From: Bacteroidota bacterium
Lineage (GTDB): Bacteria > Bacteroidota > Bacteroidia > NS11-12g > UBA955
Reading direction: 5' to 3'
NCBI GenBank assembly: GCA_040386935.1
Contig: JAZKEQ010000006.1
Location: 42,482-106,481 of the forward strand
Length of the DNA stretch: 64,000 bases
Shown piece after piece: positions 1-64,000 of this stretch (within the stretch, counting starts at the first letter, position 1; every line of letters begins with the position of its first letter). The notes beneath the pieces are model-generated. The model did no database searches, was not told where the DNA came from, and saw only the letters and a list, made by a program, of their open reading frames with translations. The position numbers and the translations under genes were made by a program.

Positions 1-2361
1 TATAGCAATTGTAAATATGCCTATGGTCGTTATCATAAATATGTTTTCAGTGAATTGAGAAAAGATTATACCATTACACTGGTTGTAAAAGATAACATCA
101 CAGGTTGCATTGATTCGGCTGTACAGAATGTAGATTTACTGCGTTGCTCCAAACTGCTTGATAAAAATAGTTACAACATTTGTCAGGATGATATGTTCTA
201 TGGCAGCACAGGAAATTCCAATGATCCCATTAGATTTTCAATTGACACAGGTCGTACCTGGTTTGATTTTCCTTCACAAATTAAAGCACCTTATCTGGGT
301 TTGTACGATGTATTATTGGTTTTTCAGAAATACCAATCACCATGGTTTGAAAACATAGGCAACGACTCTATGAAAATTCATAACGATTCTATTCTGGTGT
401 ATGATACGATTAATAAGAAACAATTTTTGACTGTTAAGGCTACCAGATTTGATTCATTGAGCTATAAAGATTACACGTCCTGCAGTAGTTATCGCACCAC
501 TATTTATTTTAAAAATAAACTCTTTAAGGCAGGCGAAAAAATGGAAATTTTTTGGGGCGATAATACCAATGATGTCAAATTCTTTTTAGTTGACACCTAT
601 GTAGATTCTATCAGCCATGTCTACAAACATCCGGGTATAAAAGCAGGTATTACGATTAATCTTTACAATGGTTCGGGTTGCTTTAATCAATACAGACATT
701 TCGTTGGATTTGGAAAAACAGTGGCAGTAATTCCACAGTATAAATTTTGCACCAACGTAAAAAGTTGTATGGATGTAACTGTAACAGAAAACAGCACATC
801 CAAAAAATGGAGTAATTTGACAAACAAGCAGCTCACCTGGATAGTTGACAGTACCTTTGTTTACAGCAATGTAATGAAAGTTTGCCACACCTTTACCAAA
901 GGAGGTAACCGCAAAATAAGGATTATAGCTATTGATAGTAACGGTTGTGCCGATACATTTAAAACGACTGTATTTGTGCAGGAAGTAAAAGCCAATATCA
1001 GCAACCTGCCCAAAGTAATTTTTTGCTCAGAGCTCAGACAGTTTTTTGATTCTTCCTATTGTATCAAAACATTCAGTGATTCAATATCAAAAATAAAATG
1101 GGATTTTGGCGACAAAACATTTTTAACCACACAAAAAAATCCTTTTAAAGCATTTAATTCAAGTGCCGATAGTGTATATGTATTATTAGCTGTTCAAACA
1201 GTCAGTGGTTGTGTCGATACTCAAAAAGTGAGTATTGCCATCATTGGCGCTAAACCTGCCTTTAGAATAAAGGATACAGTTGCTTGTGGGCAAATGCAGG
1301 CTGTATTCTATAACCTGTCGGGCAAATGTAAAAGTTATATCTGGGAGTTTGGCGACAGTGCACAAACATCAAAAGTGATGAGCGATACGCAAACTGTGAC
1401 CTTTTTTTATAACAAACCAGGTCGCTATCACATTAAATTATACGGTACCGATACCATTCGCAATCCATCGACAGGGAATACCTATCATTGCGTCAGTGTT
1501 TTTCCTGAGTACCCTGTTATTCGAGATGTTGTTATCCTGCCGATTATTGATGCAGAAATTATTTCTAAAGATACCATTTGCTTAGGCGATTCTTTGCTCT
1601 TGAGAAGTAAAGATACAGCTTACATTGATCATGAAATATGGCAGATGGGCGATGGAATAACACTTATACAGCAGCCACCTAAACAGTTTGCGTATTATTA
1701 TAAAACTAACGGCACCTATACCATTAATCTTTCACCTAAAGTGAATTTAGCAGCAGCTAAAGCCTGTATCGATAATGCTTCCAAAGATATAGTTGTGCTG
1801 GGAGTTAAAGCCGATTTTGATATTGATAAGAATAGTAAGCCCTATTATTCTTTTAACAATTTATCGCAACCTGCCTATGCTTCTTTGCTTTGGGACTTCG
1901 GACAACCATCATCAGGTAGTTTGAATAATTCAACAGAACAAAATCCTTCACATTTTTATGGCTATGCCAATCAACAGTTCACAATTTGTCTTACTGCAAC
2001 ATTGCCTTACGGCTGTCAGGATTCTGTGTGCAAGCAGATTGAAAATACGAGAGACAGTGCTTCTGTAAAATTATTCAATGTGTTTACACCTGAACATAAA
2101 GACAATAAGAATGATTACTACGATGTGCTGATAGAAGGAGAGGATCTTTATGAATTATTTATTTACGATCGCTGGGGTATTCTGGTATTTCACGGAAAGC
2201 AGGATGCAGATGTTGTGATTGAAGATAATTGGAACGGTAAGGTAATGAATGTCGGTAACGATTGTCCTCCGGGCGTTTATTACTATCTGTTCAGATACAG
2301 AATTCCATTATTGTCACCCGAAACAATACTCACCAATGGGGTTATTCAATTAATCAGATAA
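1..2361 (+). CDS. PKD-repeat secreted protein with T9SS type B (gliding motility-associated) C-terminal domain; begins upstream of the window
   Basis: Frame open from base 1; repeated WDFGD/WEFGD PKD motifs; C-terminal NVFTP..ND..IYDRWG..WNG..GVYYY. Confidence 0.85.
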   Translation, partial: YSNCKYAYGRYHKYVFSELRKDYTITLVVKDNITGCIDSAVQNVDLLRCSKLLDKNSYNICQDDMFYGSTGNSNDPIRFSIDTGRTWFDFPSQIKAPYLGLYDVLLVFQKYQSPWFENIGNDSMKIHNDSILVYDTINKKQFLTVKATRFDSLSYKDYTSCSSYRTTIYFKNKLFKAGEKMEIFWGDNTNDVKFFLVDTYVDSISHVYKHPGIKAGITINLYNGSGCFNQYRHFVGFGKTVAVIPQYKFCTNVKSCMDVTVTENSTSKKWSNLTNKQLTWIVDSTFVYSNVMKVCHTFTKGGNRKIRIIAIDSNGCADTFKTTVFVQEVKANISNLPKVIFCSELRQFFDSSYCIKTFSDSISKIKWDFGDKTFLTTQKNPFKAFNSSADSVYVLLAVQTVSGCVDTQKVSIAIIGAKPAFRIKDTVACGQMQAVFYNLSGKCKSYIWEFGDSAQTSKVMSDTQTVTFFYNKPGRYHIKLYGTDTIRNPSTGNTYHCVSVFPEYPVIRDVVILPIIDAEIISKDTICLGDSLLLRSKDTAYIDHEIWQMGDGITLIQQPPKQFAYYYKTNGTYTINLSPKVNLAAAKACIDNASKDIVVLGVKADFDIDKNSKPYYSFNNLSQPAYASLLWDFGQPSSGSLNNSTEQNPSHFYGYANQQFTICLTATLPYGCQDSVCKQIENTRDSASVKLFNVFTPEHKDNKNDYYDVLIEGEDLYELFIYDRWGILVFHGKQDADVVIEDNWNGKVMNVGNDCPPGVYYYLFRYRIPLLSPETILTNGVIQLIR

Positions 2362-2364
2362 TTA

Positions 2365-3390
2365 TTAATGAGCTTGACTGAGGGTTACTTTAAAAGTAGC
2401 GCTCACGGTTGTTTCACCCGTTACCAATCCACCAAAGTTTTTGTTTTCCTGATGCACATATTCACGCAATTTTTTTGTTTGCTCAGGACTGAACATATTT
2501 AACTGTTCCAATATAGATTGGGCAACATTGTATTGTGGTCCCATTTTACCATCATCTACTTTGATGCAAATGCCCATTTGTTTTTCAATTAATCCCAATG
2601 AGTAGATGCCATCAGCACCCGTTTTGCCAATCAATTTGCCATTGGCTTCTTCCATCAAATCAGAGCAATATCTTTTTTTACCGGCTATCATTTGAGGATA
2701 AGCTGTAATAGCATCTGTCATCATCTTACAAGCTTTTTGTATGGCTTCGCTGAATTGAACAGGATGCACGATGTTCTTATAGGCAATGGCCTGATTAATC
2801 ACCGGAAATGCAAGAATAGGTGCCGAACAACCATCTATGCCATTTTTAATTTTTTCAATGGGATAGCGGTGAAACTCAGCCGTAATTTTTAATATTTCCT
2901 GATGAAGGGGATGATTGAAATCGAGATAGTTTTCAATCGGCAAATTGTTGTAAACGCAATATGCCAAAAACCCCGCATGCTTACCGCTGCAATTATTTTG
3001 TATGCGCTTTGGTTGCTGGTCGTTTTTTATTAAAATATTTTGGTCTTCGCGCAAGGTTGGCATTTGTGGACCACATTGCAAATCATCTTCTGTTAAACCA
3101 ATTTTATTTAAAATGCTATAGGCCGTTTCAACATGTTCTGGTTCACCATTATGACTGCCGCAAAAAATGGCAATTTCTTTTTGTGTAAAACCGAAATGTT
3201 CAACGGCACCGCTGGTAAGTAAGGGCAACTGTTGTACAAATTTCATGGCTGAACGCGGAAAGCACAATTGCTGGATATCGCCTGTGCTGAATACTACGCG
3301 GTCGTCTTTATCTACAATGCATACAACGCCTCTGTGAAAACTTTCTAATACGTTGCCTCTGTATACTTCTACTAAAATAGGATTGCTCAT
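2365..3390 (-). CDS. L-asparaginase II family protein
   Basis: VEVYRG..ESFHRG, PRSAMK, NNCSGKHAG, KTGADG motifs. Confidence 0.9.
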   Translation of the reverse strand: MSNPILVEVYRGNVLESFHRGVVCIVDKDDRVVFSTGDIQQLCFPRSAMKFVQQLPLLTSGAVEHFGFTQKEIAIFCGSHNGEPEHVETAYSILNKIGLTEDDLQCGPQMPTLREDQNILIKNDQQPKRIQNNCSGKHAGFLAYCVYNNLPIENYLDFNHPLHQEILKITAEFHRYPIEKIKNGIDGCSAPILAFPVINQAIAYKNIVHPVQFSEAIQKACKMMTDAITAYPQMIAGKKRYCSDLMEEANGKLIGKTGADGIYSLGLIEKQMGICIKVDDGKMGPQYNVAQSILEQLNMFSPEQTKKLREYVHQENKNFGGLVTGETTVSATFKVTLSQAH

Positions 3391-3392
3391 TG

Positions 3393-4322
3393 TCAGGAAT
3401 TTTGATTGGTGGCTAATAAAAACATGCAGGCCATTCTGATGGCTACACCGTTTTCCACCTGATTAAGAATAATGCTGTAATCGCTGTCTGCCACTTCACT
3501 GGTTATCTCCACACCGCGGTTAATAGGCCCGGGGTGCATAATGGTAATGTCTTTGCCGATGCTTTCAAGCATTGGCAATGTTAATCCGTATTGCATGGAA
3601 TACTCGCGGAGCGAAGGGAAATATTTGATTTCCTGTCTTTCCATTTGTATGCGCAACATATTGGCAACATCACACCATTCAAGTGCTTTGCGCAGATTGT
3701 GTTCCACTTTTACACCCAGTTGTTCGATGTATTTTGGTATCAGTGTACTAGGGCCGCATACCATTACTTCAGCACCTAATTTTTGCAAACAAAATATATT
3801 GGATAAGGCCACACGGCTGTGCAGAATATCACCTACGATGACTACCTTTTTACCGGTTACATCTCCAAGTGTTTCTTTGATAGAGTAGGCATCCAATAAT
3901 GCTTGAGTCGGATGTTCATGTGTGCCATCACCGGCATTTAAGATGGTGGCATCTATTTGTTTGGATAAAAAGATACAAGCACCGGGACTGGGGTGGCGCA
4001 TTACCACCATGTCTACCTTCATGCTCAAAATATTTTTTACAGTATCAATCAGTGTTTCTCCTTTTGATACGGATGAAGAAGACGATGAAAAATTGACGAT
4101 ATCGGCACTCAGTCTTTTTTGAGCTAACTCAAATGAAACACGGGTACGGGTTGAGTTTTCAAAGAATAAATTGGCTACAGTAATATCGCGGAGTGAAGGA
4201 ACTTTTTTAATGGGGCGATTGATAATGGTTTTAAAATTATCTGCAGTTTCAAATATAAGGCGTATGTCCTGTTCGTTCAGATCCTTAATGCCCAGCAGGT
4301 GTTTTACAGATAATTGTGTCAT
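3393..4322 (-). CDS. pyrB: Aspartate carbamoyltransferase catalytic subunit
   Basis: FFENSTRTR, HPTQALLD, HPGPINRG; ATG at 4322 overlaps pyrR stop (ATGA). Confidence 0.97.
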   Translation of the reverse strand: MTQLSVKHLLGIKDLNEQDIRLIFETADNFKTIINRPIKKVPSLRDITVANLFFENSTRTRVSFELAQKRLSADIVNFSSSSSSVSKGETLIDTVKNILSMKVDMVVMRHPSPGACIFLSKQIDATILNAGDGTHEHPTQALLDAYSIKETLGDVTGKKVVIVGDILHSRVALSNIFCLQKLGAEVMVCGPSTLIPKYIEQLGVKVEHNLRKALEWCDVANMLRIQMERQEIKYFPSLREYSMQYGLTLPMLESIGKDITIMHPGPINRGVEITSEVADSDYSIILNQVENGVAIRMACMFLLATNQNS

Positions 4323-4852
4323 GCGTTTATCAACCAAACTTTATAATTATTTTCTTCCCAGTCAACTTTTACTTTCTGAATATTCCCTCTTGTATCTACG
4401 CTTTTTCCTACATAATCAGGCGCAATAGGATTTTCGCGGTTGAATTTCCTGTCAATCAAAACACAAAGTTCCACTTTTGCAGGACGGCCAAAGTCGAGTA
4501 AGGCATCCATGGCGCTGCGTATGCTGCGACCGGTAAACAATACATCATCAATTAAGATGATTTTTAATCCTTCAGTACTGAAGGGTATATGAATCGGATT
4601 GGGTACCAATTGTTTATTCGAAGTTCTGAAATCATCGCGGTAAAAAGTGATGTCCAATTCACCGTATTTAATTTTTGAACCAATAATGCCTTCCACTCTT
4701 TGTCGGATAAGGCGGGCCGGAAAAATGCCTCTTGGCTGTAAAGCAATGATGGCAGTGTTTTCGAAATGACCGTGGTTCTCTACCAGTTCATAAGCCAGTC
4801 TGTGCAGTGTTGCATTCAGCTTAAGGTGGTCATATAGTAGTTTTTCTTCCAA
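4319..4852 (-). CDS. pyrR: Bifunctional pyr regulator / uracil phosphoribosyltransferase
   Basis: LDITFYRDDF, IDDVLFTGRSIRSA; TTG start. Confidence 0.95.
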   Translation of the reverse strand: MEEKLLYDHLKLNATLHRLAYELVENHGHFENTAIIALQPRGIFPARLIRQRVEGIIGSKIKYGELDITFYRDDFRTSNKQLVPNPIHIPFSTEGLKIILIDDVLFTGRSIRSAMDALLDFGRPAKVELCVLIDRKFNRENPIAPDYVGKSVDTRGNIQKVKVDWEENNYKVWLINA

Positions 4853-5263
4853 TTATTTTTGTTCTGATAATTCCAATACCACATCAAATTCTGCCTGGGT
4901 TACTGCTCCTACACTGAGTCGGCTTAATTTTACCAGTTGCATATTGCTCAGGCGTTTTTCAGCTTTTATTTGTTCGAGAGTCACCGATTTTTTTAATTTT
5001 TTAAAGGGAGACAATTCTACTACCACCCAATTCGTATCCTCGGTTGTTGGATCCTGATAGGCTTCTTTCACAACCTTGGCCATGCCGACAATTTCTTTTC
5101 CTTCATTGCTGTGATAAAAAAAGACCAGATCCCCTTTTTTCATGTCGCGCATATTATTGCGGGCAGCGTAATTTCTAACACCATCCCATACTGTTTTCTT
5201 GTCCTTTTCAAATTGTTCCCATGAATATTTGAACGGTTCAGATTTTACAAGCCAGTGTTTCAT
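4853..5263 (-). CDS. EVE domain protein
   Basis: WLVKSEP, WDGVRNY.ARN, FFYHSN, SRLSV. Confidence 0.93.
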   Translation of the reverse strand: MKHWLVKSEPFKYSWEQFEKDKKTVWDGVRNYAARNNMRDMKKGDLVFFYHSNEGKEIVGMAKVVKEAYQDPTTEDTNWVVVELSPFKKLKKSVTLEQIKAEKRLSNMQLVKLSRLSVGAVTQAEFDVVLELSEQK

Positions 5264-5341
5264 CTGTTGGCAAATAAACAGCTATTTTTACGTTTATTCA
5301 ATAGGGGCAATGAAAGAATATGCACTTTTTTTACCGAGTGT

Positions 5342-6808
5342 TTATTGCCAGGTACTGCCGTCTTTCCCGTCTTTTATTTCAAATCCAAGCGCGCTGAGTT
5401 TATTGCGAATCTCATCTGATAAGGCGTAATTCTTATTGGCTTTGGCCTCATTGCGCATGGTCAGCAGCATTTGCATCACACCATCAAGGCGTGTATTGTC
5501 TCCTCCATTTTCTTTTGCCAATCCCAGAATATCGAATACAAAACAGTTGAAGTGATTGCGCAAAACGCCCAAATCAGTTTCTGTAATTGTCGCACTTCCC
5601 GCTGAAATTGAATTGATGTAAGTCACCATTTCAAATAGTTTGGAAATAAGAATAGGCGTATTCAAATCTTCGTTCATGGCATCGTAAGCCTGGCTCACCA
5701 TGCTGTGAACATCAGCACTGGATGTAGCTGAAGATGAAATATTTTTTAATGTATCAGAAGCAGATAGCAAACGCTGTAATCCCTTTTCAGCAGCCTGCAA
5801 TGCAGCATTGCCAAAATCTAATGTACCGCGGTAGTGGGCCATCAGAATAAAGAATTTCAGGGTCATGGCCGTATAGGGTTGTTCCAGTAACGCGTGATTG
5901 CCTGTAAAGAAATCATCAACCGCAATACCGTTATTCAGCGACTTGGCCATTTTCTGTCCGTTGATGGTCACCATGTTGTGGTGCATCCAATAACGCGCAG
6001 GATTGTTGTGGTTACATGCGGTCGACTGCGCAATTTCTGACTCATGGTGAGGAAACAGTAAGTCCATGCCGCCACCGTGAATATCAAATTCTTTGCCCAG
6101 ATATTTTTGACTCATGGCACTGCACTCAATGTGCCATCCCGGAAAACCTTTGCCCCACGGGCTGTTCCATTGCATGATGTGTTCAGGTCCGGCATTTTTC
6201 CATAATGCAAAATCATTGGAGTTGCGTTTTTCTTCCTGACCTTCCAACTCGCGCACTTCATTGCCTGCTCCTGCCATCAGGTCTTCAACAATACGACCCG
6301 ATAGTTTGCCGTAATCCTTATCCTTGCTATATTTCAGTACATCAAAATATACCGAGCCATTGACTGCATAGGCGTATCCATTGGCAATAATCTGCTCTAT
6401 CATTTCTATCTGCTCAATGATATGACCACTGGCTCTCGGTTCAATAGAAGCCGGAATCAGGTTCAATGCATTCAACATGTCGTGGTATTTATTGGTATAA
6501 AATTGGGCAATTTCCATTGGCTCCAATTGTTCTATGCGGGCTTTTTTAGCAATTTTATCTTCACCCTCATCGGCATCATTCACCAAATGACCCACATCAG
6601 TAATGTTTCTTACAAACCTCACCTTGTAACCGATATGTCGGAGGTAGCGGTGCACCACATCGAATACAACCGGACCGCGCACGTGACCCAAATGCGGACT
6701 GCCATATACCGTAGGGCCGCACAGATAAAGGCCTACAAAGGGTGGCTGTAAGGGCGTAAAGTCTTCAATCTTGCGCGAGTAGGTGTTGTATATCTTTAAG
6801 GGTTGCAT
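5342..6808 (-). CDS. cysS: Cysteine--tRNA ligase
   Basis: [23 protein letters not shown]; start set at MQPLKIY. Confidence 0.97.
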
Positions 6809-6937
6809 TTTTAAACAGGCAAATTTAAGATTAAATTTCAAGCAATTTAAAGCGACTTTCAAAATCTGTGCTTGGGTTTGAAAAAAACTTTATCTTCGCC
6901 ATTGAAAAAATCAGAATTTTAAAATATTTATCAGACA

Positions 6938-7624
6938 ATGAAAAACAGTATGCTATCCTCTTCGTATTTAAACCTCTCACTGAGTGTTGTGCTTTGCAGT
7001 GTGTTATGGACATCATGTGGCAATAAAAAAACTGCAGCAGTAGTTACAGCTCCGGTTGTAGTGCCGGTTGCGGCCGAGTTTGTTGGTCAACCCGATGGTT
7101 TGTATGCCAATATGAAAACCACTAAAGGCGATATCTTATTACAACTGGAGTACGAAAAAACACCTTTAACAGTTGCCAATTTTGTTGGTCTAGCTGAAGG
7201 GAAATTAAAGAATTCAGCAAAAGCTTTTGGCAAACCGTATTTCGATAGCTTGAAGTTTCACAGGGTTATTCCTAATTTTATGATTCAGGGTGGCGACCCA
7301 CAGGGCAATGGTTCAGGCGGACCGGGTTACAGATTCGAAGATGAGTTTGACCAAAGCTTGACCCATTCTGGTCCGGGTATATTGAGCATGGCCAATGCAG
7401 GTCCCGGCACCAATGGCAGTCAATTCTTCATTACTCACGTAGCAACCCCTTGGTTGAATAACAAGCACTCTGTATTCGGTCACGTAGTAAAAGGACAGGA
7501 TGTAGTGAATGCCATTGCACAAGGCGATATGATCATTCATGTATCAATCGGTAGAGTAGGAGCACAAGCTCAGGCTTACGATCCAACTGTTATCAAAACA
7601 GAAAAATTATTAAAAAAGGATTAA
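6938..7624 (+). CDS. Cyclophilin-type peptidyl-prolyl isomerase, probable lipoprotein
   Basis: [36 protein letters not shown] lipobox-like. Confidence 0.93.
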
Positions 7625-7652
7625 TTAATTCTCAACCTTTTAAATTTATAGT

Positions 7653-7687
7653 AACCCTCAATAACGCGAAGTTGTTGAGGGTTTTTT
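7653..7687 (+). terminator. Intrinsic terminator after cyclophilin
   Basis: AACCCTCAATAAC/GTTGTTGAGGGTT stem followed by T run. Confidence 0.75.
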
Positions 7688-7776
7688 ATTTGGAGGGAGC
7701 TTTTAGGTTAGTTGTCTCCAAGGGTAGGGACTAAATGGAAAATCAAAAACCTAAAATCAAAAAATCAAAAATATTT

Positions 7777-10700
7777 TTATCCTTTCTTCTTCTTCCGGTC
7801 AATCTCTATTCCCTGAGCTTTCAAACTTTTGTAATTGGAGCGCAGGCGAATGAACCACAGAATTTTTTCTTCTTTGTATGTTTTGGTGGTGTTCGGTATT
7901 GCTCTGCTAAAGCGTGTATATAATCCAAGGCAATAGGTCTTAGATTTGTAACCTATGGTGCTGTCGCTGTACTGTTGATAGAAAGGAAATACGGATATTT
8001 CTTTTTTGCCTTCCACTTTCTTTTTTACATATACAAAGTACAAGAATCGGTATTCGTGGTCGTTGTTCGCATAGCGATTAGCGATCACAGATTTAAATAA
8101 ATAGCTGCTCTTTTTTACGGTACTGTCAACAGTTTGATGGGCGTATAACTGCCACAGGATATTCACCTGTTTTTTGTTGCCGATATGGCTGCTGTAAACA
8201 AATGGGAGAATCGCTGTATATTTGGTTTGTGGTGAGCGCTTGTACCAAATCAGTGGCGCAAATCTGAACTCTTTTGAAGCAGTGTCTTTTCTGTATTCGC
8301 ACAAAGGCCACAGAAAACTGGATTGAGTTGTAGTAGCAGTATGATGGTGACGGTATAAAAAATACAACAAGCTGAAATCTTTGTTACCGACTGTGTCTGA
8401 TTTATAGGTGAACAAAGGGGCTACATGAACCTTGTGTTGACCGTTGCGGTGTATGTTCCAGAAAAGCGGAGTGATCACCAGATGTCGGTTGGTGTTTGTT
8501 TTGCTTTTGCCATAACTGAAAAAAGGTGCAAAAGTGAACGACTTATATTTAGCAGTATTGAAACTGTAAATCAAAGGAAATACTACTGTTGTTTTTTTCT
8601 TCGCACTCTTGTAATGCCATGCTAAAGGGGTAAATACTTTTAACGTATTGCCGTTTAACCTGTTTTTGTTTTTCAAATACAATGGGAAGAATAGGTAAGT
8701 TTTGTTGTATCGGCCTTTAAATGAATAGCTCAATGGGAAGATCACCTTTGTTGTATCGTAGTAAGATTTAAAACTCCAATAGAGCGGGAATACAACACTT
8801 GTTTTTTTATTCGGTTTTTCAATCTGCCACAGTACAGGGAACAGTATTCTTCCTTTCATGTCAAGGTTTTTGAATTGCCAGTACAATGGGGTGATGGCAG
8901 TGTATGCAACTTTTTTGTCTTTCGATTGACTATAACTGAATAACGGAAAGAAGGTCAAAGAATTATAGCGTCTGTTTTGATACGACCATATAATCGGAAA
9001 TAAAACACGGGTTCTGTTTTCCAGGGTTTTGTTATAATGACTCCACCATAAAGGGAAAATAACATTTCGCTTAATATAGGGCGTGTTTTTATGCCACCAC
9101 AAAGGGAAGAATACATTGGTGGTAGAGCCACCTTTTTTTACCTGCCAGAATAATGGTGTAATGACCAGGTGGCGATGTGTGCTGTCCTTTACACTTTTTC
9201 CAAAACTGAACATTGGGAAGAAAGCAAAAGTGTGGTAATTCTTTTTGTGAATGTTCCATACCAAAGGGAACAGTACCTGTTTTTTTGTTTTGTAGTAGTA
9301 ATTTGTATAGCTCCACCAAATAGGGAAGAGTACCTTGGATGATCTCCTTTGGGTGTTTTTGCTCCACCATAAAGGAAAGATGGTTGTGTATTTTCTAGTC
9401 GTTGATTTCTTTTGCCAGAATATTGGAAACAGGAAATTGCTTTTGCTGTTTTTTGTTTCAAAATGCCAGAATAGCGGGGTAATGGCAAAATGTTTTTTAG
9501 CTGTATCTGTTTTCGATTGACCATAAGCAAAGAATGGCATAATGGCAATAGATTTATTGTAGGGATTATTGAAGTACCATACAAAGGGGAATAATACTTT
9601 GCTTTTGCTCTTGTCTGATTCACTTGAGAAGCTCCACCACAGAGGAAAGATGACATTGTACTTGTCTGTTCCTAATTTATCATAAGTTACTTTACTGTGC
9701 CACCAGATGGGGAATAGAATATCGCGTTTTCCTTTTTTTGCAGATTCGTTAAAAGTAGTGTGCCAGTATAAATAAGCGATGGAGAAATATTTCTGGTTTT
9801 TTGGCCATTTATTTTTGGTGCCTTGTGAATACAAAGGAAAAATACTGAAACTTTTATTGTGGCTGTCATCTCGTTTCCATATCAGTGGGAAGATGGTCCA
9901 GTTCTTTTTAAACGTGCTTTTGTAACGCCAATAAAATGGGAAGAAAGTGCGTCTGGTGATGTTTTCACTCAGTGAGGTCTGACTGGTATAAAAAGGAAAT
10001 ACATAGTTAGTGATAAGTGTATCCTTTGAGTATTGGTAGTTAATATATGATTTGCGTTTTACCCAGAAAGGTAGCAGCATAGTAGTTGTTCCTTTTTTGT
10101 TGTATGTCGACCAGAACAGCGGTGTGATAATACGGAATCCTGAAGTGTTTTTTTTGTCTTTACCCGATGCATATAAGGGAAATAAAGTAGTAGACTTGTA
10201 ATTAGGGTTATGGTATTGCCAGAATAGCGGAAATATAACGGTGTTGCGGAAAGCAGGGTCACGGTAACGCCAGTAAAGCGGGAAAAGGGTGGTCTTGTTG
10301 TAAATATTCGCACTGTCTTTCGACCGGTTATTGAAGTATAATGGAAACAGAACAGTTTTAGTTTGCAGATTAGGATAAGAGAAACGCCAGAATAATGGTG
10401 TTACAATGGTGTATTTGGTTTGTAAATTATTGTAGGCGCCATAGCTGTAGATAGGAAACAAAGTTGACGATTTGCTGTTGGGGGTTGCAAAGTGCCAGTA
10501 TACCGGGAATGTTACAAAGTGGGAGCGTTTATTGATCTTATCGTTCTTATACCAGAGAAAGAAAAAAATGCTGTTTTTGAGATAATTGCCATCATTGGAT
10601 GTGGTAAAATTCAGTAAACTAATTTCAGGGGCAATGTCTATAAAGCGATAGGAGGTGGTGTGTTTGCGGTAATCTTTTTGATACGCAAAAACAGAAGGGT

Positions 10701-11007
10701 AATAGGTGGTGAATAGCTTAAACTGATTGTTATTTGTATTGCTGTCGTACCAAAAAACAGGAAGAAAATGCGCATGACGCATGGTGTCCTTGTAATTCTT
10801 CTTGTTTTGATATAGGGTGAATAATATTTCCGTGTTTTTGTAACCGGGCGTTTTGATAACCTTCACTATCGGCCATAGATGCAAATTGCCACCTCGGGTA
10901 ATGCCAAGGTCGAAACTCAGTTTGTCTTTAATTGTATCTGTTTGCGCACTTGATGTAAGTGGGCATAAATACAATAACAACAGTATTATCCATGGGTTTT
11001 TAATCAC
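7777..11007 (-). CDS. Large exported protein made of ~50 (F/T)PxxW-type short repeats, function unknown
   Basis: 1076-aa ORF, signal peptide, recurring IFPLWW/ITPLFW units with Lys-rich linkers. Confidence 0.8.
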   Translation of the reverse strand: MIKNPWIILLLLYLCPLTSSAQTDTIKDKLSFDLGITRGGNLHLWPIVKVIKTPGYKNTEILFTLYQNKKNYKDTMRHAHFLPVFWYDSNTNNNQFKLFTTYYPSVFAYQKDYRKHTTSYRFIDIAPEISLLNFTTSNDGNYLKNSIFFFLWYKNDKINKRSHFVTFPVYWHFATPNSKSSTLFPIYSYGAYNNLQTKYTIVTPLFWRFSYPNLQTKTVLFPLYFNNRSKDSANIYNKTTLFPLYWRYRDPAFRNTVIFPLFWQYHNPNYKSTTLFPLYASGKDKKNTSGFRIITPLFWSTYNKKGTTTMLLPFWVKRKSYINYQYSKDTLITNYVFPFYTSQTSLSENITRRTFFPFYWRYKSTFKKNWTIFPLIWKRDDSHNKSFSIFPLYSQGTKNKWPKNQKYFSIAYLYWHTTFNESAKKGKRDILFPIWWHSKVTYDKLGTDKYNVIFPLWWSFSSESDKSKSKVLFPFVWYFNNPYNKSIAIMPFFAYGQSKTDTAKKHFAITPLFWHFETKNSKSNFLFPIFWQKKSTTRKYTTIFPLWWSKNTQRRSSKVLFPIWWSYTNYYYKTKKQVLFPLVWNIHKKNYHTFAFFPMFSFGKSVKDSTHRHLVITPLFWQVKKGGSTTNVFFPLWWHKNTPYIKRNVIFPLWWSHYNKTLENRTRVLFPIIWSYQNRRYNSLTFFPLFSYSQSKDKKVAYTAITPLYWQFKNLDMKGRILFPVLWQIEKPNKKTSVVFPLYWSFKSYYDTTKVIFPLSYSFKGRYNKTYLFFPLYLKNKNRLNGNTLKVFTPLAWHYKSAKKKTTVVFPLIYSFNTAKYKSFTFAPFFSYGKSKTNTNRHLVITPLFWNIHRNGQHKVHVAPLFTYKSDTVGNKDFSLLYFLYRHHHTATTTQSSFLWPLCEYRKDTASKEFRFAPLIWYKRSPQTKYTAILPFVYSSHIGNKKQVNILWQLYAHQTVDSTVKKSSYLFKSVIANRYANNDHEYRFLYFVYVKKKVEGKKEISVFPFYQQYSDSTIGYKSKTYCLGLYTRFSRAIPNTTKTYKEEKILWFIRLRSNYKSLKAQGIEIDRKKKKG

Positions 11008-11120
11008 GGCTATAGAAATAGTTATAAAATATTTTTTTTTGGAAAATTACAACTATGACTTTATAAAAACCAATAAGTTTAATTTGAGTGCAGAAATAAA
11101 AAAATTGACAGGTCCTAAAT

Positions 11121-11507
11121 TTAGTTTTTCAACCAGGGCACTATCATGTTGAATTTTGGAATTTCTACTTCAATGGTATCATCTAATACAGGACGTTCTA
11201 ATGTGTAATGTCCCCACATTTCACCAATACCACTCTGCAACTGGCAACCTGAAACGTAGGTATAAGAATCACCTTGTTCAATCACCGGTTGTACGCCAAC
11301 AACACCTTCACCCTCCACTTCGCGTATGTCGTAAGTAGAATCAGCTATGTGCCATTTGCGGCTCAACAACTTTACGGTGTAATTGCTGTTATTGGTAATT
11401 TGTATGCGGTAGGCAAAAAAATACTCGCTTTCATTGGGCTTACTTTGTACCGCAACATATTCTGTTTCAACCTTTACAATAATGCCATATGTTTCTGCTA
11501 CCTGCAT
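11121..11507 (-). CDS. apaG: ApaG protein
   Basis: YFFAYRI.I.N, LLSRKW.I, VEGEGVVG.QP. Confidence 0.93.
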   Translation of the reverse strand: MQVAETYGIIVKVETEYVAVQSKPNESEYFFAYRIQITNNSNYTVKLLSRKWHIADSTYDIREVEGEGVVGVQPVIEQGDSYTYVSGCQLQSGIGEMWGHYTLERPVLDDTIEVEIPKFNMIVPWLKN

Positions 11508-11761
11508 GTTTGAATTTTGGACAAAGGTATCCGTTACGATGTAATGCCCAAATCATATTTGTGTAAAATCTTTGCACAATTCCGGTTACATGCTATTGAT
11601 AAGTTAATGCTAGAAATGATGCATTGTTAATTGTTTTCAATTATATAAATTTTTTTGGTCGTCAATGGCTTGCTCTGTCAAATTGGGGTCATTTTTTTAT
11701 TAAATAAAATATTGTTTTAATAATAATTGTTAATTTTGATTTGCTTAAATTTACATGGTCT

Positions 11762-13186
11762 ATGAAAAAGAATTTACAATACTATCTACTGTTTGCCTTT
11801 ATCTTTATTTTTTATAAAGGTCAATCTCAAACATTTAAGGCGCATTTCTATTATACGGTTGATTGTAAAAAAATCAAGGTATACGATACGTCTAAATCCT
11901 CGGTTTATTACCGTATCAACTGGGATTTTGGGGATGAAATTCAAACAAGTGATTACAACCCTTCGCATATTTACAATACCGGCAATGACTCAGTTACATT
12001 TAAAGTGGTATTAACCATATTGAAGTATGACAGTACCCTGAATATGGATATAACGGATACCACCTCAAAGCTCGTTACAATCAATTGTCCGGGTTGCAAT
12101 TTCAAAGCTGATTTTAATGCAGCTGAAGATGTGAGCAATTTTAAGAAACAGTATTTCACGAATCTAACTTCGGGTGGTTCATCTTTAAGCTATTGGTGGG
12201 ACTTTGGCAATAGCAGTGGTACATCTACTTTAAAAGATCCCGATTATACATACGCCACAAAGGGCAATTACGATGTTACTTTGAAAGCGATGTATTATGA
12301 TTCAACGTATACTAAGTATTGCCGCGACTCAATTACAAAATTGGTGGTGGTCAATTCATTGGAAGCATCTTATACCTATACGATTGATACCTCAGATTGT
12401 TCTGTAGTTCATTTTACCAATACATCATTAGGTAATCCTGCTTTTTTCTCCTGGTATTTTGGTGATGGAGGTGCTAGCAATCAGGCGAATCCTCAACACG
12501 AGTATCTAGCCAATGATACATTCGAAGTGGTGTTCATGGTATATGATAGTATACGCAATGGCAGGGTATATGCAGATACTACTTTTGGGCAGGTTGTGAT
12601 TAATTGCAATAAATGTTACATCAGAGCCAACCTTAGTTTATATGCAGATTCTACAGTGCCTTATTCCGCGACTTTGTATAATTATTCAACCGGAACAATC
12701 AATAAACACTATTGGGATTTTGGAGATGGATCAACCTCAACTTCTCGCAATCCTGTACACAGTTATAGCATAACAGGGAATATAACCCTCATGTATATAG
12801 CAACTGATACGACATCAGGATGTGCAGATACAGCCTATCTCAATTTTACTATTGATTCACTGGGTTATCTGAAACGGCAGGCATTTGTAATGACCATTGT
12901 TGACAGAACCAGTACAGGCATTGACAAAGGCCCGAATAATCTTACATGGCAGCTAAAGGCTTACCCAAATCCTTTTAATGATCAGATAATTATTAAAGGC
13001 GATGAATTGCCCGAATCTCATCAATTAAAGGTATACAATAGTCTGGGACAAATAGTGACGTATAATAGCAGCGTCAATGGTAATCAATTGATACTGAATT
13101 TTGATTCCGGTTTACCATCAGGGTTTTATGTCATACGCATAAGCACTGAATACGGTTACCAACATTTAAAACTGATAAAGGAATAG
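11762..13186 (+). CDS. PKD-domain secreted protein with T9SS type A C-terminal domain
   Basis: Four WDFGD-type repeats; YPNPFND..YNSLGQ..LPSGFY..KLIKE. Confidence 0.88.
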   Translation: MKKNLQYYLLFAFIFIFYKGQSQTFKAHFYYTVDCKKIKVYDTSKSSVYYRINWDFGDEIQTSDYNPSHIYNTGNDSVTFKVVLTILKYDSTLNMDITDTTSKLVTINCPGCNFKADFNAAEDVSNFKKQYFTNLTSGGSSLSYWWDFGNSSGTSTLKDPDYTYATKGNYDVTLKAMYYDSTYTKYCRDSITKLVVVNSLEASYTYTIDTSDCSVVHFTNTSLGNPAFFSWYFGDGGASNQANPQHEYLANDTFEVVFMVYDSIRNGRVYADTTFGQVVINCNKCYIRANLSLYADSTVPYSATLYNYSTGTINKHYWDFGDGSTSTSRNPVHSYSITGNITLMYIATDTTSGCADTAYLNFTIDSLGYLKRQAFVMTIVDRTSTGIDKGPNNLTWQLKAYPNPFNDQIIIKGDELPESHQLKVYNSLGQIVTYNSSVNGNQLILNFDSGLPSGFYVIRISTEYGYQHLKLIKE

Positions 13187-13211
13187 TTTCATTTTAAATA
13201 AAATTGGATGT

Positions 13212-13265
13212 AAAGCCCTTCGGTTGTTTTCGTTATGCTGACGAATTTAATCGGAGGGCTTTTTT
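13212..13265 (+). terminator. Long-stem intrinsic terminator
   Basis: AAAGCCCTTCGGTT...AATCGGAGGGCTTTTTT. Confidence 0.7.
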
Positions 13266-13425
13266 ATGCAGTAAAAAGAAAGATTTTTGTTTTAATTTGA
13301 TTGAATATTTATCAAATTGAGAAATTGGCAAGGGGGTAAAAATGCTTATTGTGCTGGTTGTCAAAGTATTAGTAAAATGGTAGAGTTGTTGCCACAAATT
13401 TCCTAACATTATAACCCACAGCACT

Positions 13426-13914
13426 ATGATGAAAAACAATACCATTAAAATTGCCGTTGTAGAGGATGGCCACTTTTACAACAAAGTTATTGAAGAGCAG
13501 ATTTATGACATCTGTCTTGCCGAAAACAAGAAAAACCTGAATTGGATCGTTAAGTCAATTGGTAATGCGCAATCCCTACTCACCGGGAAATCTGCTTATC
13601 AGATTATCTTATTCGACAGTTATCAAAAAAACAATCAATCAGTACCGGATTCGAAAGTGGATGAAGTGATTGAATCAATCAAAGAAAAAAACAAAAATTG
13701 TTTACTCATCAGTATCAGTGGTTACAGAGAAATGGTCGTCAGAGCTGAGTTTATTCAGGATGGCGAAACTGTATTTTGTTATTCAAAACAGAGCAATATA
13801 AAAAACGACAGGTTTGAAGAAAGTTGTTCAATACCGTCAATAAATACTTTGTTAATTAAGTATCTTCACCATGTGTATCCTCAAGAAGGAACACAGATGA
13901 AGCATACAGCATAA
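13426..13914 (+). CDS. Atypical stand-alone receiver-domain-like protein
   Basis: KIAVVED, ILFDSY, ISISG, YSK resemble a REC fold; no output domain. Confidence 0.5.
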   Translation: MMKNNTIKIAVVEDGHFYNKVIEEQIYDICLAENKKNLNWIVKSIGNAQSLLTGKSAYQIILFDSYQKNNQSVPDSKVDEVIESIKEKNKNCLLISISGYREMVVRAEFIQDGETVFCYSKQSNIKNDRFEESCSIPSINTLLIKYLHHVYPQEGTQMKHTA

Positions 13915-13932
13915 GCAGTGTTGGAATAGTAT

Positions 13933-13965
13933 AGCCCATCAGATATGGTACTGATGGGCTTTTTT
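13933..13965 (+). terminator. Intrinsic terminator between convergent genes
   Basis: AGCCCATCAG/CTGATGGGCT stem plus T run. Confidence 0.75.
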
Positions 13966-14017
13966 CTTTGTATTTGAGTTCTAAATATTCAGTTTGTTAT
14001 TTAGTCTCGTTGTAATT

Positions 14018-15169
14018 TTAACGACTGCTTTCATCAGCATCTTTCAATGTCTGCTTGAATGGGTTGTGTTTGAAAGGATACACCAATTGTTTCATGTAGC
14101 CCTTTGGAAACCATGCCTCATTCAGTCCTGTGCCTTTTGGCCACTCATTACCGGGCAGGTAATACGTGCCAAATATCCGATCAATGAAAGGAAAAAATAC
14201 CGCAAAGTTTTTACCGTAGTGTTCAGTCTCTATGCAATGGTGCCAGTGGTGGTATTGCGGAGTGGTAATGATGTATTTGAAGAAACCGATATTCACCCTC
14301 GTGTTGGAATGGATGAAGACAGCATGTATGGCAATAACAACTATGTAGGCATTAAAAACAATAGAGGAGAAGCCGCATACATACAGCGGTATAAATGTGA
14401 TGGAACGGGTAAAGAAAATATCAATGAAGTGGGTGCGCGAACCGGCCAGCCAGTCCATGGCCCTGGTAGAATGATGCACAGCATGGAAACGCCACAGCGA
14501 ACCATGAGAATGGAAAATGCGGTGTGCCCAGTATTGGAAAACATCTGTGATGAAAAATGCAAGCACTAATTCAACAATGAAAGGTAATGATTGTATCCAT
14601 AATTGAAAGTTTTGGAGATTCATTTTACCGAAAAAGATAACAGCAGGTTGTTGGGTAATCACCCCAAAAAACTGAATGCACAAATGACTGATGGCAAAGT
14701 AAATTAAGTCGGTGCGCCATTCAGCATGAAATCGGTCTTGCTCCTCGCGTTTTGGAAAAACCATTTCAACAGGTATAAATATGATGGCCATCAACAGCAA
14801 GTCGAGTAAGAGCCAGTCGAGGCCCAAATGCCAATTGGCTTTTTCAACCACTTTCCCTTTTACATCAAAACCGCCAATGACAATAGTGGTGCAGGCGATG
14901 AAAATACCAATCATGCCTCTGGTTCTTTGCTTGCTCAGCAATACATTCATCAGTCCAAACAGCATGGCCAGTATAATGGCACATGACAACAACCACTTCA
15001 TGGAAGTAGCCGTGTATATTTCTCTGAATTCGGGGGTGGTAAAAATTTCAGGAAAATAAAAACAGAAAACACCGCCCAATGCCAACAAACTGAAAAATAC
15101 GGATACATAACCACTGACAATGCCTTTGCCCAGGGCATATCTATTAACAACTGATTTTAAATACGACAT
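14018..15169 (-). CDS. Sterol desaturase / fatty acid hydroxylase family membrane protein
   Basis: His boxes HRIFH, HAVHH, HSN, HHWHH. Confidence 0.9.
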   Translation of the reverse strand: MSYLKSVVNRYALGKGIVSGYVSVFFSLLALGGVFCFYFPEIFTTPEFREIYTATSMKWLLSCAIILAMLFGLMNVLLSKQRTRGMIGIFIACTTIVIGGFDVKGKVVEKANWHLGLDWLLLDLLLMAIIFIPVEMVFPKREEQDRFHAEWRTDLIYFAISHLCIQFFGVITQQPAVIFFGKMNLQNFQLWIQSLPFIVELVLAFFITDVFQYWAHRIFHSHGSLWRFHAVHHSTRAMDWLAGSRTHFIDIFFTRSITFIPLYVCGFSSIVFNAYIVVIAIHAVFIHSNTRVNIGFFKYIITTPQYHHWHHCIETEHYGKNFAVFFPFIDRIFGTYYLPGNEWPKGTGLNEAWFPKGYMKQLVYPFKHNPFKQTLKDADESSR

Positions 15170-15245
15170 ACTTGCTTAAAATGATGCAAGATAAGGAATA
15201 ATTGTTTTGACACATTTTAGGAAAAGCAATTGAAAAAAAGGCAAT

Positions 15246-15278
15246 AAAAAAAGGTCCTGAATATGCTTCAGGACCTTT
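15246..15278 (-). terminator. Intrinsic terminator of acyl-CoA dehydrogenase gene
   Basis: AAAGGTCCTGAA/TTCAGGACCTTT stem with A7 on plus strand. Confidence 0.8.
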
Positions 15279-15300
15279 CTCATTTATCTGTTCGAAATAA

Positions 15301-16443
15301 TTATTTCAGAATGTCTCTTGAAATAACCACGCGTTGTACTTCGCTGGTACCTTCGTAAATCTGAGTAATCTTCGCATCGCGCATTAAACGCTCTACGTGG
15401 TATTCTTTTACATAACCGTAGCCACCGTGAATCTGCACAGCTTCAATTGTGTGTTTCATGGCCACTTCGCTCGAGAATAATTTAGCCATACTGCTTGCTC
15501 TGCCGTAATCCAGGTGCTGGTCTTTCAACCAGGCAGCTCTCAAGCACAACAATCTTGCAGCTTCAATATCAGTTGCCATGTCTGCCAGTTTAAATTGGAT
15601 GGCCTGGTGGTTCATGATTTCTGTACCAAATGCTTTTCTTTCTTTTGCGTATTTCAATGACAACTCATAAGCACCACTGGCAATACCCAATGCTTGCGCA
15701 GCTATACCGATACGACCGCCTGTCAAAGTTTTCATGGCGAATTTGAATCCAAATCCATCTTCACCTATGCGATTGGCTTTAGGTACTTTCACATCTGTAA
15801 ACATCAGTGAATGTGTGTCGCTGCCTCTGATACCCATTTTGTCTTCTTTCTTGCCTACTACAAAACCTTCCATGCCTCTTTCTACGATAAAGGCATTGAT
15901 ACCGCGGTGGCCGGCTTCAACATTGGTTTGTGCTATTACTAAATAGTAAGTGGCGGTTTTACCATTGGTGATCCAGTTTTTAGTACCGTTCAACAAGTAG
16001 TAGTCGCCCATATCCACTGCAGTGGTTCTTTGTGAAGTGGCATCGCTACCGGCTTCAGGTTCGCTTAAGCAGAATGCACCGTGAACTTCACCTTTAGCCA
16101 ATGGCACTAAATATTTTTGTTTTTGTTCTTCAGAGCCAAAGGTTTCTAAACCCCAGCACACCAATGAATTGTTAACTGACATAACAACAGAAGCAGAAGC
16201 ATCTACTTTGCTTATTTCTTCCATTGCCAACACGTAGCTGATAGCATCCATGCCGCTTCCACCGTATTTTGGATCAACCATCATACCGAGGAAACCCAGT
16301 TCGCCTAATTTTTTAATTTGTTCTGTTGGAAATTCCTGATTGTTGTCGCGATCGATAACCCCCGGCAATAGTTCCGTTTGGGCAAAGTCTCTTGCGGCCT
16401 GCTGTACGGCCAATTGTTCTTCCGATAATTCAAAATTCATCAT
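15301..16443 (-). CDS. Acyl-CoA dehydrogenase (short-chain type)
   Basis: LSEPEAGSD, NGTKNWITNG, GGRIGIA, QIYEGTSEVQR. Confidence 0.95.
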   Translation of the reverse strand: MMNFELSEEQLAVQQAARDFAQTELLPGVIDRDNNQEFPTEQIKKLGELGFLGMMVDPKYGGSGMDAISYVLAMEEISKVDASASVVMSVNNSLVCWGLETFGSEEQKQKYLVPLAKGEVHGAFCLSEPEAGSDATSQRTTAVDMGDYYLLNGTKNWITNGKTATYYLVIAQTNVEAGHRGINAFIVERGMEGFVVGKKEDKMGIRGSDTHSLMFTDVKVPKANRIGEDGFGFKFAMKTLTGGRIGIAAQALGIASGAYELSLKYAKERKAFGTEIMNHQAIQFKLADMATDIEAARLLCLRAAWLKDQHLDYGRASSMAKLFSSEVAMKHTIEAVQIHGGYGYVKEYHVERLMRDAKITQIYEGTSEVQRVVISRDILK

Positions 16444-16557
16444 TGTGGGTGCAAAAATAAGGGCTTTCGACTTTTTATAAAAATTTATCCCGAATTATAA
16501 AAAAATGATAATCAAGGCTCCAACAACACATTCATTTAAATGGTATTTTTGCCGCCA

Positions 16558-17550
16558 GTGCTCATCGTTCGCAATCCATCTACCAATCCCTATTTCAATC
16601 TGGCAGCAGAGGAATACCTCCTGAAAAATTTTGATGAAGATATTTTCATGCTGTGGCGCAACGAGAATACAGTGGTGGTGGGGAAACACCAAAATGCCTT
16701 ATCGGAAGTAAACATGACTTATGCCCGGGCCAATCATGTGAATGTTGCAAGGCGTTTATCAGGTGGCGGCACCGTGTTTCACGATTCCGGTAATTTGAAT
16801 TTTACCTTTATAGGCAATACCCGCGAAGGCGATGAAATAAAAGTAGATTTTGCGTATTTCACCTTGCCCATCATTGAAGTGTTGCAAACCATGGGCGTGC
16901 AGGCCACATTGAGTGGTCGCAATGATTTGCTGATTGACGGTATGAAATTTAGCGGTAATGCAGAACATGTTTACCGCCAAAAGAAACGCACCTTACATCA
17001 CGGCACTTTGTTATTCGACAGTCGCATCGAAAATTTATCAGCTGCTTTAAAAGTCGACCCATTAAAATATACCGATAAGTCTGTGAAATCTTTTCGCAGC
17101 AAGGTCACCAATATCAGCAACCATTTGCCTTCGCCCATGCACATCGATGCATTTCATGAAAGGGTGGTAGATTATATGGCAGCCAGATACGAAGATGTGG
17201 CTTTTTATACATTCACGACAGATGATATTGCAGCGATTACTGAATTGGAAAAAAGCAAATACGGTACCTGGGAATGGATATTCGGTTATTCACCCAAATA
17301 CAAGTTTCAGAATATTGTTTCAACAACAGTTGGTGACATCAGTATTGAATTAGAAGTGGAAAAAGGTTTGATTCAATCGTACGATATCAGCGGAGATACA
17401 TATGATACCACTGCCTGGGATGCGGTTTTAAAACAACTCATCAATTGCAGACATTTTCCTGAAGATATTGAGCTGCTTTTATCTTCTGATGTTGCGGCCA
17501 ATGCATTGAAACCGGCTACTGCCAACGAATTGATAGCGGGGCTTTTTTAA
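16558..17550 (+). CDS. lplA: Lipoate-protein ligase A
   Basis: NPYFNLA.EE, RRLSGGGTVFHD, KFSGNA, HHGTLL; GTG start chosen just after TATTTTTG promoter box. Confidence 0.92.
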   Translation: MLIVRNPSTNPYFNLAAEEYLLKNFDEDIFMLWRNENTVVVGKHQNALSEVNMTYARANHVNVARRLSGGGTVFHDSGNLNFTFIGNTREGDEIKVDFAYFTLPIIEVLQTMGVQATLSGRNDLLIDGMKFSGNAEHVYRQKKRTLHHGTLLFDSRIENLSAALKVDPLKYTDKSVKSFRSKVTNISNHLPSPMHIDAFHERVVDYMAARYEDVAFYTFTTDDIAAITELEKSKYGTWEWIFGYSPKYKFQNIVSTTVGDISIELEVEKGLIQSYDISGDTYDTTAWDAVLKQLINCRHFPEDIELLLSSDVAANALKPATANELIAGLF

Positions 17551-17656
17551 GTCAGCAGCCACATTGTCTACAAATTGAGAATACAAACTCAGTGAATTAT
17601 TGATATGTGAATACTTTGTAACACACTTTATTAGCAAGTGCAGTATTTTTGTATGG

Positions 17657-18727
17657 ATGAAAACAGTTGCCATAATAACAGGAGGTAAATCACCCGAGCA
17701 TGAAATAGCCGTTATTTCAGCCCGTAACATATACAAAGCACTCGACACCAATTTATTCAGAATCGAAGTGATAGGCATTTCAAAACAAGGTGAATGGTTT
17801 CATTTACCTGATGGCAGCTTGTTTGATGAAGGCATTGCCATAGGTGAGGGTGCCAATCACAAAGCGTTAACTTTTTTACCATTCAATTCAAGACCCATTC
17901 GTTTGGTTGAAGATATCAACGAAGCGTTGCATGTCGATATATTTTTCCCGATTACACATGGGGTATATGGAGAAGATGGCATACTACAAGGTGTGCTTGA
18001 ATATCTGAACCATCCTTATGTTGGTCCTGGTGTTTTAGGCAGTGCCATTGGCATGGACAAGGATGTTACAAAAATAATTTTGGAGCACAACGGCATTCGC
18101 GTAACTCCATGGCAAACTTATTTTAAAGGCGATACCATCAATTTTGATTCACTGGAAAAAATGGGTTATCCCTTATTTGTAAAACCTGCCAATATGGGCA
18201 GTGGTGTTGGTGTTGAAAAAGCTGAGAACCGCGAGCAGTTAATCGCAGCCATTGAACAGGCCTTTCGTTTTGATGTCAAATTACTGATTGAAAAGGGGAT
18301 AAAGGGTCGCGAAGTTGAAACAGCGGTGATGGGTAATTTACAACCTGAAGTAACCCGTGTTGTTGGTGAAATCATTGTGAGCAGTGGGTTCTATACCTAC
18401 GAAAATAAATATGTGAACGAGGCCACCAAAGTGGTGATTCCGGCAGAAAATTTAAGTGCAGCAACCATTGTCACTATTACTGATACAGCATTAAAAGCTT
18501 ACCGTTGTTTGCAGTTGGAAGGCTTGAGCAGAGTTGATTTCTTTTATGTGAGTGATGATGAATTTTACCTGAATGAAGTAAATACGTTACCGGGCTTTAC
18601 CAATATCAGCATGTATCCTAAATTGTGGGAAGCTGTAGGTGTTGGTTATTCTGAACTGCTGACCAAACTCATAGCACATGCGGAAGAACGTTATGCCATG
18701 CGACATGCTTTGCAGAGTACGCGCTAG
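17657..18727 (+). CDS. ddl: D-alanine--D-alanine ligase
   Basis: GGKSPEHE, HG.YGEDG, KPAN.GS, NEVNTLPGFT. Confidence 0.95.
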   Translation: MKTVAIITGGKSPEHEIAVISARNIYKALDTNLFRIEVIGISKQGEWFHLPDGSLFDEGIAIGEGANHKALTFLPFNSRPIRLVEDINEALHVDIFFPITHGVYGEDGILQGVLEYLNHPYVGPGVLGSAIGMDKDVTKIILEHNGIRVTPWQTYFKGDTINFDSLEKMGYPLFVKPANMGSGVGVEKAENREQLIAAIEQAFRFDVKLLIEKGIKGREVETAVMGNLQPEVTRVVGEIIVSSGFYTYENKYVNEATKVVIPAENLSAATIVTITDTALKAYRCLQLEGLSRVDFFYVSDDEFYLNEVNTLPGFTNISMYPKLWEAVGVGYSELLTKLIAHAEERYAMRHALQSTR

Positions 18728-18766
18728 TGGACTGTGTAGTTGAAGTTGTTGCGTTGCTTTATTTTT

Positions 18767-20812
18767 TTAATGGAGCAATTGAACCAATGTTGAATAGTGT
18801 TTGGTAACCGGTAATTTATTGATAAAACCTGAAACAGTTATTTGTGTGAGGTATAAACCTTCTGGAACTATCTTGCCGTTATATGTGCCATCCCATGGTA
18901 TGCTGTTACTGTTGTCATACAATAGTTCGCCCCAACGCGTGAAAATTTGTGTGTGAACTGTTACAGCATAATTAGCTGAAATGGTCAATTCATCATTCAA
19001 CCCATCACCGTTTGGTGTAAATGCATTAGGGATATACACAGTTAAATCGCAGCGCTCCTCTACTATAGTTTTATCATCGCCCTTACAGCCTCTGAAATCG
19101 TTGACAACAACAAAGTAGGGACCTTTTTTATTAACCACTATCCATTGTGTGGTGTCATTGGTAGGGTGCCACAGGTAATTCATAAAACCCTTTCCTGCAT
19201 TGAGTTCAACTAAATCACTGCTGGCTTCACATAGATAATAAGCATCTCCCAACAATGTTTGTAAAGTAGGATGGTAATCTAGGTTTAAAGTATCAGTTAC
19301 CTTACAACCTCTGTAATTGTTTTCAAAACCAAAGATACCTTTTTTGCGAACTGTAAGTGTAGATGTAGATGCACCTGTATTCCATTGCGAATAACCTTTC
19401 CAAGTTTTGTTGCCTAGCGTAATTGAATCACCCGGACATAATATAGTGTCGTTGCCTAGGCTAATATTTTGAGGTGCTGTTATTTCTGTTCTGAAATGAA
19501 ATGTATCCCGGTTGTTGCAAAAATAAATGACTGCTGATGGTTGGTAGTAGCCGCTATTATTATAGCTGTGAACTGTGTTATGAAGAGGAGATGTCAATGC
19601 AGGTTGGGTAGGATTGTTATACCACCAACGCATACTATCGACACCTGATTGGTCACCATTAAAATTAAAAGTTGTGGCTTGATTCAAACAAGTGAGCGAG
19701 TCGACTGCTAAAGTAAAGCCACTGTTTTCGCTGCAAGTGCCTGTATGGTTCACAATTATATTTGGAACTTCAAAATTGGTGACACCGCTTAATCGCATAA
19801 AGTTTTCACGGTATTGACAATTGTTGCCTTTTTGATTGGGATAAAGCACCACATCCATTTTGTTGGAAGGTATACCACTGATGTGTGTCGTTATATACAG
19901 TTTGCCATCGGGACCACAGGCTATCTGATTAAAGTTTTCAGGACTCGTAGCGATTAATACATTGTTATTGGTATTGCTTGTTTCGTATTGTACCAAATGA
20001 CTTTCTAAATATCCGTAGGTAACATAAATAAAACGGTCGTCAGGCGAAAATGCAATGCCGTGGGGGCAATCCCATGGCGATTTTACCGGTAGTAAAGTGC
20101 TGGTAGCAGCGATCTTGCCACAGCGTTTATCAAAATCAAATACCTGTGGCTCAATAACGGGTACTGCAATACTATAATTTGTAATAGCAAGCTTGTCGCC
20201 TTTGTTTGAAGATACAAAGTCACCGATGTAAGTGGATGAATTAAGCGTTGGGTGAGGCGTTACAACAGGAGTATCTATTCTGCCATCGGGATGTACAAGG
20301 TAAGCGTAAAAATCTGTTCCCTTTATAGTAATTAACCAGTAAGATTCACTCAGGCAATGTTTTACAGCTGTCATACGGTTGACCGATGTTTGCAATGCGA
20401 AACTTTTTGTTTCTATAATGGCCCCATTGCCGTTTTGGGCTGTCATGTCCACAATGTAATAGTCCGTAAAGTTAAAAACGATGAAGCGGTTTCGGAATTG
20501 CTTAAGCGGTATAATGATAACATCTTGGGTGCCGTTGCCATTAATGCTTGAATCCATCATTATGCCTTTGCTGTTCCAAAAACTATTGCCATTGGTATAA
20601 AACAGCAAGGCACCTGTTACAGGGTCGCTTACTGATGCGCCACTGCGATAAGTATTCATCGCATTATCTGTTTTTGAAATGGCAGGACTTGTATTAAAAC
20701 TGATGGCCGCTTTGTTGCCAAAATACCAGTTGTTGTTGTACTTGTTTTGCGCAATACTGCCAATGGTGCAAAAGCACAGCATCAGCCATATGAGGGGTAG
20801 TTTTATGCGCAT
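18767..20812 (-). CDS. Secreted beta-propeller/PKD protein with T9SS type B C-terminal domain
   Basis: NNWYFG N-terminus; IPNAFTPNGDGLND..RWGE..WDG. Confidence 0.87.
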   Translation of the reverse strand: MRIKLPLIWLMLCFCTIGSIAQNKYNNNWYFGNKAAISFNTSPAISKTDNAMNTYRSGASVSDPVTGALLFYTNGNSFWNSKGIMMDSSINGNGTQDVIIIPLKQFRNRFIVFNFTDYYIVDMTAQNGNGAIIETKSFALQTSVNRMTAVKHCLSESYWLITIKGTDFYAYLVHPDGRIDTPVVTPHPTLNSSTYIGDFVSSNKGDKLAITNYSIAVPVIEPQVFDFDKRCGKIAATSTLLPVKSPWDCPHGIAFSPDDRFIYVTYGYLESHLVQYETSNTNNNVLIATSPENFNQIACGPDGKLYITTHISGIPSNKMDVVLYPNQKGNNCQYRENFMRLSGVTNFEVPNIIVNHTGTCSENSGFTLAVDSLTCLNQATTFNFNGDQSGVDSMRWWYNNPTQPALTSPLHNTVHSYNNSGYYQPSAVIYFCNNRDTFHFRTEITAPQNISLGNDTILCPGDSITLGNKTWKGYSQWNTGASTSTLTVRKKGIFGFENNYRGCKVTDTLNLDYHPTLQTLLGDAYYLCEASSDLVELNAGKGFMNYLWHPTNDTTQWIVVNKKGPYFVVVNDFRGCKGDDKTIVEERCDLTVYIPNAFTPNGDGLNDELTISANYAVTVHTQIFTRWGELLYDNSNSIPWDGTYNGKIVPEGLYLTQITVSGFINKLPVTKHYSTLVQLLH

Positions 20813-20955
20813 TGAATTGCAGATGCAAATTTAGTGTTTCAGGTTGTATGATACCCTGTTTTTTATCCTGTAAATCTTTCTGTTTATCAATTATTTGTAG
20901 TGTTAAACGACTTTTTATTTTGAATAATATCTGTATTTTTACCTCTTAAAATTTT

Positions 20956-21564
20956 ATGGATAACTTAACCATTGATAACAATACGTTTGCATCTAATCCC
21001 GGCAATACCAAACTCAATCCCTTTGTTTGGATCAGGTACAACTTCTTGCATGTTTTTTTGCTCACCGGTTCTCTGCTCGGATTTGCATGGTTGAGTTATG
21101 ATGTTTTATGGTGGTGGCTCATTGGGGTGTTCCTGTCACTTGCCGTTAATTTCTTTTACTGGGTAAGAAAAAAAGAGCAATTCAGAAGTGGTGACTCCAA
21201 TGCAGGGTTAGTGGTTTCAGTTAATCCAACTCTTGTTGCGGTTACTACTGATTTGACAAAAGGAGGTGGAGAATATCCTGTTGTAAAAATAATCAAGTAT
21301 AAAAAAAGTGCAAGCATTGGCGATAAAATAGCGACAGTGGCTTTATACATCCCATCGGATAATGAGCATGACCCACACTGGGAAGATTTCTTTCCAACGC
21401 CAATGGATTATGCCACCACGAACAAGGCTGATATACAAGGTGCTTTGAATAGTTATGATCCTCAACAATGGGAGGATTTGCAGCGCAGATTGAAACAAGT
21501 ACCTTTCCCTTATGCCGTAGGATTGTATAAAGTGGATGTAGAAGCAAGTGATTGGAAAAAGTAA
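20956..21564 (+). CDS. DUF3239-like membrane protein
   Basis: Two N-terminal TM segments; VATVALY..HWEDFFP.P. Confidence 0.6.
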   Translation: MDNLTIDNNTFASNPGNTKLNPFVWIRYNFLHVFLLTGSLLGFAWLSYDVLWWWLIGVFLSLAVNFFYWVRKKEQFRSGDSNAGLVVSVNPTLVAVTTDLTKGGGEYPVVKIIKYKKSASIGDKIATVALYIPSDNEHDPHWEDFFPTPMDYATTNKADIQGALNSYDPQQWEDLQRRLKQVPFPYAVGLYKVDVEASDWKK

Positions 21565-21577
21565 ATGATTAATAATA

Positions 21578-22054
21578 ATGGAAACAACTTTCATCTCAAT
21601 CAACGAAAAATATTTCATCGGTCAACACATGACTATGTCACTGGCAGTCAATAGGACAGGGGAGTTGTGGCGGGGATTCATGCCCAGGCGCAGAGAGATA
21701 AGCAATCCTGTAAGCAATGAGATGTATTCGCTTCAGGTATACCCACCAAATTATTTTTACCCATTTAATCCCACTACAGAATTTGAGAAATGGGCATTGA
21801 TAGAAGTGAATAATTTTGAAAACATACCAAGCGGTATGGAAAAGTTTGTATTACCTCAAGGTGATTATGCTGTATTTCAATACAAGGGTGATGCAACCAA
21901 TGCAGCCGCTACTTTTCAATATATTTTTAATACCTGGCTACCTGCCTCAGGATATCAACTGGATCACCGACCACACTTTGAAATACTGGGTGAGAAGTAC
22001 AAAAACAACGATCCGGATTCAGAGGAGGAGATATGGATACCTATTAAGTCGTAA
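21578..22054 (+). CDS. GyrI-like small-molecule binding protein
   Basis: G.YAVF.YKG, WLP.SGY, RPHFE, EEIWIPI. Confidence 0.88.
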   Translation: METTFISINEKYFIGQHMTMSLAVNRTGELWRGFMPRRREISNPVSNEMYSLQVYPPNYFYPFNPTTEFEKWALIEVNNFENIPSGMEKFVLPQGDYAVFQYKGDATNAAATFQYIFNTWLPASGYQLDHRPHFEILGEKYKNNDPDSEEEIWIPIKS

Positions 22055-22135
22055 TCGCCCCTTCAATAAGTCATTATTAGCCTTTGCAAATGAATGCGAG
22101 AGTAATAAATTTGCCATACATAATTCGTTAAAGAT

Positions 22136-22516
22136 ATGCAGTCAGTAAAATTTACAACCGTTGATGAATACTTGGCAACTGTGCCACAAGATGTTAGGGC
22201 CATGTTGGAAACACTGCGTGCAACTATTAAGAAAGCTGCACCTAAAGCCCAAGAGGTAATCAGTTACAATATGCCGGCCTATAAACAGCACGGTGTTCTG
22301 GTGTATTTTGCTGCTGGTAAAAATCATATTGGGTTTTATCCTACAGGTAGTCCCGTGGCAGTTTTCAAGGAAGAGTTAAAGGATTACAAAACATCAAAGG
22401 GCGCTATCCAATTTCCTCTTGATAAAGCCATTCCAAAAGCGCTTGTAACCGCTATTGTGAAGTATAGAATAAAAGAAGATTTGGAATATCAGGCACTGAA
22501 GAAACTCAAAAAATAA
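22136..22516 (+). CDS. DUF1801 (YdhG-like) protein
   Basis: VDEY, ISYNMPAY, HIGFYP, SKGAIQFP. Confidence 0.88.
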   Translation: MQSVKFTTVDEYLATVPQDVRAMLETLRATIKKAAPKAQEVISYNMPAYKQHGVLVYFAAGKNHIGFYPTGSPVAVFKEELKDYKTSKGAIQFPLDKAIPKALVTAIVKYRIKEDLEYQALKKLKK

Positions 22517-22594
22517 TTTTTTTAAAGCCAGATAATCGTTGATGGATAAGGGATTCAGCGGTTTATATTAAATGGAATTGAAAAATAAATTTGC

Positions 22595-22635
22595 GCAATC
22601 GTTCGGTTGCGTTATATTTGCAACCGAACGATTGC
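22595..22635 (+). promoter_or_regulatory. ArsR-type operator: perfect 16-bp inverted repeat flanking the TATATTTG promoter box
   Basis: GCAATCGTTCGGTTGC-9 nt-GCAACCGAACGATTGC, ending just before the ArsR ATG. Confidence 0.8.
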
Positions 22636-22642
22636 ATTAAAA

Positions 22643-23011
22643 ATGAGAAGAGATGTTTTTCAGGCCATAGCCGACCCAACCAGAAGGGATATTATTAATT
22701 TAATCGCCAATAAATCCCTGACGCCAAATGGCGTGGCAGATAGTTTTGATGTAAGCCGACAAGCCATTTCAAAACACATTAAAATACTGACAGAGTGCGG
22801 CATTATTGTCATCAATCCTGTAGGTCGCGAAAGGTATTGTTACATACAGGCCGAGAAACTGAATGAGGTGAATGATTGGTTGCAAAATTTCAGACAATTG
22901 TGGGAGCAACGTTTTGATAAACTGGACAATCTGTTAACCAAACTACAAGCGAAAGAAGTCAATCCCGTAGTGTCGGGACTAACTAAAATAAAAAAAAGTA
23001 AATCAAAATAA
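22643..23011 (+). CDS. ArsR/SmtB family transcriptional regulator
   Basis: DVFQAIADPTRR, SRQAISKHIKIL, GRERYC. Confidence 0.92.
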   Translation: MRRDVFQAIADPTRRDIINLIANKSLTPNGVADSFDVSRQAISKHIKILTECGIIVINPVGRERYCYIQAEKLNEVNDWLQNFRQLWEQRFDKLDNLLTKLQAKEVNPVVSGLTKIKKSKSK

Positions 23012-23014
23012 GAT

Positions 23015-23494
23015 ATGACAACTCAAAAAATGTCCATCTGCTTATGGTACAACAACGAGGCTGAAGCAGCAGCAAAACACTACACGTCTATTTTTAAAAA
23101 TTCAGAAATGGGCCATGTATCACGTTATGGTAAAGAAGGATTTGAATTTCACGGTCAACCCGAAGGCACAGCCATGACAGTATCTTTCCGATTGAACGAC
23201 ATGCAATTCACAGGATTGAATGGTGGCCCTCAGTTTAAATTCACAGAAGCCATTTCAGTAGTGGTGAATTGTGAAACACAAGAGGAGATCGATTACTATT
23301 GGGAGAAATTAAGTGAAGGTGGTGAAGAAGGTCCTTGCGGCTGGTTGAAAGACATGTTTGGTGTATCGTGGCAAATTGTTCCCAATGCACTTTCAAAATT
23401 GTTGAGCAGCACAGAACCGGGAAAAGCACAACGCGTAACTGCAGCATTTTTACAAATGAAAAAATTTGATATCCAGAAATTGATTAACGCATAA
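23015..23494 (+). CDS. VOC family protein (PhnB-like)
   Basis: LNGGP.FKF, CGWLKD.FGVSWQ. Confidence 0.9.
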   Translation: MTTQKMSICLWYNNEAEAAAKHYTSIFKNSEMGHVSRYGKEGFEFHGQPEGTAMTVSFRLNDMQFTGLNGGPQFKFTEAISVVVNCETQEEIDYYWEKLSEGGEEGPCGWLKDMFGVSWQIVPNALSKLLSSTEPGKAQRVTAAFLQMKKFDIQKLINA

Positions 23495-23498
23495 TAGC

Positions 23499-23990
23499 AT
23501 GGCAAACAAAACCACTATTACAGCAGAACCGGGCAAGCAGGAATTTTTCATCACGCGCGAATTTGAAGCGCCAAGAGAATTGGTGTTCAAAGCGTTTAAT
23601 GAACCTGAGTACCTGGTGCAATGGTTAGGCCCTAACGATATGGCCATGGAAATTGAAAAGTTTGATAACCGCTCAGGTGGATCATATCGCTTCATCAATC
23701 GCGATGGGAAAGGATGCCAGTACAATTTCAATGGGGTGATACACGAAGTGAATTCACCGGATAGAATCATCCGAACATTTGAATTCGAAGGTCTGGCAGA
23801 AAGGGGACATGTGTCTTTGGAATTTCTGACACTTGAACCATTGCCGGGCAATAGAACCCGCTTGCATATCCAATCGATTTTCAAATCTGTTGCCGACCGC
23901 GATGGCTTGATACAATCGGGTATGGAAGGCGGCATGAATGAAGGGTTTGAAAGATTGGAAAAATTGTTTGAAGGGAAGGCGGTACAATAG
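23499..23990 (+). CDS. SRPBCC (AHSA1-like) protein
   Basis: TREFEAPRELVFKA, SGMEGG. Confidence 0.88.
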   Translation: MANKTTITAEPGKQEFFITREFEAPRELVFKAFNEPEYLVQWLGPNDMAMEIEKFDNRSGGSYRFINRDGKGCQYNFNGVIHEVNSPDRIIRTFEFEGLAERGHVSLEFLTLEPLPGNRTRLHIQSIFKSVADRDGLIQSGMEGGMNEGFERLEKLFEGKAVQ

Positions 23991-24002
23991 GAGATAAGGG
24001 GT

Positions 24003-24215
24003 ATGGTTGAAGTATTCAAAACCAATATAGAAGAGACTTTTCAAAGTAAGATTGTAGCCGCAATTTTAGAAGCACATTTTCCGGGGTATAAAGTAAATTT
24101 CGATCTCGATGATTGTGACAGAATATTGCGGATTGAAGCAGCTGAGATTAATCAGAGCAGTATAAAAACAGTTCTCAATGAAAGGGGTTACATTTGTGAA
24201 GTACTGCCGGATTAA
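24003..24215 (+). CDS. Small conserved-type hypothetical protein
   Basis: MVEVFKTN..NFDLDDCDRILR..CEVL, in operon. Confidence 0.7.
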   Translation: MVEVFKTNIEETFQSKIVAAILEAHFPGYKVNFDLDDCDRILRIEAAEINQSSIKTVLNERGYICEVLPD

Positions 24216-24235
24216 TAGTTAATACAATTAAAAAA

Positions 24236-24649
24236 ATGGATAAGATTAATTTAGTCAACGACATCAAAATATTTTATGTCACCGCTGCATCATTCCCTGC
24301 CGGTATCATGGATGCACAAGAGCAGTTGTATGCCATTGTACCCTTTTCACCCGACAGGAAATTCTTTGGTGTGTCGCGACCGGAAGATGGCAATGGCATT
24401 GTGTACAGAGCAGGTGCTGAAGAAAAAAAACAAGGCGAAGCTGAATCTTTGCATTGTGAAACGCTCACCATTTTTAAAGGGCAATACATCAGTTTAACGG
24501 TTACAAATTATCAGGACGATGTACAAGCCATTACACGGGCATTTGAACAGTTACTCATGCATCCCCATCTCGATCCTCAAGGGTATTGTGTAGAGTGTTA
24601 TATGAGCGACCGCACAACGGTGAACTGCATGATCCGGTTGGCAGATTAA
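24236..24649 (+). CDS. GyrI-like effector-binding protein
   Basis: A.SFP.GI, FFGVSRP, YCVE.Y. Confidence 0.65.
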   Translation: MDKINLVNDIKIFYVTAASFPAGIMDAQEQLYAIVPFSPDRKFFGVSRPEDGNGIVYRAGAEEKKQGEAESLHCETLTIFKGQYISLTVTNYQDDVQAITRAFEQLLMHPHLDPQGYCVECYMSDRTTVNCMIRLAD

Positions 24650-24729
24650 ACTTTGTTTTTTTAATCGCTGATACATACAATTGTTAAGCGTATTCAATTT
24701 GTAATTATAAAACAATAGATTTGTAAACC

Positions 24730-25401
24730 ATGTTGGATACCCGTGTAAAATTAACAGAGGCAGAGCACATCGCACAACAATTATTTTCTGCAATAGAAGA
24801 ACGTCAACTCATTGTAGCAGGCAAGTCTGAAAAAATATTGAATGATGAAATTTTTGCATTGGCGGATGAATTATTCGGCATCAAAAAATACTGGCACAAG
24901 CGCATTGTGCGCAGTGGTGCCAATACCTTATTGCCCTACGATGACAACCCACCTGACTTACTATTAAAAGCAGATGATATCCTGTTCTTTGATTTTGGTC
25001 CCATCATCGAAGACTGCGAAGCCGACTACGGTCGCACTTATGTAATAGGCAGCGATCCACTCAAACACAAATTAAAAAACGATATAGAAACAGCCTGGCA
25101 TGAAGCAAAAAATTGGTATGCCTCTCAAACACAATTGACCGGTGCTGAATTTTATCAATACATCGTTGCATTGGCTACTAAATACGGATGGGCATACGGC
25201 AGTCATATTGCAGGGCACCTCATCGGTCAGTTTCCGCACGAGCGTTTAAGTCCCGGTGATTATGGCTTATACATTCATGCCGACAATCACAACGACATGT
25301 TTTTACCGGATGCCAATGGCAATAAAAGGGAATGGATATTGGAAATCCACTTCATCAATCGCGAGCAACAAATAGGCGGTTTTTTTGAGCAATTGTTGTA
25401 A
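24730..25401 (+). CDS. M24 family metallopeptidase
   Basis: DFGP..EADYGRT, GHLIG, WILEIH. Confidence 0.85.
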   Translation: MLDTRVKLTEAEHIAQQLFSAIEERQLIVAGKSEKILNDEIFALADELFGIKKYWHKRIVRSGANTLLPYDDNPPDLLLKADDILFFDFGPIIEDCEADYGRTYVIGSDPLKHKLKNDIETAWHEAKNWYASQTQLTGAEFYQYIVALATKYGWAYGSHIAGHLIGQFPHERLSPGDYGLYIHADNHNDMFLPDANGNKREWILEIHFINREQQIGGFFEQLL

Positions 25402-25458
25402 CAAAAAAAAGACCCTCATTGCTGAAGGTCCTTCTTAGTGTGTGTGTTTGAATTATTG

Positions 25459-26880
25459 TTATAACAGGCCTTCGTTAGGGTCGCCTATCATGCTTTCAGG
25501 TTTTACCCACTCATCAAATTGCTCATTGGTCAATAAGCCAAGATCAACAGCCGCTTTGCGCAAGCTGGTATTTTCCTTGTGAGCTTTCTTTGCAATTTTA
25601 GCAGCATTCTCATAACCGATATGGGTATTCAATGCCGTTACCAGCATCAGTGAATTTTCTAATTTGTGTTTAATTTCAGCGTAGTTAGGTTCTATGCCGG
25701 CTGCGCAATTGGTATCAAAACTCAATGCCGCTTCGCCTAATAAGCGCGCTGACTGCAATACATTAGTAGCGATTAAAGGTTTGAATACATTCAATTCAAA
25801 ATGACCGTTTGATCCACCGATTGTTACAGCCACATCATTGCCCATTACCTGAGCGCACACCATTGTCAATGCTTCACATTGTGTTGGGTTCACTTTACCC
25901 GGCATAATGCTGCTACCCGGTTCGTTATCAGGGATAATGATTTCACCAATGCCACTGCGTGGTCCGCTGCTAAGCATTCTGATGTCGTTGGCAATTTTCA
26001 TTAAGCTCACTGCTACGCGTTTCAATGAACCGTGTACTTCAACCATGGCATCGTGAGCGGCCAGTGCTTCAAATTTATTTGGTGCGGTAATGAATGGTAA
26101 GCCAGACAATTCTGCAATTGTTTTAGCCACCAGTTCAGCATAACCTTTGGGTGTATTGATACCGGTACCTACTGCTGTGCCACCAAGGGCCAGTTCGCGG
26201 GCAGGCACCAAACTTCTGTTAATACTGTCCAAACCGTTTTTCAATTGTTGTACATAACCTGAAAACTCCTGACCCAATGTTAATGGTGTAGCATCCATGA
26301 AGTGGGTACGACCGATTTTTATCACATCTTTAAATTCTCTTGATTTGTGCTTCAGCGTTGTTTTAAGCGCTTGTAATCCCGGAATTGTGTAATCTATTAC
26401 TTGTTGGTAAACAGCAATGCTCATGGCAGTAGGGAAGGTGTCGTTGCTGCTCTGCGATTTGTTTACATCATCATTCGGATGCAATACTTTGTTTTCGTCA
26501 GTCAGCTTACCGCCTTGCAATACGTGGGCACGGTTAGCAATTACTTCGTTCACATTCATATTGCTTTGCGTACCGCTACCGGTTTGCCATATCACCAGTG
26601 GAAACTGATCATCCAGTTTGCCTTCCAATATCTCATCGCATACTGAACAGATAAGGTCGCATTTCGTCAATGACAATACACCCAGTTTATTGTTGGTAAT
26701 AGCAGCAGCTTTCTTGAGAATAGCAAAAGCGCGGATAATTTCAATCGGCATTTTTTGATTGCCGATTTTAAAATTCTGAACTGAACGCTGTGTTTGCGCT
26801 CCCCAATAAACATGAGCAGGTACTTTCACTTCACCCATGGTGTCGTGTTCTATGCGGAAATCGTTGGCTGTAGTAGGCAT
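25459..26880 (-). CDS. fumC: Class II fumarate hydratase
   Basis: [11 protein letters not shown] signature; [11 protein letters not shown]. Confidence 0.97.
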
Positions 26881-27028
26881 TTTGTTTCTGTAAATTTTCT
26901 GCAAAAATACAAAGAAAATAAGACAAAAAGCAATCTTATGCCCTTGTTTGCGCTTACTTGTAAAGTCCTATATTTGCTTTACAGGTGTAACCATTTACCC
27001 CATGCCCCGTTTTATTCAGTATTAACCA

Positions 27029-27640
27029 ATGAAATTAACCATTATAAATTGCCTCCTTTTAGCTTGTGTTTTAATAAGCTGTAACAAGGACAAGGACTTA
27101 ACGCCCACCAATCAAACAACAGATACCAGAGATGTAGAAGCCGGTAAATATTTACCCGCCTTTATGGGTAGTAAATGGGTGTATGGCAATTATGAAATCA
27201 ATGGCGCTAATAAAACCCGTTTAGGAAAACAAACCACCCGGTATGATTCTATCCCCAATTACTTTTTTAATTTTGATGACAATGATGCTTTTCTTTCTTA
27301 CGGGTATTGGTACCGCGATGGCTTGAATGATTTCAGATCGGGCGGGGCAATATTGTTGTTTACCAACAGGTATGTCAACTTTAAGAAAGGGTTGCCTATT
27401 CTCACCGATTCTTCAAGCTCTTCAAAGCGCTATGTGTATGGTGGTATTGATACAATCCAAACAACTCTTGGTAAAATTCCTTGTATTAAAACAAGTGGAA
27501 TGACTAACAGGTACCGATGGTTCAGATACTTTGGCTATGGCATTGGTGTTGTTAAAGAAGAGGAATACGACATTACAACTAATCAGGATACCATCAATCA
27601 CAGTACACTCGAATTGGAGAGTTATTTAATTAAGCGGTAA
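27029..27640 (+). CDS. Hypothetical lipoprotein
   Basis: LISC lipobox; YFGYGIGVVKE C-terminal motif. Confidence 0.65.
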   Translation: MKLTIINCLLLACVLISCNKDKDLTPTNQTTDTRDVEAGKYLPAFMGSKWVYGNYEINGANKTRLGKQTTRYDSIPNYFFNFDDNDAFLSYGYWYRDGLNDFRSGGAILLFTNRYVNFKKGLPILTDSSSSSKRYVYGGIDTIQTTLGKIPCIKTSGMTNRYRWFRYFGYGIGVVKEEEYDITTNQDTINHSTLELESYLIKR

Positions 27641-27750
27641 GTAGTTTGTTTTTTTTCTTATATCAATCTCAATATATGTAAATGATGTAAGTCCAATATT
27701 TTTCTATGAATGGCTTGGTGCTTTGCCTGCTTTTTGTTCTCTTTGCAAGT

Positions 27751-29517
27751 ATGAGAAAATTGTTTTTCATTTTATTTATTCTACCCCTTATGTCTGTCAA
27801 TGCCCAGCAAGTTGATTACTTAGTTGATATTCAAAATCCGCGTTCGCATTATGCCCGTGTCAGTGTTACCATTACCAAACCCAATGCCACTTCACTGGAA
27901 GTAAAAATGCCTGTGTGGACACCCGGTAGTTACATGGTGCGCGAGTTCGAACGCAATGTCGACCGTGTTACTGCAACCAATGAAAAAGGCGACTTAACAG
28001 TGGTTAAAAAAGATAAAAGTACCTGGACCATTGCTAACCTGAAAGGCAGCAACATCGTCACTGTGCATTACGACATTTATTGTTTCGAAGCCGGTGTGCG
28101 CACTTCATTTATCAATAACGACCACGCATTTATATTGCCAACCAGTTGCCTGATGTATGTTGAAAAAATGCAACAAGTGAAAGGCACTGTTAAATTTTCA
28201 TACCCTGAGGCATGGCATACGCTGTCAACTACTTTACCCAAAGTTGCCGACAAAACTTTTAGCTTTAACAATTACGATGAATTGGCCGACTCGCCAATAG
28301 AAATAGGCACTCACAAAGAATTGAGTTTTACTGTTAAAGGTGTACCTCACCGTGTGGCCGTGGTGGGCATCAACAATTGCCCTGAAGAAAAATTTACCAA
28401 AGACTTGCAGAAAATATGTGAAACCATGTATGCCATCGTAGGTCAACACCCTTGCAAAGAATACTTATTCATCATTCATCATGTGGACGAAGGTGGTGGT
28501 GGATTAGAACATGCCAACAGTTGTGTGGTGCAAATGCCGCGTTTGAATTACACCAAACCCGATCGTTATACAGCTTTCCTTGGCTTATGTGCCCACGAAT
28601 ATTTTCACTTGTGGAATGTAAAACGCATTCGCCCTTCAGCACTTGGTCCATTTGATTACAGCAAAGAAAATTATACGAACCTATTGTGGGTGGCCGAAGG
28701 CATTACCAGTTACTACGATGAGTTGGCCTTGTACCGCGCAGGGTTCTGGACCCGTGAGCAATATCTGGATGCATTGACAGGTGGATTTACTGCTACTGAA
28801 AATCGCATTGGTAGCCATGTGCAGTGCTTACACGAAGCCTCATTCGATGCGTGGATTAAGGAATATCGCCCGAGCGAAAACAGCATCAATTCAAATATCA
28901 GTTATTATACCAAAGGTGCGGTTGTAGCCGCTTTGTTGGATATAGAAATAGTGAAAGCTACCAATGGGGCTAAACACCTCGATGATTTGATGGCTTACCT
29001 GTATACTGAGTATTACGAAAAACAAAAAAGAGGCTTCACCGATCAGGAGTTTTATGCGGCCATAAATACCGTGGCAGGTAAAACAATTGATATGGTGGAA
29101 TGGACCACTAAACCCAATGATAAAAATACATTTGAAAAATGGAATGAAGTATTGAAAGGCATTGGTTGTTCTTTGGAAAATAAACCCAATGAAGCCATTT
29201 TGTATACAGGCATCAATACTGAATTAAAAGGGGAGAAGCTGGTGGTAAAATCTACTGATGCCGCTTCACCTGCAGTATTGGCAGGACTGGAAGCCGGTGA
29301 TGAATTAATTGCTATAGACTATTACCGCCTCAAAAATAATATGGAAGATCTGTTGAAATTATCTGTTAATGCGAATAGTGTTTCTATAACATATTCAAGG
29401 GGAGGCATCATGCGCTCCACCAGTTTAACCATGACCAAAAGTCCGAAGGTGAATTACAAGTGGATAATTTTGGAAAAAGATAATCTGCTGTTAAATAAGT
29501 GGTTAGTTAAAGCCTGA
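27751..29517 (+). CDS. M61 glycyl aminopeptidase with PDZ domain
   Basis: PVWTPGSY, GGLEH, HEYFHLWNVKR, SPA..AGL. Confidence 0.93.
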   Translation: MRKLFFILFILPLMSVNAQQVDYLVDIQNPRSHYARVSVTITKPNATSLEVKMPVWTPGSYMVREFERNVDRVTATNEKGDLTVVKKDKSTWTIANLKGSNIVTVHYDIYCFEAGVRTSFINNDHAFILPTSCLMYVEKMQQVKGTVKFSYPEAWHTLSTTLPKVADKTFSFNNYDELADSPIEIGTHKELSFTVKGVPHRVAVVGINNCPEEKFTKDLQKICETMYAIVGQHPCKEYLFIIHHVDEGGGGLEHANSCVVQMPRLNYTKPDRYTAFLGLCAHEYFHLWNVKRIRPSALGPFDYSKENYTNLLWVAEGITSYYDELALYRAGFWTREQYLDALTGGFTATENRIGSHVQCLHEASFDAWIKEYRPSENSINSNISYYTKGAVVAALLDIEIVKATNGAKHLDDLMAYLYTEYYEKQKRGFTDQEFYAAINTVAGKTIDMVEWTTKPNDKNTFEKWNEVLKGIGCSLENKPNEAILYTGINTELKGEKLVVKSTDAASPAVLAGLEAGDELIAIDYYRLKNNMEDLLKLSVNANSVSITYSRGGIMRSTSLTMTKSPKVNYKWIILEKDNLLLNKWLVKA

Positions 29518-29563
29518 CGCTTCTAGTATTTTAACTTTAAAAGACGATTTTTAGTTTTGGTTA

Positions 29564-30379
29564 TTGCTAAAACTATTACTTAAGCTACTATTTATTGGTC
29601 CATGTTTTGTCGCGCAAGCTGCGGGGTATCTGCCCTTTGCCGGTGCCGAAGCCATGGCCATGGGCAACAGCACATTGCCCGGACAAAATGCTTTTACAGC
29701 CATCAATAATCACTCCTTAATGCCCTGGCAAAAACACAAGGGCATTGGTATTTCACTCACCAATCGTTTTGGAATGGCCGATGTCAATCGCGCAGTGGTG
29801 GCCGGTGTGGTGCCTTATAAAAATTTCGGGTATGGTATGAAACTGACTCACTACGGCAACAATGCCTACAGCGAGCAAAGCATTGGTTTGTCTGTGGCAC
29901 ATGCCTTCAATGAAAAATTAGCCATTGGTTGCGGTGCCGATTATCAGTCAATCGCCATAGCAGGGTATGGACACAGAGGTGTTGTAATGGCAGAAATCAG
30001 TTTGTCGGCTAAGGTATCTGAGCAACTGTTAATGGCCTGTCGGGTTTATAATCCCACACGTGCAAAGTTCAGCGATTACAGTGATGAGCGATTAGCGACT
30101 ATTTGGCAAATGGGCCTGCAATACAAAGTGAATGCACAAGTGAAAACTGTTGTAGAAGTAGAAAAGAGCAATGCCTTTGCAGCGAATATAAAAGGCGGTG
30201 TCGACTATACCCCTGCCAAAGATGTGCACTTGCGAATGGGCTTCTCTACCCTGCAACCACAATTCACATTTGGGTTTGGTTTTAAATACAAACAATGCCA
30301 ATTCGAAGCCGCATCAGCCATTCATCAAACATTGGGTGTTAGCAGTAATTTATCAGTACTATTTGAAGTGGGTCATTAA
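29564..30379 (+). CDS. PorV/PorQ-like outer-membrane beta-barrel protein
   Basis: GA..MAMG N-terminal motif, alternating beta-strands, LRMGF. Confidence 0.6.
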   Translation: MLKLLLKLLFIGPCFVAQAAGYLPFAGAEAMAMGNSTLPGQNAFTAINNHSLMPWQKHKGIGISLTNRFGMADVNRAVVAGVVPYKNFGYGMKLTHYGNNAYSEQSIGLSVAHAFNEKLAIGCGADYQSIAIAGYGHRGVVMAEISLSAKVSEQLLMACRVYNPTRAKFSDYSDERLATIWQMGLQYKVNAQVKTVVEVEKSNAFAANIKGGVDYTPAKDVHLRMGFSTLQPQFTFGFGFKYKQCQFEAASAIHQTLGVSSNLSVLFEVGH

Positions 30380-32399
30380 ATATGGTGTGCTGCTGTTGTG
30401 TTGCATGAGTTTAAATATTCATGCACAAACTAACGATGCCGATGAGGCGCGCGACCTGATAGAAAAGTACATTGAAAATAGCGAGAGCACTGTCGACTAT
30501 ACCGACTTGTATGATCAGATAGATGCTTTGTTAAAAGTACCTGTGAATATCAATACTGCAGGTGCAGATGGGTTGATGAAAATACCTTTGATGACGCCTC
30601 AAAAAATTCAGGAAATTATAACGCATCGCAATCGCTATGGTAACTTTACGTCTATTTATGAATTGCAACAATTGGAAGGATTCGACAAGGCATTTATACA
30701 AATGATATTGCCTTTTATTTCCATTGATCAACCACTCACTTTTAAAAATATTGGCAGCCGGCAATTGTTAAAAGCCGGTACGCATGAAATGATAGGCTTG
30801 GTAACTCAACGCCTTGAACAAAGCAAAGGCTATACCTTATCCGATTCTAATCCCAACAAATACTTGGGCAGCGCACAGCGGGCCGTATTGCGCTATAAGG
30901 GCACGATAGGGGAGCATTTGCAAATTAACCTGACCACTGAGAAAGATGCAGGCGAACAATTGAATACCCGCACACTGTTTATTTCAGGCGCAGTGTTTTT
31001 AAAAGACATCAAACGTTTTAAACTCATAGCCATTGGCGATTATCAGGCAGCCTTCGGTCAGGGGTTAACATTCGGCAGCGGACTGGCATTTGGCAAGTCG
31101 CCATTTGTATTGAATGTACTGCGCACACAAAATGGATTGCGCGCTTATCGGTCATTGAATGAGAATGAATTTTTAAGAGGTGCAGGCATCACTTATCAAT
31201 TGCACAAACATGTTACCCTTACATCTTTTTATTCATCCAATAAAATAGATGCCACCGTAACTGCTGATAGCTTGCAGAACGAAGAAGGATTCTCCGGTTT
31301 CGTAACATCGGGTTATTACAGAAATACAAATGAAATTAGTAAGCGACATGCCATTACAAGGCGATTGATAGGCTCACACTTAACAATGCAATACCAGCAC
31401 TTAGAACTTGGCCTCACCGCTGTGAATACCCGCTACGACAAAGCCTTGACAACGGGTAATGAACCCTATCAATTGTACACTACACAAGGCAATACCTTTT
31501 ATAACTTTGGCATGGATTACAAATGGTATTACCACAACATGGTGGTGTTTGGCGAATGGTCCACCAATGCTTTCAATCACCTCTCAACCGTGAATGGTGC
31601 CCTCATCAGTTTGGGCAAGCAGTTAGACATCAGTGTGCTTTACAGGCATTACGACAAAAGTTATCAAACCTCCATCAGTAATGCGATAGGCGAGTACACC
31701 GACAATAAAAATGAAAATGGTTGCTATGCAGGATTTGCATTAACGCCTGCTAAAAATTTTAAGCTCAATGGGTACCTCGATGTTTACAGAGCACCTTGGT
31801 TGCGCTATGGGGTCGATGCTGCCTCATCGGGTAAAGATGCCTTGTTGGAACTGCAATACAGCAAGCGAAAAAAATACAATTGGTACCTGCGCTATCGCAA
31901 TGAGCACAAACAGAAAAATGAAGACGGCACCCAAATACTGAATCGCATGGAAGACAACGAACGCAGCATTTGGCGCTTTCATATTGAAACAAATGTGTCG
32001 CCCGCCATTACGCTGCGCAACCGTGTGGAGTGGACCAAAAGTGTGTTGCAATACGGCCAAACCACGCGGGGTTTCTTGATGTTTCAGGATGTTGTAATGG
32101 CGGCTAGTAGGCAACTAAAAATTACAGCGCGACTCATGTATTTTGATGTCGATGATTTTAACGCCAGGGTATTTGCTTACGAAAGCGATATGCTGTATGC
32201 TTTCTCAGTACCGGCTTTTCAAAACAGGGGCACAAGATTTTATGTATTGGCCAAATATAAATTGAATAAAAATGCAGATATTTGGATGCGATTTGCACGC
32301 ACTGCTTATGAGAACCAAAATGCCGTTGGCAGCGGCTACGATACTATCTCCGGCAACCGTGCAAGCGACATCAAATTGCAGATTAAATGGACCTTATAA
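30363..32399 (+). CDS. Helix-hairpin-helix (ComEA-like) domain protein with C-terminal beta-rich region
   Basis: PVNINTA..L..IP, YGNF.SIYEL..LEG; EKDAGE; TTG start inferred before signal peptide. Confidence 0.8.
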   Translation: MKWVIKYGVLLLCCMSLNIHAQTNDADEARDLIEKYIENSESTVDYTDLYDQIDALLKVPVNINTAGADGLMKIPLMTPQKIQEIITHRNRYGNFTSIYELQQLEGFDKAFIQMILPFISIDQPLTFKNIGSRQLLKAGTHEMIGLVTQRLEQSKGYTLSDSNPNKYLGSAQRAVLRYKGTIGEHLQINLTTEKDAGEQLNTRTLFISGAVFLKDIKRFKLIAIGDYQAAFGQGLTFGSGLAFGKSPFVLNVLRTQNGLRAYRSLNENEFLRGAGITYQLHKHVTLTSFYSSNKIDATVTADSLQNEEGFSGFVTSGYYRNTNEISKRHAITRRLIGSHLTMQYQHLELGLTAVNTRYDKALTTGNEPYQLYTTQGNTFYNFGMDYKWYYHNMVVFGEWSTNAFNHLSTVNGALISLGKQLDISVLYRHYDKSYQTSISNAIGEYTDNKNENGCYAGFALTPAKNFKLNGYLDVYRAPWLRYGVDAASSGKDALLELQYSKRKKYNWYLRYRNEHKQKNEDGTQILNRMEDNERSIWRFHIETNVSPAITLRNRVEWTKSVLQYGQTTRGFLMFQDVVMAASRQLKITARLMYFDVDDFNARVFAYESDMLYAFSVPAFQNRGTRFYVLAKYKLNKNADIWMRFARTAYENQNAVGSGYDTISGNRASDIKLQIKWTL

Positions 32400-33118
32400 A
32401 TACTCCTACAAAACTCAGCGTCAACATCAATAAATTGGCCACCATACGCAATGCACGTGGGGGCAATAATCCCGACATTGTACAATGGGCCAAAAAAATA
32501 GAAAGCTACGGTGCGCATGGTATTACAGTACACCCTCGCCCCGACCAGCGCCACATTCGCTTTGACGATGTGTACCTGCTGAAAGAACACCTCACTACCG
32601 AGTTCAATATTGAAGGGTATCCCACACAAGATTTTATTGACATGGTTTTAAAAGTGCAACCCGCCCAGGTAACCCTGGTGCCCGATGCCCCCGATGTGCT
32701 CACCAGTAATAATGGTTGGGATACCATTACGCACCAATCTTTTTTAAAAGAAGTGGTAAGTGCTTTTAAAGCAAAAAACATACGGGTGAGTATCTTTTTA
32801 AATCCCGAAGTGAAATATTTGGAAGGCGCTAAAGCTACAGGCACCGATAGAATTGAATTGTACACCGAAGCCTATGCCTCGCACTATCACGCTAACAAAG
32901 CAGCAGCCATAGCGCCTTACGTTACCACTGCACAGGCAGCCCTTGCCTTAGGTCTTGGTATCAATGCCGGCCACGATTTAGACCTGCACAACCTGCGCTA
33001 CTTTAGTGAGCAAGTACCCGGTCTGTTAGAAGTTAGCATAGGCCATGCCCTGGTTTGCGATGCCCTGGAATATGGCATGGCGAATACGGTGAAGATGTAT
33101 TTGAATCAGTTGGGGTAG
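32387..33118 (+). CDS. pdxJ: Pyridoxine 5'-phosphate synthase
   Basis: LSVNINK.AT.RNARG, GITVHPRPD.RHI, NAGHDL, EVSIGHAL. Confidence 0.97.
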   Translation: MDLINTPTKLSVNINKLATIRNARGGNNPDIVQWAKKIESYGAHGITVHPRPDQRHIRFDDVYLLKEHLTTEFNIEGYPTQDFIDMVLKVQPAQVTLVPDAPDVLTSNNGWDTITHQSFLKEVVSAFKAKNIRVSIFLNPEVKYLEGAKATGTDRIELYTEAYASHYHANKAAAIAPYVTTAQAALALGLGINAGHDLDLHNLRYFSEQVPGLLEVSIGHALVCDALEYGMANTVKMYLNQLG

Positions 33119-33128
33119 GGGTTTACAG

Positions 33129-33446
33129 CTACAGTAAATGGTAGTACCAATTATTGCCTCGTTCAAGGTTAATCGATATTTCAATATAAAGATATAAAAT
33201 GGCAAGGATAAGAGCAATTATATTTAGTATTAGTAAAAATAAACTTCGATTATTTTTCTTCATTAAAGCACGTGATGCTGTTAATAAAGAACCATTGATA
33301 ATCATACTAATGAACATAGGGATAATAGAGTAGTATGGTCCACCAAAATGCTTAAAATGCCATATGGTCCTCGGTATAAAGTAAATGTTCAATAATATGA
33401 GCAATATTGAAATTAGAAGGTTTATTTTACTGATGGTTTGTCTCAT
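33129..33446 (-). CDS. Small membrane protein (array cargo)
   Basis: Three hydrophobic segments; ATG at 33446, longer ORF runs through the repeat. Confidence 0.55.
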   Translation of the reverse strand: MRQTISKINLLISILLILLNIYFIPRTIWHFKHFGGPYYSIIPMFISMIINGSLLTASRALMKKNNRSLFLLILNIIALILAILYLYIEISINLERGNNWYYHLL

Positions 33447-33461
33447 ATAGGTGTTTTTTTT

Positions 33462-33514
33462 ACCTCTGTTGGTGTTGTGCCTGGCCTCCCGAAGTTTCAG
33501 GACCAGCAATGGCG
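33462..33514. repeat. Hairpin repeat, collapsed A/B hybrid
   Basis: ACCTCTGTTGGTG...CCCGAAGTTTCAGGACCAGCAATGGCG. Confidence 0.75.
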
Positions 33515-33544
33515 AAAGTTGAAGCTACTTGTTGTTTTATTTTG

Positions 33545-34177
33545 TTACATCCCAATAATATTTTCTAATTCTTGGTCATCATAATTACCATAGATACCAC
33601 CTTTGGCTCTTAAATATTCTAAAATTGTTCTGTCGTCAAAATTATGAGCTTCTTTTATTCCTTCACTAATTGTTTTAATGTAATTTGTACTCGGTTTTGT
33701 AAAAGGTTGCAAGTCATTTTCATTTGTCAAAGTAAAAACAGGATAACCATGTTGTTCGCCTAAGTATAATATATTGCCATACCACGATGGTCGCTTAAAT
33801 ATAAAAGAGCAGTCACTAATCGCTTTGTCGAAGTCTATTGTTAATTCAGTTTTTGTGTTTGTTTCTTGTCTTGCTATATCAATTAATTGACCTTTTGTAA
33901 TCAAATACATCCTCCCAATAGTAGAAGCTTGTGGTTCAAACACAGTCCTAATAAATGCAATACCACCATTGTCCCAATTACTCGAAGCTTTGGAAAAATA
34001 AAGTTCAGAAGAAATATAGCAGTCTTCATTTTCAGCTGGTAAAGTCTTGTCACTACAACCTTCATAAATTGTTTTTGCTCCTTTAGGTTGTCCACCTTTG
34101 ATGTAGCAAAGAAAACGTTCTTCTAAAATGTTTGAGCCATAACAAGCATACCAAACTTTATCTTGTAGATTTGTCAT
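33545..34177 (-). CDS. Hypothetical protein, GGCT-like N-terminal motif
   Basis: VWYACYGSN..RF.CYI.GG.P. Confidence 0.65.
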   Translation of the reverse strand: MTNLQDKVWYACYGSNILEERFLCYIKGGQPKGAKTIYEGCSDKTLPAENEDCYISSELYFSKASSNWDNGGIAFIRTVFEPQASTIGRMYLITKGQLIDIARQETNTKTELTIDFDKAISDCSFIFKRPSWYGNILYLGEQHGYPVFTLTNENDLQPFTKPSTNYIKTISEGIKEAHNFDDRTILEYLRAKGGIYGNYDDQELENIIGM

Positions 34178-34193
34178 GAAAATTAATTTTTTT

Positions 34194-34238
34194 GTTGCTG
34201 TTAGTGTTTTGTGACATGTATGTATTGTCTCTAACAGC
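34194..34238. repeat. Hairpin repeat, A arm only
   Basis: GCTGTTAG...CTAACAGC, abutting stop codon of the TPR gene. Confidence 0.75.
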
Positions 34239-35972
34239 TTACAATATCCTCGAAGTAGAAATTTTAATATCAGCGTATTTCCAGGCGGCTTCAAAACGTT
34301 TTTTTGTTTCAGCGTATTTTATTTTGTCGCCCAGTTTTTCATATACATTCATTAGTCCCCTTAATGCCCATCCGTTTTCGCGGAAGGTAATCAAATCTTC
34401 ATCATACACCTTTTTAGCCTCCTGATATTTTCCGGCATCTATCAATACTGCACCCAAATGATGGCGAACAGAAAAGAACCAATCCGGTGGCTCATCATAG
34501 TTGAGTTTATCTTCCATTACAACGGCATCTGTAAGAAGTATAATGGCTTTTGAATAATTGTTTTCTTTTGCATTGATTTCTCCTTCCAATACTTGTGAGG
34601 CTATTGAACACAAATCATACACACTGTTGATACCCCAAATGGTCAGTGTTTTAATAGCAGTATCAGTCATTATTTTTTTCATGGCAGCCAGATGTTCCCT
34701 TGCTTTAGCCGGTTTATTTTGTGAGAGCAAAGCCATGCCCTGTGCATAATGCCAGATGACTGATGGATATTTCAAATCCTTGTCGGGGGCGGGCGAACCA
34801 AGAATAGTAGACCATAAGCCAAGTTTTGTTTCTGTATACCATGGTATGGCATAATAATGTTGCAAGGTGGCCCAGGCAGGGTCGCGCATTAATTTTTTAT
34901 GGGCATGATCAGCTGTTTTATAAGCGCCTAGCATGGCTACTTTGCTTTCACCGCAAAGCGTGGCACAAGCAGAAATGAAGTGATAATTGTGCGGGTAATA
35001 GGCGAGGGGATACACGCCTTGTGCATGGCAGGTTTCCACATACTGGCTATCTACGAGTACGGCTTTTTGATTGGCTGTAACGCCATCGTGATACCGTCCG
35101 GTTCTTATATAGGTGTGCGAAGGCATGTGCACCAGGTGACCTGATCCGGGCACCAAATCGCGCAACAAATCTGCACTGGCCATGGCATCTTCGGCATGTA
35201 GCGACATTTCTACCGCATGTATGTAAAAATGATTGGCCCCTGCATGCCTCGGTTCCATCTGCAAACATTTTTCGAGCACTGCTAATATTTCGGGTGTCCA
35301 TGGCTGAACAGTGCCGTCTTTATTCCATAAATTCCATGGATGCAAATCCATCAACGATTCTGCAAATAGGGAAGCAATAGTAACATCCTGAGCATATTTT
35401 TTGTAAACCTTTCGCATGGCTGCCGAATAGGCTATATCGAGCTCTGCACGGGTTATAGTGGTGTCGTTTGAATAGCGGTGTGTTAATGCCTCAATTAGAT
35501 CCTTTTCTTTCTGAGTGCATGAGGCCGACAATGATTTGGCCTTTTGCACAGCATCATAGGCACGAATGAAATTATCCTGCTCCATGCCGGCATTGTAATT
35601 CGGCCCCAACACATAACCATAGCCCCACCAGCACATGGCACATGCTGAATCCTGGCGTGCTGCTTCATAAAACGAACGCGCAGCTTCGGCATGATTAAAA
35701 GCGAATGACAACATGAGCCCTTGGTCGAAATATTGTTGGGCTTCCTTGTTTTTGGTTGATATGGCAAAATGCATCCCTCCCAGACCATCAAACAGGGGTG
35801 CTTTCTTACCCGAAGTATACCATGCTGTATCTAAAATCTCAGGCGCACAACAACCGTATTGGGTAGATGCTTCATCACCTTTAGCCCCTTGTTGTTTATT
35901 GCCTGTTTTCTGTTGGCATGAGGTGAAAATAAAAATAGATAGCCCAATTAAAGTGAAGCGTAGTTTTTTCAT
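34239..35972 (-). CDS. TPR-containing lipoprotein
   Basis: FTSC lipobox; FDQGL..FNH.EA, LGPNYN, HLVHMPSH, YDEPP.W. Confidence 0.8.
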   Translation of the reverse strand: MKKLRFTLIGLSIFIFTSCQQKTGNKQQGAKGDEASTQYGCCAPEILDTAWYTSGKKAPLFDGLGGMHFAISTKNKEAQQYFDQGLMLSFAFNHAEAARSFYEAARQDSACAMCWWGYGYVLGPNYNAGMEQDNFIRAYDAVQKAKSLSASCTQKEKDLIEALTHRYSNDTTITRAELDIAYSAAMRKVYKKYAQDVTIASLFAESLMDLHPWNLWNKDGTVQPWTPEILAVLEKCLQMEPRHAGANHFYIHAVEMSLHAEDAMASADLLRDLVPGSGHLVHMPSHTYIRTGRYHDGVTANQKAVLVDSQYVETCHAQGVYPLAYYPHNYHFISACATLCGESKVAMLGAYKTADHAHKKLMRDPAWATLQHYYAIPWYTETKLGLWSTILGSPAPDKDLKYPSVIWHYAQGMALLSQNKPAKAREHLAAMKKIMTDTAIKTLTIWGINSVYDLCSIASQVLEGEINAKENNYSKAIILLTDAVVMEDKLNYDEPPDWFFSVRHHLGAVLIDAGKYQEAKKVYDEDLITFRENGWALRGLMNVYEKLGDKIKYAETKKRFEAAWKYADIKISTSRIL

Positions 35973-36071
35973 TTGAATGATGGGTTTAATTACACAAATT
36001 AAAATAAAAATATTGGAAAGTTTCTTTGTTTACAATATCGGGAAGTTATTGTGTGTATTGAAGCTGTGATG

Positions 36072-36190
36072 TTTGCCACTCATGTACCCAGCTTGCAGGA
36101 GGTAAGCATAAGCCACGCTCTGGTTTTCAATACTCCGGAATACGGCATGGAGAATACGGTAAAGAAGTATTTGAATCAGTCGGGGTTGGG
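36072..36190 (+). pseudogene. pdxJ: Diverged duplicate of the pdxJ 3' end
   Basis: Ungapped match to 33002-33120; VPSLQEVSISHALVFNTPEYGMENTVKKYLNQ vs VPGLLEVSIGHALVCDALEYGMANTVKMYLNQ. Confidence 0.88.
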
Positions 36191-36298
36191 TGAGATTAGT
36201 GTTTTGCAGCTTGAAGAAGTAGCTGATTCAGTTGCGTAGGTTTCTTTTATCAATGAATTAATAATTTCTTGGTGGTGACGTTATACCAGAATATCTTA

Positions 36299-39200
36299 TC
36301 ATAGCAAATATCTTCGTTTGTGGTTTTTGCCTATTTTTTCAATTATTGTTTTTAAGTTATTATGTTCAACACCTGTGGTGCTTTTTAACAATGTCAGCAT
36401 ACGCTCAGTAACAAATTTTTCAGTTGCAATATCAGCTAATATACTACCCGTAAAATAATGATCCATTTTCTTTGATTTAAGTTCTCCTAATAGATATGAT
36501 AAAGTTTCTTCTGTAAAATCCTCTAATTTTAGGTCATTCATTCTTCTTAAAATTATTTGACTTAATATTTTACGGTATTTAGATTTCGGATTATTAAACT
36601 CTGAAATAAATTCTTGACGTTTGTCTTTAGAGATATATGAAGTAATTACCATTGGCACCCTATTTGTAAACATCCATTCATCCCTCTTTGATTTAATATA
36701 TTCATCAAACCATTCAAGCCACCAATTTATAGGGCCAATGTCGAAAATCAGATTGCTTTCATTGTCGTTATAAATAACCAAACAATCACATAAATAATAT
36801 GCTAATTTTAAATTTTTGAGTTTCAAAAGCTGTACGAATAATTTTTCTTGACCAATCCAGTTTAATTTATCCATATGAGATAGTAACTCAAAGTTTTCCT
36901 TTTGTAGGTCTTTCGAGTCTAGTTTTAATAAATCTTCTAGAGCTTGATATACTGAAGTATGTTCTTTTGAAGTAGAAATAGAATAAAACAGCGCAGCTTT
37001 TAAAACTCCACTACTTTTAATTATATTTTCCACTGCATATTTTTTTAAATCTCCTCTTTTTAAAAAAATATTATATAATGAACTTAATGCCCAATCTGAA
37101 ATTTCACTTTTATTTTTTTTAACAATTGTGATTAAAGATTTTATGTGTTTAGGTTTGAAAATGGAATAATCAATATTGTCATCCTCTTTAGAAAAACTAA
37201 GTATAAAATAAATTTCTACAACAACTTTATCTATCCCTGATGACAAAAGTTCTATACAAATCTGAAGCCCTTCATTATTATTGCAATCTCGTAAGTAGTG
37301 ACACAAAACATCAAGTTGTACTAGTTGTTCCTTAGGTTTTAAGTTTTTATTATAGAAGGCGGAAATAACTTTTGAAGGGCTGAAACCATACATTATATAA
37401 CCTAATGCTGAATCAAAACCGCCATATTCTTTTGTTATTCCAGTATCAAATTTCACTTGTACTTTTTTGCAAAGAACTAAAAGGCTAGGAATATCATCTT
37501 CTGTTACATACCTCTTAATGCTTAGTCCTATTCTAGTACAAAAATTATAGTCATCACAAGAATTGACTAATAAATCAAATGCTTCTGTTTTGAAATTATC
37601 TCCAAGCAATTCTATCATACAAGCAGCCGCTGCCCCACCCAACATATTACCCTTATTAATTATTTGCGTCAGCGTGTTGACATGTGACTCTGCTAGAGGT
37701 AAGCTGTGGCTTATTTTATCTCCAATTTGACTTTGCCATACAAAATCTTTAGAAGTTGCAGTTTCAATTTCATTTAAAAGACGCTCAACAATTTCTTCTG
37801 TATTTTCTTCTAAATACTTTATAGCAGATAATGCTAACTCAAAGTCTATATCTATAACGGTATTTAAAAACTTTTCAGCATTCTCTTTTTTTAATAAACT
37901 TAAACAGAGAAATAGTGCCTGATCCCAACGTCTGAAACTTAGTTTTTTCGTTAGAATATTATTATTTTCCACAAAGAGTTCTGAAAGTCGTTTTGCTGCC
38001 AAATATTCTGTTACAGATTGGTGGAAAAAGCAAATTCTTTCATTAATAATAGGGATCAGAAAATCTTGACTTACCATCCAGTTTATTATATCTAAACTTG
38101 TGATAGTGGTATTTGGAGTTTTCTTTAATTCTAAATCAATGTGTCGTTTTAATATTTCTATTTTAAATGCTTCCTCACCATTGTCAAGAGCTTCCATAGC
38201 AACTATAGATAATGAATCTAAAAGATTAATGTTGACATTAAATCGGTCATTAAGTCTTTTATTTATTAAGTTTACTAAACTCAGGTAGATTTTCTGAGGG
38301 TTAGTTTCAGCTTCAATTTCGAATTTATTCTCAAATATGAGTTTATAGAAAAAAGGTTTTTGCAATAAAGCTATTATTTCATTTCTAAACAAACCTTTTA
38401 GTTCGATTTGATTTTGTGATAAGCTTGTTTTAATAAAATCTTCTTCAATAGAATCTAGGTTAAATCCTGGAAACTCTAAATCTTCCAATCCATCAATAGT
38501 TCGAGATGAAATTACTATTGATAAATTATATTTTTCCAATAGGTTTGAAAAATCAGAATTCCAAGTTTTTGACTCAATGTATTCCTTTGGAATTTCATTG
38601 AAAGCATCTAGATATAATTTAACTTTTAGGGTTGAGCACAAAAGTGCAAAATTTATTCTCGTTGGAATGTTTTGCTCAATTAATTTGACAAGATTGCCTT
38701 CGTAAAGTTTTAAGTCTACATAAATCGGAACTATAGTTTCATTGATTCTTATTGAATCATCAATGCAATCTTTACTTAATTTTTTTGATAGTCTAGCTAT
38801 ACTAGCTTTAAGTGAATAACTTTTACCTCCTCCTGGTAGTCCTATGAGAATAATTTTATCCGGCCCTTTATCAAGTAGTTCTTCAATTGCTGCTTCATAA
38901 AATCGAAAATTAAATTTTCCTTTTTTGTTATCTTCAATTGGATGCACAACAAGTGGAAGATGTAATTTGGAAGTTTCAAAACTAAAATACTTTGCTGAAT
39001 GCCTGTTTAAACTAAGTATAAATTCTGAATTTAAAATAGATGTTGGACTAGTTGTATTCGTTTCGGGAATTTTTAAATCATCTAAGAGCTTAAGGATTGG
39101 AGAGTGATCTCTTTTTCCATTTGGTTTTGGAATTGTTTGGTAATCTATTAAGTGGATTCCAAAATTTCTACGCCAATAATCTTTTTCCTGTTCACCAATA

Positions 39201-39898
39201 TCAGACATAATTGCATAATGATCTCTTGCCCCTCCTTTGTACGTATTAATTAATAAATCTTTCAAATACAAGAAATCAGGATCCCTCAACCCAAATCCAA
39301 TATATACTATCGGCCTACTTAGCATAAGAGCTTTTGTGGTTTCCATTGCATGAAGAAGTTCACCTCCTGTATTTAAAGCCCTGTATTGCTCTCTTGTTAA
39401 TATAATACTATCGGAATTTTCTGCATCTCCATGAAGCTTAAAAAGAAAGTTGTTTGCTCTTGCACCCACTATTTCAGCTGTTTCTGTTAGCTGTGTATTT
39501 ATGACAGTTCGAAAATACGTACCATGCTTCCATTTTTGAAAGCTTAATTCTAATAACTTATCATAGTTTGTAGTTATGTAGCAGGTTGGACCCAATTCTA
39601 CAATTTTATTATGAATATCGTGGGGAGTTGCGGTTCCTAGACGGCTTACTTTTCTAATGAATTGTGCAAAGTGCGGTTTAGTTAACTTGTCAAAACCATA
39701 ACTTGCAGCTTGTAAAAGATCTCCTCTTTTTAATTCTTGCTCTGTTAAGGTTGCATCCAAGCCACTTTCCTTTATAAAATCTATAAGTTCTTGAATTAAA
39801 CCAGTCCAAGATGGTAGTCCTGACCAAAGAGAGACTCCTGAACCTATAAATATGACAGTATCTTCTTGTCTGAGTGTTTTTTTTAAATTTTCAATCAT
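36299..39898 (-). CDS. SIR2-like domain fused to NACHT/STAND NTPase (putative antiphage NLR-like protein)
   Basis: FIGSGVS, ITTNYD, KLHGD, IGFGLRDP; Walker A GLPGGGKS, Walker B LYLDAFNE, FFHQSVTEYLAA. Confidence 0.85.
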   Translation of the reverse strand: MIENLKKTLRQEDTVIFIGSGVSLWSGLPSWTGLIQELIDFIKESGLDATLTEQELKRGDLLQAASYGFDKLTKPHFAQFIRKVSRLGTATPHDIHNKIVELGPTCYITTNYDKLLELSFQKWKHGTYFRTVINTQLTETAEIVGARANNFLFKLHGDAENSDSIILTREQYRALNTGGELLHAMETTKALMLSRPIVYIGFGLRDPDFLYLKDLLINTYKGGARDHYAIMSDIGEQEKDYWRRNFGIHLIDYQTIPKPNGKRDHSPILKLLDDLKIPETNTTSPTSILNSEFILSLNRHSAKYFSFETSKLHLPLVVHPIEDNKKGKFNFRFYEAAIEELLDKGPDKIILIGLPGGGKSYSLKASIARLSKKLSKDCIDDSIRINETIVPIYVDLKLYEGNLVKLIEQNIPTRINFALLCSTLKVKLYLDAFNEIPKEYIESKTWNSDFSNLLEKYNLSIVISSRTIDGLEDLEFPGFNLDSIEEDFIKTSLSQNQIELKGLFRNEIIALLQKPFFYKLIFENKFEIEAETNPQKIYLSLVNLINKRLNDRFNVNINLLDSLSIVAMEALDNGEEAFKIEILKRHIDLELKKTPNTTITSLDIINWMVSQDFLIPIINERICFFHQSVTEYLAAKRLSELFVENNNILTKKLSFRRWDQALFLCLSLLKKENAEKFLNTVIDIDFELALSAIKYLEENTEEIVERLLNEIETATSKDFVWQSQIGDKISHSLPLAESHVNTLTQIINKGNMLGGAAAACMIELLGDNFKTEAFDLLVNSCDDYNFCTRIGLSIKRYVTEDDIPSLLVLCKKVQVKFDTGITKEYGGFDSALGYIMYGFSPSKVISAFYNKNLKPKEQLVQLDVLCHYLRDCNNNEGLQICIELLSSGIDKVVVEIYFILSFSKEDDNIDYSIFKPKHIKSLITIVKKNKSEISDWALSSLYNIFLKRGDLKKYAVENIIKSSGVLKAALFYSISTSKEHTSVYQALEDLLKLDSKDLQKENFELLSHMDKLNWIGQEKLFVQLLKLKNLKLAYYLCDCLVIYNDNESNLIFDIGPINWWLEWFDEYIKSKRDEWMFTNRVPMVITSYISKDKRQEFISEFNNPKSKYRKILSQIILRRMNDLKLEDFTEETLSYLLGELKSKKMDHYFTGSILADIATEKFVTERMLTLLKSTTGVEHNNLKTIIEKIGKNHKRRYLL

Positions 39899-39998
39899 AT
39901 AAATAAGTTTGTGTTAAATGAAATTACTAAAAACTAGCACATGATTTCATTCAAACTAAGGTGGAAATATCTTTGTTGAATTTTATTTTCAGAATCCC

Positions 39999-40043
39999 CG
40001 CAATATACCCAAAATCCCCATTATCCCAATTTTTCTACAAAAA
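39999..40043 (-). promoter_or_regulatory. Repeated promoter module (type C) upstream of SIR2-NACHT
   Basis: Minus strand TTG-N19-TATATTGC; near-identical copy at 54334. Confidence 0.7.
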
Positions 40044-40225
40044 ACCTGCAAGCACTAAACATCTATTTTATTGCAACTAGGGGCAATTTGATAAAGTTTC
40101 TCTGCTATTTTATTGCGCTAGGCCCTTATTTGGTAAACCTTAGCAGCTATTTGGGAGTGGTGAGGGGTGTTAAGGAAAGGCCGTTCCCTTTCCCGGTAAT
40201 TGCGAGGGCTTATATTTTTTTCAAA

Positions 40226-40435
40226 ACAGTCACTATTGTTGGCTTAGTAGTCAATTACATTAGTAAGGAAGTAAGTATTGTTAGCATGGTCGTCAAAAAT
40301 GTTAGCAAGGAACTCACTCTTGTTAGCATGGTAGTCACTATTGTTGGCATGGGAGTCAGTTAGGTTGGTAGGGTAGTCAATAATGGTGGCAGGGTCGTCA
40401 ATATTGTTGGCGTGGTAGTAAAAAATGTTTGCCAA
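40226..40435 (+). repeat. Ten degenerate tandem 21-bp units, consensus about GTAGTCAnTATTGTTRGCAWG
   Basis: Units start at 40226, 40247, 40268 ... 40415 with no indels. Confidence 0.85.
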
Positions 40436-40486
40436 ACACAATATTATGCAAAATAGTGGTTGTATAATGAACTAACTCTACTGATT

Positions 40487-40867
40487 ATGATAGGATTTTA
40501 TGTAAAAGAATTTATGCGAATGAAAGGCCATTCTAAGCCCCGTGTGTTCACCCTTCGCAAATTAGAAATTGGGCAAACGGCTGCCTACAACATTATGTTT
40601 AACAGGGCCAAAGAAATTAAACTCAAAGACCTGGAGACCCTGTGCATGTACCTGAACTGCACCCCTAACGACATACTGAACTATACCCCCGATAACCGTG
40701 TGCTACACAAGGGGCATGAGCTATTCAAACTGATGAAAAACCCTAATCCGCAATATCCGGCAGGATGGATGGTGGCCCTGGGCCCCGAAAAACTACTGGA
40801 AGCCAGCGATTACCTGCGCCAACTGGCCATGAAACAAAATGAGGAAAACGAGAAGAAGGAGAGGTGA
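40487..40867 (+). CDS. Cro/C1-type HTH DNA-binding protein
   Basis: IKLKDLETLC.YLNCTPNDIL; only plus-strand gene inside the array. Confidence 0.82.
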   Translation: MIGFYVKEFMRMKGHSKPRVFTLRKLEIGQTAAYNIMFNRAKEIKLKDLETLCMYLNCTPNDILNYTPDNRVLHKGHELFKLMKNPNPQYPAGWMVALGPEKLLEASDYLRQLAMKQNEENEKKER

Positions 40868-40870
40868 GGG

Positions 40871-40908
40871 GGCGCTGTTAGTCCCGAAACATCGTGAACA
40901 GCTTATAC
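40871..40908. repeat. Hairpin repeat, A arm plus spacer start
   Basis: GGCGCTGTTAGTCCCGAAACATCGTGAACAGCTTATAC. Confidence 0.78.
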
Positions 40909-40949
40909 AATTACAATTGAAGCACAAAGTTCCATGTCTGAATATATTT

Positions 40950-41543
40950 TTATCCGGCTTCGCCTCGCCAAAAGTCAGATATTCTATCGCCATTTATACT
41001 AAAATAATAAACTACAGATGATTCATGGCACCATTCAACATAAAATACATTGACGATAATAAGTCGAAATCTACAATTTTTTTTTTCGAATGAAATAGAA
41101 ATATTGTCTTTGCATGGTTTTGGATCTTTACCCATTGAGGAATCAATATTAAAATTATATTCTTTTTCAAATTCTCTAGTTTTGACAAACTGGTCTTTAT
41201 TTATGTCCTTAATAAATTTGTCAAGGAGCTTTGGTGTAATGTCAAAACTATAGAAAGTGTCCTCGCCATTAGAATAATGAACTTTTCTTATTGAGTCGAT
41301 TTGATGAAATAAGCTAGCTTGAATTTTTTTGTCCTTTAATTTTAAAAAGTCTAATGCTGTTTTGTTACAGGGTATGCTAACTATTTGAGGATCTTCCGTA
41401 GGTACCAAATGTTCTTCATTATGGGTTTTACTAGAGTCAGTAGTTAATTTAATTGTGTCTGAGGCAACAGGAGCTTCTGTTTTTTGATTGTTGGTACAAC
41501 CAATTTGAAGAAATATTGACGCTATAATTATTAATTGACGCAT
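40950..41543 (-). CDS. Hypothetical lipoprotein (array cargo)
   Basis: QIGC lipobox. Confidence 0.65.
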   Translation of the reverse strand: MRQLIIIASIFLQIGCTNNQKTEAPVASDTIKLTTDSSKTHNEEHLVPTEDPQIVSIPCNKTALDFLKLKDKKIQASLFHQIDSIRKVHYSNGEDTFYSFDITPKLLDKFIKDINKDQFVKTREFEKEYNFNIDSSMGKDPKPCKDNISISFEKKNCRFRLIIVNVFYVEWCHESSVVYYFSINGDRISDFWRGEAG

Positions 41544-41555
41544 ACTCGTTTTATT

Positions 41556-41657
41556 ACAGCTGTTTGTACGAAACTTCGGGAACAGCTTATACTACTCCAA
41601 ACATAAGTAATTATTTTTCACTTTTATGTTTCTTGTTACCGCACGGGTAGGGTATTA
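41556..41657. repeat. Hairpin repeat, A arm plus long spacer
   Basis: CGAAACTTCGGGAACAGCTTATACTACTCCAAACATAAG...GGGTAGGGTATTA. Confidence 0.9.
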
Positions 41658-41664
41658 AAATTCG

Positions 41665-42075
41665 TTAGTCCTGTCCTAAAAAATCGAATTTACCTGTAAG
41701 TTTATTTATATAGCCAAATTGACTATTGTTGTATGTAATAGCAATAATCTGTTTGTTCTTGTTATAACTGTCTGTTTCAAAAACAAAGTAAACTATTACT
41801 GGTCTTTGTACTCTATATGCTTCAATTTTTGCATCAACAACAGGGTCTGTTTTCCATAGCTGATTCCCATTTGTGTCAATTGCTGTTATGTAAATTCTTG
41901 CAGTGTCTATGATAAATTTAACACCTGTTGTACTGTCAATTAAGGTGTCTTTTTGAATATTGCTTTTTAGTGTAGAGCGCCCAACATATTGCCCCTTAGC
42001 TATTGTCGGAATTAACAATATAAATAGGAGACTCACTAATGCAATTGTATATCGAATTGGGTTATGTCTTTTCAT
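41665..42075 (-). CDS. Hypothetical exported protein (array cargo)
   Basis: Signal peptide from MKRHNP. Confidence 0.65.
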   Translation of the reverse strand: MKRHNPIRYTIALVSLLFILLIPTIAKGQYVGRSTLKSNIQKDTLIDSTTGVKFIIDTARIYITAIDTNGNQLWKTDPVVDAKIEAYRVQRPVIVYFVFETDSYNKNKQIIAITYNNSQFGYINKLTGKFDFLGQD

Positions 42076-42094
42076 AAGGGCTATTTTTGTTTTT

Positions 42095-42142
42095 GCCGCT
42101 GTTGGTGTTTTGTGCTCAGCTTGAGGGTTGGTCACCAACAGC
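42095..42142. repeat. Hairpin repeat, A arm with long loop
   Basis: GCCGCTGTTGGTG...CACCAACAGC. Confidence 0.88.
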
Positions 42143-42208
42143 TTTTAAATGGTCAGGGTTATGTGCATTCGGTATAAGTTTTCCTACTATTTTTGATTCC
42201 ATGGGTTT

Positions 42209-42478
42209 TTAGGCTTCCAATGCTATAATTTTTTCAGCAATATTCAAACTATGTTCCATATTGCTCGACAGGCCCATTCTATCTGTTACTACTAAGTCAA
42301 GAAATTTAGCTATTTCTGTTTTGGTAGCACCTTTTATTTTCAACTGATAAACTTGAGGTAAATAGCCGTAGTATTCATCTCTCGCATTTTTTTTATCATC
42401 GTTCACTCCTATCGGATCCCAATCATTCCAAAGGATTTCATCAATTAATTTATAAAGTTTAGAGTTTTTAGTAATCAT
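42209..42478 (-). CDS. Small DUF1871-like protein
   Basis: ILWNDWDPIGV..RDEY..Y. Confidence 0.65.
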   Translation of the reverse strand: MITKNSKLYKLIDEILWNDWDPIGVNDDKKNARDEYYGYLPQVYQLKIKGATKTEIAKFLDLVVTDRMGLSSNMEHSLNIAEKIIALEA

Positions 42479-42492
42479 TTTATTCGATTGTT

Positions 42493-42595
42493 TTACACTA
42501 CTCCAAACTTAAGTATTTATTTTTCACTTTTGTATTTCTTGTTACCGTATGGGTAGGGTATTATTGTTCCCGAAGGTTCAGGACCAACATTGATG
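42493..42595. repeat. Hairpin repeat, long spacer plus B arm
   Basis: TTACACTACTCCAAACTTAAG...ATTGTTCCCGAAGGTTCAGGACCAACA. Confidence 0.9.
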
Positions 42596-42608
42596 AATAT
42601 GCCATTTG

Positions 42609-43181
42609 TCAGCGAGTGTTTTTTAGAGTCTCATCGCACTTATCAAAAATTATTTTACTTTTCACAAATGGAATTTCGCATTGGTAAACAGTGTCTCGTT
42701 CTTCAGTAATTTCAACTTTTTTGATGAAAATAGGTATAAAGCCATATTCACTCAGTTCATATTTCATGAGCGGTCCACCTGCAAACCCTTGGTCGCGTTG
42801 GTATTCTATTTTATACTTATTGATGTTCCATTTGTTTTCAACAGTTAGTGAACCTGATAATACATCCATTACCATAAAAAAACTAAGTATAAGGAAAAGT
42901 AGTCCGGAAATTATAGCCGCTGAAATGATTTTTGGTGTTTTTGCCTCAATTTGTCTTGAATATAATGCGTAAGCACTACCTAGCCCCATAAGCCCTAATA
43001 ATGGATAAACCCATGAGGCGATATATGAATAACCAAATAAGATGGGAGAGAACAAAATAAGCGATATTATTAAAGTGTACACTATCGTTTTTTTTGTCGA
43101 CATATAGTCGAACGCCAGTCCTAATAATGGGAAGGCAAATAGGATAAAAAGTTGTTTTCCATGTTCAAATAACCAAATCAT
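42609..43181 (-). CDS. Hypothetical membrane protein (array cargo)
   Basis: Four TM segments; QGFAGGP. Confidence 0.65.
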   Translation of the reverse strand: MIWLFEHGKQLFILFAFPLLGLAFDYMSTKKTIVYTLIISLILFSPILFGYSYIASWVYPLLGLMGLGSAYALYSRQIEAKTPKIISAAIISGLLFLILSFFMVMDVLSGSLTVENKWNINKYKIEYQRDQGFAGGPLMKYELSEYGFIPIFIKKVEITEERDTVYQCEIPFVKSKIIFDKCDETLKNTR

Positions 43182-43204
43182 TGTTGTGTAATATTAAATG
43201 TTTT

Positions 43205-43313
43205 GTCGCTGCCAGTCTCGAAACTTAGGGAACAGCATATACTACTCCAAACATAAGTATTTATTTTTCAATTTTGAATTATTGTCCCCGAAGGTATGTT
43301 ATCAATAATGGCG
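43205..43313. repeat. Hairpin repeat, complete short-spacer variant
   Basis: A arm, CCAAACATAAG spacer, CCGAAGGTATGT..CAATAATGGCG. Confidence 0.88.
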
Positions 43314-43350
43314 AAATCACCCGGCCTAACGTGTAGCCCTTGTTATGCTC

Positions 43351-43947
43351 TTATTTTTCTGTCATTCTACCCAATCTGTTAATTTTTATAGTCTTAACAA
43401 AGTGATTGAATGTATCCATTATCATTTCTTTAGCACCTATTCTTTCTCGATAATCTACATGGTCAAAAGCGATAGTATTATTATTAATTATATTTTTATT
43501 AATTGTATAAGCTCTACCATTATCATACATGGTGGATATGCCAATGTAGTAGGTGTCTATTAATTTTGATGTTGAATCGTGTGTACAAAGAAACATTTGC
43601 TCGGACGTACTGGTATTTGCCAATATGGTGACTGTTATCCCTTTTCCCGGCTTCATATTAACCTTGTTTGCCATTGTTATTCTTCTTTCCTTTACAGTAT
43701 CAAGAATACCGGGATAATATTTGTCATAATCAAAATTGACTACACCTTCTTCCGGTAGGTTTTCAACTCCGCCATTTACAAATGAGGGTTGCCCGTTCAA
43801 TGGTTTTTTTGTTGAGTCGAGATTAATAAGTTGACTTTTTTTTAATGATTCAATTTGTGAGGAATCATTGCTATTAATTGAGCGGTCATTACTTATGTTA
43901 CATCCCATGAGTAGGAGGAGAGGAGCTAAGATATAGAGTGTTTTCAT
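43351..43947 (-). CDS. Hypothetical lipoprotein (array cargo)
   Basis: LMGC lipobox. Confidence 0.65.
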   Translation of the reverse strand: MKTLYILAPLLLLMGCNISNDRSINSNDSSQIESLKKSQLINLDSTKKPLNGQPSFVNGGVENLPEEGVVNFDYDKYYPGILDTVKERRITMANKVNMKPGKGITVTILANTSTSEQMFLCTHDSTSKLIDTYYIGISTMYDNGRAYTINKNIINNNTIAFDHVDYRERIGAKEMIMDTFNHFVKTIKINRLGRMTEK

Positions 43948-43954
43948 GGTTTAA

Positions 43955-43988
43955 TTATTGTTGCTGAAGTTTAGTGGCTAATAATAGC
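43955..43988. repeat. Hairpin repeat, degenerate B arm
   Basis: TTATTGTTGCTGAAGTTTAGTGGCTAATAATAGC. Confidence 0.55.
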
Positions 43989-43992
43989 TTAA

Positions 43993-44565
43993 TTAACCGC
44001 TGATGAATCTTCCATTAAAGCCGAGTTCATATTTATTGTCACTGAAGTCTAATAAGCTAATGTAAGTGTCGTGCATTACAAATGCTTCTTGCTCATTGTT
44101 CTCATCGGTATTTACGATGATATCTCTCAGCCCCTCTGACCAAATTATTTCTCCTGTATGGCTGAGTCGGGTTACTGTTAACTCGCCATGTGTGAATAGC
44201 CCATTGTCTGCTTTATAAATACCAAAGCAAACTGCCATATCTACTTCGGTTATCCAATTGAGGGCCAGGTCAGGCAGTGATAAGCTGAATACATTAACAC
44301 CACAGCAAACAAAAATGGCATTACCGGCTATAACAGCTGATTGCTCGTGTATTGTGGTACCACCGGATGCACATATAAGCGCACTTTTATAAAGTTGATT
44401 GTCTTCAAAAATTTTAATAGCATGTTTACTGCCCTTTCCTTCATTGGCTTTATAAACCAAGTCATAATTGGAATTGTTATCTGCCGAATTGTTTCCCAAT
44501 GTTTCGACATCTGATAATTCAATTACATATTTGTCAAAGTTTAATATCAATTTGAATTTGTCCAT
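43993..44565 (-). CDS. Hypothetical protein (array cargo)
   Basis: GGT.IH, L.LP.L.L.W, HGEL.V.RL. Confidence 0.65.
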   Translation of the reverse strand: MDKFKLILNFDKYVIELSDVETLGNNSADNNSNYDLVYKANEGKGSKHAIKIFEDNQLYKSALICASGGTTIHEQSAVIAGNAIFVCCGVNVFSLSLPDLALNWITEVDMAVCFGIYKADNGLFTHGELTVTRLSHTGEIIWSEGLRDIIVNTDENNEQEAFVMHDTYISLLDFSDNKYELGFNGRFISG

Positions 44566-44596
44566 TTTGCTAGCTTGCAATTTATGAATATTTTTT

Positions 44597-44651
44597 ATCG
44601 CTATTGGTGTTTTTTACCCATTCTTGCAAAATTTCTGGGCCAACAATGGCG
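44597..44651. repeat. Hairpin repeat, collapsed A/B hybrid
   Basis: ATCGCTATTGGTG...GGGCCAACAATGGCG. Confidence 0.75.
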
Positions 44652-44691
44652 ATATTACTCAAAAAAAATGAATAAGCTTTCAGAATTTTTT

Positions 44692-44843
44692 GCCGCTGTT
44701 TGTGTTTTTGTGCCTTGCCTGTGTGTTGGTCACCAACAGCACTTACCACCTCAAACATAAGTATTTATTTTTCAATTTTGTGTTTCTTGTAACCGTATGG
44801 GTAGGGTCGTATTGTTCCCGAAGGTTCGGGACCAATAATGGTT
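44692..44843. repeat. Hairpin repeat, complete long form
   Basis: GCCGCTGTT...CACCAACAGC, spacer, ATTGTTCCCGAAGGTTCGGGACCAATAATGG. Confidence 0.92.
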
Positions 44844-44863
44844 GAAATTTCTTAAACACTCAC

Positions 44864-45505
44864 TTATAATGTCGTTTTAGCATCTGCTTTTCGCCCATAG
44901 AAGTAAGATATTTTATTTTCAACATCATCGTAGGTTACAGGTTGTTGTTGCTTATTAAATTCAAAGTAGCTCAATAAACCAAAGTCGCCCGAACACATGG
45001 CCGTGTGGGCAAGCAAAATACTTGAAATTGTTAACGCCCAATTTGTATTTGAAAAAAATAGAAACACAATTAAAGTAGTGGTGATAATGATAAATGGCGC
45101 TAGCGCTACTATTTCAAATTCTTTTTTATTGGCCACAAACTTGTCTGCCAGGGCCATAAAGTAAAATTTTTTAAGGTTGGCGCCATACGATGTGTTGGTG
45201 GCGCCTTGCGATTTGTAGGCCAATACATGGATGTATTCGTGCAATGGAAGTAATGCAAATGCAATGGCAAGGCCGTACGAAAATTGAGTAAAACGGCTGC
45301 CAAAGCTATAATTGGGCATACCATAACCCTGAGCAAAAAAGTAGCCAACCAGTGCAAATGCAAAGATGTTGGCCGTATAATAAAGCGCTTTATATTTTGT
45401 TCGTTTTTTTAAATATTCCCTTATGAAGGGCACAAGTTCTTTATGTCCTAACTGGTTGAGCAGTACATAGCCGTTTTGCGCTAATTGATCCGGTTTTATA
45501 TTCAT
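44864..45505 (-). CDS. DUF3267-like membrane zincin peptidase
   Basis: HEYIH, ALAPF, C.GDF. Confidence 0.75.
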   Translation of the reverse strand: MNIKPDQLAQNGYVLLNQLGHKELVPFIREYLKKRTKYKALYYTANIFAFALVGYFFAQGYGMPNYSFGSRFTQFSYGLAIAFALLPLHEYIHVLAYKSQGATNTSYGANLKKFYFMALADKFVANKKEFEIVALAPFIIITTTLIVFLFFSNTNWALTISSILLAHTAMCSGDFGLLSYFEFNKQQQPVTYDDVENKISYFYGRKADAKTTL

Positions 45506-45517
45506 TTTTATAGGCTT

Positions 45518-46315
45518 TTAAGTTTTATACGTTATTTCTTTTTTGTCTTTATTCGCTTTTAATAAAGGGCGGCCTTGTAATGCCTGAATAAGTGTAAACA
45601 GTGCCAATAATGCATATACAATGGAAAGGCCTATGGTTAATTTTGTATTCTTCAATATAAAATACGAAAGCAATGGCAATAGTTGAAGGGCATGCATGCC
45701 TATAAAGTGTGAAACTCTTAAATCGCCTACGGTCTTGCTCCAGCCTACAATGAACCAATTAGAATTATCGTTGAGCGCGCCAACACTGTGATTTAATCTT
45801 GCTCCCATGGCAAAGCCTTCAAAAGAAAATATGACGAACATAATAATACCTAATCGAATGCCCCATACATAATAATCAGGTAAATTGGGGAATTCGAATT
45901 TGAAAAATAAGTAGCCAATATATGCGGTGTACAGGGTAACTGCAGTGGCCGCTAATGCCATGAGGGTATATAAATAGGCATAAGCCTGGGTTGAAGTATT
46001 GTAATGCGACAGTTGGCCCCTGCCGGCTTGAAAAGCGATGTAGAAAATCTCGAAACTCCATAACACAACAACTGTTAGATTGAACAACTTGATATTAAAT
46101 TCGGGCAAATAATAGCAATACCAAGCCATGGTCCACGAGTATACCCCAAGCGAAAGGGCAAATTTAAAGGGCTTATACCAGGCATTGACATTGTACACCT
46201 GTGTGGTAGTAACTTTTGAAAGTATTAAAAATGCAATGGATAAAACAATACAGATGAACCCGAAGTAAAACAGTACTTCATTTCGATGTTTTAATTGTTG
46301 AATAAAGTCTATCAT
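45518..46315 (-). CDS. Hypothetical multi-pass membrane protein
   Basis: W.KPFKFALS, QAGRGQ.SHYN, GDLRVSHF.G.HALQ. Confidence 0.75.
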   Translation of the reverse strand: MIDFIQQLKHRNEVLFYFGFICIVLSIAFLILSKVTTTQVYNVNAWYKPFKFALSLGVYSWTMAWYCYYLPEFNIKLFNLTVVVLWSFEIFYIAFQAGRGQLSHYNTSTQAYAYLYTLMALAATAVTLYTAYIGYLFFKFEFPNLPDYYVWGIRLGIIMFVIFSFEGFAMGARLNHSVGALNDNSNWFIVGWSKTVGDLRVSHFIGMHALQLLPLLSYFILKNTKLTIGLSIVYALLALFTLIQALQGRPLLKANKDKKEITYKT

Positions 46316-47091
46316 TATTGTATACCGGCTAAATTCTTTTTTATCTTCATCATTAATTTATCAGGTGTTATTCTTGGTAAATTGCTCAGTAGCCAATTCA
46401 TAAAACCGACAATTGTTTTGCCTTTGCCATACAAAAATAATTGAACACCGGCTTTTGCTACAACAGCCGAAGGCATTGGTTTGTTTGCACGCATAGCCTT
46501 GGTTTTGCGCATTGCTGTGGTGTGGAAGGGTGTTTCTACCGTACCCGGACAAAGGGCAGTAACTATGACTCCTGTGCCCTGTAATTCGGCCGCCACTGTT
46601 TCTGTAAATGCCAACACAAAACTTTTAGTGGCTGAATACACCGCATAGTATGGAAAGGGTAGAAATGACAGCAATGAGGCTACATTCATGATGCGCCCCT
46701 TTCCGGCTTTTACCATATCGGCTGCCAGCAACTTTGTAAGGCCTACCAATGTGGTAATATTTACAGCTATCATGGCTTCAATTGTACTTAAGGGCATATT
46801 TACAAAATGGCCATAATCACCAAACCCGGCATTGTTGATTAAGCCTGTTACTTTGAAATTGTGTGTCTTTAATTCATTGTATAAATCCTGTGCTGAATTG
46901 GGTTCTGCTAAATCATACAGCATATACACGACATCTATGTTGTATTGGTCTATCAATTGTTTTTGCAGTATTTCTAACTTGTCTTTGCTGCGGGCCACTA
47001 AAATTAAATGGTGTTTTTTGGCTGCTAATTGTTGGGCAAGTTCATAGCCTATGCCGGAACTGGCGCCAGTTATTAAAGTAAATTCTTTCAT
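46315..47091 (-). CDS. Short-chain dehydrogenase/reductase
   Basis: TGASSGIG, NNAG, YSATK. Confidence 0.92.
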   Translation of the reverse strand: MKEFTLITGASSGIGYELAQQLAAKKHHLILVARSKDKLEILQKQLIDQYNIDVVYMLYDLAEPNSAQDLYNELKTHNFKVTGLINNAGFGDYGHFVNMPLSTIEAMIAVNITTLVGLTKLLAADMVKAGKGRIMNVASLLSFLPFPYYAVYSATKSFVLAFTETVAAELQGTGVIVTALCPGTVETPFHTTAMRKTKAMRANKPMPSAVVAKAGVQLFLYGKGKTIVGFMNWLLSNLPRITPDKLMMKIKKNLAGIQ

Positions 47092-47102
47092 GGGGAGTAG
47101 TT

Positions 47103-47639
47103 TTAGTGTTCTGATTTTGTTTTCAATTCTTGAAGCCATAGCGCATGCAATCGCTCCAATTTTTTCCCTTGAAAAGTTTTTTCGAAAAATGTTAACCAAC
47201 CATTTTGCAATTCTTCTGTGATCACTCTGCAGCCGTTTGCAGTAGGTACAATCCACCATACATGATAGCCTCTTATACTGGGCTTTTTGCTTTCCCAGGC
47301 CAGTAGTCGGTAGGGGTCAAATTGTAGAATGGTAGATTGAAATTTTAATCCCATAGTTTTCCAATTGAAAACAGCATTGGCCTGCAATAAAGTATCGGTA
47401 GGTGGTGATAAGGTAACTTTTTGGGCCCCTTTGTACCATTGTGGCCACTTTAATGCATCAATGAGATGGCCCCAAACAGTAGCTGGAGTCGCCTTGATTT
47501 CAATTTCATTGTGTACAAAAAATTGACTGATTGATGGATGGTACTCAGTGGGCCACTGAATGGAGTCTGTGCTATTTTGACCCGATAAGCAGGACATCGA
47601 GATAGCTGCATACGCTAAAATAATAAATAACCTTGTCAT
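47103..47639 (-). CDS. SRPBCC/polyketide cyclase-like exported protein
   Basis: HNEIEIKA.P..VW..L..WPQWY. Confidence 0.75.
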   Translation of the reverse strand: MTRLFIILAYAAISMSCLSGQNSTDSIQWPTEYHPSISQFFVHNEIEIKATPATVWGHLIDALKWPQWYKGAQKVTLSPPTDTLLQANAVFNWKTMGLKFQSTILQFDPYRLLAWESKKPSIRGYHVWWIVPTANGCRVITEELQNGWLTFFEKTFQGKKLERLHALWLQELKTKSEH

Positions 47640-47722
47640 TGTAATTTGTTTTAAATTATAATGCAAAGGTCTAATGACCAATGGTGTGGAAACGATAACA
47701 AATGTTTAGATTTTTACATGGG

Positions 47723-48286
47723 TCAGCTTTTTTTAAGGCGACTTAAGTGAATAGGTGTAATGCCTAAATAAGATGCAATCATGTGCTGAGGTACCCGATT
47801 GTGAATATTGGGAAATACTTCTGTAATACTGTCGTATCGCTCTTTGGGTGTTCTTACGTATCTGTTTTTGATGCGGTCGTCTTGGTAGATAAAATAATAT
47901 TCAGCTATCAGTCGTCCCATTTTTTGCCCTTCGGTTAAATGTGTGTAACCCCATTCTATGGCTGAGCGTGGCAATACAACGACCTCTGTATCTTCTAACG
48001 CCTGCAGGCTGTAAAATGAGGGTTGTTGTTGAATAAAGTTTGAATAATCTGCAATGAACTGATTCTCGAGCGCAAAGTGGATGGTGTGTTCTGTGCCCTC
48101 GTGGTCGGTTATTAAAACACGTATAAGGCCGCGATTGATGAAGTATATATTGTTGGGAATTGCATCGGGTGCACTTATTATGGTCTGTCGCTTAAAAGTT
48201 TTGGTAATGGTTTGATCTAAGAAGTTTTTGAGTTCATCTTCTGAAACGTTAATCATCTGTTTCATTACCCTTCTAATTTGGTCCAT
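47723..48286 (-). CDS. Crp/Fnr family regulator
   Basis: YFI..GLIR, QALED, IASYLGITP.HLSR. Confidence 0.9.
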   Translation of the reverse strand: MDQIRRVMKQMINVSEDELKNFLDQTITKTFKRQTIISAPDAIPNNIYFINRGLIRVLITDHEGTEHTIHFALENQFIADYSNFIQQQPSFYSLQALEDTEVVVLPRSAIEWGYTHLTEGQKMGRLIAEYYFIYQDDRIKNRYVRTPKERYDSITEVFPNIHNRVPQHMIASYLGITPIHLSRLKKS

Positions 48287-48385
48287 TTATTTATAGTAGT
48301 GTTGGGTTATTATATCGCAACACTATAATTAACATTTGCCAATTTGTTTTTGTTTTATTGGTGCCGATTGCTAACTCCCTGCCAT

Positions 48386-48415
48386 AAAAAGTCGGAACAT
48401 TGCTGCCCCGACTTT
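48386..48415 (-). terminator. Intrinsic terminator
   Basis: AAAGTCGG/CCGACTTT stem with T run on minus strand. Confidence 0.65.
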
Positions 48416-48436
48416 AATTCGAATTAAATTTTTTAA

Positions 48437-48853
48437 TTAGTTGATAATCCTTTTGTCTTTGGCTACAAATTTTGCAAAGGCTAACAATGCACCTGTTACC
48501 ATAATGTTTCTGAAAAAATTAACCATTTCTAATTCTTTCTCTCTTGCTATATCAGCCGTCATGTTTTCTGTGCCCAATTCGAACCCCATTGCTCTTGGTA
48601 AGTGAACCAATACAGCCATTAATATTACATACAATGCCATTAGGGTGTAGGCGAGTTTATCATATTTGCCAATAACTGCACTGATAATAAATAATAGGAT
48701 GCATACCAAAGTGAAGTAGTTCCAAAAGTAGGGCAGTGGCAAATAATCAGGTACGAATGAAGCGCCAACTTCGGGTTTGCCAAGATGCAAGCCCACATAC
48801 AGTAAAAATGAAAGTGGAAAAATATATTTCCCTGAATTTAAGAGTTTGTCCAT
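48437..48853 (-). CDS. DoxX-like membrane protein
   Basis: FVP.YLP..YFW.YFT, LVHLP. Confidence 0.6.
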   Translation of the reverse strand: MDKLLNSGKYIFPLSFLLYVGLHLGKPEVGASFVPDYLPLPYFWNYFTLVCILLFIISAVIGKYDKLAYTLMALYVILMAVLVHLPRAMGFELGTENMTADIAREKELEMVNFFRNIMVTGALLAFAKFVAKDKRIIN

Positions 48854-48864
48854 GTTCTGAGTGG

Positions 48865-49221
48865 TTAATTGGTTGGGAATGGAACCAGTGGTCGAATTTC
48901 AACCGAACTGTTGGGGTATTTTAGAATAGGGCAGGTTTTGCTCCATTCTTTAACTTCCTCAATATTGTCGGATTTACAGATTAAAAAACCCGAAACCAAT
49001 ACGGTGTCTGATTCTTTGTGCGGCCCCGCTGCCCCACCGGTGGCGGTAACAATTGATGCATCATCATATTGAATGGGGGCTGTATGCACTAATTTGCCTT
49101 GCATGGCGATATGGCCTATCCACGATTGCCACTTGGGCATATCGTTCGCCATATCTTCTGTTGTTGCTAAGTAGCCATTTTCGGCACTTGCATTGCGAAA
49201 TAATAATAAATACTCTGTCAT
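48865..49221 (-). CDS. YciI family protein
   Basis: YLLLFR, GP.KE, CPIL...SVEIRP. Confidence 0.8.
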   Translation of the reverse strand: MTEYLLLFRNASAENGYLATTEDMANDMPKWQSWIGHIAMQGKLVHTAPIQYDDASIVTATGGAAGPHKESDTVLVSGFLICKSDNIEEVKEWSKTCPILKYPNSSVEIRPLVPFPTN

Positions 49222-49299
49222 TTTTTTAATGTTTAATTGTGAATAATGGAACAAAATTCAGCAATTAAAATACCTTGAACGATGACAAAAGTCTATGTT

Positions 49300-49869
49300 T
49301 TATAGTTGCGCTTTTAATCGGCTATAAACATCTTTGTTGATGCCTAAATAGGAAGCTATCAATTTGCTTGAAAGTCTTGTCATCAACATTGGGCGATAAT
49401 TCATCAGCCATTTTATTCTTTCTAATGCCGATAGAGAAACGAAAGTATTGATGCGGTAAACCGAGTTGGCATAAGATGCTTCAAGGATTTGTTTATACAC
49501 CTTATCAAACTGCGGTACGGATTGCATTAAGGATTGAAATGAATTTCTGTCAATTGCAAATAGTTCACAGGGCTCCACTGTTCTTATGTTTTCTGTTGCA
49601 GGAGTTCCATTGCCAAAACTCAATAATTCAGAACACCAATTGTCTTCAGTAACAATATCTCTTGTAGTTTCATTTAAATCGCTATCGTAACTATAGACCT
49701 GTAGGCACCCTTTGGCTATAAAGTAAACATATCGGCAGGCATCTCCCTGTTGTAAAAGTTGCTCATTACGCTTAGTGGTTATATGTTTAAATTTTGATAG
49801 TACAGTGTCAAGGTTGTCGATGTCGTTGCCAAGTCTGTTTATTATATGATTTTTTAAAATGTCTATCAT
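49300..49869 (-). CDS. Crp/Fnr family regulator
   Basis: YFIAKGCL, IASYLGI...YSRL. Confidence 0.9.
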   Translation of the reverse strand: MIDILKNHIINRLGNDIDNLDTVLSKFKHITTKRNEQLLQQGDACRYVYFIAKGCLQVYSYDSDLNETTRDIVTEDNWCSELLSFGNGTPATENIRTVEPCELFAIDRNSFQSLMQSVPQFDKVYKQILEASYANSVYRINTFVSLSALERIKWLMNYRPMLMTRLSSKLIASYLGINKDVYSRLKAQL

Positions 49870-49890
49870 ATGGTGTCTGATTTTTATTGC

Positions 49891-49941
49891 TATTGTTGCT
49901 GATTAGCGAATGTGCCAGGAGTTATGAAAGCAATAATGGCG
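49891..49941. repeat. Hairpin repeat, degenerate B arm
   Basis: TATTGTTG...CAATAATGGCG. Confidence 0.6.
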
Positions 49942-50021
49942 AAATAGTTAAGTTACCACTAAGCCGTTTACAGGGCAAATTAACTAAGCGGTATGAATAG
50001 TCAACTCTGCCTTGCTGTTTT

Positions 50022-51425
50022 CTATTCCCGTACAAATTTTCTGGTTATTGTTGTCATGGAATCTAGGTCTTGCAATTTTAGTAGATAAAAACCTGCCGGT
50101 AAATCAGAAACATTAAGTGTATGGCTGTTCTTATTTTGTAATACCAACTGTCCGAAAATGTCAAATACTGTTACTTCATAGTTTGTAATAGTTGAGCTTA
50201 TATTGAGGGTATTGGTGGTGGGATTAGGGAAAATATTGATTGAATTATCAAGGTTCATTTCGGAAAGACTTGAAGTGTTATTCGTCAAAAAGTTGTAAAT
50301 ATCCCTTTGAAGAAACTCTTGACCAATTTTCATATAGTTGCCGGCCGAACACATGTAAATATCTAAGCTAGGAATGTAACACAGCATAGCACCATAGCCA
50401 AAAGCTGTTCCGGTATGTCCATAACCATATATTGGTCCGTTATTATAACTTTTAAATTGTATGATACCGTGACCATAAGCACCCATGTCGCCTGTATTCG
50501 TTACTACGGTTTTCATGGTGTCAAGCCATTTTGAATTGATGAGTTGCCCTGTAAATAGGGCTTTGTGAAATTTAATTAAGTCGGCTGTATTAGACCAAAT
50601 GTCAGCAGCGCCATAGCCCCATGAATTACTGGCTTCGGTAAAGTCGTATAACGAGTCGGGTTCTAGCCCGCCATTTTCAGCATTAACACCGCCTACAGGA
50701 TAGAACGAGCCTTTCAAATAGCCCCGCATAAAACTGCCGGTAGGAGTGGTGTTAAAATCGGTATTTGTAAGTTGGAGTGGTGAAATGATGCTGTCGGTAA
50801 TAAAGTTTTGATAGGTGGTTCCTGATACTGATTTAATTATTTCAGCCAATAAATAAAAGTTGGCATTGCTATAATAATAGTTGCCTACGCCCTGAGGATT
50901 AGCATAACTCCAAAGCCAAAGTGAGTCAAGCGGAATATCATCATATCGCTTCATGTATATCCAATAGTTTAGCCGACCTTGAAAATCGCTTTGTGGATCA
51001 GTGATTCCGGAGGTGTGACTGAGTAAATGCTTAACTTTTATTTTTTGATAATTGTCGAACCCCTGCACTACGGAAAGTGGTAGGTAGGTGCTAATTGGCG
51101 CATTAAAACTTACCTGTCCGTTTTGAATGAGTTTGAAAATAGCCACAGTAGTGAACATTTTGGTAATACTGGCAACTTTAAATTTTTTGTCAGCCAGCAT
51201 CGTTATTGCGGGCTTTATAGATGCAAGTCCTGCAGAATTTTCATAAACCCAGGCTCCGGGCTTTTCTATGCGTATTACATGGCCGGGTACAAATCCTTGA
51301 AATTGGGTAACATGGGTTTGAAATAATCCATCAATACCACTTTTGATATTTGCCGGTGGTGTTTGACCAAAAGCCCAACTTGAGATTGTAATGGTAAGTA
51401 TTGTGAGTATGGTAGAGCCTTTCAT
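50022..51425 (-). CDS. Serine hydrolase (beta-lactamase/S12-like) with T9SS type A CTD
   Basis: SITK, LLSHTSG, YSN, GHTG; FPNPT..LPAGFY..RKFVRE. Confidence 0.88.
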   Translation of the reverse strand: MKGSTILTILTITISSWAFGQTPPANIKSGIDGLFQTHVTQFQGFVPGHVIRIEKPGAWVYENSAGLASIKPAITMLADKKFKVASITKMFTTVAIFKLIQNGQVSFNAPISTYLPLSVVQGFDNYQKIKVKHLLSHTSGITDPQSDFQGRLNYWIYMKRYDDIPLDSLWLWSYANPQGVGNYYYSNANFYLLAEIIKSVSGTTYQNFITDSIISPLQLTNTDFNTTPTGSFMRGYLKGSFYPVGGVNAENGGLEPDSLYDFTEASNSWGYGAADIWSNTADLIKFHKALFTGQLINSKWLDTMKTVVTNTGDMGAYGHGIIQFKSYNNGPIYGYGHTGTAFGYGAMLCYIPSLDIYMCSAGNYMKIGQEFLQRDIYNFLTNNTSSLSEMNLDNSINIFPNPTTNTLNISSTITNYEVTVFDIFGQLVLQNKNSHTLNVSDLPAGFYLLKLQDLDSMTTITRKFVRE

Positions 51426-51489
51426 TTCTTTTTTTAATTAAACAATTTCAATTTGTTTTTGTTTATGGCTGTCTTTTTTTAAAATGCAT

Positions 51490-51589
51490 TTATACTACCC
51501 CAAACGTAAGCATTTATTTGTACTGCTATGTTGCTTGTACTGTATGGGTAGGGGTGGTTGTTCCCGAAGGTTAGGGGCCAACAATGGCG
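51490..51589. repeat. Hairpin repeat, spacer plus B arm
   Basis: CCAAACGTAAG...GGGTAGGG...TGTTCCCGAAGGTTAGGGGCCAACAATGGCG. Confidence 0.88.
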
Positions 51590-51592
51590 GAT

Positions 51593-51988
51593 TTACGAAG
51601 TTGGCAATTGTGTGCCAATTGACCACATGTTGCCTGCAAAGTCTTTAAATGTGGCACGTCTGTCAGGGTCGCCTTCGCGTTGTTTGGGTTGTTCAATTAT
51701 TTCACAACCGGCTTTGATAGCTTTGTCAAATATTTCATCAACATTGGTAACATACACATGCATTACCAAAGGAACTGGAGGAAATTTGTCGGAAGAATTT
51801 CCCAGCATAATAACAGAATCGTCTATTTGTATTTCAGCATGCATAATAGTGCCATCCGGCATATCATACCGTCTCAATTCTTTTGCATCAAAGATGGTTT
51901 GCATCAAAGCAATGAATTTTTCAGCACCATCTACTATAAAGTATGGTGAAACTGAATTGTAATTGGTTGGCTTAAAGTCTTTATTCAT
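51593..51988 (-). CDS. VOC family protein
   Basis: SVSPYF, HAEIQI.DS, KDFAGN.W. Confidence 0.88.
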   Translation of the reverse strand: MNKDFKPTNYNSVSPYFIVDGAEKFIALMQTIFDAKELRRYDMPDGTIMHAEIQIDDSVIMLGNSSDKFPPVPLVMHVYVTNVDEIFDKAIKAGCEIIEQPKQREGDPDRRATFKDFAGNMWSIGTQLPTS

Positions 51989-52018
51989 ATTTTTAGGGTT
52001 ACTTGTTTGTTGTTTATG

Positions 52019-52127
52019 TTTGCTGTTGGATCCGAAACTTCGGGAACAGCTTACACTACTCCAAACTTAAGTATTTATTTTTCAATTTTGTGTTATTGTT
52101 GCCGAAGGTATGTGACCAACAATGGCG
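52019..52127. repeat. Hairpin repeat, complete short-spacer variant
   Basis: GCTGTTGGATCCGAAACTTCGGGAACAGC...CCGAAGGTATGTGACCAACAATGGCG. Confidence 0.92.
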
Positions 52128-52159
52128 GAATAAATACTGCTATAATATAGTGGCCCTAT

Positions 52160-52930
52160 TCATCTTTGTGGCTGGTTTGCTTTTATAGGTTTCGTGAACT
52201 TTATTCGATCTCCTGTCCAGGGTGTTAAATTACCTGAACTATCCATAAATGAAAACTCAACTTCATAATTGTCACTGTCGTCAAAGTCAAATGCACCAGA
52301 ACACATCCCATGTCCAACACATACATTGTCACCACCTATAGAAATGTAGTAAGTTGTTTCCAGTCCGGTTTTTAAATTTTTTACCGTTGTCTTTACAATT
52401 AGGTCTGAACTGTCTGTTGCGGGATTACTAAATACAACGTGAATTGAAGGGCCGCAACCGTAATGGATAAGTGTCTTTTTTAATTCTTTTGGAATGCCGG
52501 TAAGTATTGGCTTTATGGTATCCCTTCCGGCAACAACTGTATATGTCACCGGCTCATATTTCTGAGTTATTTTATTATACTTATCAAAACTTTCATATTC
52601 CGGCAAACTGTCAATATGCATTGTGTATTCAAGTCCTACTTCCAATTCTTTTTCGGGTTTTAAAACTGCTTGTGTTAAATAAAATTGTCCAACACAAATT
52701 TCGATTACATTCAATTTAATTTTCTTGTTCCCGTTTTTAAGATAAATATTGTTTTTTTTATTAAGGTTTAAAATTATGCCCTGACTTTCAGCATAGCCGT
52801 CAAGAATAAAAATTGAATTTTGTTTGATTGTTGGTCCACTTGGGAAAATCCAAAGTCCTGTTCCCCTACAATCAGCAAGTAAGGAAACAGACCAAAATAG
52901 TCCGATTAATATTGTAAGTAGATGTTTCAT
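52160..52930 (-). CDS. Hypothetical secreted protein (array cargo)
   Basis: Signal peptide; YGCGP, GHGMCSGAF. Confidence 0.7.
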   Translation of the reverse strand: MKHLLTILIGLFWSVSLLADCRGTGLWIFPSGPTIKQNSIFILDGYAESQGIILNLNKKNNIYLKNGNKKIKLNVIEICVGQFYLTQAVLKPEKELEVGLEYTMHIDSLPEYESFDKYNKITQKYEPVTYTVVAGRDTIKPILTGIPKELKKTLIHYGCGPSIHVVFSNPATDSSDLIVKTTVKNLKTGLETTYYISIGGDNVCVGHGMCSGAFDFDDSDNYEVEFSFMDSSGNLTPWTGDRIKFTKPIKANQPQR

Positions 52931-53108
52931 GATGTGTGCATTGTGATATTAACTATCGAGTGTTTCTCCAACTTGGAAAGAATTACGAAGGTTTTTTATT
53001 TTACTTATTCTACTATGCAATATACCAAAATTTTACAATAACTCCATTTTTATATAAGCCATATCACTCTCCCTATTACTTATCTGCAGTTATGTGCAGC
53101 TCTTCTTA

Positions 53109-54269
53109 TCATTGTTTAATAACCTTAAATGTTTTTTGGTCAATGGTTATAAAGTAAATGCCATTTTCAAACTGTGAAAAATCAATGCTTAAAGAGTTAG
53201 TATCTGATGATTTGCCTGTCAAAATAGTTTGTCCTTGCAATGTCTGAACAGTATACTTTTTATCAAATAAATTACCGGGGGAATGAATATTGACGACCGA
53301 AAATGTGGGGTTTGGATAAATTGAAAAATCGCTGTTGGCTTTAATATCATTGATGCCTGAAGTAACTGCAGATGTGAGCATATAGGTCCATACCGAATTG
53401 TTTATTGCGCTGAATTTAGTGGTTGTATTGTGATAAAGAAGTGCAATTCCGGGTGCTTGATTGGTATATAAACAATGTGACTTACTGTAAGGAGTGCTTG
53501 AAATATCTACATTGATGGTGTCGTATAAGGGGTAAATGCCAAGACCTTTAAGGTTCGTTAATTGTTTGTTAAATGCCACTATTTCATCTGAAATATTGAG
53601 ATAGGCAAAGTGCTTATTCATGGCAGTAATACCTGAAGTCCTTAACCAATTGGCAGCATTAGAATAATAGGTGCTGTAATCATTGGGGCTTGAAAACATA
53701 AGCACTCTTTCTACATCATTGAATTTAGCAAAGTAACAAGCATGTCCACCCCCTTGCGAATGCCCGCCAACGGCTATTTTAGACCAGTTGAGTGTAGTCG
53801 GGTTAATTAAATATTGATTCCAGTTTTGTGTAGGAAAGGTAGTGTTCAAATAATGGATCAACTTAAGGATTCTGGTATAGATGCAATTCAAAGTATCAAC
53901 CGTTACATCAGGACTTAATGGTGTGCCATAGCAAACTTCTTGTCTATATTTATTGAAAACCATGCTGTCAGTACTGTTGGCCAAGCTTGCAGCTGCTACT
54001 GAATTAGGATACGAAAGGTTGATGACGTCATAGCCAAGTTTTCCGGCAAAATTGCTAATGGTCTGGTAAGTTGAAGTATTGCTACCTGTTCCGCCAATAA
54101 ATAGGAAGAGTTTATTAATAGTCGTGGTCGTATTTCTAACTACCATATTGCTGTCTTGAACGGCAGAATAACTAGTGTCTGTCTGAATAGGTTTTACATA
54201 GAATGTATTAATTTGTGAAAAGCAGGTGCTTGTGGTCGCAAATAAAATAATTGTAAAAATGGTTTTCAT
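53109..54269 (-). CDS. Alpha/beta hydrolase-fold protein with T9SS type A CTD
   Basis: GHSQG nucleophile elbow; YPNPT..GIYF..KVIKQ. Confidence 0.82.
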   Translation of the reverse strand: MKTIFTIILFATTSTCFSQINTFYVKPIQTDTSYSAVQDSNMVVRNTTTTINKLFLFIGGTGSNTSTYQTISNFAGKLGYDVINLSYPNSVAAASLANSTDSMVFNKYRQEVCYGTPLSPDVTVDTLNCIYTRILKLIHYLNTTFPTQNWNQYLINPTTLNWSKIAVGGHSQGGGHACYFAKFNDVERVLMFSSPNDYSTYYSNAANWLRTSGITAMNKHFAYLNISDEIVAFNKQLTNLKGLGIYPLYDTINVDISSTPYSKSHCLYTNQAPGIALLYHNTTTKFSAINNSVWTYMLTSAVTSGINDIKANSDFSIYPNPTFSVVNIHSPGNLFDKKYTVQTLQGQTILTGKSSDTNSLSIDFSQFENGIYFITIDQKTFKVIKQ

Positions 54270-54333
54270 TGAGTCGTTTTTTATGCTTGGGCCTTACTTA
54301 CATATAGTCATGTTTTTTCTTCCTATATCCTCA

Positions 54334-54378
54334 CGCAATATACCCAAAATCGCAATTATCCCAATTCTCCTTCAAAAG
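54334..54378 (-). promoter_or_regulatory. Repeated promoter module (type C)
   Basis: CGCAATATACCCAAAATC..ATTATCCCAATT matches 39999; minus strand TTG-N19-TATATTGC. Confidence 0.7.
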
Positions 54379-54400
54379 ATTACCGGTATTAATCGGCTGT

Positions 54401-55039
54401 TTATTTCACTCTCACAAACGTTTCGTTGTCGCTAAAGCCGCCATTTTTGATGAATGCTTTGAACTGTTTTTTGGTGGGTGTAAACTGGTATTGTGAAACA
54501 GTGTCATGGGGTGTTTCGGTTATTTCTTTCAGATTGTCAATGTCTGTTGGTACAGCAATACTGCTTATTGTCAATTGCCCTTTTGATAATTCCATTTTTT
54601 TGACTTGCCAGCTCTCCACATTATAGCGGTTGTTAAGGAAATAATACCCCTTGAATTTTCTAACAACATTGTCATCATTCATTTCAAACAGTGTTTCAAT
54701 GTAATGAATGTGCGCGACTAAACTGTCGCCAACACGCTTTATTGGGGTCTTTTCATTTATTCTTACATCTATCAGGGTATCACCCGAAATTCTGGAATTA
54801 CTGTCCAATTGATTGGGATGCAGGGTGTAATCGTAGTCGTAAATCTTTTGAATAATGTTGTTGTCAATTGTAAGTGTTGAATTATCCAGCAGACTTAGGT
54901 AGTGTCCCTGCAATCGCTTGGGAAATTCCGATAAATTATCAGTGTTTGCCGGTTGCGGCTCATTAAACGTAACCGGTGGTTGGCAGGCCATCAGGCTGAT
55001 TAAAAAGACGACTACAGTTGTTAATTGAAGTTTTCTCAT
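54401..55039 (-). CDS. Hypothetical lipoprotein (array cargo)
   Basis: LMAC lipobox; F.EPQP, KFKGYYFLN. Confidence 0.7.
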   Translation of the reverse strand: MRKLQLTTVVVFLISLMACQPPVTFNEPQPANTDNLSEFPKRLQGHYLSLLDNSTLTIDNNIIQKIYDYDYTLHPNQLDSNSRISGDTLIDVRINEKTPIKRVGDSLVAHIHYIETLFEMNDDNVVRKFKGYYFLNNRYNVESWQVKKMELSKGQLTISSIAVPTDIDNLKEITETPHDTVSQYQFTPTKKQFKAFIKNGGFSDNETFVRVK

Positions 55040-55182
55040 GGGTTTGTTGGCTTTGTGGTGGAACTTAGATGGGCTCATTTTCCGATGTAACGGACCTTGG
55101 GTGCTAAAAGTATATTGGTCTTTATATTTTCAACCAACGTTAGCTATTTACCGATAAACGATAGGCGAATTGGTTATTGAAG

Positions 55183-55212
55183 ATTCTTGCCGAAGTTTTG
55201 GGTCCAACTAAT
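55183..55212. repeat. Degenerate B arm overlapping the end of the YhcG-like fragment
   Basis: TTGCCGAAGTTTTGGGTCCAACTAAT resembles TTCCCGAAGGTTCGGGACCAACAAT. Confidence 0.5.
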
Positions 55213-55269
55213 TTCTCTCACCAGTGGTGAGAGTTTTGGAAAGTCTTTGTATGACTCATAAAACTGTTT
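55195..55269 (-). pseudogene. Internal fragment of a YhcG/DUF1016-like gene
   Basis: Translates KQFYESYKDFPKLSPLVREISWTQN; no start or stop; family recognised by eye. Confidence 0.75.
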
Positions 55270-55272
55270 TTT

Positions 55273-55424
55273 GCCGCTGTTGGTCCCGAAACTTCGGGAA
55301 CAGCTTTTACCACCTCAAACTTAAGTATTTATTTTTCACTTTTATATTTCTTGTAACCGTATGGGTAGGTTGTTATTGTTGGTGAGCCACTACGCGGGCT
55401 AAACGCGAACACACAACAATGGCG
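55273..55424. repeat. Hairpin repeat, complete long form
   Basis: GCCGCTGTTGGTCCCGAAACTTCGGGAACAGC, spacer, ATTGTTGG...CAACAATGGCG. Confidence 0.92.
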
Positions 55425-55425
55425 A

Positions 55426-55491
55426 AAAACTTGGTAAACCTGCTTGCATTTTAAAGTGGTCAAATTCCACCACTTTAAAATTCGGATTATT
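55426..55491 (-). pseudogene. Internal fragment of a KilA-N-like gene
   Basis: Translates NNPNFKVVEFDHFKMQAGLPSF; fills the gap between two repeats. Confidence 0.75.
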
Positions 55492-55493
55492 TT

Positions 55494-55525
55494 GCCGCTG
55501 TTGGACCCGAAACCTCGGGAACAGT
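55494..55525. repeat. Hairpin repeat, A arm (last copy seen)
   Basis: GCCGCTGTTGGACCCGAAACCTCGGGAACAG. Confidence 0.88.
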
Positions 55526-55547
55526 TTGCAATTGCAAAAAATCTTTT

Positions 55548-55940
55548 CTAACGTCCCCTATACAGCTCGTTATATTCTTTTACATGATGGGGGAATTCCT
55601 CTTCAAAGAAAGGATAAGGCACACCTTCTATGGTAATTTCAAATTCATTACTGTCCATACCGCTGATTTGATTGCCCATGCCTTTGATTTCTATGCCCTG
55701 CTCATTTTTAACAACTAAACTGTTGATGTTTTCGGTAAATAAGAGCTTTTGTTCAGGGAAATCAGTCACCAGTTCAATGTTGTTTTTTGTGCAATACGAT
55801 TGAAAGAAGTCGTAACCCGAAGTAATCGTTATGAAATGGATGATCCCAAAAACAACGCCCATGGGTGCATCTGCTTTTTCTAATTCAGTTGTGCCAATTT
55901 TCTGGTCATCAAGCAATATGTCGTAAATTTTCTTTTTCAT
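55548..55940 (-). CDS. Hypothetical protein
   Basis: D.PMGVVFG, YPFF.EEFPHH. Confidence 0.65.
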   Translation of the reverse strand: MKKKIYDILLDDQKIGTTELEKADAPMGVVFGIIHFITITSGYDFFQSYCTKNNIELVTDFPEQKLLFTENINSLVVKNEQGIEIKGMGNQISGMDSNEFEITIEGVPYPFFEEEFPHHVKEYNELYRGR

Positions 55941-56013
55941 ATTTTACCCTACGCAATATAATGGTATTTGCAATTCTTCCAATCTAAATATAGGCTTCAA
56001 AAGGATTGATGTT

Positions 56014-56817
56014 TTAGTAAACGATTTTAAACGCCAGATTGCTTTTATTCAATTCATAATAGGCCATGAGCTCCTGTTTCAAAATAGTATCCTCCTTCAT
56101 TTTAGCGAACAAGGCAAGTTTTACATCTTCTAAATATTGGTTGAGTGTGGTAATACGCTTTTTATATTCCTCAACGGCTTGTTTTTTATTGGCAACAAAG
56201 TTGTCCCATATTTTGGAACTGTCACTATCGAACCCATGAAATATACCCTCGTAACAAAATGCCTCAAGGAGGTTGTAATCATTGTTCCATTTGGCTTCTT
56301 TTACACCATTTAATCCCACACATACATGGGCTTGAATACTTGAGTCGGCTTCTACCTTATCGCAGTAAAAGAATTTGGAAGCTACTTCCATCAGTTCATC
56401 TGTGGTGTAAGTGATGGTTCTCTTCATACTAGGATTGTTAATGGGTGCCATTGTGGCTTCAAAATAGGCGTTCAGTTTTTTATCCACCTTGAATTTTTTC
56501 AAATACAGCCGTTGCATAGTGGCTGTATCAGGATATCGATTAAAGATAGCGTTTCTTTCATCAGTCTGCTTAGCCTGGTGAATGTCTGAAACATTGATGA
56601 GCAGATAGTCGAACCGCCTTTTATAGCGCATTAATACACTGTCGGCCTTGAACTCGGGCATGGCATATGCCTTCATCTTATTTTCATATTCGTAAGGATA
56701 TATTTGAATGGCGACATGTTCGCTGACCAGCGATTGTTTTACCTGACAAGCTGTGCAGAGTGTAAGGGCAAGAATGAAAATAGATTTCTGCGGATTGTTA
56801 ATTAAGCAAAATCTCAA
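56014..56817 (-). CDS. Hypothetical lipoprotein
   Basis: CTAC lipobox-like; start uncertain. Confidence 0.6.
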   Translation of the reverse strand: MRFCLINNPQKSIFILALTLCTACQVKQSLVSEHVAIQIYPYEYENKMKAYAMPEFKADSVLMRYKRRFDYLLINVSDIHQAKQTDERNAIFNRYPDTATMQRLYLKKFKVDKKLNAYFEATMAPINNPSMKRTITYTTDELMEVASKFFYCDKVEADSSIQAHVCVGLNGVKEAKWNNDYNLLEAFCYEGIFHGFDSDSSKIWDNFVANKKQAVEEYKKRITTLNQYLEDVKLALFAKMKEDTILKQELMAYYELNKSNLAFKIVY

Positions 56818-56851
56818 TGTTAGAGATGCTTTAGGGGAGTTATTAAAGCGT

Positions 56852-57067
56852 CTATGACGGCTGTTCAGTATTAGAAGTTACAGTAGGTTTTTCCTTGTCA
56901 AAATACTTTAAGATGGCCCATGCCAGCGGTAGGATTAAAGTTGATGCAATTTCTCTGGCTTCAAAATTCAAATTAAATTCAAGAATAGAGAGTGCGCATA
57001 AAAACCAGAGGACTCCGGTCGCAAAGAAAAAATTTTTAAAAAATGATGAGATTTTCATATTGTTCAT
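56852..57067 (-). CDS. Small membrane protein
   Basis: Two hydrophobic segments; promoter-like TATATTGC upstream. Confidence 0.5.
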   Translation of the reverse strand: MNNMKISSFFKNFFFATGVLWFLCALSILEFNLNFEAREIASTLILPLAWAILKYFDKEKPTVTSNTEQPS

Positions 57068-57122
57068 GATTGTTTAGTGGTTGATTTTTTGCGAATGCAA
57101 TATAATAAAATTTAGTATTTTA

Positions 57123-57737
57123 CTACTTGATAGCTTCAAGTCCTTTTTGAACTATATTAATTCTTTGAAACTGACTGTCATCCTTTTGTTCTACAGTCTT
57201 TATACCATTGGCATCAAGCGCATTGAATATTTGCAAAAAATGAGATCTTTCAAACCGGGTGTTTTTCTCAAAAGTAAACTCAATGCCATGAAGCATATAG
57301 CCTGTTTCGTGTATGCTGCCGGTGTTTTCAGGTTTAATTTTATCTTCAACAACAGTACTAATGAAATTATAAGTAATAATATGAATGTCTGTTATTTTTC
57401 TGCCAACAAGATGATTGATTTCTGAATGAGCCTTGTTCTTCCAAACCAATGGGATTTGATCGCCAAGGCCATACCAATCCAGCTTTTTGGTTAAGTCGAT
57501 TTGATCAATGGTCAAACTAAATTCATCCAATTTGTATGCAGTGAATTCAAATTGTCGCCCATCAATTTTTAAAATAACAGGCCCATCATTGTACCATTCA
57601 TTGTCCTCTGCGTGCCACATCAACCAATAATCATCCAGTGTAGCGCCAATGATAGTGGTTAATTGTTCCCCATTCGCTTTAATGAAAGCGTTAGTATTAT
57701 CAAAAAAATGGGGTTCAAAGTTGGGTATGCCGAGCAT
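57123..57737 (-). CDS. Hypothetical protein
   Basis: 204-aa ORF; W.ND.PVIL, FNALD.NG. Confidence 0.65.
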   Translation of the reverse strand: MLGIPNFEPHFFDNTNAFIKANGEQLTTIIGATLDDYWLMWHAEDNEWYNDGPVILKIDGRQFEFTAYKLDEFSLTIDQIDLTKKLDWYGLGDQIPLVWKNKAHSEINHLVGRKITDIHIITYNFISTVVEDKIKPENTGSIHETGYMLHGIEFTFEKNTRFERSHFLQIFNALDANGIKTVEQKDDSQFQRINIVQKGLEAIK

Positions 57738-57846
57738 CTGTTTTTTTACAACTGCAAGATAATAATATTTAGAATTATCACAATACAGAACAAACCCTAT
57801 TAAACATTATAAGGCAAGCATTCACCTGCCTTATTGTAAGCTAGTA

Positions 57847-58293
57847 TCAGTTGTTTGCGAGTCCTTCGCCATACTTAGCGGCAAGGTTTTGTAGGTACAT
57901 TGTCCATGCACTGCTGCATTGGTCGTAGCACTCAATTTCGGGGGTTAAGCCTTTATGCGAAAAAGTGACAGTTGTTAGATTGTTGGTTTGTTCAATCTCG
58001 AAACAAATAGTTGTGCCATCCCATTCGTTTTGGTCTTTCAGGAATGTTAATTTACTATCTATTACAGCCCATGCTATTTTTTTGTTGGGAACCAATTCTA
58101 TTAATTGTTGTGTCGTGTGGTGCATGCCACCGCCTGCACTGAAGGTAAATTCATCGCCAATTGTTTTGCTTTGGCCTTGGATTGTTTCGTCAAATAATCC
58201 CACCCACCACGAATTGGGGTCAAGCAGTTGTGAGAAAATTTCATTGGGTTGCTTTAATGTGTTGAAACTGAATTGAAAATTTGTTGTTGTCAT
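57847..58293 (-). CDS. SRPBCC (AHSA1-like) protein
   Basis: EW.GT.I.FEI, F.H.GL.P..ECY..C..AW. Confidence 0.82.
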   Translation of the reverse strand: MTTTNFQFSFNTLKQPNEIFSQLLDPNSWWVGLFDETIQGQSKTIGDEFTFSAGGGMHHTTQQLIELVPNKKIAWAVIDSKLTFLKDQNEWDGTTICFEIEQTNNLTTVTFSHKGLTPEIECYDQCSSAWTMYLQNLAAKYGEGLANN

Positions 58294-58316
58294 TTTATTG
58301 AAAATTTAAATTGTTT

Positions 58317-58634
58317 TTAGCGTTTGTTTTTTAATACGGATTCGAGCTTGTTCAGCTTATTGTTCCAAAAATTAGTATAGTAGTTCATCCACTCGGTTAT
58401 TTCATTAAATCCTGATTGATTTAATATGCAATAGCGTTCTCTTCCTTCTATTTCAATCGATATAAAACCGGCAGTCTGTAAAATTTTAATGTGTTTGGAA
58501 ACAGCAGGTCGGCTCATTTCAAAATTTTCCGAAATACTGTTGATGTTGTATCGGTCTACCGAAAGCAGTTGTAAAATTTGTCGTCTGCTTGGGTCTGCGA
58601 TTACCTGAAAGGCGTCAAGATTGGGTATTGTCAT
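58317..58634 (-). CDS. ArsR/SmtB family regulator
   Basis: FQVIADPSRR, SRPAVSKHIKIL, GRERYC. Confidence 0.9.
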   Translation of the reverse strand: MTIPNLDAFQVIADPSRRQILQLLSVDRYNINSISENFEMSRPAVSKHIKILQTAGFISIEIEGRERYCILNQSGFNEITEWMNYYTNFWNNKLNKLESVLKNKR

Positions 58635-58637
58635 GGC

Positions 58638-59399
58638 TTATTGGTTAATTATTGTTTTGTAAACTAATCGGTTATTTGCTACGCAGTTGTTATACCAGGC
58701 TAACCATTTCGAAGGGTCTTGCTTCAGTATCCATTGCAAGGCCAATTCGCGGTTGTCCGGTAATTGTTGTTTGATGGCTCTAGATGCATTCAACTTCAAT
58801 TCAGATCGGGTTAAATCGGTACAGTAAATAGGGCTTCCGGGTTGTTGTCGCCACGAATCAGCTAATTGACCGATATCTAAAGCATCATACCCACTGTCGT
58901 TTACCAGCGTTGCAACTACCGCTTTTGATTGTTTGTTGTCGCCCGATATTGGCAATGCAATTCTTTGAATAGCAGCTTCGGTATGTCCTTTGTTAATGAG
59001 TGAGCCTGCCAAAATACTGTTGTATACTTTTATAACAGGTAGTGAAAGTTGATTGGAAACCCAAACACTTTCAGGCATGCCATTGTCCAATGCATCTATC
59101 CGGCCATCTCTGATAGGGTAGTAGTTGGTGGTGTCAATAATGATAGTGCTATCTGCAATACGATTGCTTAATGATTTTGCTAAATTGGGAATTTCACAAA
59201 GCGGTATTGCAATAACCAACACATCTGAGTCTATGGCAACCTCGTTCACTTGTACTGCTTTTGCTCCGGTTTCCTTTTCAAGTGCCTGTAGTTTTTCTAA
59301 GTTACTTGAGTTGGTTATTTTTATTTCGTGACCTGCCTTTGCATATTGTCTGATTAATGCACTACCTATTTGACCGGCTCCTATAATGCCTATTTTCAT
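58638..59399 (-). CDS. NADPH-dependent F420 reductase-like oxidoreductase
   Basis: IGIIGAG.IG, DTTNYYP.RDG, SWRQQPGSP.YCTD. Confidence 0.85.
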   Translation of the reverse strand: MKIGIIGAGQIGSALIRQYAKAGHEIKITNSSNLEKLQALEKETGAKAVQVNEVAIDSDVLVIAIPLCEIPNLAKSLSNRIADSTIIIDTTNYYPIRDGRIDALDNGMPESVWVSNQLSLPVIKVYNSILAGSLINKGHTEAAIQRIALPISGDNKQSKAVVATLVNDSGYDALDIGQLADSWRQQPGSPIYCTDLTRSELKLNASRAIKQQLPDNRELALQWILKQDPSKWLAWYNNCVANNRLVYKTIINQ

Positions 59400-59406
59400 G
59401 GTCAAA

Positions 59407-59838
59407 TTATTGTTTAGTAGCTATAATTCCCAGCATCTGCTCTACTTTCTTTAACCAACCTTCTGACATGCCGATATAGATGTCGGTGTTGTTCTCTTTA
59501 AAGCCGGAATGTTTCAGCATTAATTTAGTGCCGTTTGCATGTGGTTCTAAGGTCCATTCTACAATTGTATCAAGTGTAAAAATACCATCGCCTGAACCAC
59601 CTTTCCAGGTGTAAGTCAGCTTTTTCAAAGGAACAATTTCTAGCACCTTGCAATGCATGATGCCATCCAGATTAAGTGCCGGCATGGCCTTGGTTGTAAA
59701 TTGGAATTCGTGACCTACAACAGGTTCGAAATTGTTTGGCATCAGCCATAAAGCGATTAATTCTGCTTGTGTAAGATGGGCCCAAACTTCTTTTGGTGAT
59801 TGCTCATACAGCCATTCATTTTTTATTTCTTTTTGCAT
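59407..59838 (-). CDS. SRPBCC (AHSA1-like) protein
   Basis: VW..LT..LWLMPN.F.P.VG.EF.F. Confidence 0.85.
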   Translation of the reverse strand: MQKEIKNEWLYEQSPKEVWAHLTQAELIALWLMPNNFEPVVGHEFQFTTKAMPALNLDGIMHCKVLEIVPLKKLTYTWKGGSGDGIFTLDTIVEWTLEPHANGTKLMLKHSGFKENNTDIYIGMSEGWLKKVEQMLGIIATKQ

Positions 59839-59843
59839 ATTAT

Positions 59844-59885
59844 GTAACTTTGAGGTTACAAATGTATATGTAACTTTCAAGTTAC
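59844..59885 (-). promoter_or_regulatory. ArsR-type operator: two GTAAC-N6-GTTAC palindromes flanking TACATTTG
   Basis: GTAACTTTGAGGTTAC (59844-59859) and GTAACTTTCAAGTTAC (59870-59885). Confidence 0.78.
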
Positions 59886-59965
59886 GCAAATTTTTCTTCA
59901 ATTTTTTTTGTGATGCTTATCTGATGGAATTAACCACAATCAAATTTTAATAGTGAAGTAATGTG

Positions 59966-60391
59966 CTATGCTGTTTGAGCAACGCCATCTTGTACTGCCT
60001 TCTGAAGAATTTCCATATCGATGTCCTTCAACGCTTTGAATTTTATGCAATAGCCTGTTACGCTGGCCTTGCCAAGGATTTTGCCATAGGTGTGGGGCAG
60101 GTAAGTCTTATCTTTTAAACCCATGATGTAAACAGAAATGCCGGAGGTGTTGGCACTCAGTCCAATTTGATAAAACTCCCTGCTCGATCCATCGGCATAA
60201 TGGATGGTGTATTGCCCGTAGCCAATGTTAGGATTTGAAACAATTTTACCCTCGCTGTTTGTGCCATCCAGAAACCACAATTTACATCCCGGTATTGCCG
60301 CCATAATATTACTGTGCAACGCTTGCAGGTCGCTTTGTTTTGATTCAGGCTGGCCGGCAATGTACGCGTTGATTTGTGCTTGAACGTTCAT
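59966..60391 (-). CDS. DUF1801 family protein
   Basis: NPNIGYG, GISVY, GKASV.GYCIKFK. Confidence 0.8.
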   Translation of the reverse strand: MNVQAQINAYIAGQPESKQSDLQALHSNIMAAIPGCKLWFLDGTNSEGKIVSNPNIGYGQYTIHYADGSSREFYQIGLSANTSGISVYIMGLKDKTYLPHTYGKILGKASVTGYCIKFKALKDIDMEILQKAVQDGVAQTA

Positions 60392-60531
60392 GTAAAAGTA
60401 GATTATTTATTTTTTTTATACTTCTAAATCACAATTGATAGATTGCTGAAATAATAGCATACTTCTGCTTTTCTAATGACTATGGTCATTTGCTAATGCA
60501 ATATAAAAATTTGCGATGATATCGAGATGCA

Positions 60532-61131
60532 TTATTCGTAAAAATCTCCACCGGCACCTGATATTAAATCAAGGGCGAATTTGTCTTGGGTTTTTGTGTA
60601 AGTAAGTCTTACGGATGATTCAATGCCGCCTTCCTTTTTACTAACACCAAAACTAAAATACAGGGTGTTGTTGATTGACATGACTTCAACATCTTTATAG
60701 GTTTGGGCGGAAAGAAGGGCAATGAAATCCTTGTTAAATAACTTGTCATAGTTGACTGAAAAGTCTTTTGCCGTGGCTTCTTCAGGTGTCTTATCGAGTC
60801 CTGTCATAGTTGTCCATTCGCCATACAGAGGAAATTGGATAGTGGCCATCACTTTCTTTTTATTTCTTTTAAGTATGGGAACAGCAGTGGAATTCCAGAA
60901 GTTGATGATGATAACGGAATCCACCCGGTCCGTCATATATTGAATATTGTCGCTTGGGTTTGTAGCTGTTTGACTGCTATCAATAATGGTATTAGTGGAT
61001 GTGTCGGTGAGCGTGGCGTTACTTGTGTCAGATTGACTTTGATTGTTGTCACCGCTTTGTTGTCCGCAAGCAGATAGTAAGGCGATGAACAGTAATAAAC
61101 CCGGGAAAGCTTTGTAGTTATTTCTTTTCAT
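60532..61131 (-). CDS. Hypothetical lipoprotein
   Basis: LSAC lipobox, S/T-rich linker. Confidence 0.65.
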   Translation of the reverse strand: MKRNNYKAFPGLLLFIALLSACGQQSGDNNQSQSDTSNATLTDTSTNTIIDSSQTATNPSDNIQYMTDRVDSVIIINFWNSTAVPILKRNKKKVMATIQFPLYGEWTTMTGLDKTPEEATAKDFSVNYDKLFNKDFIALLSAQTYKDVEVMSINNTLYFSFGVSKKEGGIESSVRLTYTKTQDKFALDLISGAGGDFYE

Positions 61132-61245
61132 GAATTGTTGAAGAAGAGGAGCCGTTATTTAGCCTTTGCAATATAACAATATTTAGCATTTTTATATTTA
61201 CAATACTCACAATAAGAAGTCAACTGAATGATACAGTTTGCCGCA

Positions 61246-61845
61246 TTACAATTTATAATGCAGCAGCACCATTCCGCAGTCAAAAGCTTTTGATTTTACC
61301 AAAGTCAACGATTGTTTATCTTCAAGCGTATTGAAAATACTAAGTCCATGACCTATGGCAACGGGATTTATAAGTAAATGAAATTCATCAATCAACTTTG
61401 CTTTAATGAGGGATGAAACAAAGGTAGCGCCACCATATAGGAGCATGTCTTTGCCTTTCTGTTGCTTCAATTTAGTGATTGCCTCTACATAGTCTCCTTC
61501 AGCAATATCTGTCTTATCCCATCCACCGGGAATTGGGATGGATTGATTCAGGGTTTTAGTAAAAACAATTTTGCGTGTAACTGTAATGTGTTGTGCAAAT
61601 TCAAATTGAGGGCCTTTAGTATCTTCGGCTGTATTGGCCCAATGAGCTATAAAACCTTCCTCAGCCATTTGTCGGCTCAGCAGTATGCAATCAACAGATG
61701 TTGTTAAGTCAGTATGATATTTCTGCAGTTCAATGTCCCATTTCCAATCTGGACCCCAGTTCCAAATCATCCAATCTGTATTGCCATTTGCTTCGGCAAT
61801 AAAACCGTCAATCGATAGTTGCACTTCTAAAATTAATTTTCTCAT
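61246..61845 (-). CDS. Dihydrofolate reductase / RibD C-terminal family protein
   Basis: SIDGFIA, GGATF..LIDEFHL..NP..G.G. Confidence 0.88.
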   Translation of the reverse strand: MRKLILEVQLSIDGFIAEANGNTDWMIWNWGPDWKWDIELQKYHTDLTTSVDCILLSRQMAEEGFIAHWANTAEDTKGPQFEFAQHITVTRKIVFTKTLNQSIPIPGGWDKTDIAEGDYVEAITKLKQQKGKDMLLYGGATFVSSLIKAKLIDEFHLLINPVAIGHGLSIFNTLEDKQSLTLVKSKAFDCGMVLLHYKL

Positions 61846-61947
61846 GGTTATTTATTGGTACAAAAATCGACACCATTTATTTTAAACCCGATGTGATATA
61901 ACGACATTTTGAAGGGTGGTTTATGACAATTTAAAAATAACAGTATT

Positions 61948-62346
61948 TTAAAATTTCAATAGCCAATGGATACCAAACTTGTCAATAATGCCGCCTATTT
62001 TACCGCCATAGAAATCATGAAGCGGGTATTTGATTGTTCCTTCATGCGACAGTTTTATAAAGTAGTTTTCTATTTCAAAGTCAGTTTTACAAACAAGTGC
62101 AAGTGTCACATTGTTGCCAACAGTTAGACCATCTTGTTCAATCATGTCTGATCCTAAAATTGTAATCGCATCACTCACCAATTGTGCATGTAAAATATTG
62201 TTGTGAGTTTGCTTGGGCCAGCTGCTCTCCATTGGCGAACCTTTTACAGTTTCTAATGTCAGCAAACCACCAAAACACCTTTTATAATATAACATTGCCT
62301 CACGACAGTTGCCGTTGAATGTTAAATAAACATTGATTGTTGCCAT
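61948..62346 (-). CDS. VOC family protein (PhnB-like)
   Basis: YLTFNGNCREA, ILHA.L, DKFGI.W. Confidence 0.88.
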   Translation of the reverse strand: MATINVYLTFNGNCREAMLYYKRCFGGLLTLETVKGSPMESSWPKQTHNNILHAQLVSDAITILGSDMIEQDGLTVGNNVTLALVCKTDFEIENYFIKLSHEGTIKYPLHDFYGGKIGGIIDKFGIHWLLKF

Positions 62347-62367
62347 ATAAATTACTGCTTGTTTGTG

Positions 62368-62955
62368 TTAAATGTTGTTTGTTGCTATAACAGGCTTTGG
62401 AATTACTTTGCAGATGACTAAGCCGGCAAGAAAAAAGCCGATAAACATATCCAGAATTTGGGCAACGAAAAAACTTGTTGGAAACTCATACCAATTCCAA
62501 TAAATCGAACTTACAGCCGTACAGGTCAATAAACCCAGCAGCGATATGATAATGACCCGTTTCCAATACCCGGCATAGATAGATGAAACTGTAATGACAA
62601 CAATTAAAACCGACAATAAATTGCTTAAAAATTGATTGATTAATTTGCTTACCGCAAAAGGGTTGCCACCAATAGGTCTATAAATTAGCATACCGACAGG
62701 GCCATTTCTAAACTTGTTTTCAAACACGGCATCTTGTGCTTTGGTACTGTTTTTAAAATCTTTGCCCGGGAAAAAGTACAGGCCTTGTTCATTGATGTTT
62801 GTTTTAAGCACTTCCATTACTTTGTCTTCATTTGGCAAAGGTTTAAATCCTGTGCCTATAAATAGCACTAAATGCGAGAACCCTCCCCAAATAAATAGCG
62901 TTAAACCACCTAATAAAGTGGCGATTATCACTTTTTTGAATTTCATTTGTATCAT
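62368..62955 (-). CDS. Hypothetical membrane protein
   Basis: GG..LF.WG...H, G.YFFPG, YWNWY.FP. Confidence 0.7.
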   Translation of the reverse strand: MIQMKFKKVIIATLLGGLTLFIWGGFSHLVLFIGTGFKPLPNEDKVMEVLKTNINEQGLYFFPGKDFKNSTKAQDAVFENKFRNGPVGMLIYRPIGGNPFAVSKLINQFLSNLLSVLIVVITVSSIYAGYWKRVIIISLLGLLTCTAVSSIYWNWYEFPTSFFVAQILDMFIGFFLAGLVICKVIPKPVIATNNI

Positions 62956-63067
62956 TTTTATTGTTTGTTAATGGTGCAAAATTGAATGCAATTTTTCTAA
63001 GCGAAGCATAGCAATTACGACATTCTTACGCGTTGATTGCGACACGGTGCTTGTCTATCTTTGTGCC

Positions 63068-64000
63068 ATGAAACATATCTCTATTTTAGTATTAGAGGGC
63101 TCGACTCTTACAAGTTTAGACGGCACTCATCAGTTGTTTACAAGGGTAAATGATTTTTTGAAATACAGAGGTCAACAGGATTTCTATCAGGTGGATTTGG
63201 TGGCAATAAAGGAGCAAAACACGCTCAATAGCGGGTTGTATAGAATTAGTGCAACTAAAACAATTGATGAGAAATTTAAAACAGATTTGATCATCATTCC
63301 TATTATCTGTGGCGACTTTGCCTTGTTGAATAAGGCAAACAGTGTATATGCGGATTGGCTAAAGGAGCAGTATCACAATGGTTCAGAAATAGCAAGTTTA
63401 TGTGTGGGCTCATTTTTTCTAGCTTCTACAGGAATTTTGGATGGGAAAAGCTGTGCCACGCATTGGGCTTCACAAAATGATTTTCAAAATATGTTTCCTA
63501 AAGTAAAAGTGCTTGAGGATACGATTATCACAGATGAAAGCGGAATTTATACCAGCGGTGGCACGTACTCCTATTTGAATTTACTCTTATATATTGTTGA
63601 GAAACATTTGGGAAGGGAGATTTCAGTATTGGCATCTAAAATGTTTGAAATTGATATTGAAAGAAAATCCCAAAGTCAATTCGCTATTTTTTTGGGTCAA
63701 AAAAAACACAACGACAAAGAGGTTTTACAAGCACAATCCTACATTGAAAGTCATGCAGATAGAAAAATTACTGTAGATGAACTAAGCGATAAATATGCAG
63801 TACAACGCAGAACATTTGAAAGAAGGTTTAAAAAATCAACCGGTAATTCAGTGTTAGACTACATTCAAAGGGTAAAGGTTGAAGCGGTAAAGCAGCAATT
63901 GGAAATGGGGCGTAAAACAATCAATGAAATAGTTTTTGAAGTCGGTTACAATGATGTCAATGCATTCAGGAATGTATTTAGAAAATATGTCGGCATGTCT
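63068..64000 (+). CDS. GlxA-type AraC regulator (DJ-1/PfpI plus HTH), runs off the window end
   Basis: Read directly, absent from ORF track: MKHISIL..ASLCVGSFFLA.TG.LDGK.CATHW..RRTFERRFKK..VGYND..AFR. Confidence 0.9.
   Translation, partial: MKHISILVLEGSTLTSLDGTHQLFTRVNDFLKYRGQQDFYQVDLVAIKEQNTLNSGLYRISATKTIDEKFKTDLIIIPIICGDFALLNKANSVYADWLKEQYHNGSEIASLCVGSFFLASTGILDGKSCATHWASQNDFQNMFPKVKVLEDTIITDESGIYTSGGTYSYLNLLLYIVEKHLGREISVLASKMFEIDIERKSQSQFAIFLGQKKHNDKEVLQAQSYIESHADRKITVDELSDKYAVQRRTFERRFKKSTGNSVLDYIQRVKVEAVKQQLEMGRKTINEIVFEVGYNDVNAFRNVFRKYVGMS

Follow-up and report, generated by a model that had tools for sequence, protein, structure and literature searches.

Inverted REP doublets with a likely promoter box in a strain-specific gene island of a Bacteroidota bacterium

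Introduction

Short palindromic extragenic repeats, occurring as singlets and as inverted doublets (REPINs), belong to the REP/REPIN-RAYT systems, among which TnpA-REP subclass 2.6 (RAYT group 5) is that of the Bacteroidetes. According to the portion of PMC6006769 consulted, subclass 2.6 comprises a single HUH/Y1 gene of ~180 aa with the motifs NH[LIV]H and YIH[QN]NP, accompanied by hairpins devoid of a GTAG tag, which form "atypical secondary structures" beside the gene and have copies elsewhere in the genome; these systems are also treated in PMC3116915 and PMC3337134, likewise consulted in part. The HUH/Y1 enzyme superfamily is shared by the IS200/IS605 elements, whose subterminal hairpins are recognised on single-stranded DNA. 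A third likeness is offered by the Correia repeat enclosed elements (CREE) of Neisseria, non-autonomous intergenic elements of ~100-150 nt with inverted ends, which may supply a promoter and form an RNA hairpin in adjacent transcripts (PMC2649163, in the part available). Finally, integron attC arrays, including attC clusters lacking an integrase (CALIN), consist of small genes of unrelated kinds, all running one way, with imperfect palindromes of variable length between them that can fold as single strands (extracts of PMC9024848 and PMC4889954), complete integrons being rare in Bacteroidetes according to the former, while the rAID-1 immunity gene arrays of Bacteroidales (bioRxiv 10.1101/471110) combine, in the same phylum, small genes, skewed GC and repetitive intergenic sequence.

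The window analysed here, the whole stretch of 64,000 nucleotides, contains an array that resembles each of these systems in part. It differs from subclass 2.6 in that its copies are crowded in an accessory island and co-oriented with the genes, from IS200/IS605 in that no transposase lies between the hairpins, and from CREE in sequence and phylum, both unrelated. Moreover, CREE promoters arise at the element ends and CREE is not known to have an HUH partner, whereas the box described below is internal, its function being predicted.

The repeat family

Fifteen full or partial repeat copies were found between 33462 and 55531 by a repeat search and by reading every intergenic stretch, nine of them being recovered by nhmmer with a 10-copy profile and the other six by eye or by motif. 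All 15 lie between ORFs and share one orientation, and on the plus strand they read hairpin A, spacer, hairpin B, where A is approximately the reverse complement of B. This matches the layout of inverted arms described in an earlier note, which had counted about 16 copies; the repeat, its common orientation and its intergenic place stand, with the count set at 15. A 24-nt spacer motif (up to 3 mismatches) has six matches in the window, two on contig C76 and none elsewhere in 3.4 Mb. The repeat is far from chance.

The confinement to 33.4-55.5 kb that had been proposed holds within the window only, as about 22 more nhmmer loci are located on C1, C6:175, C8, C11, C22, C23, C26, C34, C43, C68 and C76, the family thus being present on at least ten other contigs. 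There, it is partly opposed to the gene direction, and a second element subtype (C6:175, C11, C34), in which the exact box is absent, lies against or behind genes, so that gene orientation is no rule for the whole family.

All the window copies are placed on the minus strand. Four are full doublets: 55266-55420 (hairpin B, mid block, promoter-like spacer TAAGTTTG and hairpin A; nhmmer E 2e-26), 44686-44848 (class-1 hairpin B with class-2 hairpin A; E 2e-35) and two short ones, 43198-43318 (E 1e-20) and 52012-52132 (E 8e-23), the latter lacking the mid block and lying upstream of a glyoxalase-family gene (51593-51988). Three are partial doublets with a spacer: 51491-51594 (hairpin B, mid block and a variant promoter box, TACGTTTG, with hairpin A missing) and 41548-41660 (mid block, promoter box and hairpin A, with hairpin B missing), both from nhmmer and reading, and 42494-42600 (hairpin B, mid block and promoter box), from the reading of intergenic stretches. 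An 89-aa gene (42209-42478) begins 25 nt past the box of this last copy, at the usual hairpin A site, and a class-2 hairpin A with a 10-bp foot follows at 42091-42152 (-19.6 kcal/mol), the gene being located between this hairpin and its spacer.

With that hairpin, eight copies are single, collapsed or truncated. Single hairpins A of repeat family D5 occur at 55487-55531, downstream of the gene 55548-55940, and at 40868-40908, at the downstream end of a repeat-rich stretch. Single REPs with both outer feet are found at 44592-44656 (-15.3 kcal/mol), previously called a collapsed A/B hybrid, and at 33462-33516, upstream of a small membrane ORF (33129-33446). Repeat family D3 includes a degenerate single REP at 49885-49950 (CGCCATTATTGC...GCAACAATAGC), a degenerate single hairpin between two genes at 43952-43992, and a truncated hairpin at 55185-55208, whose CCAAC foot touches a gene relic. 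This relic (68 nt, 55202-55269, no strand assigned) has a hairpin foot at each end and intact gene counterparts in G004:C82 and G017:C11 (90-93% identity), while a second one (63 nt, 55426-55488, no strand assigned) is bounded by two outer feet, one belonging to hairpin B and the other to a hairpin A, and has an intact counterpart in G046:C2 (92% identity). As both relics end exactly at hairpin feet, the feet are breakpoints. In the likely source run, the public unitig-like contigs break at repeats (42.5, 44.8 and 52.07 kb), so that for the succession of blocks across these repeats the original assembly is the only source.

REP identity and the transposase of relatives

Sequence features identify the repeats as REP hairpins, paired in inverted orientation to form doublets, a lead already given by the earlier note. 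As in subclass 2.6, the hairpins have no GTAG tag. The hairpin foot reads RYTGTTGG...CCAACARY, its outer sides extended by GCC/GGC, and it is kept through three covarying types (AT..AT, GC..GC, GT..AC); in the recognisable family members the foot dinucleotides are GT/AC seven times, AT/AT five times and GC/GC four times, all Watson-Crick. The doublet structure is further supported by an alignment of 10 copies from 6 contigs. The pattern TGTTGGTG-N3-33-CACCAACA was present in 15 of the 33 genomes of the genus (14 of the 32 others), a reversed control giving 0 matches, and GTTGTTGGTG-N4-5-CACCAACAAC had at least 120 matching stretches among named records of Bacteroidota, Ignavibacteria and Chlorobiota. 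REPs are usually lineage-specific; here, as a difference from subclass 2.6, conservation of the hairpin sequence extends beyond the family and even into neighbouring phyla.

In the four loci of relatives inspected (G017:C34, G004:C101, G018:C34, G010:C130), the same hairpins lie on both sides of an ORF of 173-197 aa, which has a full-length match to NCBIfam NF047646, "REP-associated tyrosine transposase" (E 1.8e-19, 70 bits against a cut-off of 80), and a match to Pfam Y1_Tnp (E 0.002-0.003), both scores lying below the curated cut-offs of the libraries. Its motifs, NHIH and YIH[NQ]NP, fit Bacteroidetes subclass 2.6, these and the ORF size being those listed for the subclass in the consulted part of PMC6006769, where the table has WQ and the relatives' protein reads WE. 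RAYT homologs were detected in 13 of the 32 other genomes of the genus, including all nine with at least three hairpin matches, and among the phylum-wide matches listed, 14 of 120 hairpin loci had a homolog within 250 nt. The relatives' doublets are short, with spacers of 17-22 nt, and are located between core genes, for example dnaK.

In the assembly studied here, which is 97.85% complete, and as a further difference from subclass 2.6, the cognate RAYT was not found: the best tblastn match had E 0.025, with none at E<=1e-3, and a 4-sequence RAYT profile gave at best E 0.008 (C27). Mobility of the element thus lacks support in this genome, and the supposition of an enzyme located elsewhere finds no confirmation. 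Two IS200-like Y1 genes are present (C2, C4), the palindromes on either side of them being G+C-rich and unrelated.

The spacer and its box

In usual REPINs the hairpins are conserved and the spacer is variable; the box-bearing element here shows the reverse. Its spacer, of 60-150 nt, contains a conserved TAWGTTTG box, which corresponds to the Bacteroidota sigma-A -7 box by the consensus given in the part of PMC9723704 consulted, both features setting it apart from subclass 2.6. The box is present in all nine spacer-bearing copies (seven in the window and two on C76), and its 26-nt core, with 90% mean pairwise identity, is better conserved than any other part, hairpin loops and mid block being variable. 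In all 11 copies that have the box, spread over four contigs (the nine above together with those on C1 and C26), it is directed at the downstream gene, a figure which overstates the orientation signal, since copies in one array are not independent. Genome-wide, TAnnTTTG upstream of ORFs (736 regions) was found 284 times in sense and 129 times in antisense, with a peak 10-40 nt before the start, whereas TATAAT showed no bias (101 vs 96). The distance from box to start codon is 55-75 nt in most copies, compared with the 10-40 nt usual in the genome, and no clear -33 element was seen at standard spacing from the box. Such a box is carried by only 2 of 23 Bacteroidota hairpin pairs elsewhere. Overall, the spacer box is likely a promoter.

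The accessory island

The copies lie in a strain-specific accessory island of ~35 kb on the minus strand, which extends from 33119 to 64000 in the window and continues past its end to ~68476 (C6:~110950). In the four relatives inspected (G009, G010, G042, G007), pdxJ is directly followed by homologs of C6:110957-111343, the island being absent between pdxJ and a lipoprotein gene; homologs of island genes occur in the genus only scattered and non-syntenic. The pdxJ 3' end carries the left copy (33011-33120, plus strand) of a 110-nt direct repeat, family D7, whose other copy, 79% identical, is a displaced pdxJ 3' end within the island (36081-36190, plus strand). This att-like scar points to ordinary island integration.

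Nearly all island genes are on the minus strand, and their GC ranges from 0.29 to 0.44. The 24 unrelated minus-strand genes reported earlier for 33129-55940 are present as ORFs, with one related pair out of 276 (BLASTP E<=1e-3), to which one plus-strand gene, HTH_26 (40460-40867), has to be added.

Origin and function of the array

The explanation we favour, with moderate confidence, is that the copies are REPIN doublets acting as promoter-carrying expression modules, which spread in an accessory island and are now orphaned. The island would have arrived by ordinary integration at the pdxJ 3' end, and the doublets would have colonised, and persisted in, many of its intergenic gaps, the past route of spread probably being a hairpin on single-stranded DNA, bound and cut by the transposase, the small HUH/Y1 RAYT with which relatives would mobilise this family. 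Horizontally acquired genes may find in each doublet a portable module for their expression: its box, pointing out through hairpin A to the next gene, would give a promoter, and the mRNA would begin, at its very 5' end, with a stem-loop followed by an A-rich leader, while hairpin B would close the 3' end of the upstream message. The sense orientation might thus have been retained because the copies drive these genes. Since the transposase is not in the assembly and no two copies are identical, the population looks orphaned and decaying, signs of decay being the singlets, the truncated copies and the gene relics at the feet.

The same divergence, with many copies truncated or collapsed, and the same missing RAYT would also suit a selfish, functionless REPIN population in decay, in which the box would be a passenger or a chance match of an A+T-rich motif in an A+T-rich spacer, and the orientation the result of local copying in one island; the subtype II copies, which do not follow gene orientation, point the same way. 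Nevertheless, this explanation, to which we still grant some weight, is unlikely, given that conservation peaks in the 26-nt box region, that every box-bearing copy faces a gene and that similarity between copies ends at the hairpin feet, so that the copies are not segmental duplicates. Somewhat more doubtful is an HUH-based cassette exchange, a recast form of the earlier proposal of an integron-like capture system with the hairpins as joints for gaining and losing cargo, in which a RAYT-type enzyme would cut and rejoin single-stranded DNA at the feet and move hairpin-bounded genes, a one-directional array resulting and each joint also bringing a promoter. In fact, IS200/IS605 relatives are established to move anything between two end hairpins (PMC6006769, in the part consulted), and the two relics ending at feet and the 89-aa gene inside an element support such joints, as do the hairpin classes mixed between the arms of single doublets and the unrelated cargo of uneven GC. 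Besides, in a run of another study, one contig follows the window from 52821 down to 52097 and is then unlike for 317 nt, the match ending inside hairpin B. The packing of 9 of the 31 nhmmer loci into 14 kb exceeds what REPINs usually need and is predicted by the cassette model. Against it stand, beyond the missing RAYT, the lack of any excision joint (three candidate joints are other element copies, their loop letters matching the C76 copies) and of any cargo gene recurring at a second site between the same hairpins. Many genes of the array adjoin each other without an intervening element (45.5-49.8 and 52.9-54.4 kb), like one-directional small-gene arrays exist in relatives with no hairpins (L020), the right edge of the island bears no element and the pdxJ att-like repeat lies in its left part. 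The scattered occurrence in both orientations between core genes, which the earlier note had named as contrary to its reading, was found in part, between core genes in relatives and on at least ten contigs here; this spread, and the failure to find a recombinase gene in the island, speak against the joints.

A true integron remnant fares worse still. Whether a CALIN or a rAID-1-type recombinase-associated array, it would account for small, mostly unknown genes that all run in one direction and for the palindromes repeated between them, and is extremely improbable. It failed on the features tested, namely integrase, recombinase, arm polarity and own promoter. No match to TIGR02249 (integron integrase) exceeded the cut-off, the best ones (74 and 59 bits vs 265) falling in the Xer-like genes of C50 and C30, both with housekeeping neighbours; neither IntI nor attI is present, no XerD-like recombinase accompanies the array, and Pfam and NCBIfam revealed no immunity family among the cargo. 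The attC pattern is RYYYAAC...GTTRRRY, whereas in the arms here, by direct reading, GTT comes first (5') and AAC last (3'), so that the polarity is reversed. Unlike attC sites, each element has its own promoter box, and relatives carry these hairpins dispersed between core genes. The paired hairpins of this strain-specific island, of the kind that a small ssDNA transposase moves in this bacterial group and with a likely promoter, are therefore not an integron. Very unlikely too is a role of the feet as operators of a DNA-binding regulator, such as the Cro/C1-type HTH protein of 40460-40867, although inverted feet look like palindromic operators and a 21-bp x 9.6 tandem array of ATTGTTGGC-like units (40228-40429) lies just upstream of that gene. 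The foot-to-foot distance, from 4-5 nt to ~30 nt, is ill-suited to a dimer on duplex DNA, and the hairpin is conserved phyla-wide near RAYT genes, not HTH genes. Moreover, the genome has 12 further 21-bp arrays, all with unrelated units, so the match of the foot motif in the tandem array is probably due to chance.

Architecture of the repeat element

Between positions 33462 and 55531, a repeat search and the reading of all intergenic stretches on the minus strand gave 15 full or partial copies of the element, every copy being intergenic and in one shared orientation, as the earlier note had described. The 24 minus-strand ORFs of this range are essentially unrelated, also as claimed there, with one match among 276 pairs. 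An nhmmer profile search recovered 9 of the 15 copies and, in the whole of the studied genome (G000, with contigs C1, C6, C27 and others, C6 carrying the window), yielded 31 loci of the element family on 12 contigs, 14 kb containing 9 of them. A second subtype (C6:175, C11 and C34) is placed against or behind genes, and the array has long stretches without any element. In the window, neither Rfam families at gathering thresholds nor, with ARAGORN, tRNA or tmRNA genes were found.

Read in the direction of the genes (minus strand), the element begins with hairpin B, [CGCC]ATTGTTGG-loop-(CC)AACAAT, which is followed by an optional mid block, ACCCTACCCATACGGTTACAAGAAA, present in some copies and absent in others, by the spacer core, AAAAGTGAAAAATAAATACTTAWGTTTGGAGTAGT, and by hairpin A, RTAAGCTGTT(GG)-loop-CCAACAGC[GGCAAAA], after which the next start codon is reached. 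The two hairpins, A and B, are approximate reverse complements of each other, and pairing of the outer GCC with GGC requires the whole doublet. The loops form two classes, stem folding is predicted at -5 to -20 kcal/mol, and the dinucleotides at the stem ends, or feet, covary among the recognisable family members of G000 (GT/AC in 7, AT/AT in 5 and GC/GC in 4). With respect to MITEs such as CREE, which have terminal inverted repeats and a target-site duplication, the element has an 11-bp inverted end, GCC[A/G]TTGTTGG, and the flanks of 10 copies displayed no consistent duplication. The non-coding strand folded more stably in 23 of 30 hairpins (total -406 vs -357 kcal/mol), an asymmetry which carries no inference because this strand is G+T-rich here. 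A replication-strand cause of the common orientation was rejected, the element strand bearing no relation to the local GC skew in 20 copies.

Two gene relics of 68 and 63 nt, whose genes are intact in other species, terminate exactly at hairpin feet, and an 89-aa gene, whose start lies 25 nt past the TAWGTTTG box of one spacer, separates that spacer from its hairpin A. These cases show that the feet are breakpoints; the capture of genes at them does not follow.

The hairpins as REP sequences and their transposase

The link to REP sequences and their REP-associated tyrosine transposases (RAYT) suggested by the earlier note proved right, the same hairpins flanking RAYT genes in relatives. In fact, at all four genus loci inspected (in the genomes G017, G004, G018 and G010) an ORF of 173-197 aa has hairpins on both sides. 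It matches NCBIfam NF047646, 'REP-associated tyrosine transposase', over its full length (E 1.8e-19; 70 bits, cut-off 80) and Pfam Y1_Tnp weakly (18 bits, cut-off 23). The proteins carry NHIH or NHMH and YIH[NQF]NP, and their motifs, size and phylum would be those of TnpA-REP subclass 2.6, listed as NH[LIV]H, WQ, YIH[QN]NP and about 179 aa in the excerpted text of Quentin et al. (PMC6006769), except for WE in place of the WQ of the subclass table. The gene occurs in 13 of the 32 other genus genomes, including all nine with at least three hairpin matches; 10 of 14 hairpin-positive genomes have it vs 3 of 18 hairpin-negative ones. Moreover, the RAYT gene of G018 is flanked by both foot variants of G000, ATTGTTGG..CCAACAAT and GCTGTTGG..CCAACAGC. 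Given the hairpins that flank the RAYT genes of relatives, the presence of both variants beside this gene and the covarying feet, the arms are REPs and the element is a REPIN, an inverted REP doublet.

The hairpin is widely distributed. The pattern TGTTGGTG-N3-33-CACCAACA was found in 14 of the 32 other genus genomes, a single genome having as many as 23 matches; the reversed control had none. In G017 the hairpins are arranged as tight inverted doublets that separate core genes, dnaK for example. At least 120 stretches of named records contain the pattern GTTGTTGGTG-N4-5-CACCAACAAC, among the matches listed those of Mucilaginibacter, Pontibacter, Rufibacter, Ferruginibacter, Chitinophagaceae, Saprospiraceae, Cytophagales, Ignavibacteria and Chlorobiota, and a RAYT homolog lies within 250 nt of the hairpin in 14 of 120 phylum-wide loci listed. 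In a Ferruginibacter sp. record (L073, 140-391) and in two further stretches (L059 and L091) the hairpin is repeated head to tail at a constant 114-nt period or forms triplets, so that the family forms tandem clusters outside G000 too. To our knowledge, work on REP hairpins and RAYT partners has dealt almost exclusively with Proteobacteria. The present analysis would provide subclass 2.6 with a specific REP, a palindrome built around GTTGTTGGTG-N4-CACCAACAAC whose conservation spans Bacteroidota and reaches Ignavibacteria and Chlorobiota; this palindrome is not named in the excerpted text of PMC6006769, whose per-genome REP tables may already list it.

The enzyme, which the earlier note had placed elsewhere in the genome, was not found in the G000 assembly (3.4 Mb, 81 contigs, 97.85% complete): the best tblastn match to the cognate RAYT had E 0.025, none reaching E<=1e-3, and the profile gave E 0.008 at C27 only. 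At this completeness the gene may have been lost in a repeat gap. Two Y1 genes of IS200 type, on C2 and C4, were discarded as partners, since unrelated G+C-rich palindromes flank them. C27:5831-6427 (832-1428 of the stretch L037) encodes a RAYT-like ORF of 198 aa (NF047646 E 5e-15, partial; NHIH, YIIQNP) with a 28-nt perfect palindrome inside its coding sequence and none of the hairpins of the element adjoining; it is a RAYT-like gene other than the cognate one, and a palindrome inside the gene is given as a trait of subclass 2.4 in the excerpted text of PMC6006769. The hairpin feet have neither GTAG nor CGTC, their flanks being GCC and GGC(A), which agrees with the 'atypical' structures reported there for subclass 2.6.

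A promoter-like spacer

The spacer is what distinguishes the local variant, with a length of 60-150 nt vs 17-22 nt in the doublets of close relatives. The box TAWGTTTG is present in all nine spacer-bearing copies, seven of them in the window; a 26-nt core around it has a mean pairwise identity of 90%, and all copies with the box are directed towards the gene that follows. By contrast, only 2 of 23 hairpin pairs of other Bacteroidota hold such a box, the pattern of the 26-nt core was absent from 40 relatives, from 185,579 species genomes and from the metagenome collection, and BLAST of the full element against 32 genus genomes returned only matches with E>1e-4. The spacer is unique to G000, and only the hairpin is common to other genomes.

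Bacteroidota have unusual promoters and no Shine-Dalgarno sequences. Upstream of the ORFs of G000, TAnnTTTG boxes number 284 in sense vs 129 in antisense, and TAWGTTTG is the sigma-A -7 box of Bacteroidota according to the excerpted text of PMC9723704. The variant doublet appears to have gained a sigma-A promoter and to sit before newly acquired genes, for which, with its putative promoter, it would act as an expression module. If the promoter is real, a non-autonomous element can render foreign promoter-less genes expressible, and a compact natural part, promoter plus 5' stem-loop, would be available for Bacteroidota genetics.

Another repeat, some 80 nt long and with ..TTGGGATAATNGNGATTTTGGGTATATTGCG.. 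on the minus strand, was observed at 39996-40074 and 54334-54377, and at C17:12570, C52:30858, 31623 and 34618, and C68:17446. In the window it stands upstream of the SIR2-like gene and of the gene at 53109-54269, and it contains a TAnnTTGY-type box, TATATTGC, which recurs upstream of genes at 56-62 kb and resembles motif SM5 of Flavobacterium psychrophilum in the excerpted text of PMC9723704.

The island and its setting

In a BLAST of the window against 32 other genus species, conserved sequence reaches the pdxJ end at 33118, and past this point no conservation is syntenic. In all four relatives inspected the pdxJ neighbourhood continues, within about 60 nt, with homologs of the G000 genes from C6:110957 onward, so that G000 has an island of about 35.4 kb, from 33119 to about 68476, past the window end; the order of blocks across the repeats is as given by the original assembly. 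The island consists of small genes, most of which match no family; those that do include a 1199-aa SIR2-like protein, two Crp-like regulators, SDR, SRPBCC and glyoxalase-family proteins, beta-lactamase-fold proteins and a MazF-like pair. Its ORFs, read up to both edges, encode no integrase and no transposase.

The 3' end of pdxJ is repeated directly over 110 nt (33011-33120 and 36081-36190, 79% identity), enclosing a 3-kb segment with three genes. The displaced copy is the att-like scar that site-specific integration at pdxJ would be expected to leave, with no integrase left, and this duplicate shows that the island arose in two or more steps to which the hairpins are unrelated. At the right edge, neither a direct repeat nor an element was seen.

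The 1199-aa ORF (36299-39898), with an N-terminal SIR2_2 domain (E 4e-23) and 30% GC vs about 40% nearby, looks like a separately acquired anti-phage defence gene. Just beyond the window, a PemK/MazF-like toxin ORF (E 2e-31; 6109-6671 of the stretch L017, C6:110108-110670), overlapped by a small upstream ORF, forms with it the gene pair that closes the island, ahead of a conserved lipoprotein gene. The genome encodes type IX secretion-tail domains, which, together with the sense-biased TAnnTTTG boxes upstream of ORFs, assign the organism to Bacteroidota.

Among the public sequencing runs compared, contigs of X2, from another study, are 90-98% alike over 39997-40704, 42766-43720, 52097-53325, 54633-55185 and 55705-55939, and their loose ends at 44841 and 55491 are outer feet which may derive from other element copies in that organism. 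The X2 contigs do not cover 45.3-51.8 kb, a gap from which nothing is drawn. Runs X3 and X4 gave matches of 17-37 nt only. Three listed joints (42108/42114/42115 to 52045/52048) turned out to be other element copies, not deletions, and the search for excision junctions proposed earlier returned, in the public contigs of these runs, other element copies and no excision joint.

Integron-like and cassette explanations

An orphaned REPIN family, of which a local variant would carry a promoter and serve acquired genes as an expression module, is the most likely account and, judged from sequence comparison, probably the right one. The integron-like capture system of the earlier note, with the hairpins as cargo joints, found no support and is rather unlikely, even though the genes do form a one-way array. 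No gene of the genome scored above the 265-bit cut-off of integron integrase TIGR02249 (best 74 bits, an Xer-like gene on C50). The only two PF00589 genes, Xer-like tyrosine recombinases, are not on C6; they have housekeeping surroundings. Neither these two genes nor the one serine recombinase, which is on C34 with the nearest element about 18 kb away, are linked here to the repeats. Whereas attC ends have the form R'' RYYYAAC ... R' GTTRRRY, the arms of the element, read directly, are ..TGTTGG ... CCAACA.. on both strands, the polarity being reversed. Integron cassettes are promoterless and share a common Pc promoter, whereas seven window copies have a predicted TAWGTTTG box of their own and other island genes have predicted TATATTGC-type boxes upstream. 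The array also differs from rAID-1, headed by a XerD-family recombinase and carrying immunity cargo, in that no PF00589 match was found on C6, with the ORFs read to both island edges. As to the cargo, most repeat-adjacent ORFs have no Pfam or NCBIfam family.

A cassette system of Bacteroidota that works on single-stranded DNA and is driven by a HUH endonuclease could also be considered, in which a RAYT-type enzyme, lost or unassembled, cuts the feet of hairpins that are working joints and moves the genes they bound, each joint delivering a promoter. The relics ending at feet and the gene lodged in one doublet would be its footprints, and the concentration of nearly a third of the loci in 14 kb would speak for capture. 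If true, the system would be a counterpart of the integron that uses another enzyme and REP hairpins. Nevertheless, any capture by these hairpins has to be set against their scatter over 12 contigs, the second subtype against or behind genes, the long element-free stretches of the array and the similar gene arrays that relatives have without hairpins, and the cassette system is considered improbable. A one-way gene array split by palindromes does not by itself point to an integron.

Tandem arrays and neighbouring genes

Thirteen loci of G000 hold 6-11 tandem copies of a 21-bp unit whose sequence differs from locus to locus: 40228-40429 in the window, C1:115958-116150, C8:1631-1842, C8:32446-32613, C11:2743-2990, C20:26412-26608, C23:19628-19839, C30:24321-24560, C34:10365-10557, C43:36704-36860, C52:30540-30771, C68:17606-17829 and C71:15995-16195. 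That each array has its own unit sequence weakens a reading of the hairpin feet as HTH operators. On C8, orphan genes occur as tandem paralogs in two groups of three (about 122 aa and about 154 aa), at 97-1212 and 4212-5628, the latter group directly behind a full REPIN-like element (C8:5724-5933); its three paralogs were considered as SUKH/SMI1 immunity proteins, which was not borne out, no Pfam family being matched. Three of the 13 arrays directly adjoin paralogous Cro/C1-type HTH_26 genes, of which the genome has five, and four lie 7-70 nt from a REPIN-like element; the arrays may be operator arrays of small mobile modules.

Follow-up and report, generated by a model that had tools for sequence, protein, structure and literature searches.

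A palindrome-bearing remnant of a DUF1016/YhcG gene between inverted repeat arms in a Bacteroidota genome, probably left by decay in place

Genes of the DUF1016/YhcG family, listed by PADLOC under the candidate name PDC-S02 (Pfam PF17761 and PF06250), and genes encoding KilA-N proteins (PDC-S22) occur as guests of defence islands, where they nest in type I restriction-modification (R-M) and similar loci. Among the genes reported to be over-represented next to the targets of type I R-M inversions are DUF1016 and RhuM-type genes (PMC9881135). A KilA-N-domain protein is also at the heart of the BstA-aba system, in which an abortive-infection protein is accompanied by a 63-bp cognate self-immunity DNA that overlaps its own gene and is able to act without protein encoded in cis (Owen et al., 2021, PMC8585504). 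Palindromes within coding sequence that are kept perfect have been described in the mitochondria of Nematomorpha, where template switching is proposed to convert one arm to the sequence of the other (Mikhailov et al., 2019, PMC6649704). Finally, the rAID-1 arrays of Bacteroidales begin at the 5' end with an XerD-like recombinase, behind which low-GC genes run in one direction, separated by a repeated intergenic sequence (Ross et al., bioRxiv 10.1101/471110).

The locus that we describe here lies in a window of 64,000 nucleotides, the whole stretch of DNA that was analysed, from a Bacteroidota bacterium. It consists of two short gene relics embedded in the arms of a repeat unit and comprises the following features:

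54401..55078, minus strand: downstream gene of 225 aa with no Pfam family, in whose upstream region the first relic lies
55183..55208, minus strand: solo B-like arm (nhmmer arm profile, E 0.019), which has its first 7 nt, minus-strand GTTGGAC, in common with the relic, these being the 3' junction
55202..55269, minus strand: relic of a DUF1016/YhcG (PDC-S02) gene, 68 nt (blastn, tblastn, Pfam DUF1016_N)
55215..55233, no strand assigned: perfect palindrome with 9-nt arms and a 1-nt centre, encoding LSPLVRE (sequence; intact genes of genomes G004 and G093)
55267..55304, minus strand: A foot of a repeat unit (nhmmer E 1.7e-10; family D5; unit alignment), whose outer A/T run at 55267-55272 overlaps the 5' end of the relic and forms its 5' junction
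55305..55372, minus strand: unit core with a TAAGTTTG box at 55316-55323 (families D2 and D3; unit profile E 1.7e-40)
55373..55429, minus strand: variant B arm, in which a GC-rich hairpin takes the place of the interior (unit alignment)
55426..55491, minus strand: relic of a KilA-N (PDC-S22) gene in sense orientation, between arm A' and the variant B arm (homology to the gene of genome G029)
55449..55480, no strand assigned: palindrome of the KilA-N relic with 12-nt arms and an 8-nt centre, the conserved coding palindrome of that family
55490..55524, minus strand: arm A', an A-type arm that stands alone right behind the stop codon of gene 55548-55940 (nhmmer E 3.1e-9; family D5)

The described systems match this locus in part only. 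As in the guest genes of defence islands, the donor types of both relics belong to candidate defence families, with scores of E 2.9e-131 for PDC-S02 and, in case of the KilA-N gene of G029, E 1.9e-129 for PDC-S22; unlike in pseudogenes of such guests, only 68 nt are left of the DUF1016 gene, species-specific arms are found on both sides and a Pfam scan detects no R-M genes near the relic. With integron and rAID-1 arrays, the locus has in common co-directional small accessory genes, repeated hairpin-forming spacers and odd fragments between repeats, whereas the window contains neither an integrase nor an XerD-like recombinase, no immunity families are detected in a Pfam scan of 40 ORFs and each unit seems to carry a putative promoter box of its own. 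The ends of integron attC sites are ordered RYYYAAC ... GTTRRRY, which is the reverse of the arm cores found here, where GTTGG precedes CCAAC on either strand. Compared to promoter-carrying MITEs of the Correia-like type, inverted arms are present, full units number only about 10, of which 7 are located within 14 kb, and the ends are A/T runs at which a duplication is unreadable. The likeness to the Nematomorpha palindromes resides in arms that both encode protein and in a symmetry that persists while the sequence drifts; the difference resides in their number, length and position, since many long and scattered palindromes come and go there, whereas a single short one (8-16 bp arms) is found here at a fixed codon position of a whole prokaryotic family in many phyla. 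With BstA-aba, the locus shares a short allele-specific DNA element inside a KilA-N defence gene. Unlike the palindromes in the relics, aba is described as spanning the gene start, as ending in direct repeats and as requiring high copy number in trans; conversely, the cognate gene types are absent from the present genome.

The first relic was initially noticed by eye, in a sequence-only reading that took it for a 75-bp scrap of a YhcG/DUF1016-like gene. On the minus strand it reads KQFYESYKDFPKLSPLVREISWTQN, with a stop codon seven codons further on. Searches by blastn (E 2.5e-21 when scored against the whole genome) and by tblastn with an intact gene of the same genus (E 5.6e-8, 84.6% over 26 aa) identified the donor type and bear out the assignment, as does Pfam DUF1016_N, which matches the relic peptide at profile positions 73-98 of 137 (E 1.9e-4). 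At 22 bits this match stays below the gathering score of 32.8 bits, since the peptide comprises only 26 residues. The relic corresponds to residues ~78-101 of the 327-aa protein of G004, to whose intact gene it is 92.6% identical over 68 nt; over the same stretch, identities amount to 89.7% for a relic in G017, 89.7% for G093 and 85.3% for G067, and in all four of these close homologues the nucleotide homology ends at 55202 and 55269. The sequence and coordinates of the scrap were thus described correctly, whereas its homologous part is shorter than proposed, the last two codons (Q, N) of the 75-bp piece being repeat-arm sequence. In a DNA search of 40 relatives with positions 55150-55560, the relic was matched in two genomes of the same genus, at 93% in G004, within the intact gene, and at 90% in G017, within a decaying DUF1016 pseudogene with a stop codon. 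Besides the intact copy in G004, the donor type is found as a copy of 91% amino acid identity in another genus (G093) and as decayed pieces in G017, G116, G136 and G137, a distribution indicating that it is mobile, and decayed copies are common in the family searched.

The relic lacks the C-terminal PD-(D/E)xK nuclease domain and an intact frame, with the frame entering arm sequence before it stops, and we found no other pieces of a donor-type gene in this genome, whose assembly is 97.85% complete. As neither window nor genome contains further homology and the frame stops in the arm, the relic is not a gene. The sole full DUF1016 gene of this genome, on contig C43, encodes a paralogue of 36-38% identity with a different palindrome and, as judged by this divergence, is not the donor. 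In a structure model of the donor-type protein, for which a sequence search retrieved no solved structure, the nuclease domain resembles NucS/EndoMS (fold search, E 2.1e-5) and other PD-(D/E)xK enzymes; the fold search matched this domain only and returned nothing for the N-terminal domain.

The proposal that the fragment lies between the A foot of one repeat and a B-arm-like end, to which it is joined by microhomology, held up in each of its parts. Both arms are recovered by profile searches, in case of the B-like end with a profile built from 12 other arm copies, which matches positions 55184-55208 with 16.7 bits and a genome-wide E of 0.019. This arm is similar to an arm variant at 44620-44653 (family D4) and, by our own count, identical to the arm on contig C11 in 22 of 26 bases. 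Donor and A foot have 2-3 bases in common at the 5' junction, and at the 3' junction donor and arm have GTTGG(A/T)C in common. GTTGG corresponds to the Ser-Trp codons of the family and is found once in the 981-nt gene of G004 and once in the 963-nt gene of G067, at nt 293, which is the break; from there on the window tracks the B arm, whereas donor-type genes continue differently. Since the motif is unique in the donor-type gene and located exactly at the break, the microhomology reading of the 3' end is right and the break was sequence-directed. Beyond the B-like arm follows the upstream region of the downstream gene, and a contig from sequencing run X2, 91% identical to the window, departs from it beyond 55185.

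The palindrome, described in the sequence-only reading as perfect and central to the scrap, is present as claimed, with 55215-55233 reading CTCTCACCA-G-TGGTGAGAG. Perfect stems of at least 9 bp with a loop of up to 9 nt occur 348 times in the 3,408,093-nt genome and six times in the window, two of the latter in this 470-nt spacer, so that the palindrome exceeds what chance would give. In the intact genes of G004 and G093 this element is likewise perfect, and it has one mismatch in the G017 relic and shows compensating changes in G067. To place it in the family, we used an unpublished criterion derived in this analysis, by which the palindrome is centred 17-18 nt before an invariant Trp codon, and the palindrome of the relic (9+1+9) falls on this spot. 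From 80 DUF1016 loci fetched from many bacterial phyla and Archaea, 78 genes remained after two were dropped by a filter, and in 59 of them the best palindrome of the whole gene is centred on the spot, with stems of 6-14 bp. A perfect stem at this position, reached by at most 2% of the other 42-nt windows of the same gene, is found in 13 of 28 genes of the bacterial family. The loci are:

L028-L057 and L095-L174: DUF1016 genes surveyed for the palindrome
L035:1747-1788: palindrome of the own DUF1016 gene of this genome on contig C43

The nine central pairs are Watson-Crick pairs in 71-89% of 103 distinct DUF1016 genes and mostly in less than 50% at shifted centres. In an alignment of 104 rows, 78.2% of the cells pair, compared to 56.7% in shuffles, none of 500 of which reached the observed value, and to 30-39% in slid controls. 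Each central pair is realized by three or four pair types, and the encoded peptide varies (LSPLVRE, VQQAVAQ, LQPLVAE and others) while the symmetry of the DNA stays. As judged from these comparisons, a covarying palindrome at a fixed codon position is kept in most of the 103 genes, in Bacteria as well as Archaea; some DUF1016 genes contain a second, similar palindrome ~165 nt downstream. Because intact relatives carry a perfect palindrome and genes throughout the family carry one at the same spot, the alignments indicate that the palindrome of the relic is inherited and was neither made nor chosen by the repeat array. In the model (pLDDT 73.8, pTM 0.42), it encodes a predicted helix of residues 88-95 directly before the helix containing the Trp, in the N-terminal domain. 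By analogy, the template switching proposed for Nematomorpha would provide a ready non-adaptive explanation of such symmetry. G.T mismatches outnumber A.C mismatches in the palindromes of both families (43 vs 27 in DUF1016 and 14 vs 5 in KilA-N genes), a weak bias that leans toward the sense strand and is undecisive between an RNA and a DNA hairpin. Between the relic and G004, none of the 18 palindrome-arm nucleotides and 5 of the other 50 differ, which by our own arithmetic (P about 0.15) is not a significant extra conservation of the arms.

The second relic is located 157 nt from the first. Over 56 nt it shows 91% identity to an interior stretch of a KilA-N gene in G029, which encodes 282 aa and adjoins hsdM; at E<=1e-15, no KilA-N homologue is found in this genome. 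The palindrome at the centre of the relic is shared with the intact gene. In 21 homologues plus the relic, 92.7% of the 13 pairs around a GAATTC/T centre are paired, compared to 69.5% in shuffles (0 of 500 reaching the observed value), and 67 cells are altered on both sides where 21.9 are expected. KilA-N genes of this order (L058-L084) have arms of ~13 bp around GAATTC/T with strong covariation. In the literature searched, including the available parts of PMC9881135 and PMC4316617, we found no description of coding palindromes in DUF1016 or KilA-N genes, and this conserved feature is apparently undescribed.

The history of the KilA-N relic is recorded in a contig of run X2, which originates from a different study. 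This contig matches 55352-55491 with one difference, from within the core through the variant B arm to the end of the relic; at the place taken by arm A' in the window, it continues instead with coding sequence of the KilA-N gene. Since it contains the same 3' junction with a longer piece of the gene, the 3' junction of the relic is the older one and the 5' cut came later, which points to stepwise truncation of a resident gene in place. The same run contains DUF1016 sequences that extend beyond the first relic on both sides, so intact DUF1016 donors exist in the sample. At their B sides, the two relics join the arm at different positions, GTTGG in one case and the outer T-run in the other, which fits microhomology, with or without an enzyme. 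Among fetched loci of the two families (±1.5 kb), none of 30 and none of 27 had a DUF1016 and a KilA-N gene side by side, so that the pair is not simply one decayed block of two genes. A Pfam scan for other relics in 138 stop-to-stop peptides from 18 array spacers returned three hits only, the DUF1016 relic (recovered at E 4.1e-4), a copy of a pdxJ tail and a spurious Holin_BlyA match on a unit; its sensitivity is low, since the KilA-N relic was missed.

N-terminal relics of KilA-N genes that end within a few bases after the palindrome are also found in other genomes, in G029, twice in G150 and in G052, with matches stopping at query residues 78-88. The short copies are:

L012:1045-1299, minus strand: short KilA-N copy
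L083:1501-1725, minus strand: short KilA-N copy
L084:1501-1760, minus strand: short KilA-N copy
L077:1500-1713, minus strand: short KilA-N copy

Three of the four directly precede a full-length copy with a different palindrome, and at one locus (G150:C38) a palindrome-only scrap is found in between. From this arrangement it looks as if older copies had been overwritten from the palindrome onward, which hints at the flank of the palindrome as a preferred breakpoint in the KilA-N family. For DUF1016 relics, no cluster of breakpoints after the palindrome was established.

The relics are part of a cassette-like island. Between ~33.5 and 55.5 kb, the window contains small accessory genes on the minus strand, including those for a glyoxalase, a beta-lactamase-fold protein with a T9SS tail, SRPBCC proteins and cNMP-binding proteins, and many without a family, which are separated by the repeat unit. 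In gene direction, a unit starts with the B arm directly after the upstream stop, followed by the core with its TAAGTTTG box and the A foot before the next start. Arms A and B represent one ~36-nt sequence in opposite orientations; its stem base is GTTGG...CCAAC, and its interior varies. At E<=1e-3, the arm profile detects 16 sites in the genome, 12 of which are located in this stretch and have themselves been used to build the profile. Full units are found 7 times in the window, all in the same orientation relative to the genes, and 3 times on contigs C76 and C11. Outside this species, the unit family was not encountered in any of the collections searched: 40 relatives yielded only a 24-nt match to the unit core in a DNA search, pattern scans of genome contigs detected 0 loci for the core and two lone palindromes for the arm, and a scan of metagenome contigs for the unit pattern detected three loci that match a 22-mer only. 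No Rfam family reaches its gathering score in the window, and nothing relevant was found at E<=1 in 40500-56000. The genes flanking the relics occur too sporadically in the genus for an empty-site comparison, with homologues in 5 of 33 (54401..55078) and 3 of 33 genomes, G000 included. Runs X3 and X4 contained only short pieces of genes from other organisms.

The TAAGTTTG box at 55316-55323 on the minus strand fits the -7 promoter consensus TAnnTTTG of Bacteroidota, and we take it to be a putative promoter. If it fires, the DUF1016 relic would lie within the 5' leader of the downstream gene, whose product is read as a lipoprotein from its N-terminal sequence. In the predicted fold of the leader RNA (-67.7 kcal/mol, z -4.5), the A foot pairs with the B-like arm and the palindrome forms the tip. 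A scan of 54900-55700 for sigma-70-type promoters and terminators, which is ill-suited to this phylum, found one promoter-like site, with 1.7 expected, and 0 terminators, and none of the RNA runs contained more than 0.05 of the sampled words.

The genome also harbours two Y1_Tnp genes, which are flanked by other GC-rich hairpins and not, as in REP/RAYT systems, by the arm hairpins, for which the profile finds no match within 1.2 kb around either gene. By eye, the GC-rich REP-like hairpins beside the Y1 transposase gene of contig C4 resemble the interior of the variant B arm. These likenesses are located at:

window, 55385-55410: REP-like hairpin
contig C4, about 21540-21720: REP-like hairpins
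contig C11, about 3180-3290: REP-like hairpins

In the related genomes G004 and G017, a different repeat of ~65 nt, which contains TTGTTGGGG, brackets cassette-like genes including the intact DUF1016 gene. It is possibly a sister of the arms described here and is found at:

L010:255-320 and L010:2335-2400: G004/G017 repeat
G017:C11:70485-74559: G004/G017 repeat

In G017, this repeat adjoins the 5' break of the DUF1016 pseudogene. As counterevidence to its own proposal, the sequence-only reading had named relatives with gradual decay of a full gene and breakpoints unrelated to the repeats; in G017 the pseudogene is indeed decaying and contains a stop, yet it adjoins a repeat.

Several further observations concern other parts of the window. 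At the edge of the array, 36299-39898 on the minus strand encodes a SIR2_2-domain protein of 1199 aa (E 3.6e-23), a defence-type gene, and just upstream of a Cro/C1-type HTH gene (40460-40867), positions 40228-40453 are made up of tandem repeats with a period of 21 nt, detected as at least 7 overlapping copies of 100 nt. The pdxJ tail copy (repeat D7, plus strand) is a 110-nt duplicate of the 3' end of pdxJ with 79% identity (36081-36190 versus 33011-33120) and is located 3 kb downstream of the intact gene; it matches positions 194-232 of 234 of the PdxJ profile (E 5.3e-4) and, as judged from this duplication, is the mark of an insertion of ~3 kb with three minus-strand genes at the end of pdxJ. 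Just upstream of an ORF start at 22607, the stretch ~22585-22640 contains a perfect palindrome whose arms measure 12 nt or more and which looks like an operator.

Taken together, the relic is probably a non-coding remnant of a resident cassette gene that was shrunk by microhomology deletions. By this account, a full DUF1016/YhcG gene encoding a PD-(D/E)xK nuclease would once have occupied this locus on the minus strand, with the A foot upstream and the B arm downstream, in this island of inverted-repeat units with putative promoters, where a KilA-N (PDC-S22) gene would have filled the next slot upstream. Both genes would have been trimmed by separate deletions between short direct matches of gene and arm, so that the breaks presumably reflect deletions rather than insertions. 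On the 3' side, the only GTTGG of the DUF1016 gene would have paired off with the GTTGG core of the B arm, and on the 5' side an A-run in the gene would have matched the terminal A-run of the A foot. Today, given an active unit promoter, the relic would be transcribed within the leader of the downstream gene, with the palindrome as tip hairpin, presumably without a function of its own. In favour of in-place decay, no recombinase is at hand, since the array contig C6 carries no tyrosine recombinase gene (PF00589) and the two matches of the genome are located on contigs C50 and C30. Against it, an intact DUF1016 gene between these arms was detected in none of the relatives, so that we infer the full-cassette ancestor. 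The suggestion that the system captures or retains hairpin-containing fragments has to be divided. Retention is borne out by the two recognised foreign-gene relics in the spacer, which both keep their palindrome, whereas capture is not supported, because the palindrome is found family-wide in intact genes, from which the DUF1016 relic inherited it, and because the X2 contig contains a longer KilA-N piece with the same 3' junction, pointing to truncation in place.

What in-place decay leaves to be accounted for is the survival of both palindromes. Random two-sided trimming should rarely spare them, which counts against simple decay: by our own arithmetic the naive chance is ~0.05 for the DUF1016 relic and 0.03-0.04 for the KilA-N relic, or ~0.002 jointly, a value affected by ascertainment, since relics without a recognisable match go unseen. 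As causes for the retention in both relics there remain chance, a hot spot for breakage or insertion at palindromes, and a retained function, which do not exclude each other.

A retained function would imply that the palindrome was kept as a working element, either as a cognate DNA site that titrates, marks or neutralises DUF1016 and KilA-N proteins, or as a hairpin in the RNA that lends stability to transcripts or insulates them from one cassette to the next. We regard this as unlikely, if well worth weighing. It would explain why adjacent relics of two unrelated defence-candidate families, which are not usual neighbours, have both retained the family palindrome against the small joint chance given above, and both palindromes are allele-specific and nevertheless symmetric, as expected for cognate sites. 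The predicted helix that the DUF1016 palindrome encodes just before the Trp helix and, by analogy, the cognate immunity DNA overlapping the bstA gene would be in line with such a role. Conversely, the cognate genes are missing from this genome, which has no KilA-N gene at the threshold given and only the distant DUF1016 paralogue with its other palindrome, and the arms of the relic palindrome show no significant extra conservation. None of the three palindromes has an extra copy in this genome, and to our knowledge binding of the palindrome has never been shown for the DUF1016 family. A single copy would be expected to be insufficient by the standard of aba, of which one chromosomal copy gave no immunity in trans and which has terminal direct repeats and no palindrome (PMC8585504). 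A broader version of the idea, which we consider speculative and rather unlikely, holds by analogy that the palindromes of DUF1016 and KilA-N genes might be allele-specific DNA or RNA sites of the encoded proteins themselves, and that copies without a gene might be kept because they still work, as decoys or immunity marks against matching incoming defence or nuclease proteins, or as recombination sites at which these guest genes, which lack a recombinase, are exchanged and overwritten.

It appears quite improbable that the units or cassettes are mobile and insert next to hairpins, or that coding palindromes are hot spots of breakage or recombination from which incoming DNA overwrites genes. 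The four KilA-N relics in other genomes that end right after the palindrome would be accommodated by such a process, as would the ends of the present relics, 24 nt (KilA-N) and 13 nt (DUF1016) past the palindrome, and the arms themselves, which are hairpins and inverted copies of each other. However, the distances from palindrome to junction vary (8, 13, 24 and 36 nt), the DUF1016 relics show no established cluster after the palindrome, and the arms could be linked to neither a transposase nor a recombinase, other hairpins being found beside the Y1 genes. Moreover, units are few and unseen in other species, and a target-site duplication is not readable at their ends, because these consist of A/T runs. 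Two candidate excision joints in run X1 turned out to derive from other unit copies or repeats and not from excision. A mere chance resemblance to DUF1016, finally, for which only the Pfam score below the gathering threshold could be invoked, is ruled out for practical purposes by the 85-93% nucleotide identity to four homologues over 68 nt at E 2.5e-21, in the same frame and with the family palindrome in place.

By itself, the fragment is an ordinary gene remnant. Together with its neighbour, it constitutes a natural deletion experiment, in which two unrelated defence-candidate genes were shrunk side by side and the palindrome was left in both. The junctions show how short arm matches such as GTTGG direct the loss of genes in a cassette-like island, and the DUF1016 relic isolates a conserved coding palindrome as a minimal element to test. 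If its survival were not due to chance, this would point to the palindrome as the functional core or the recombination site of two very widespread uncharacterised families.
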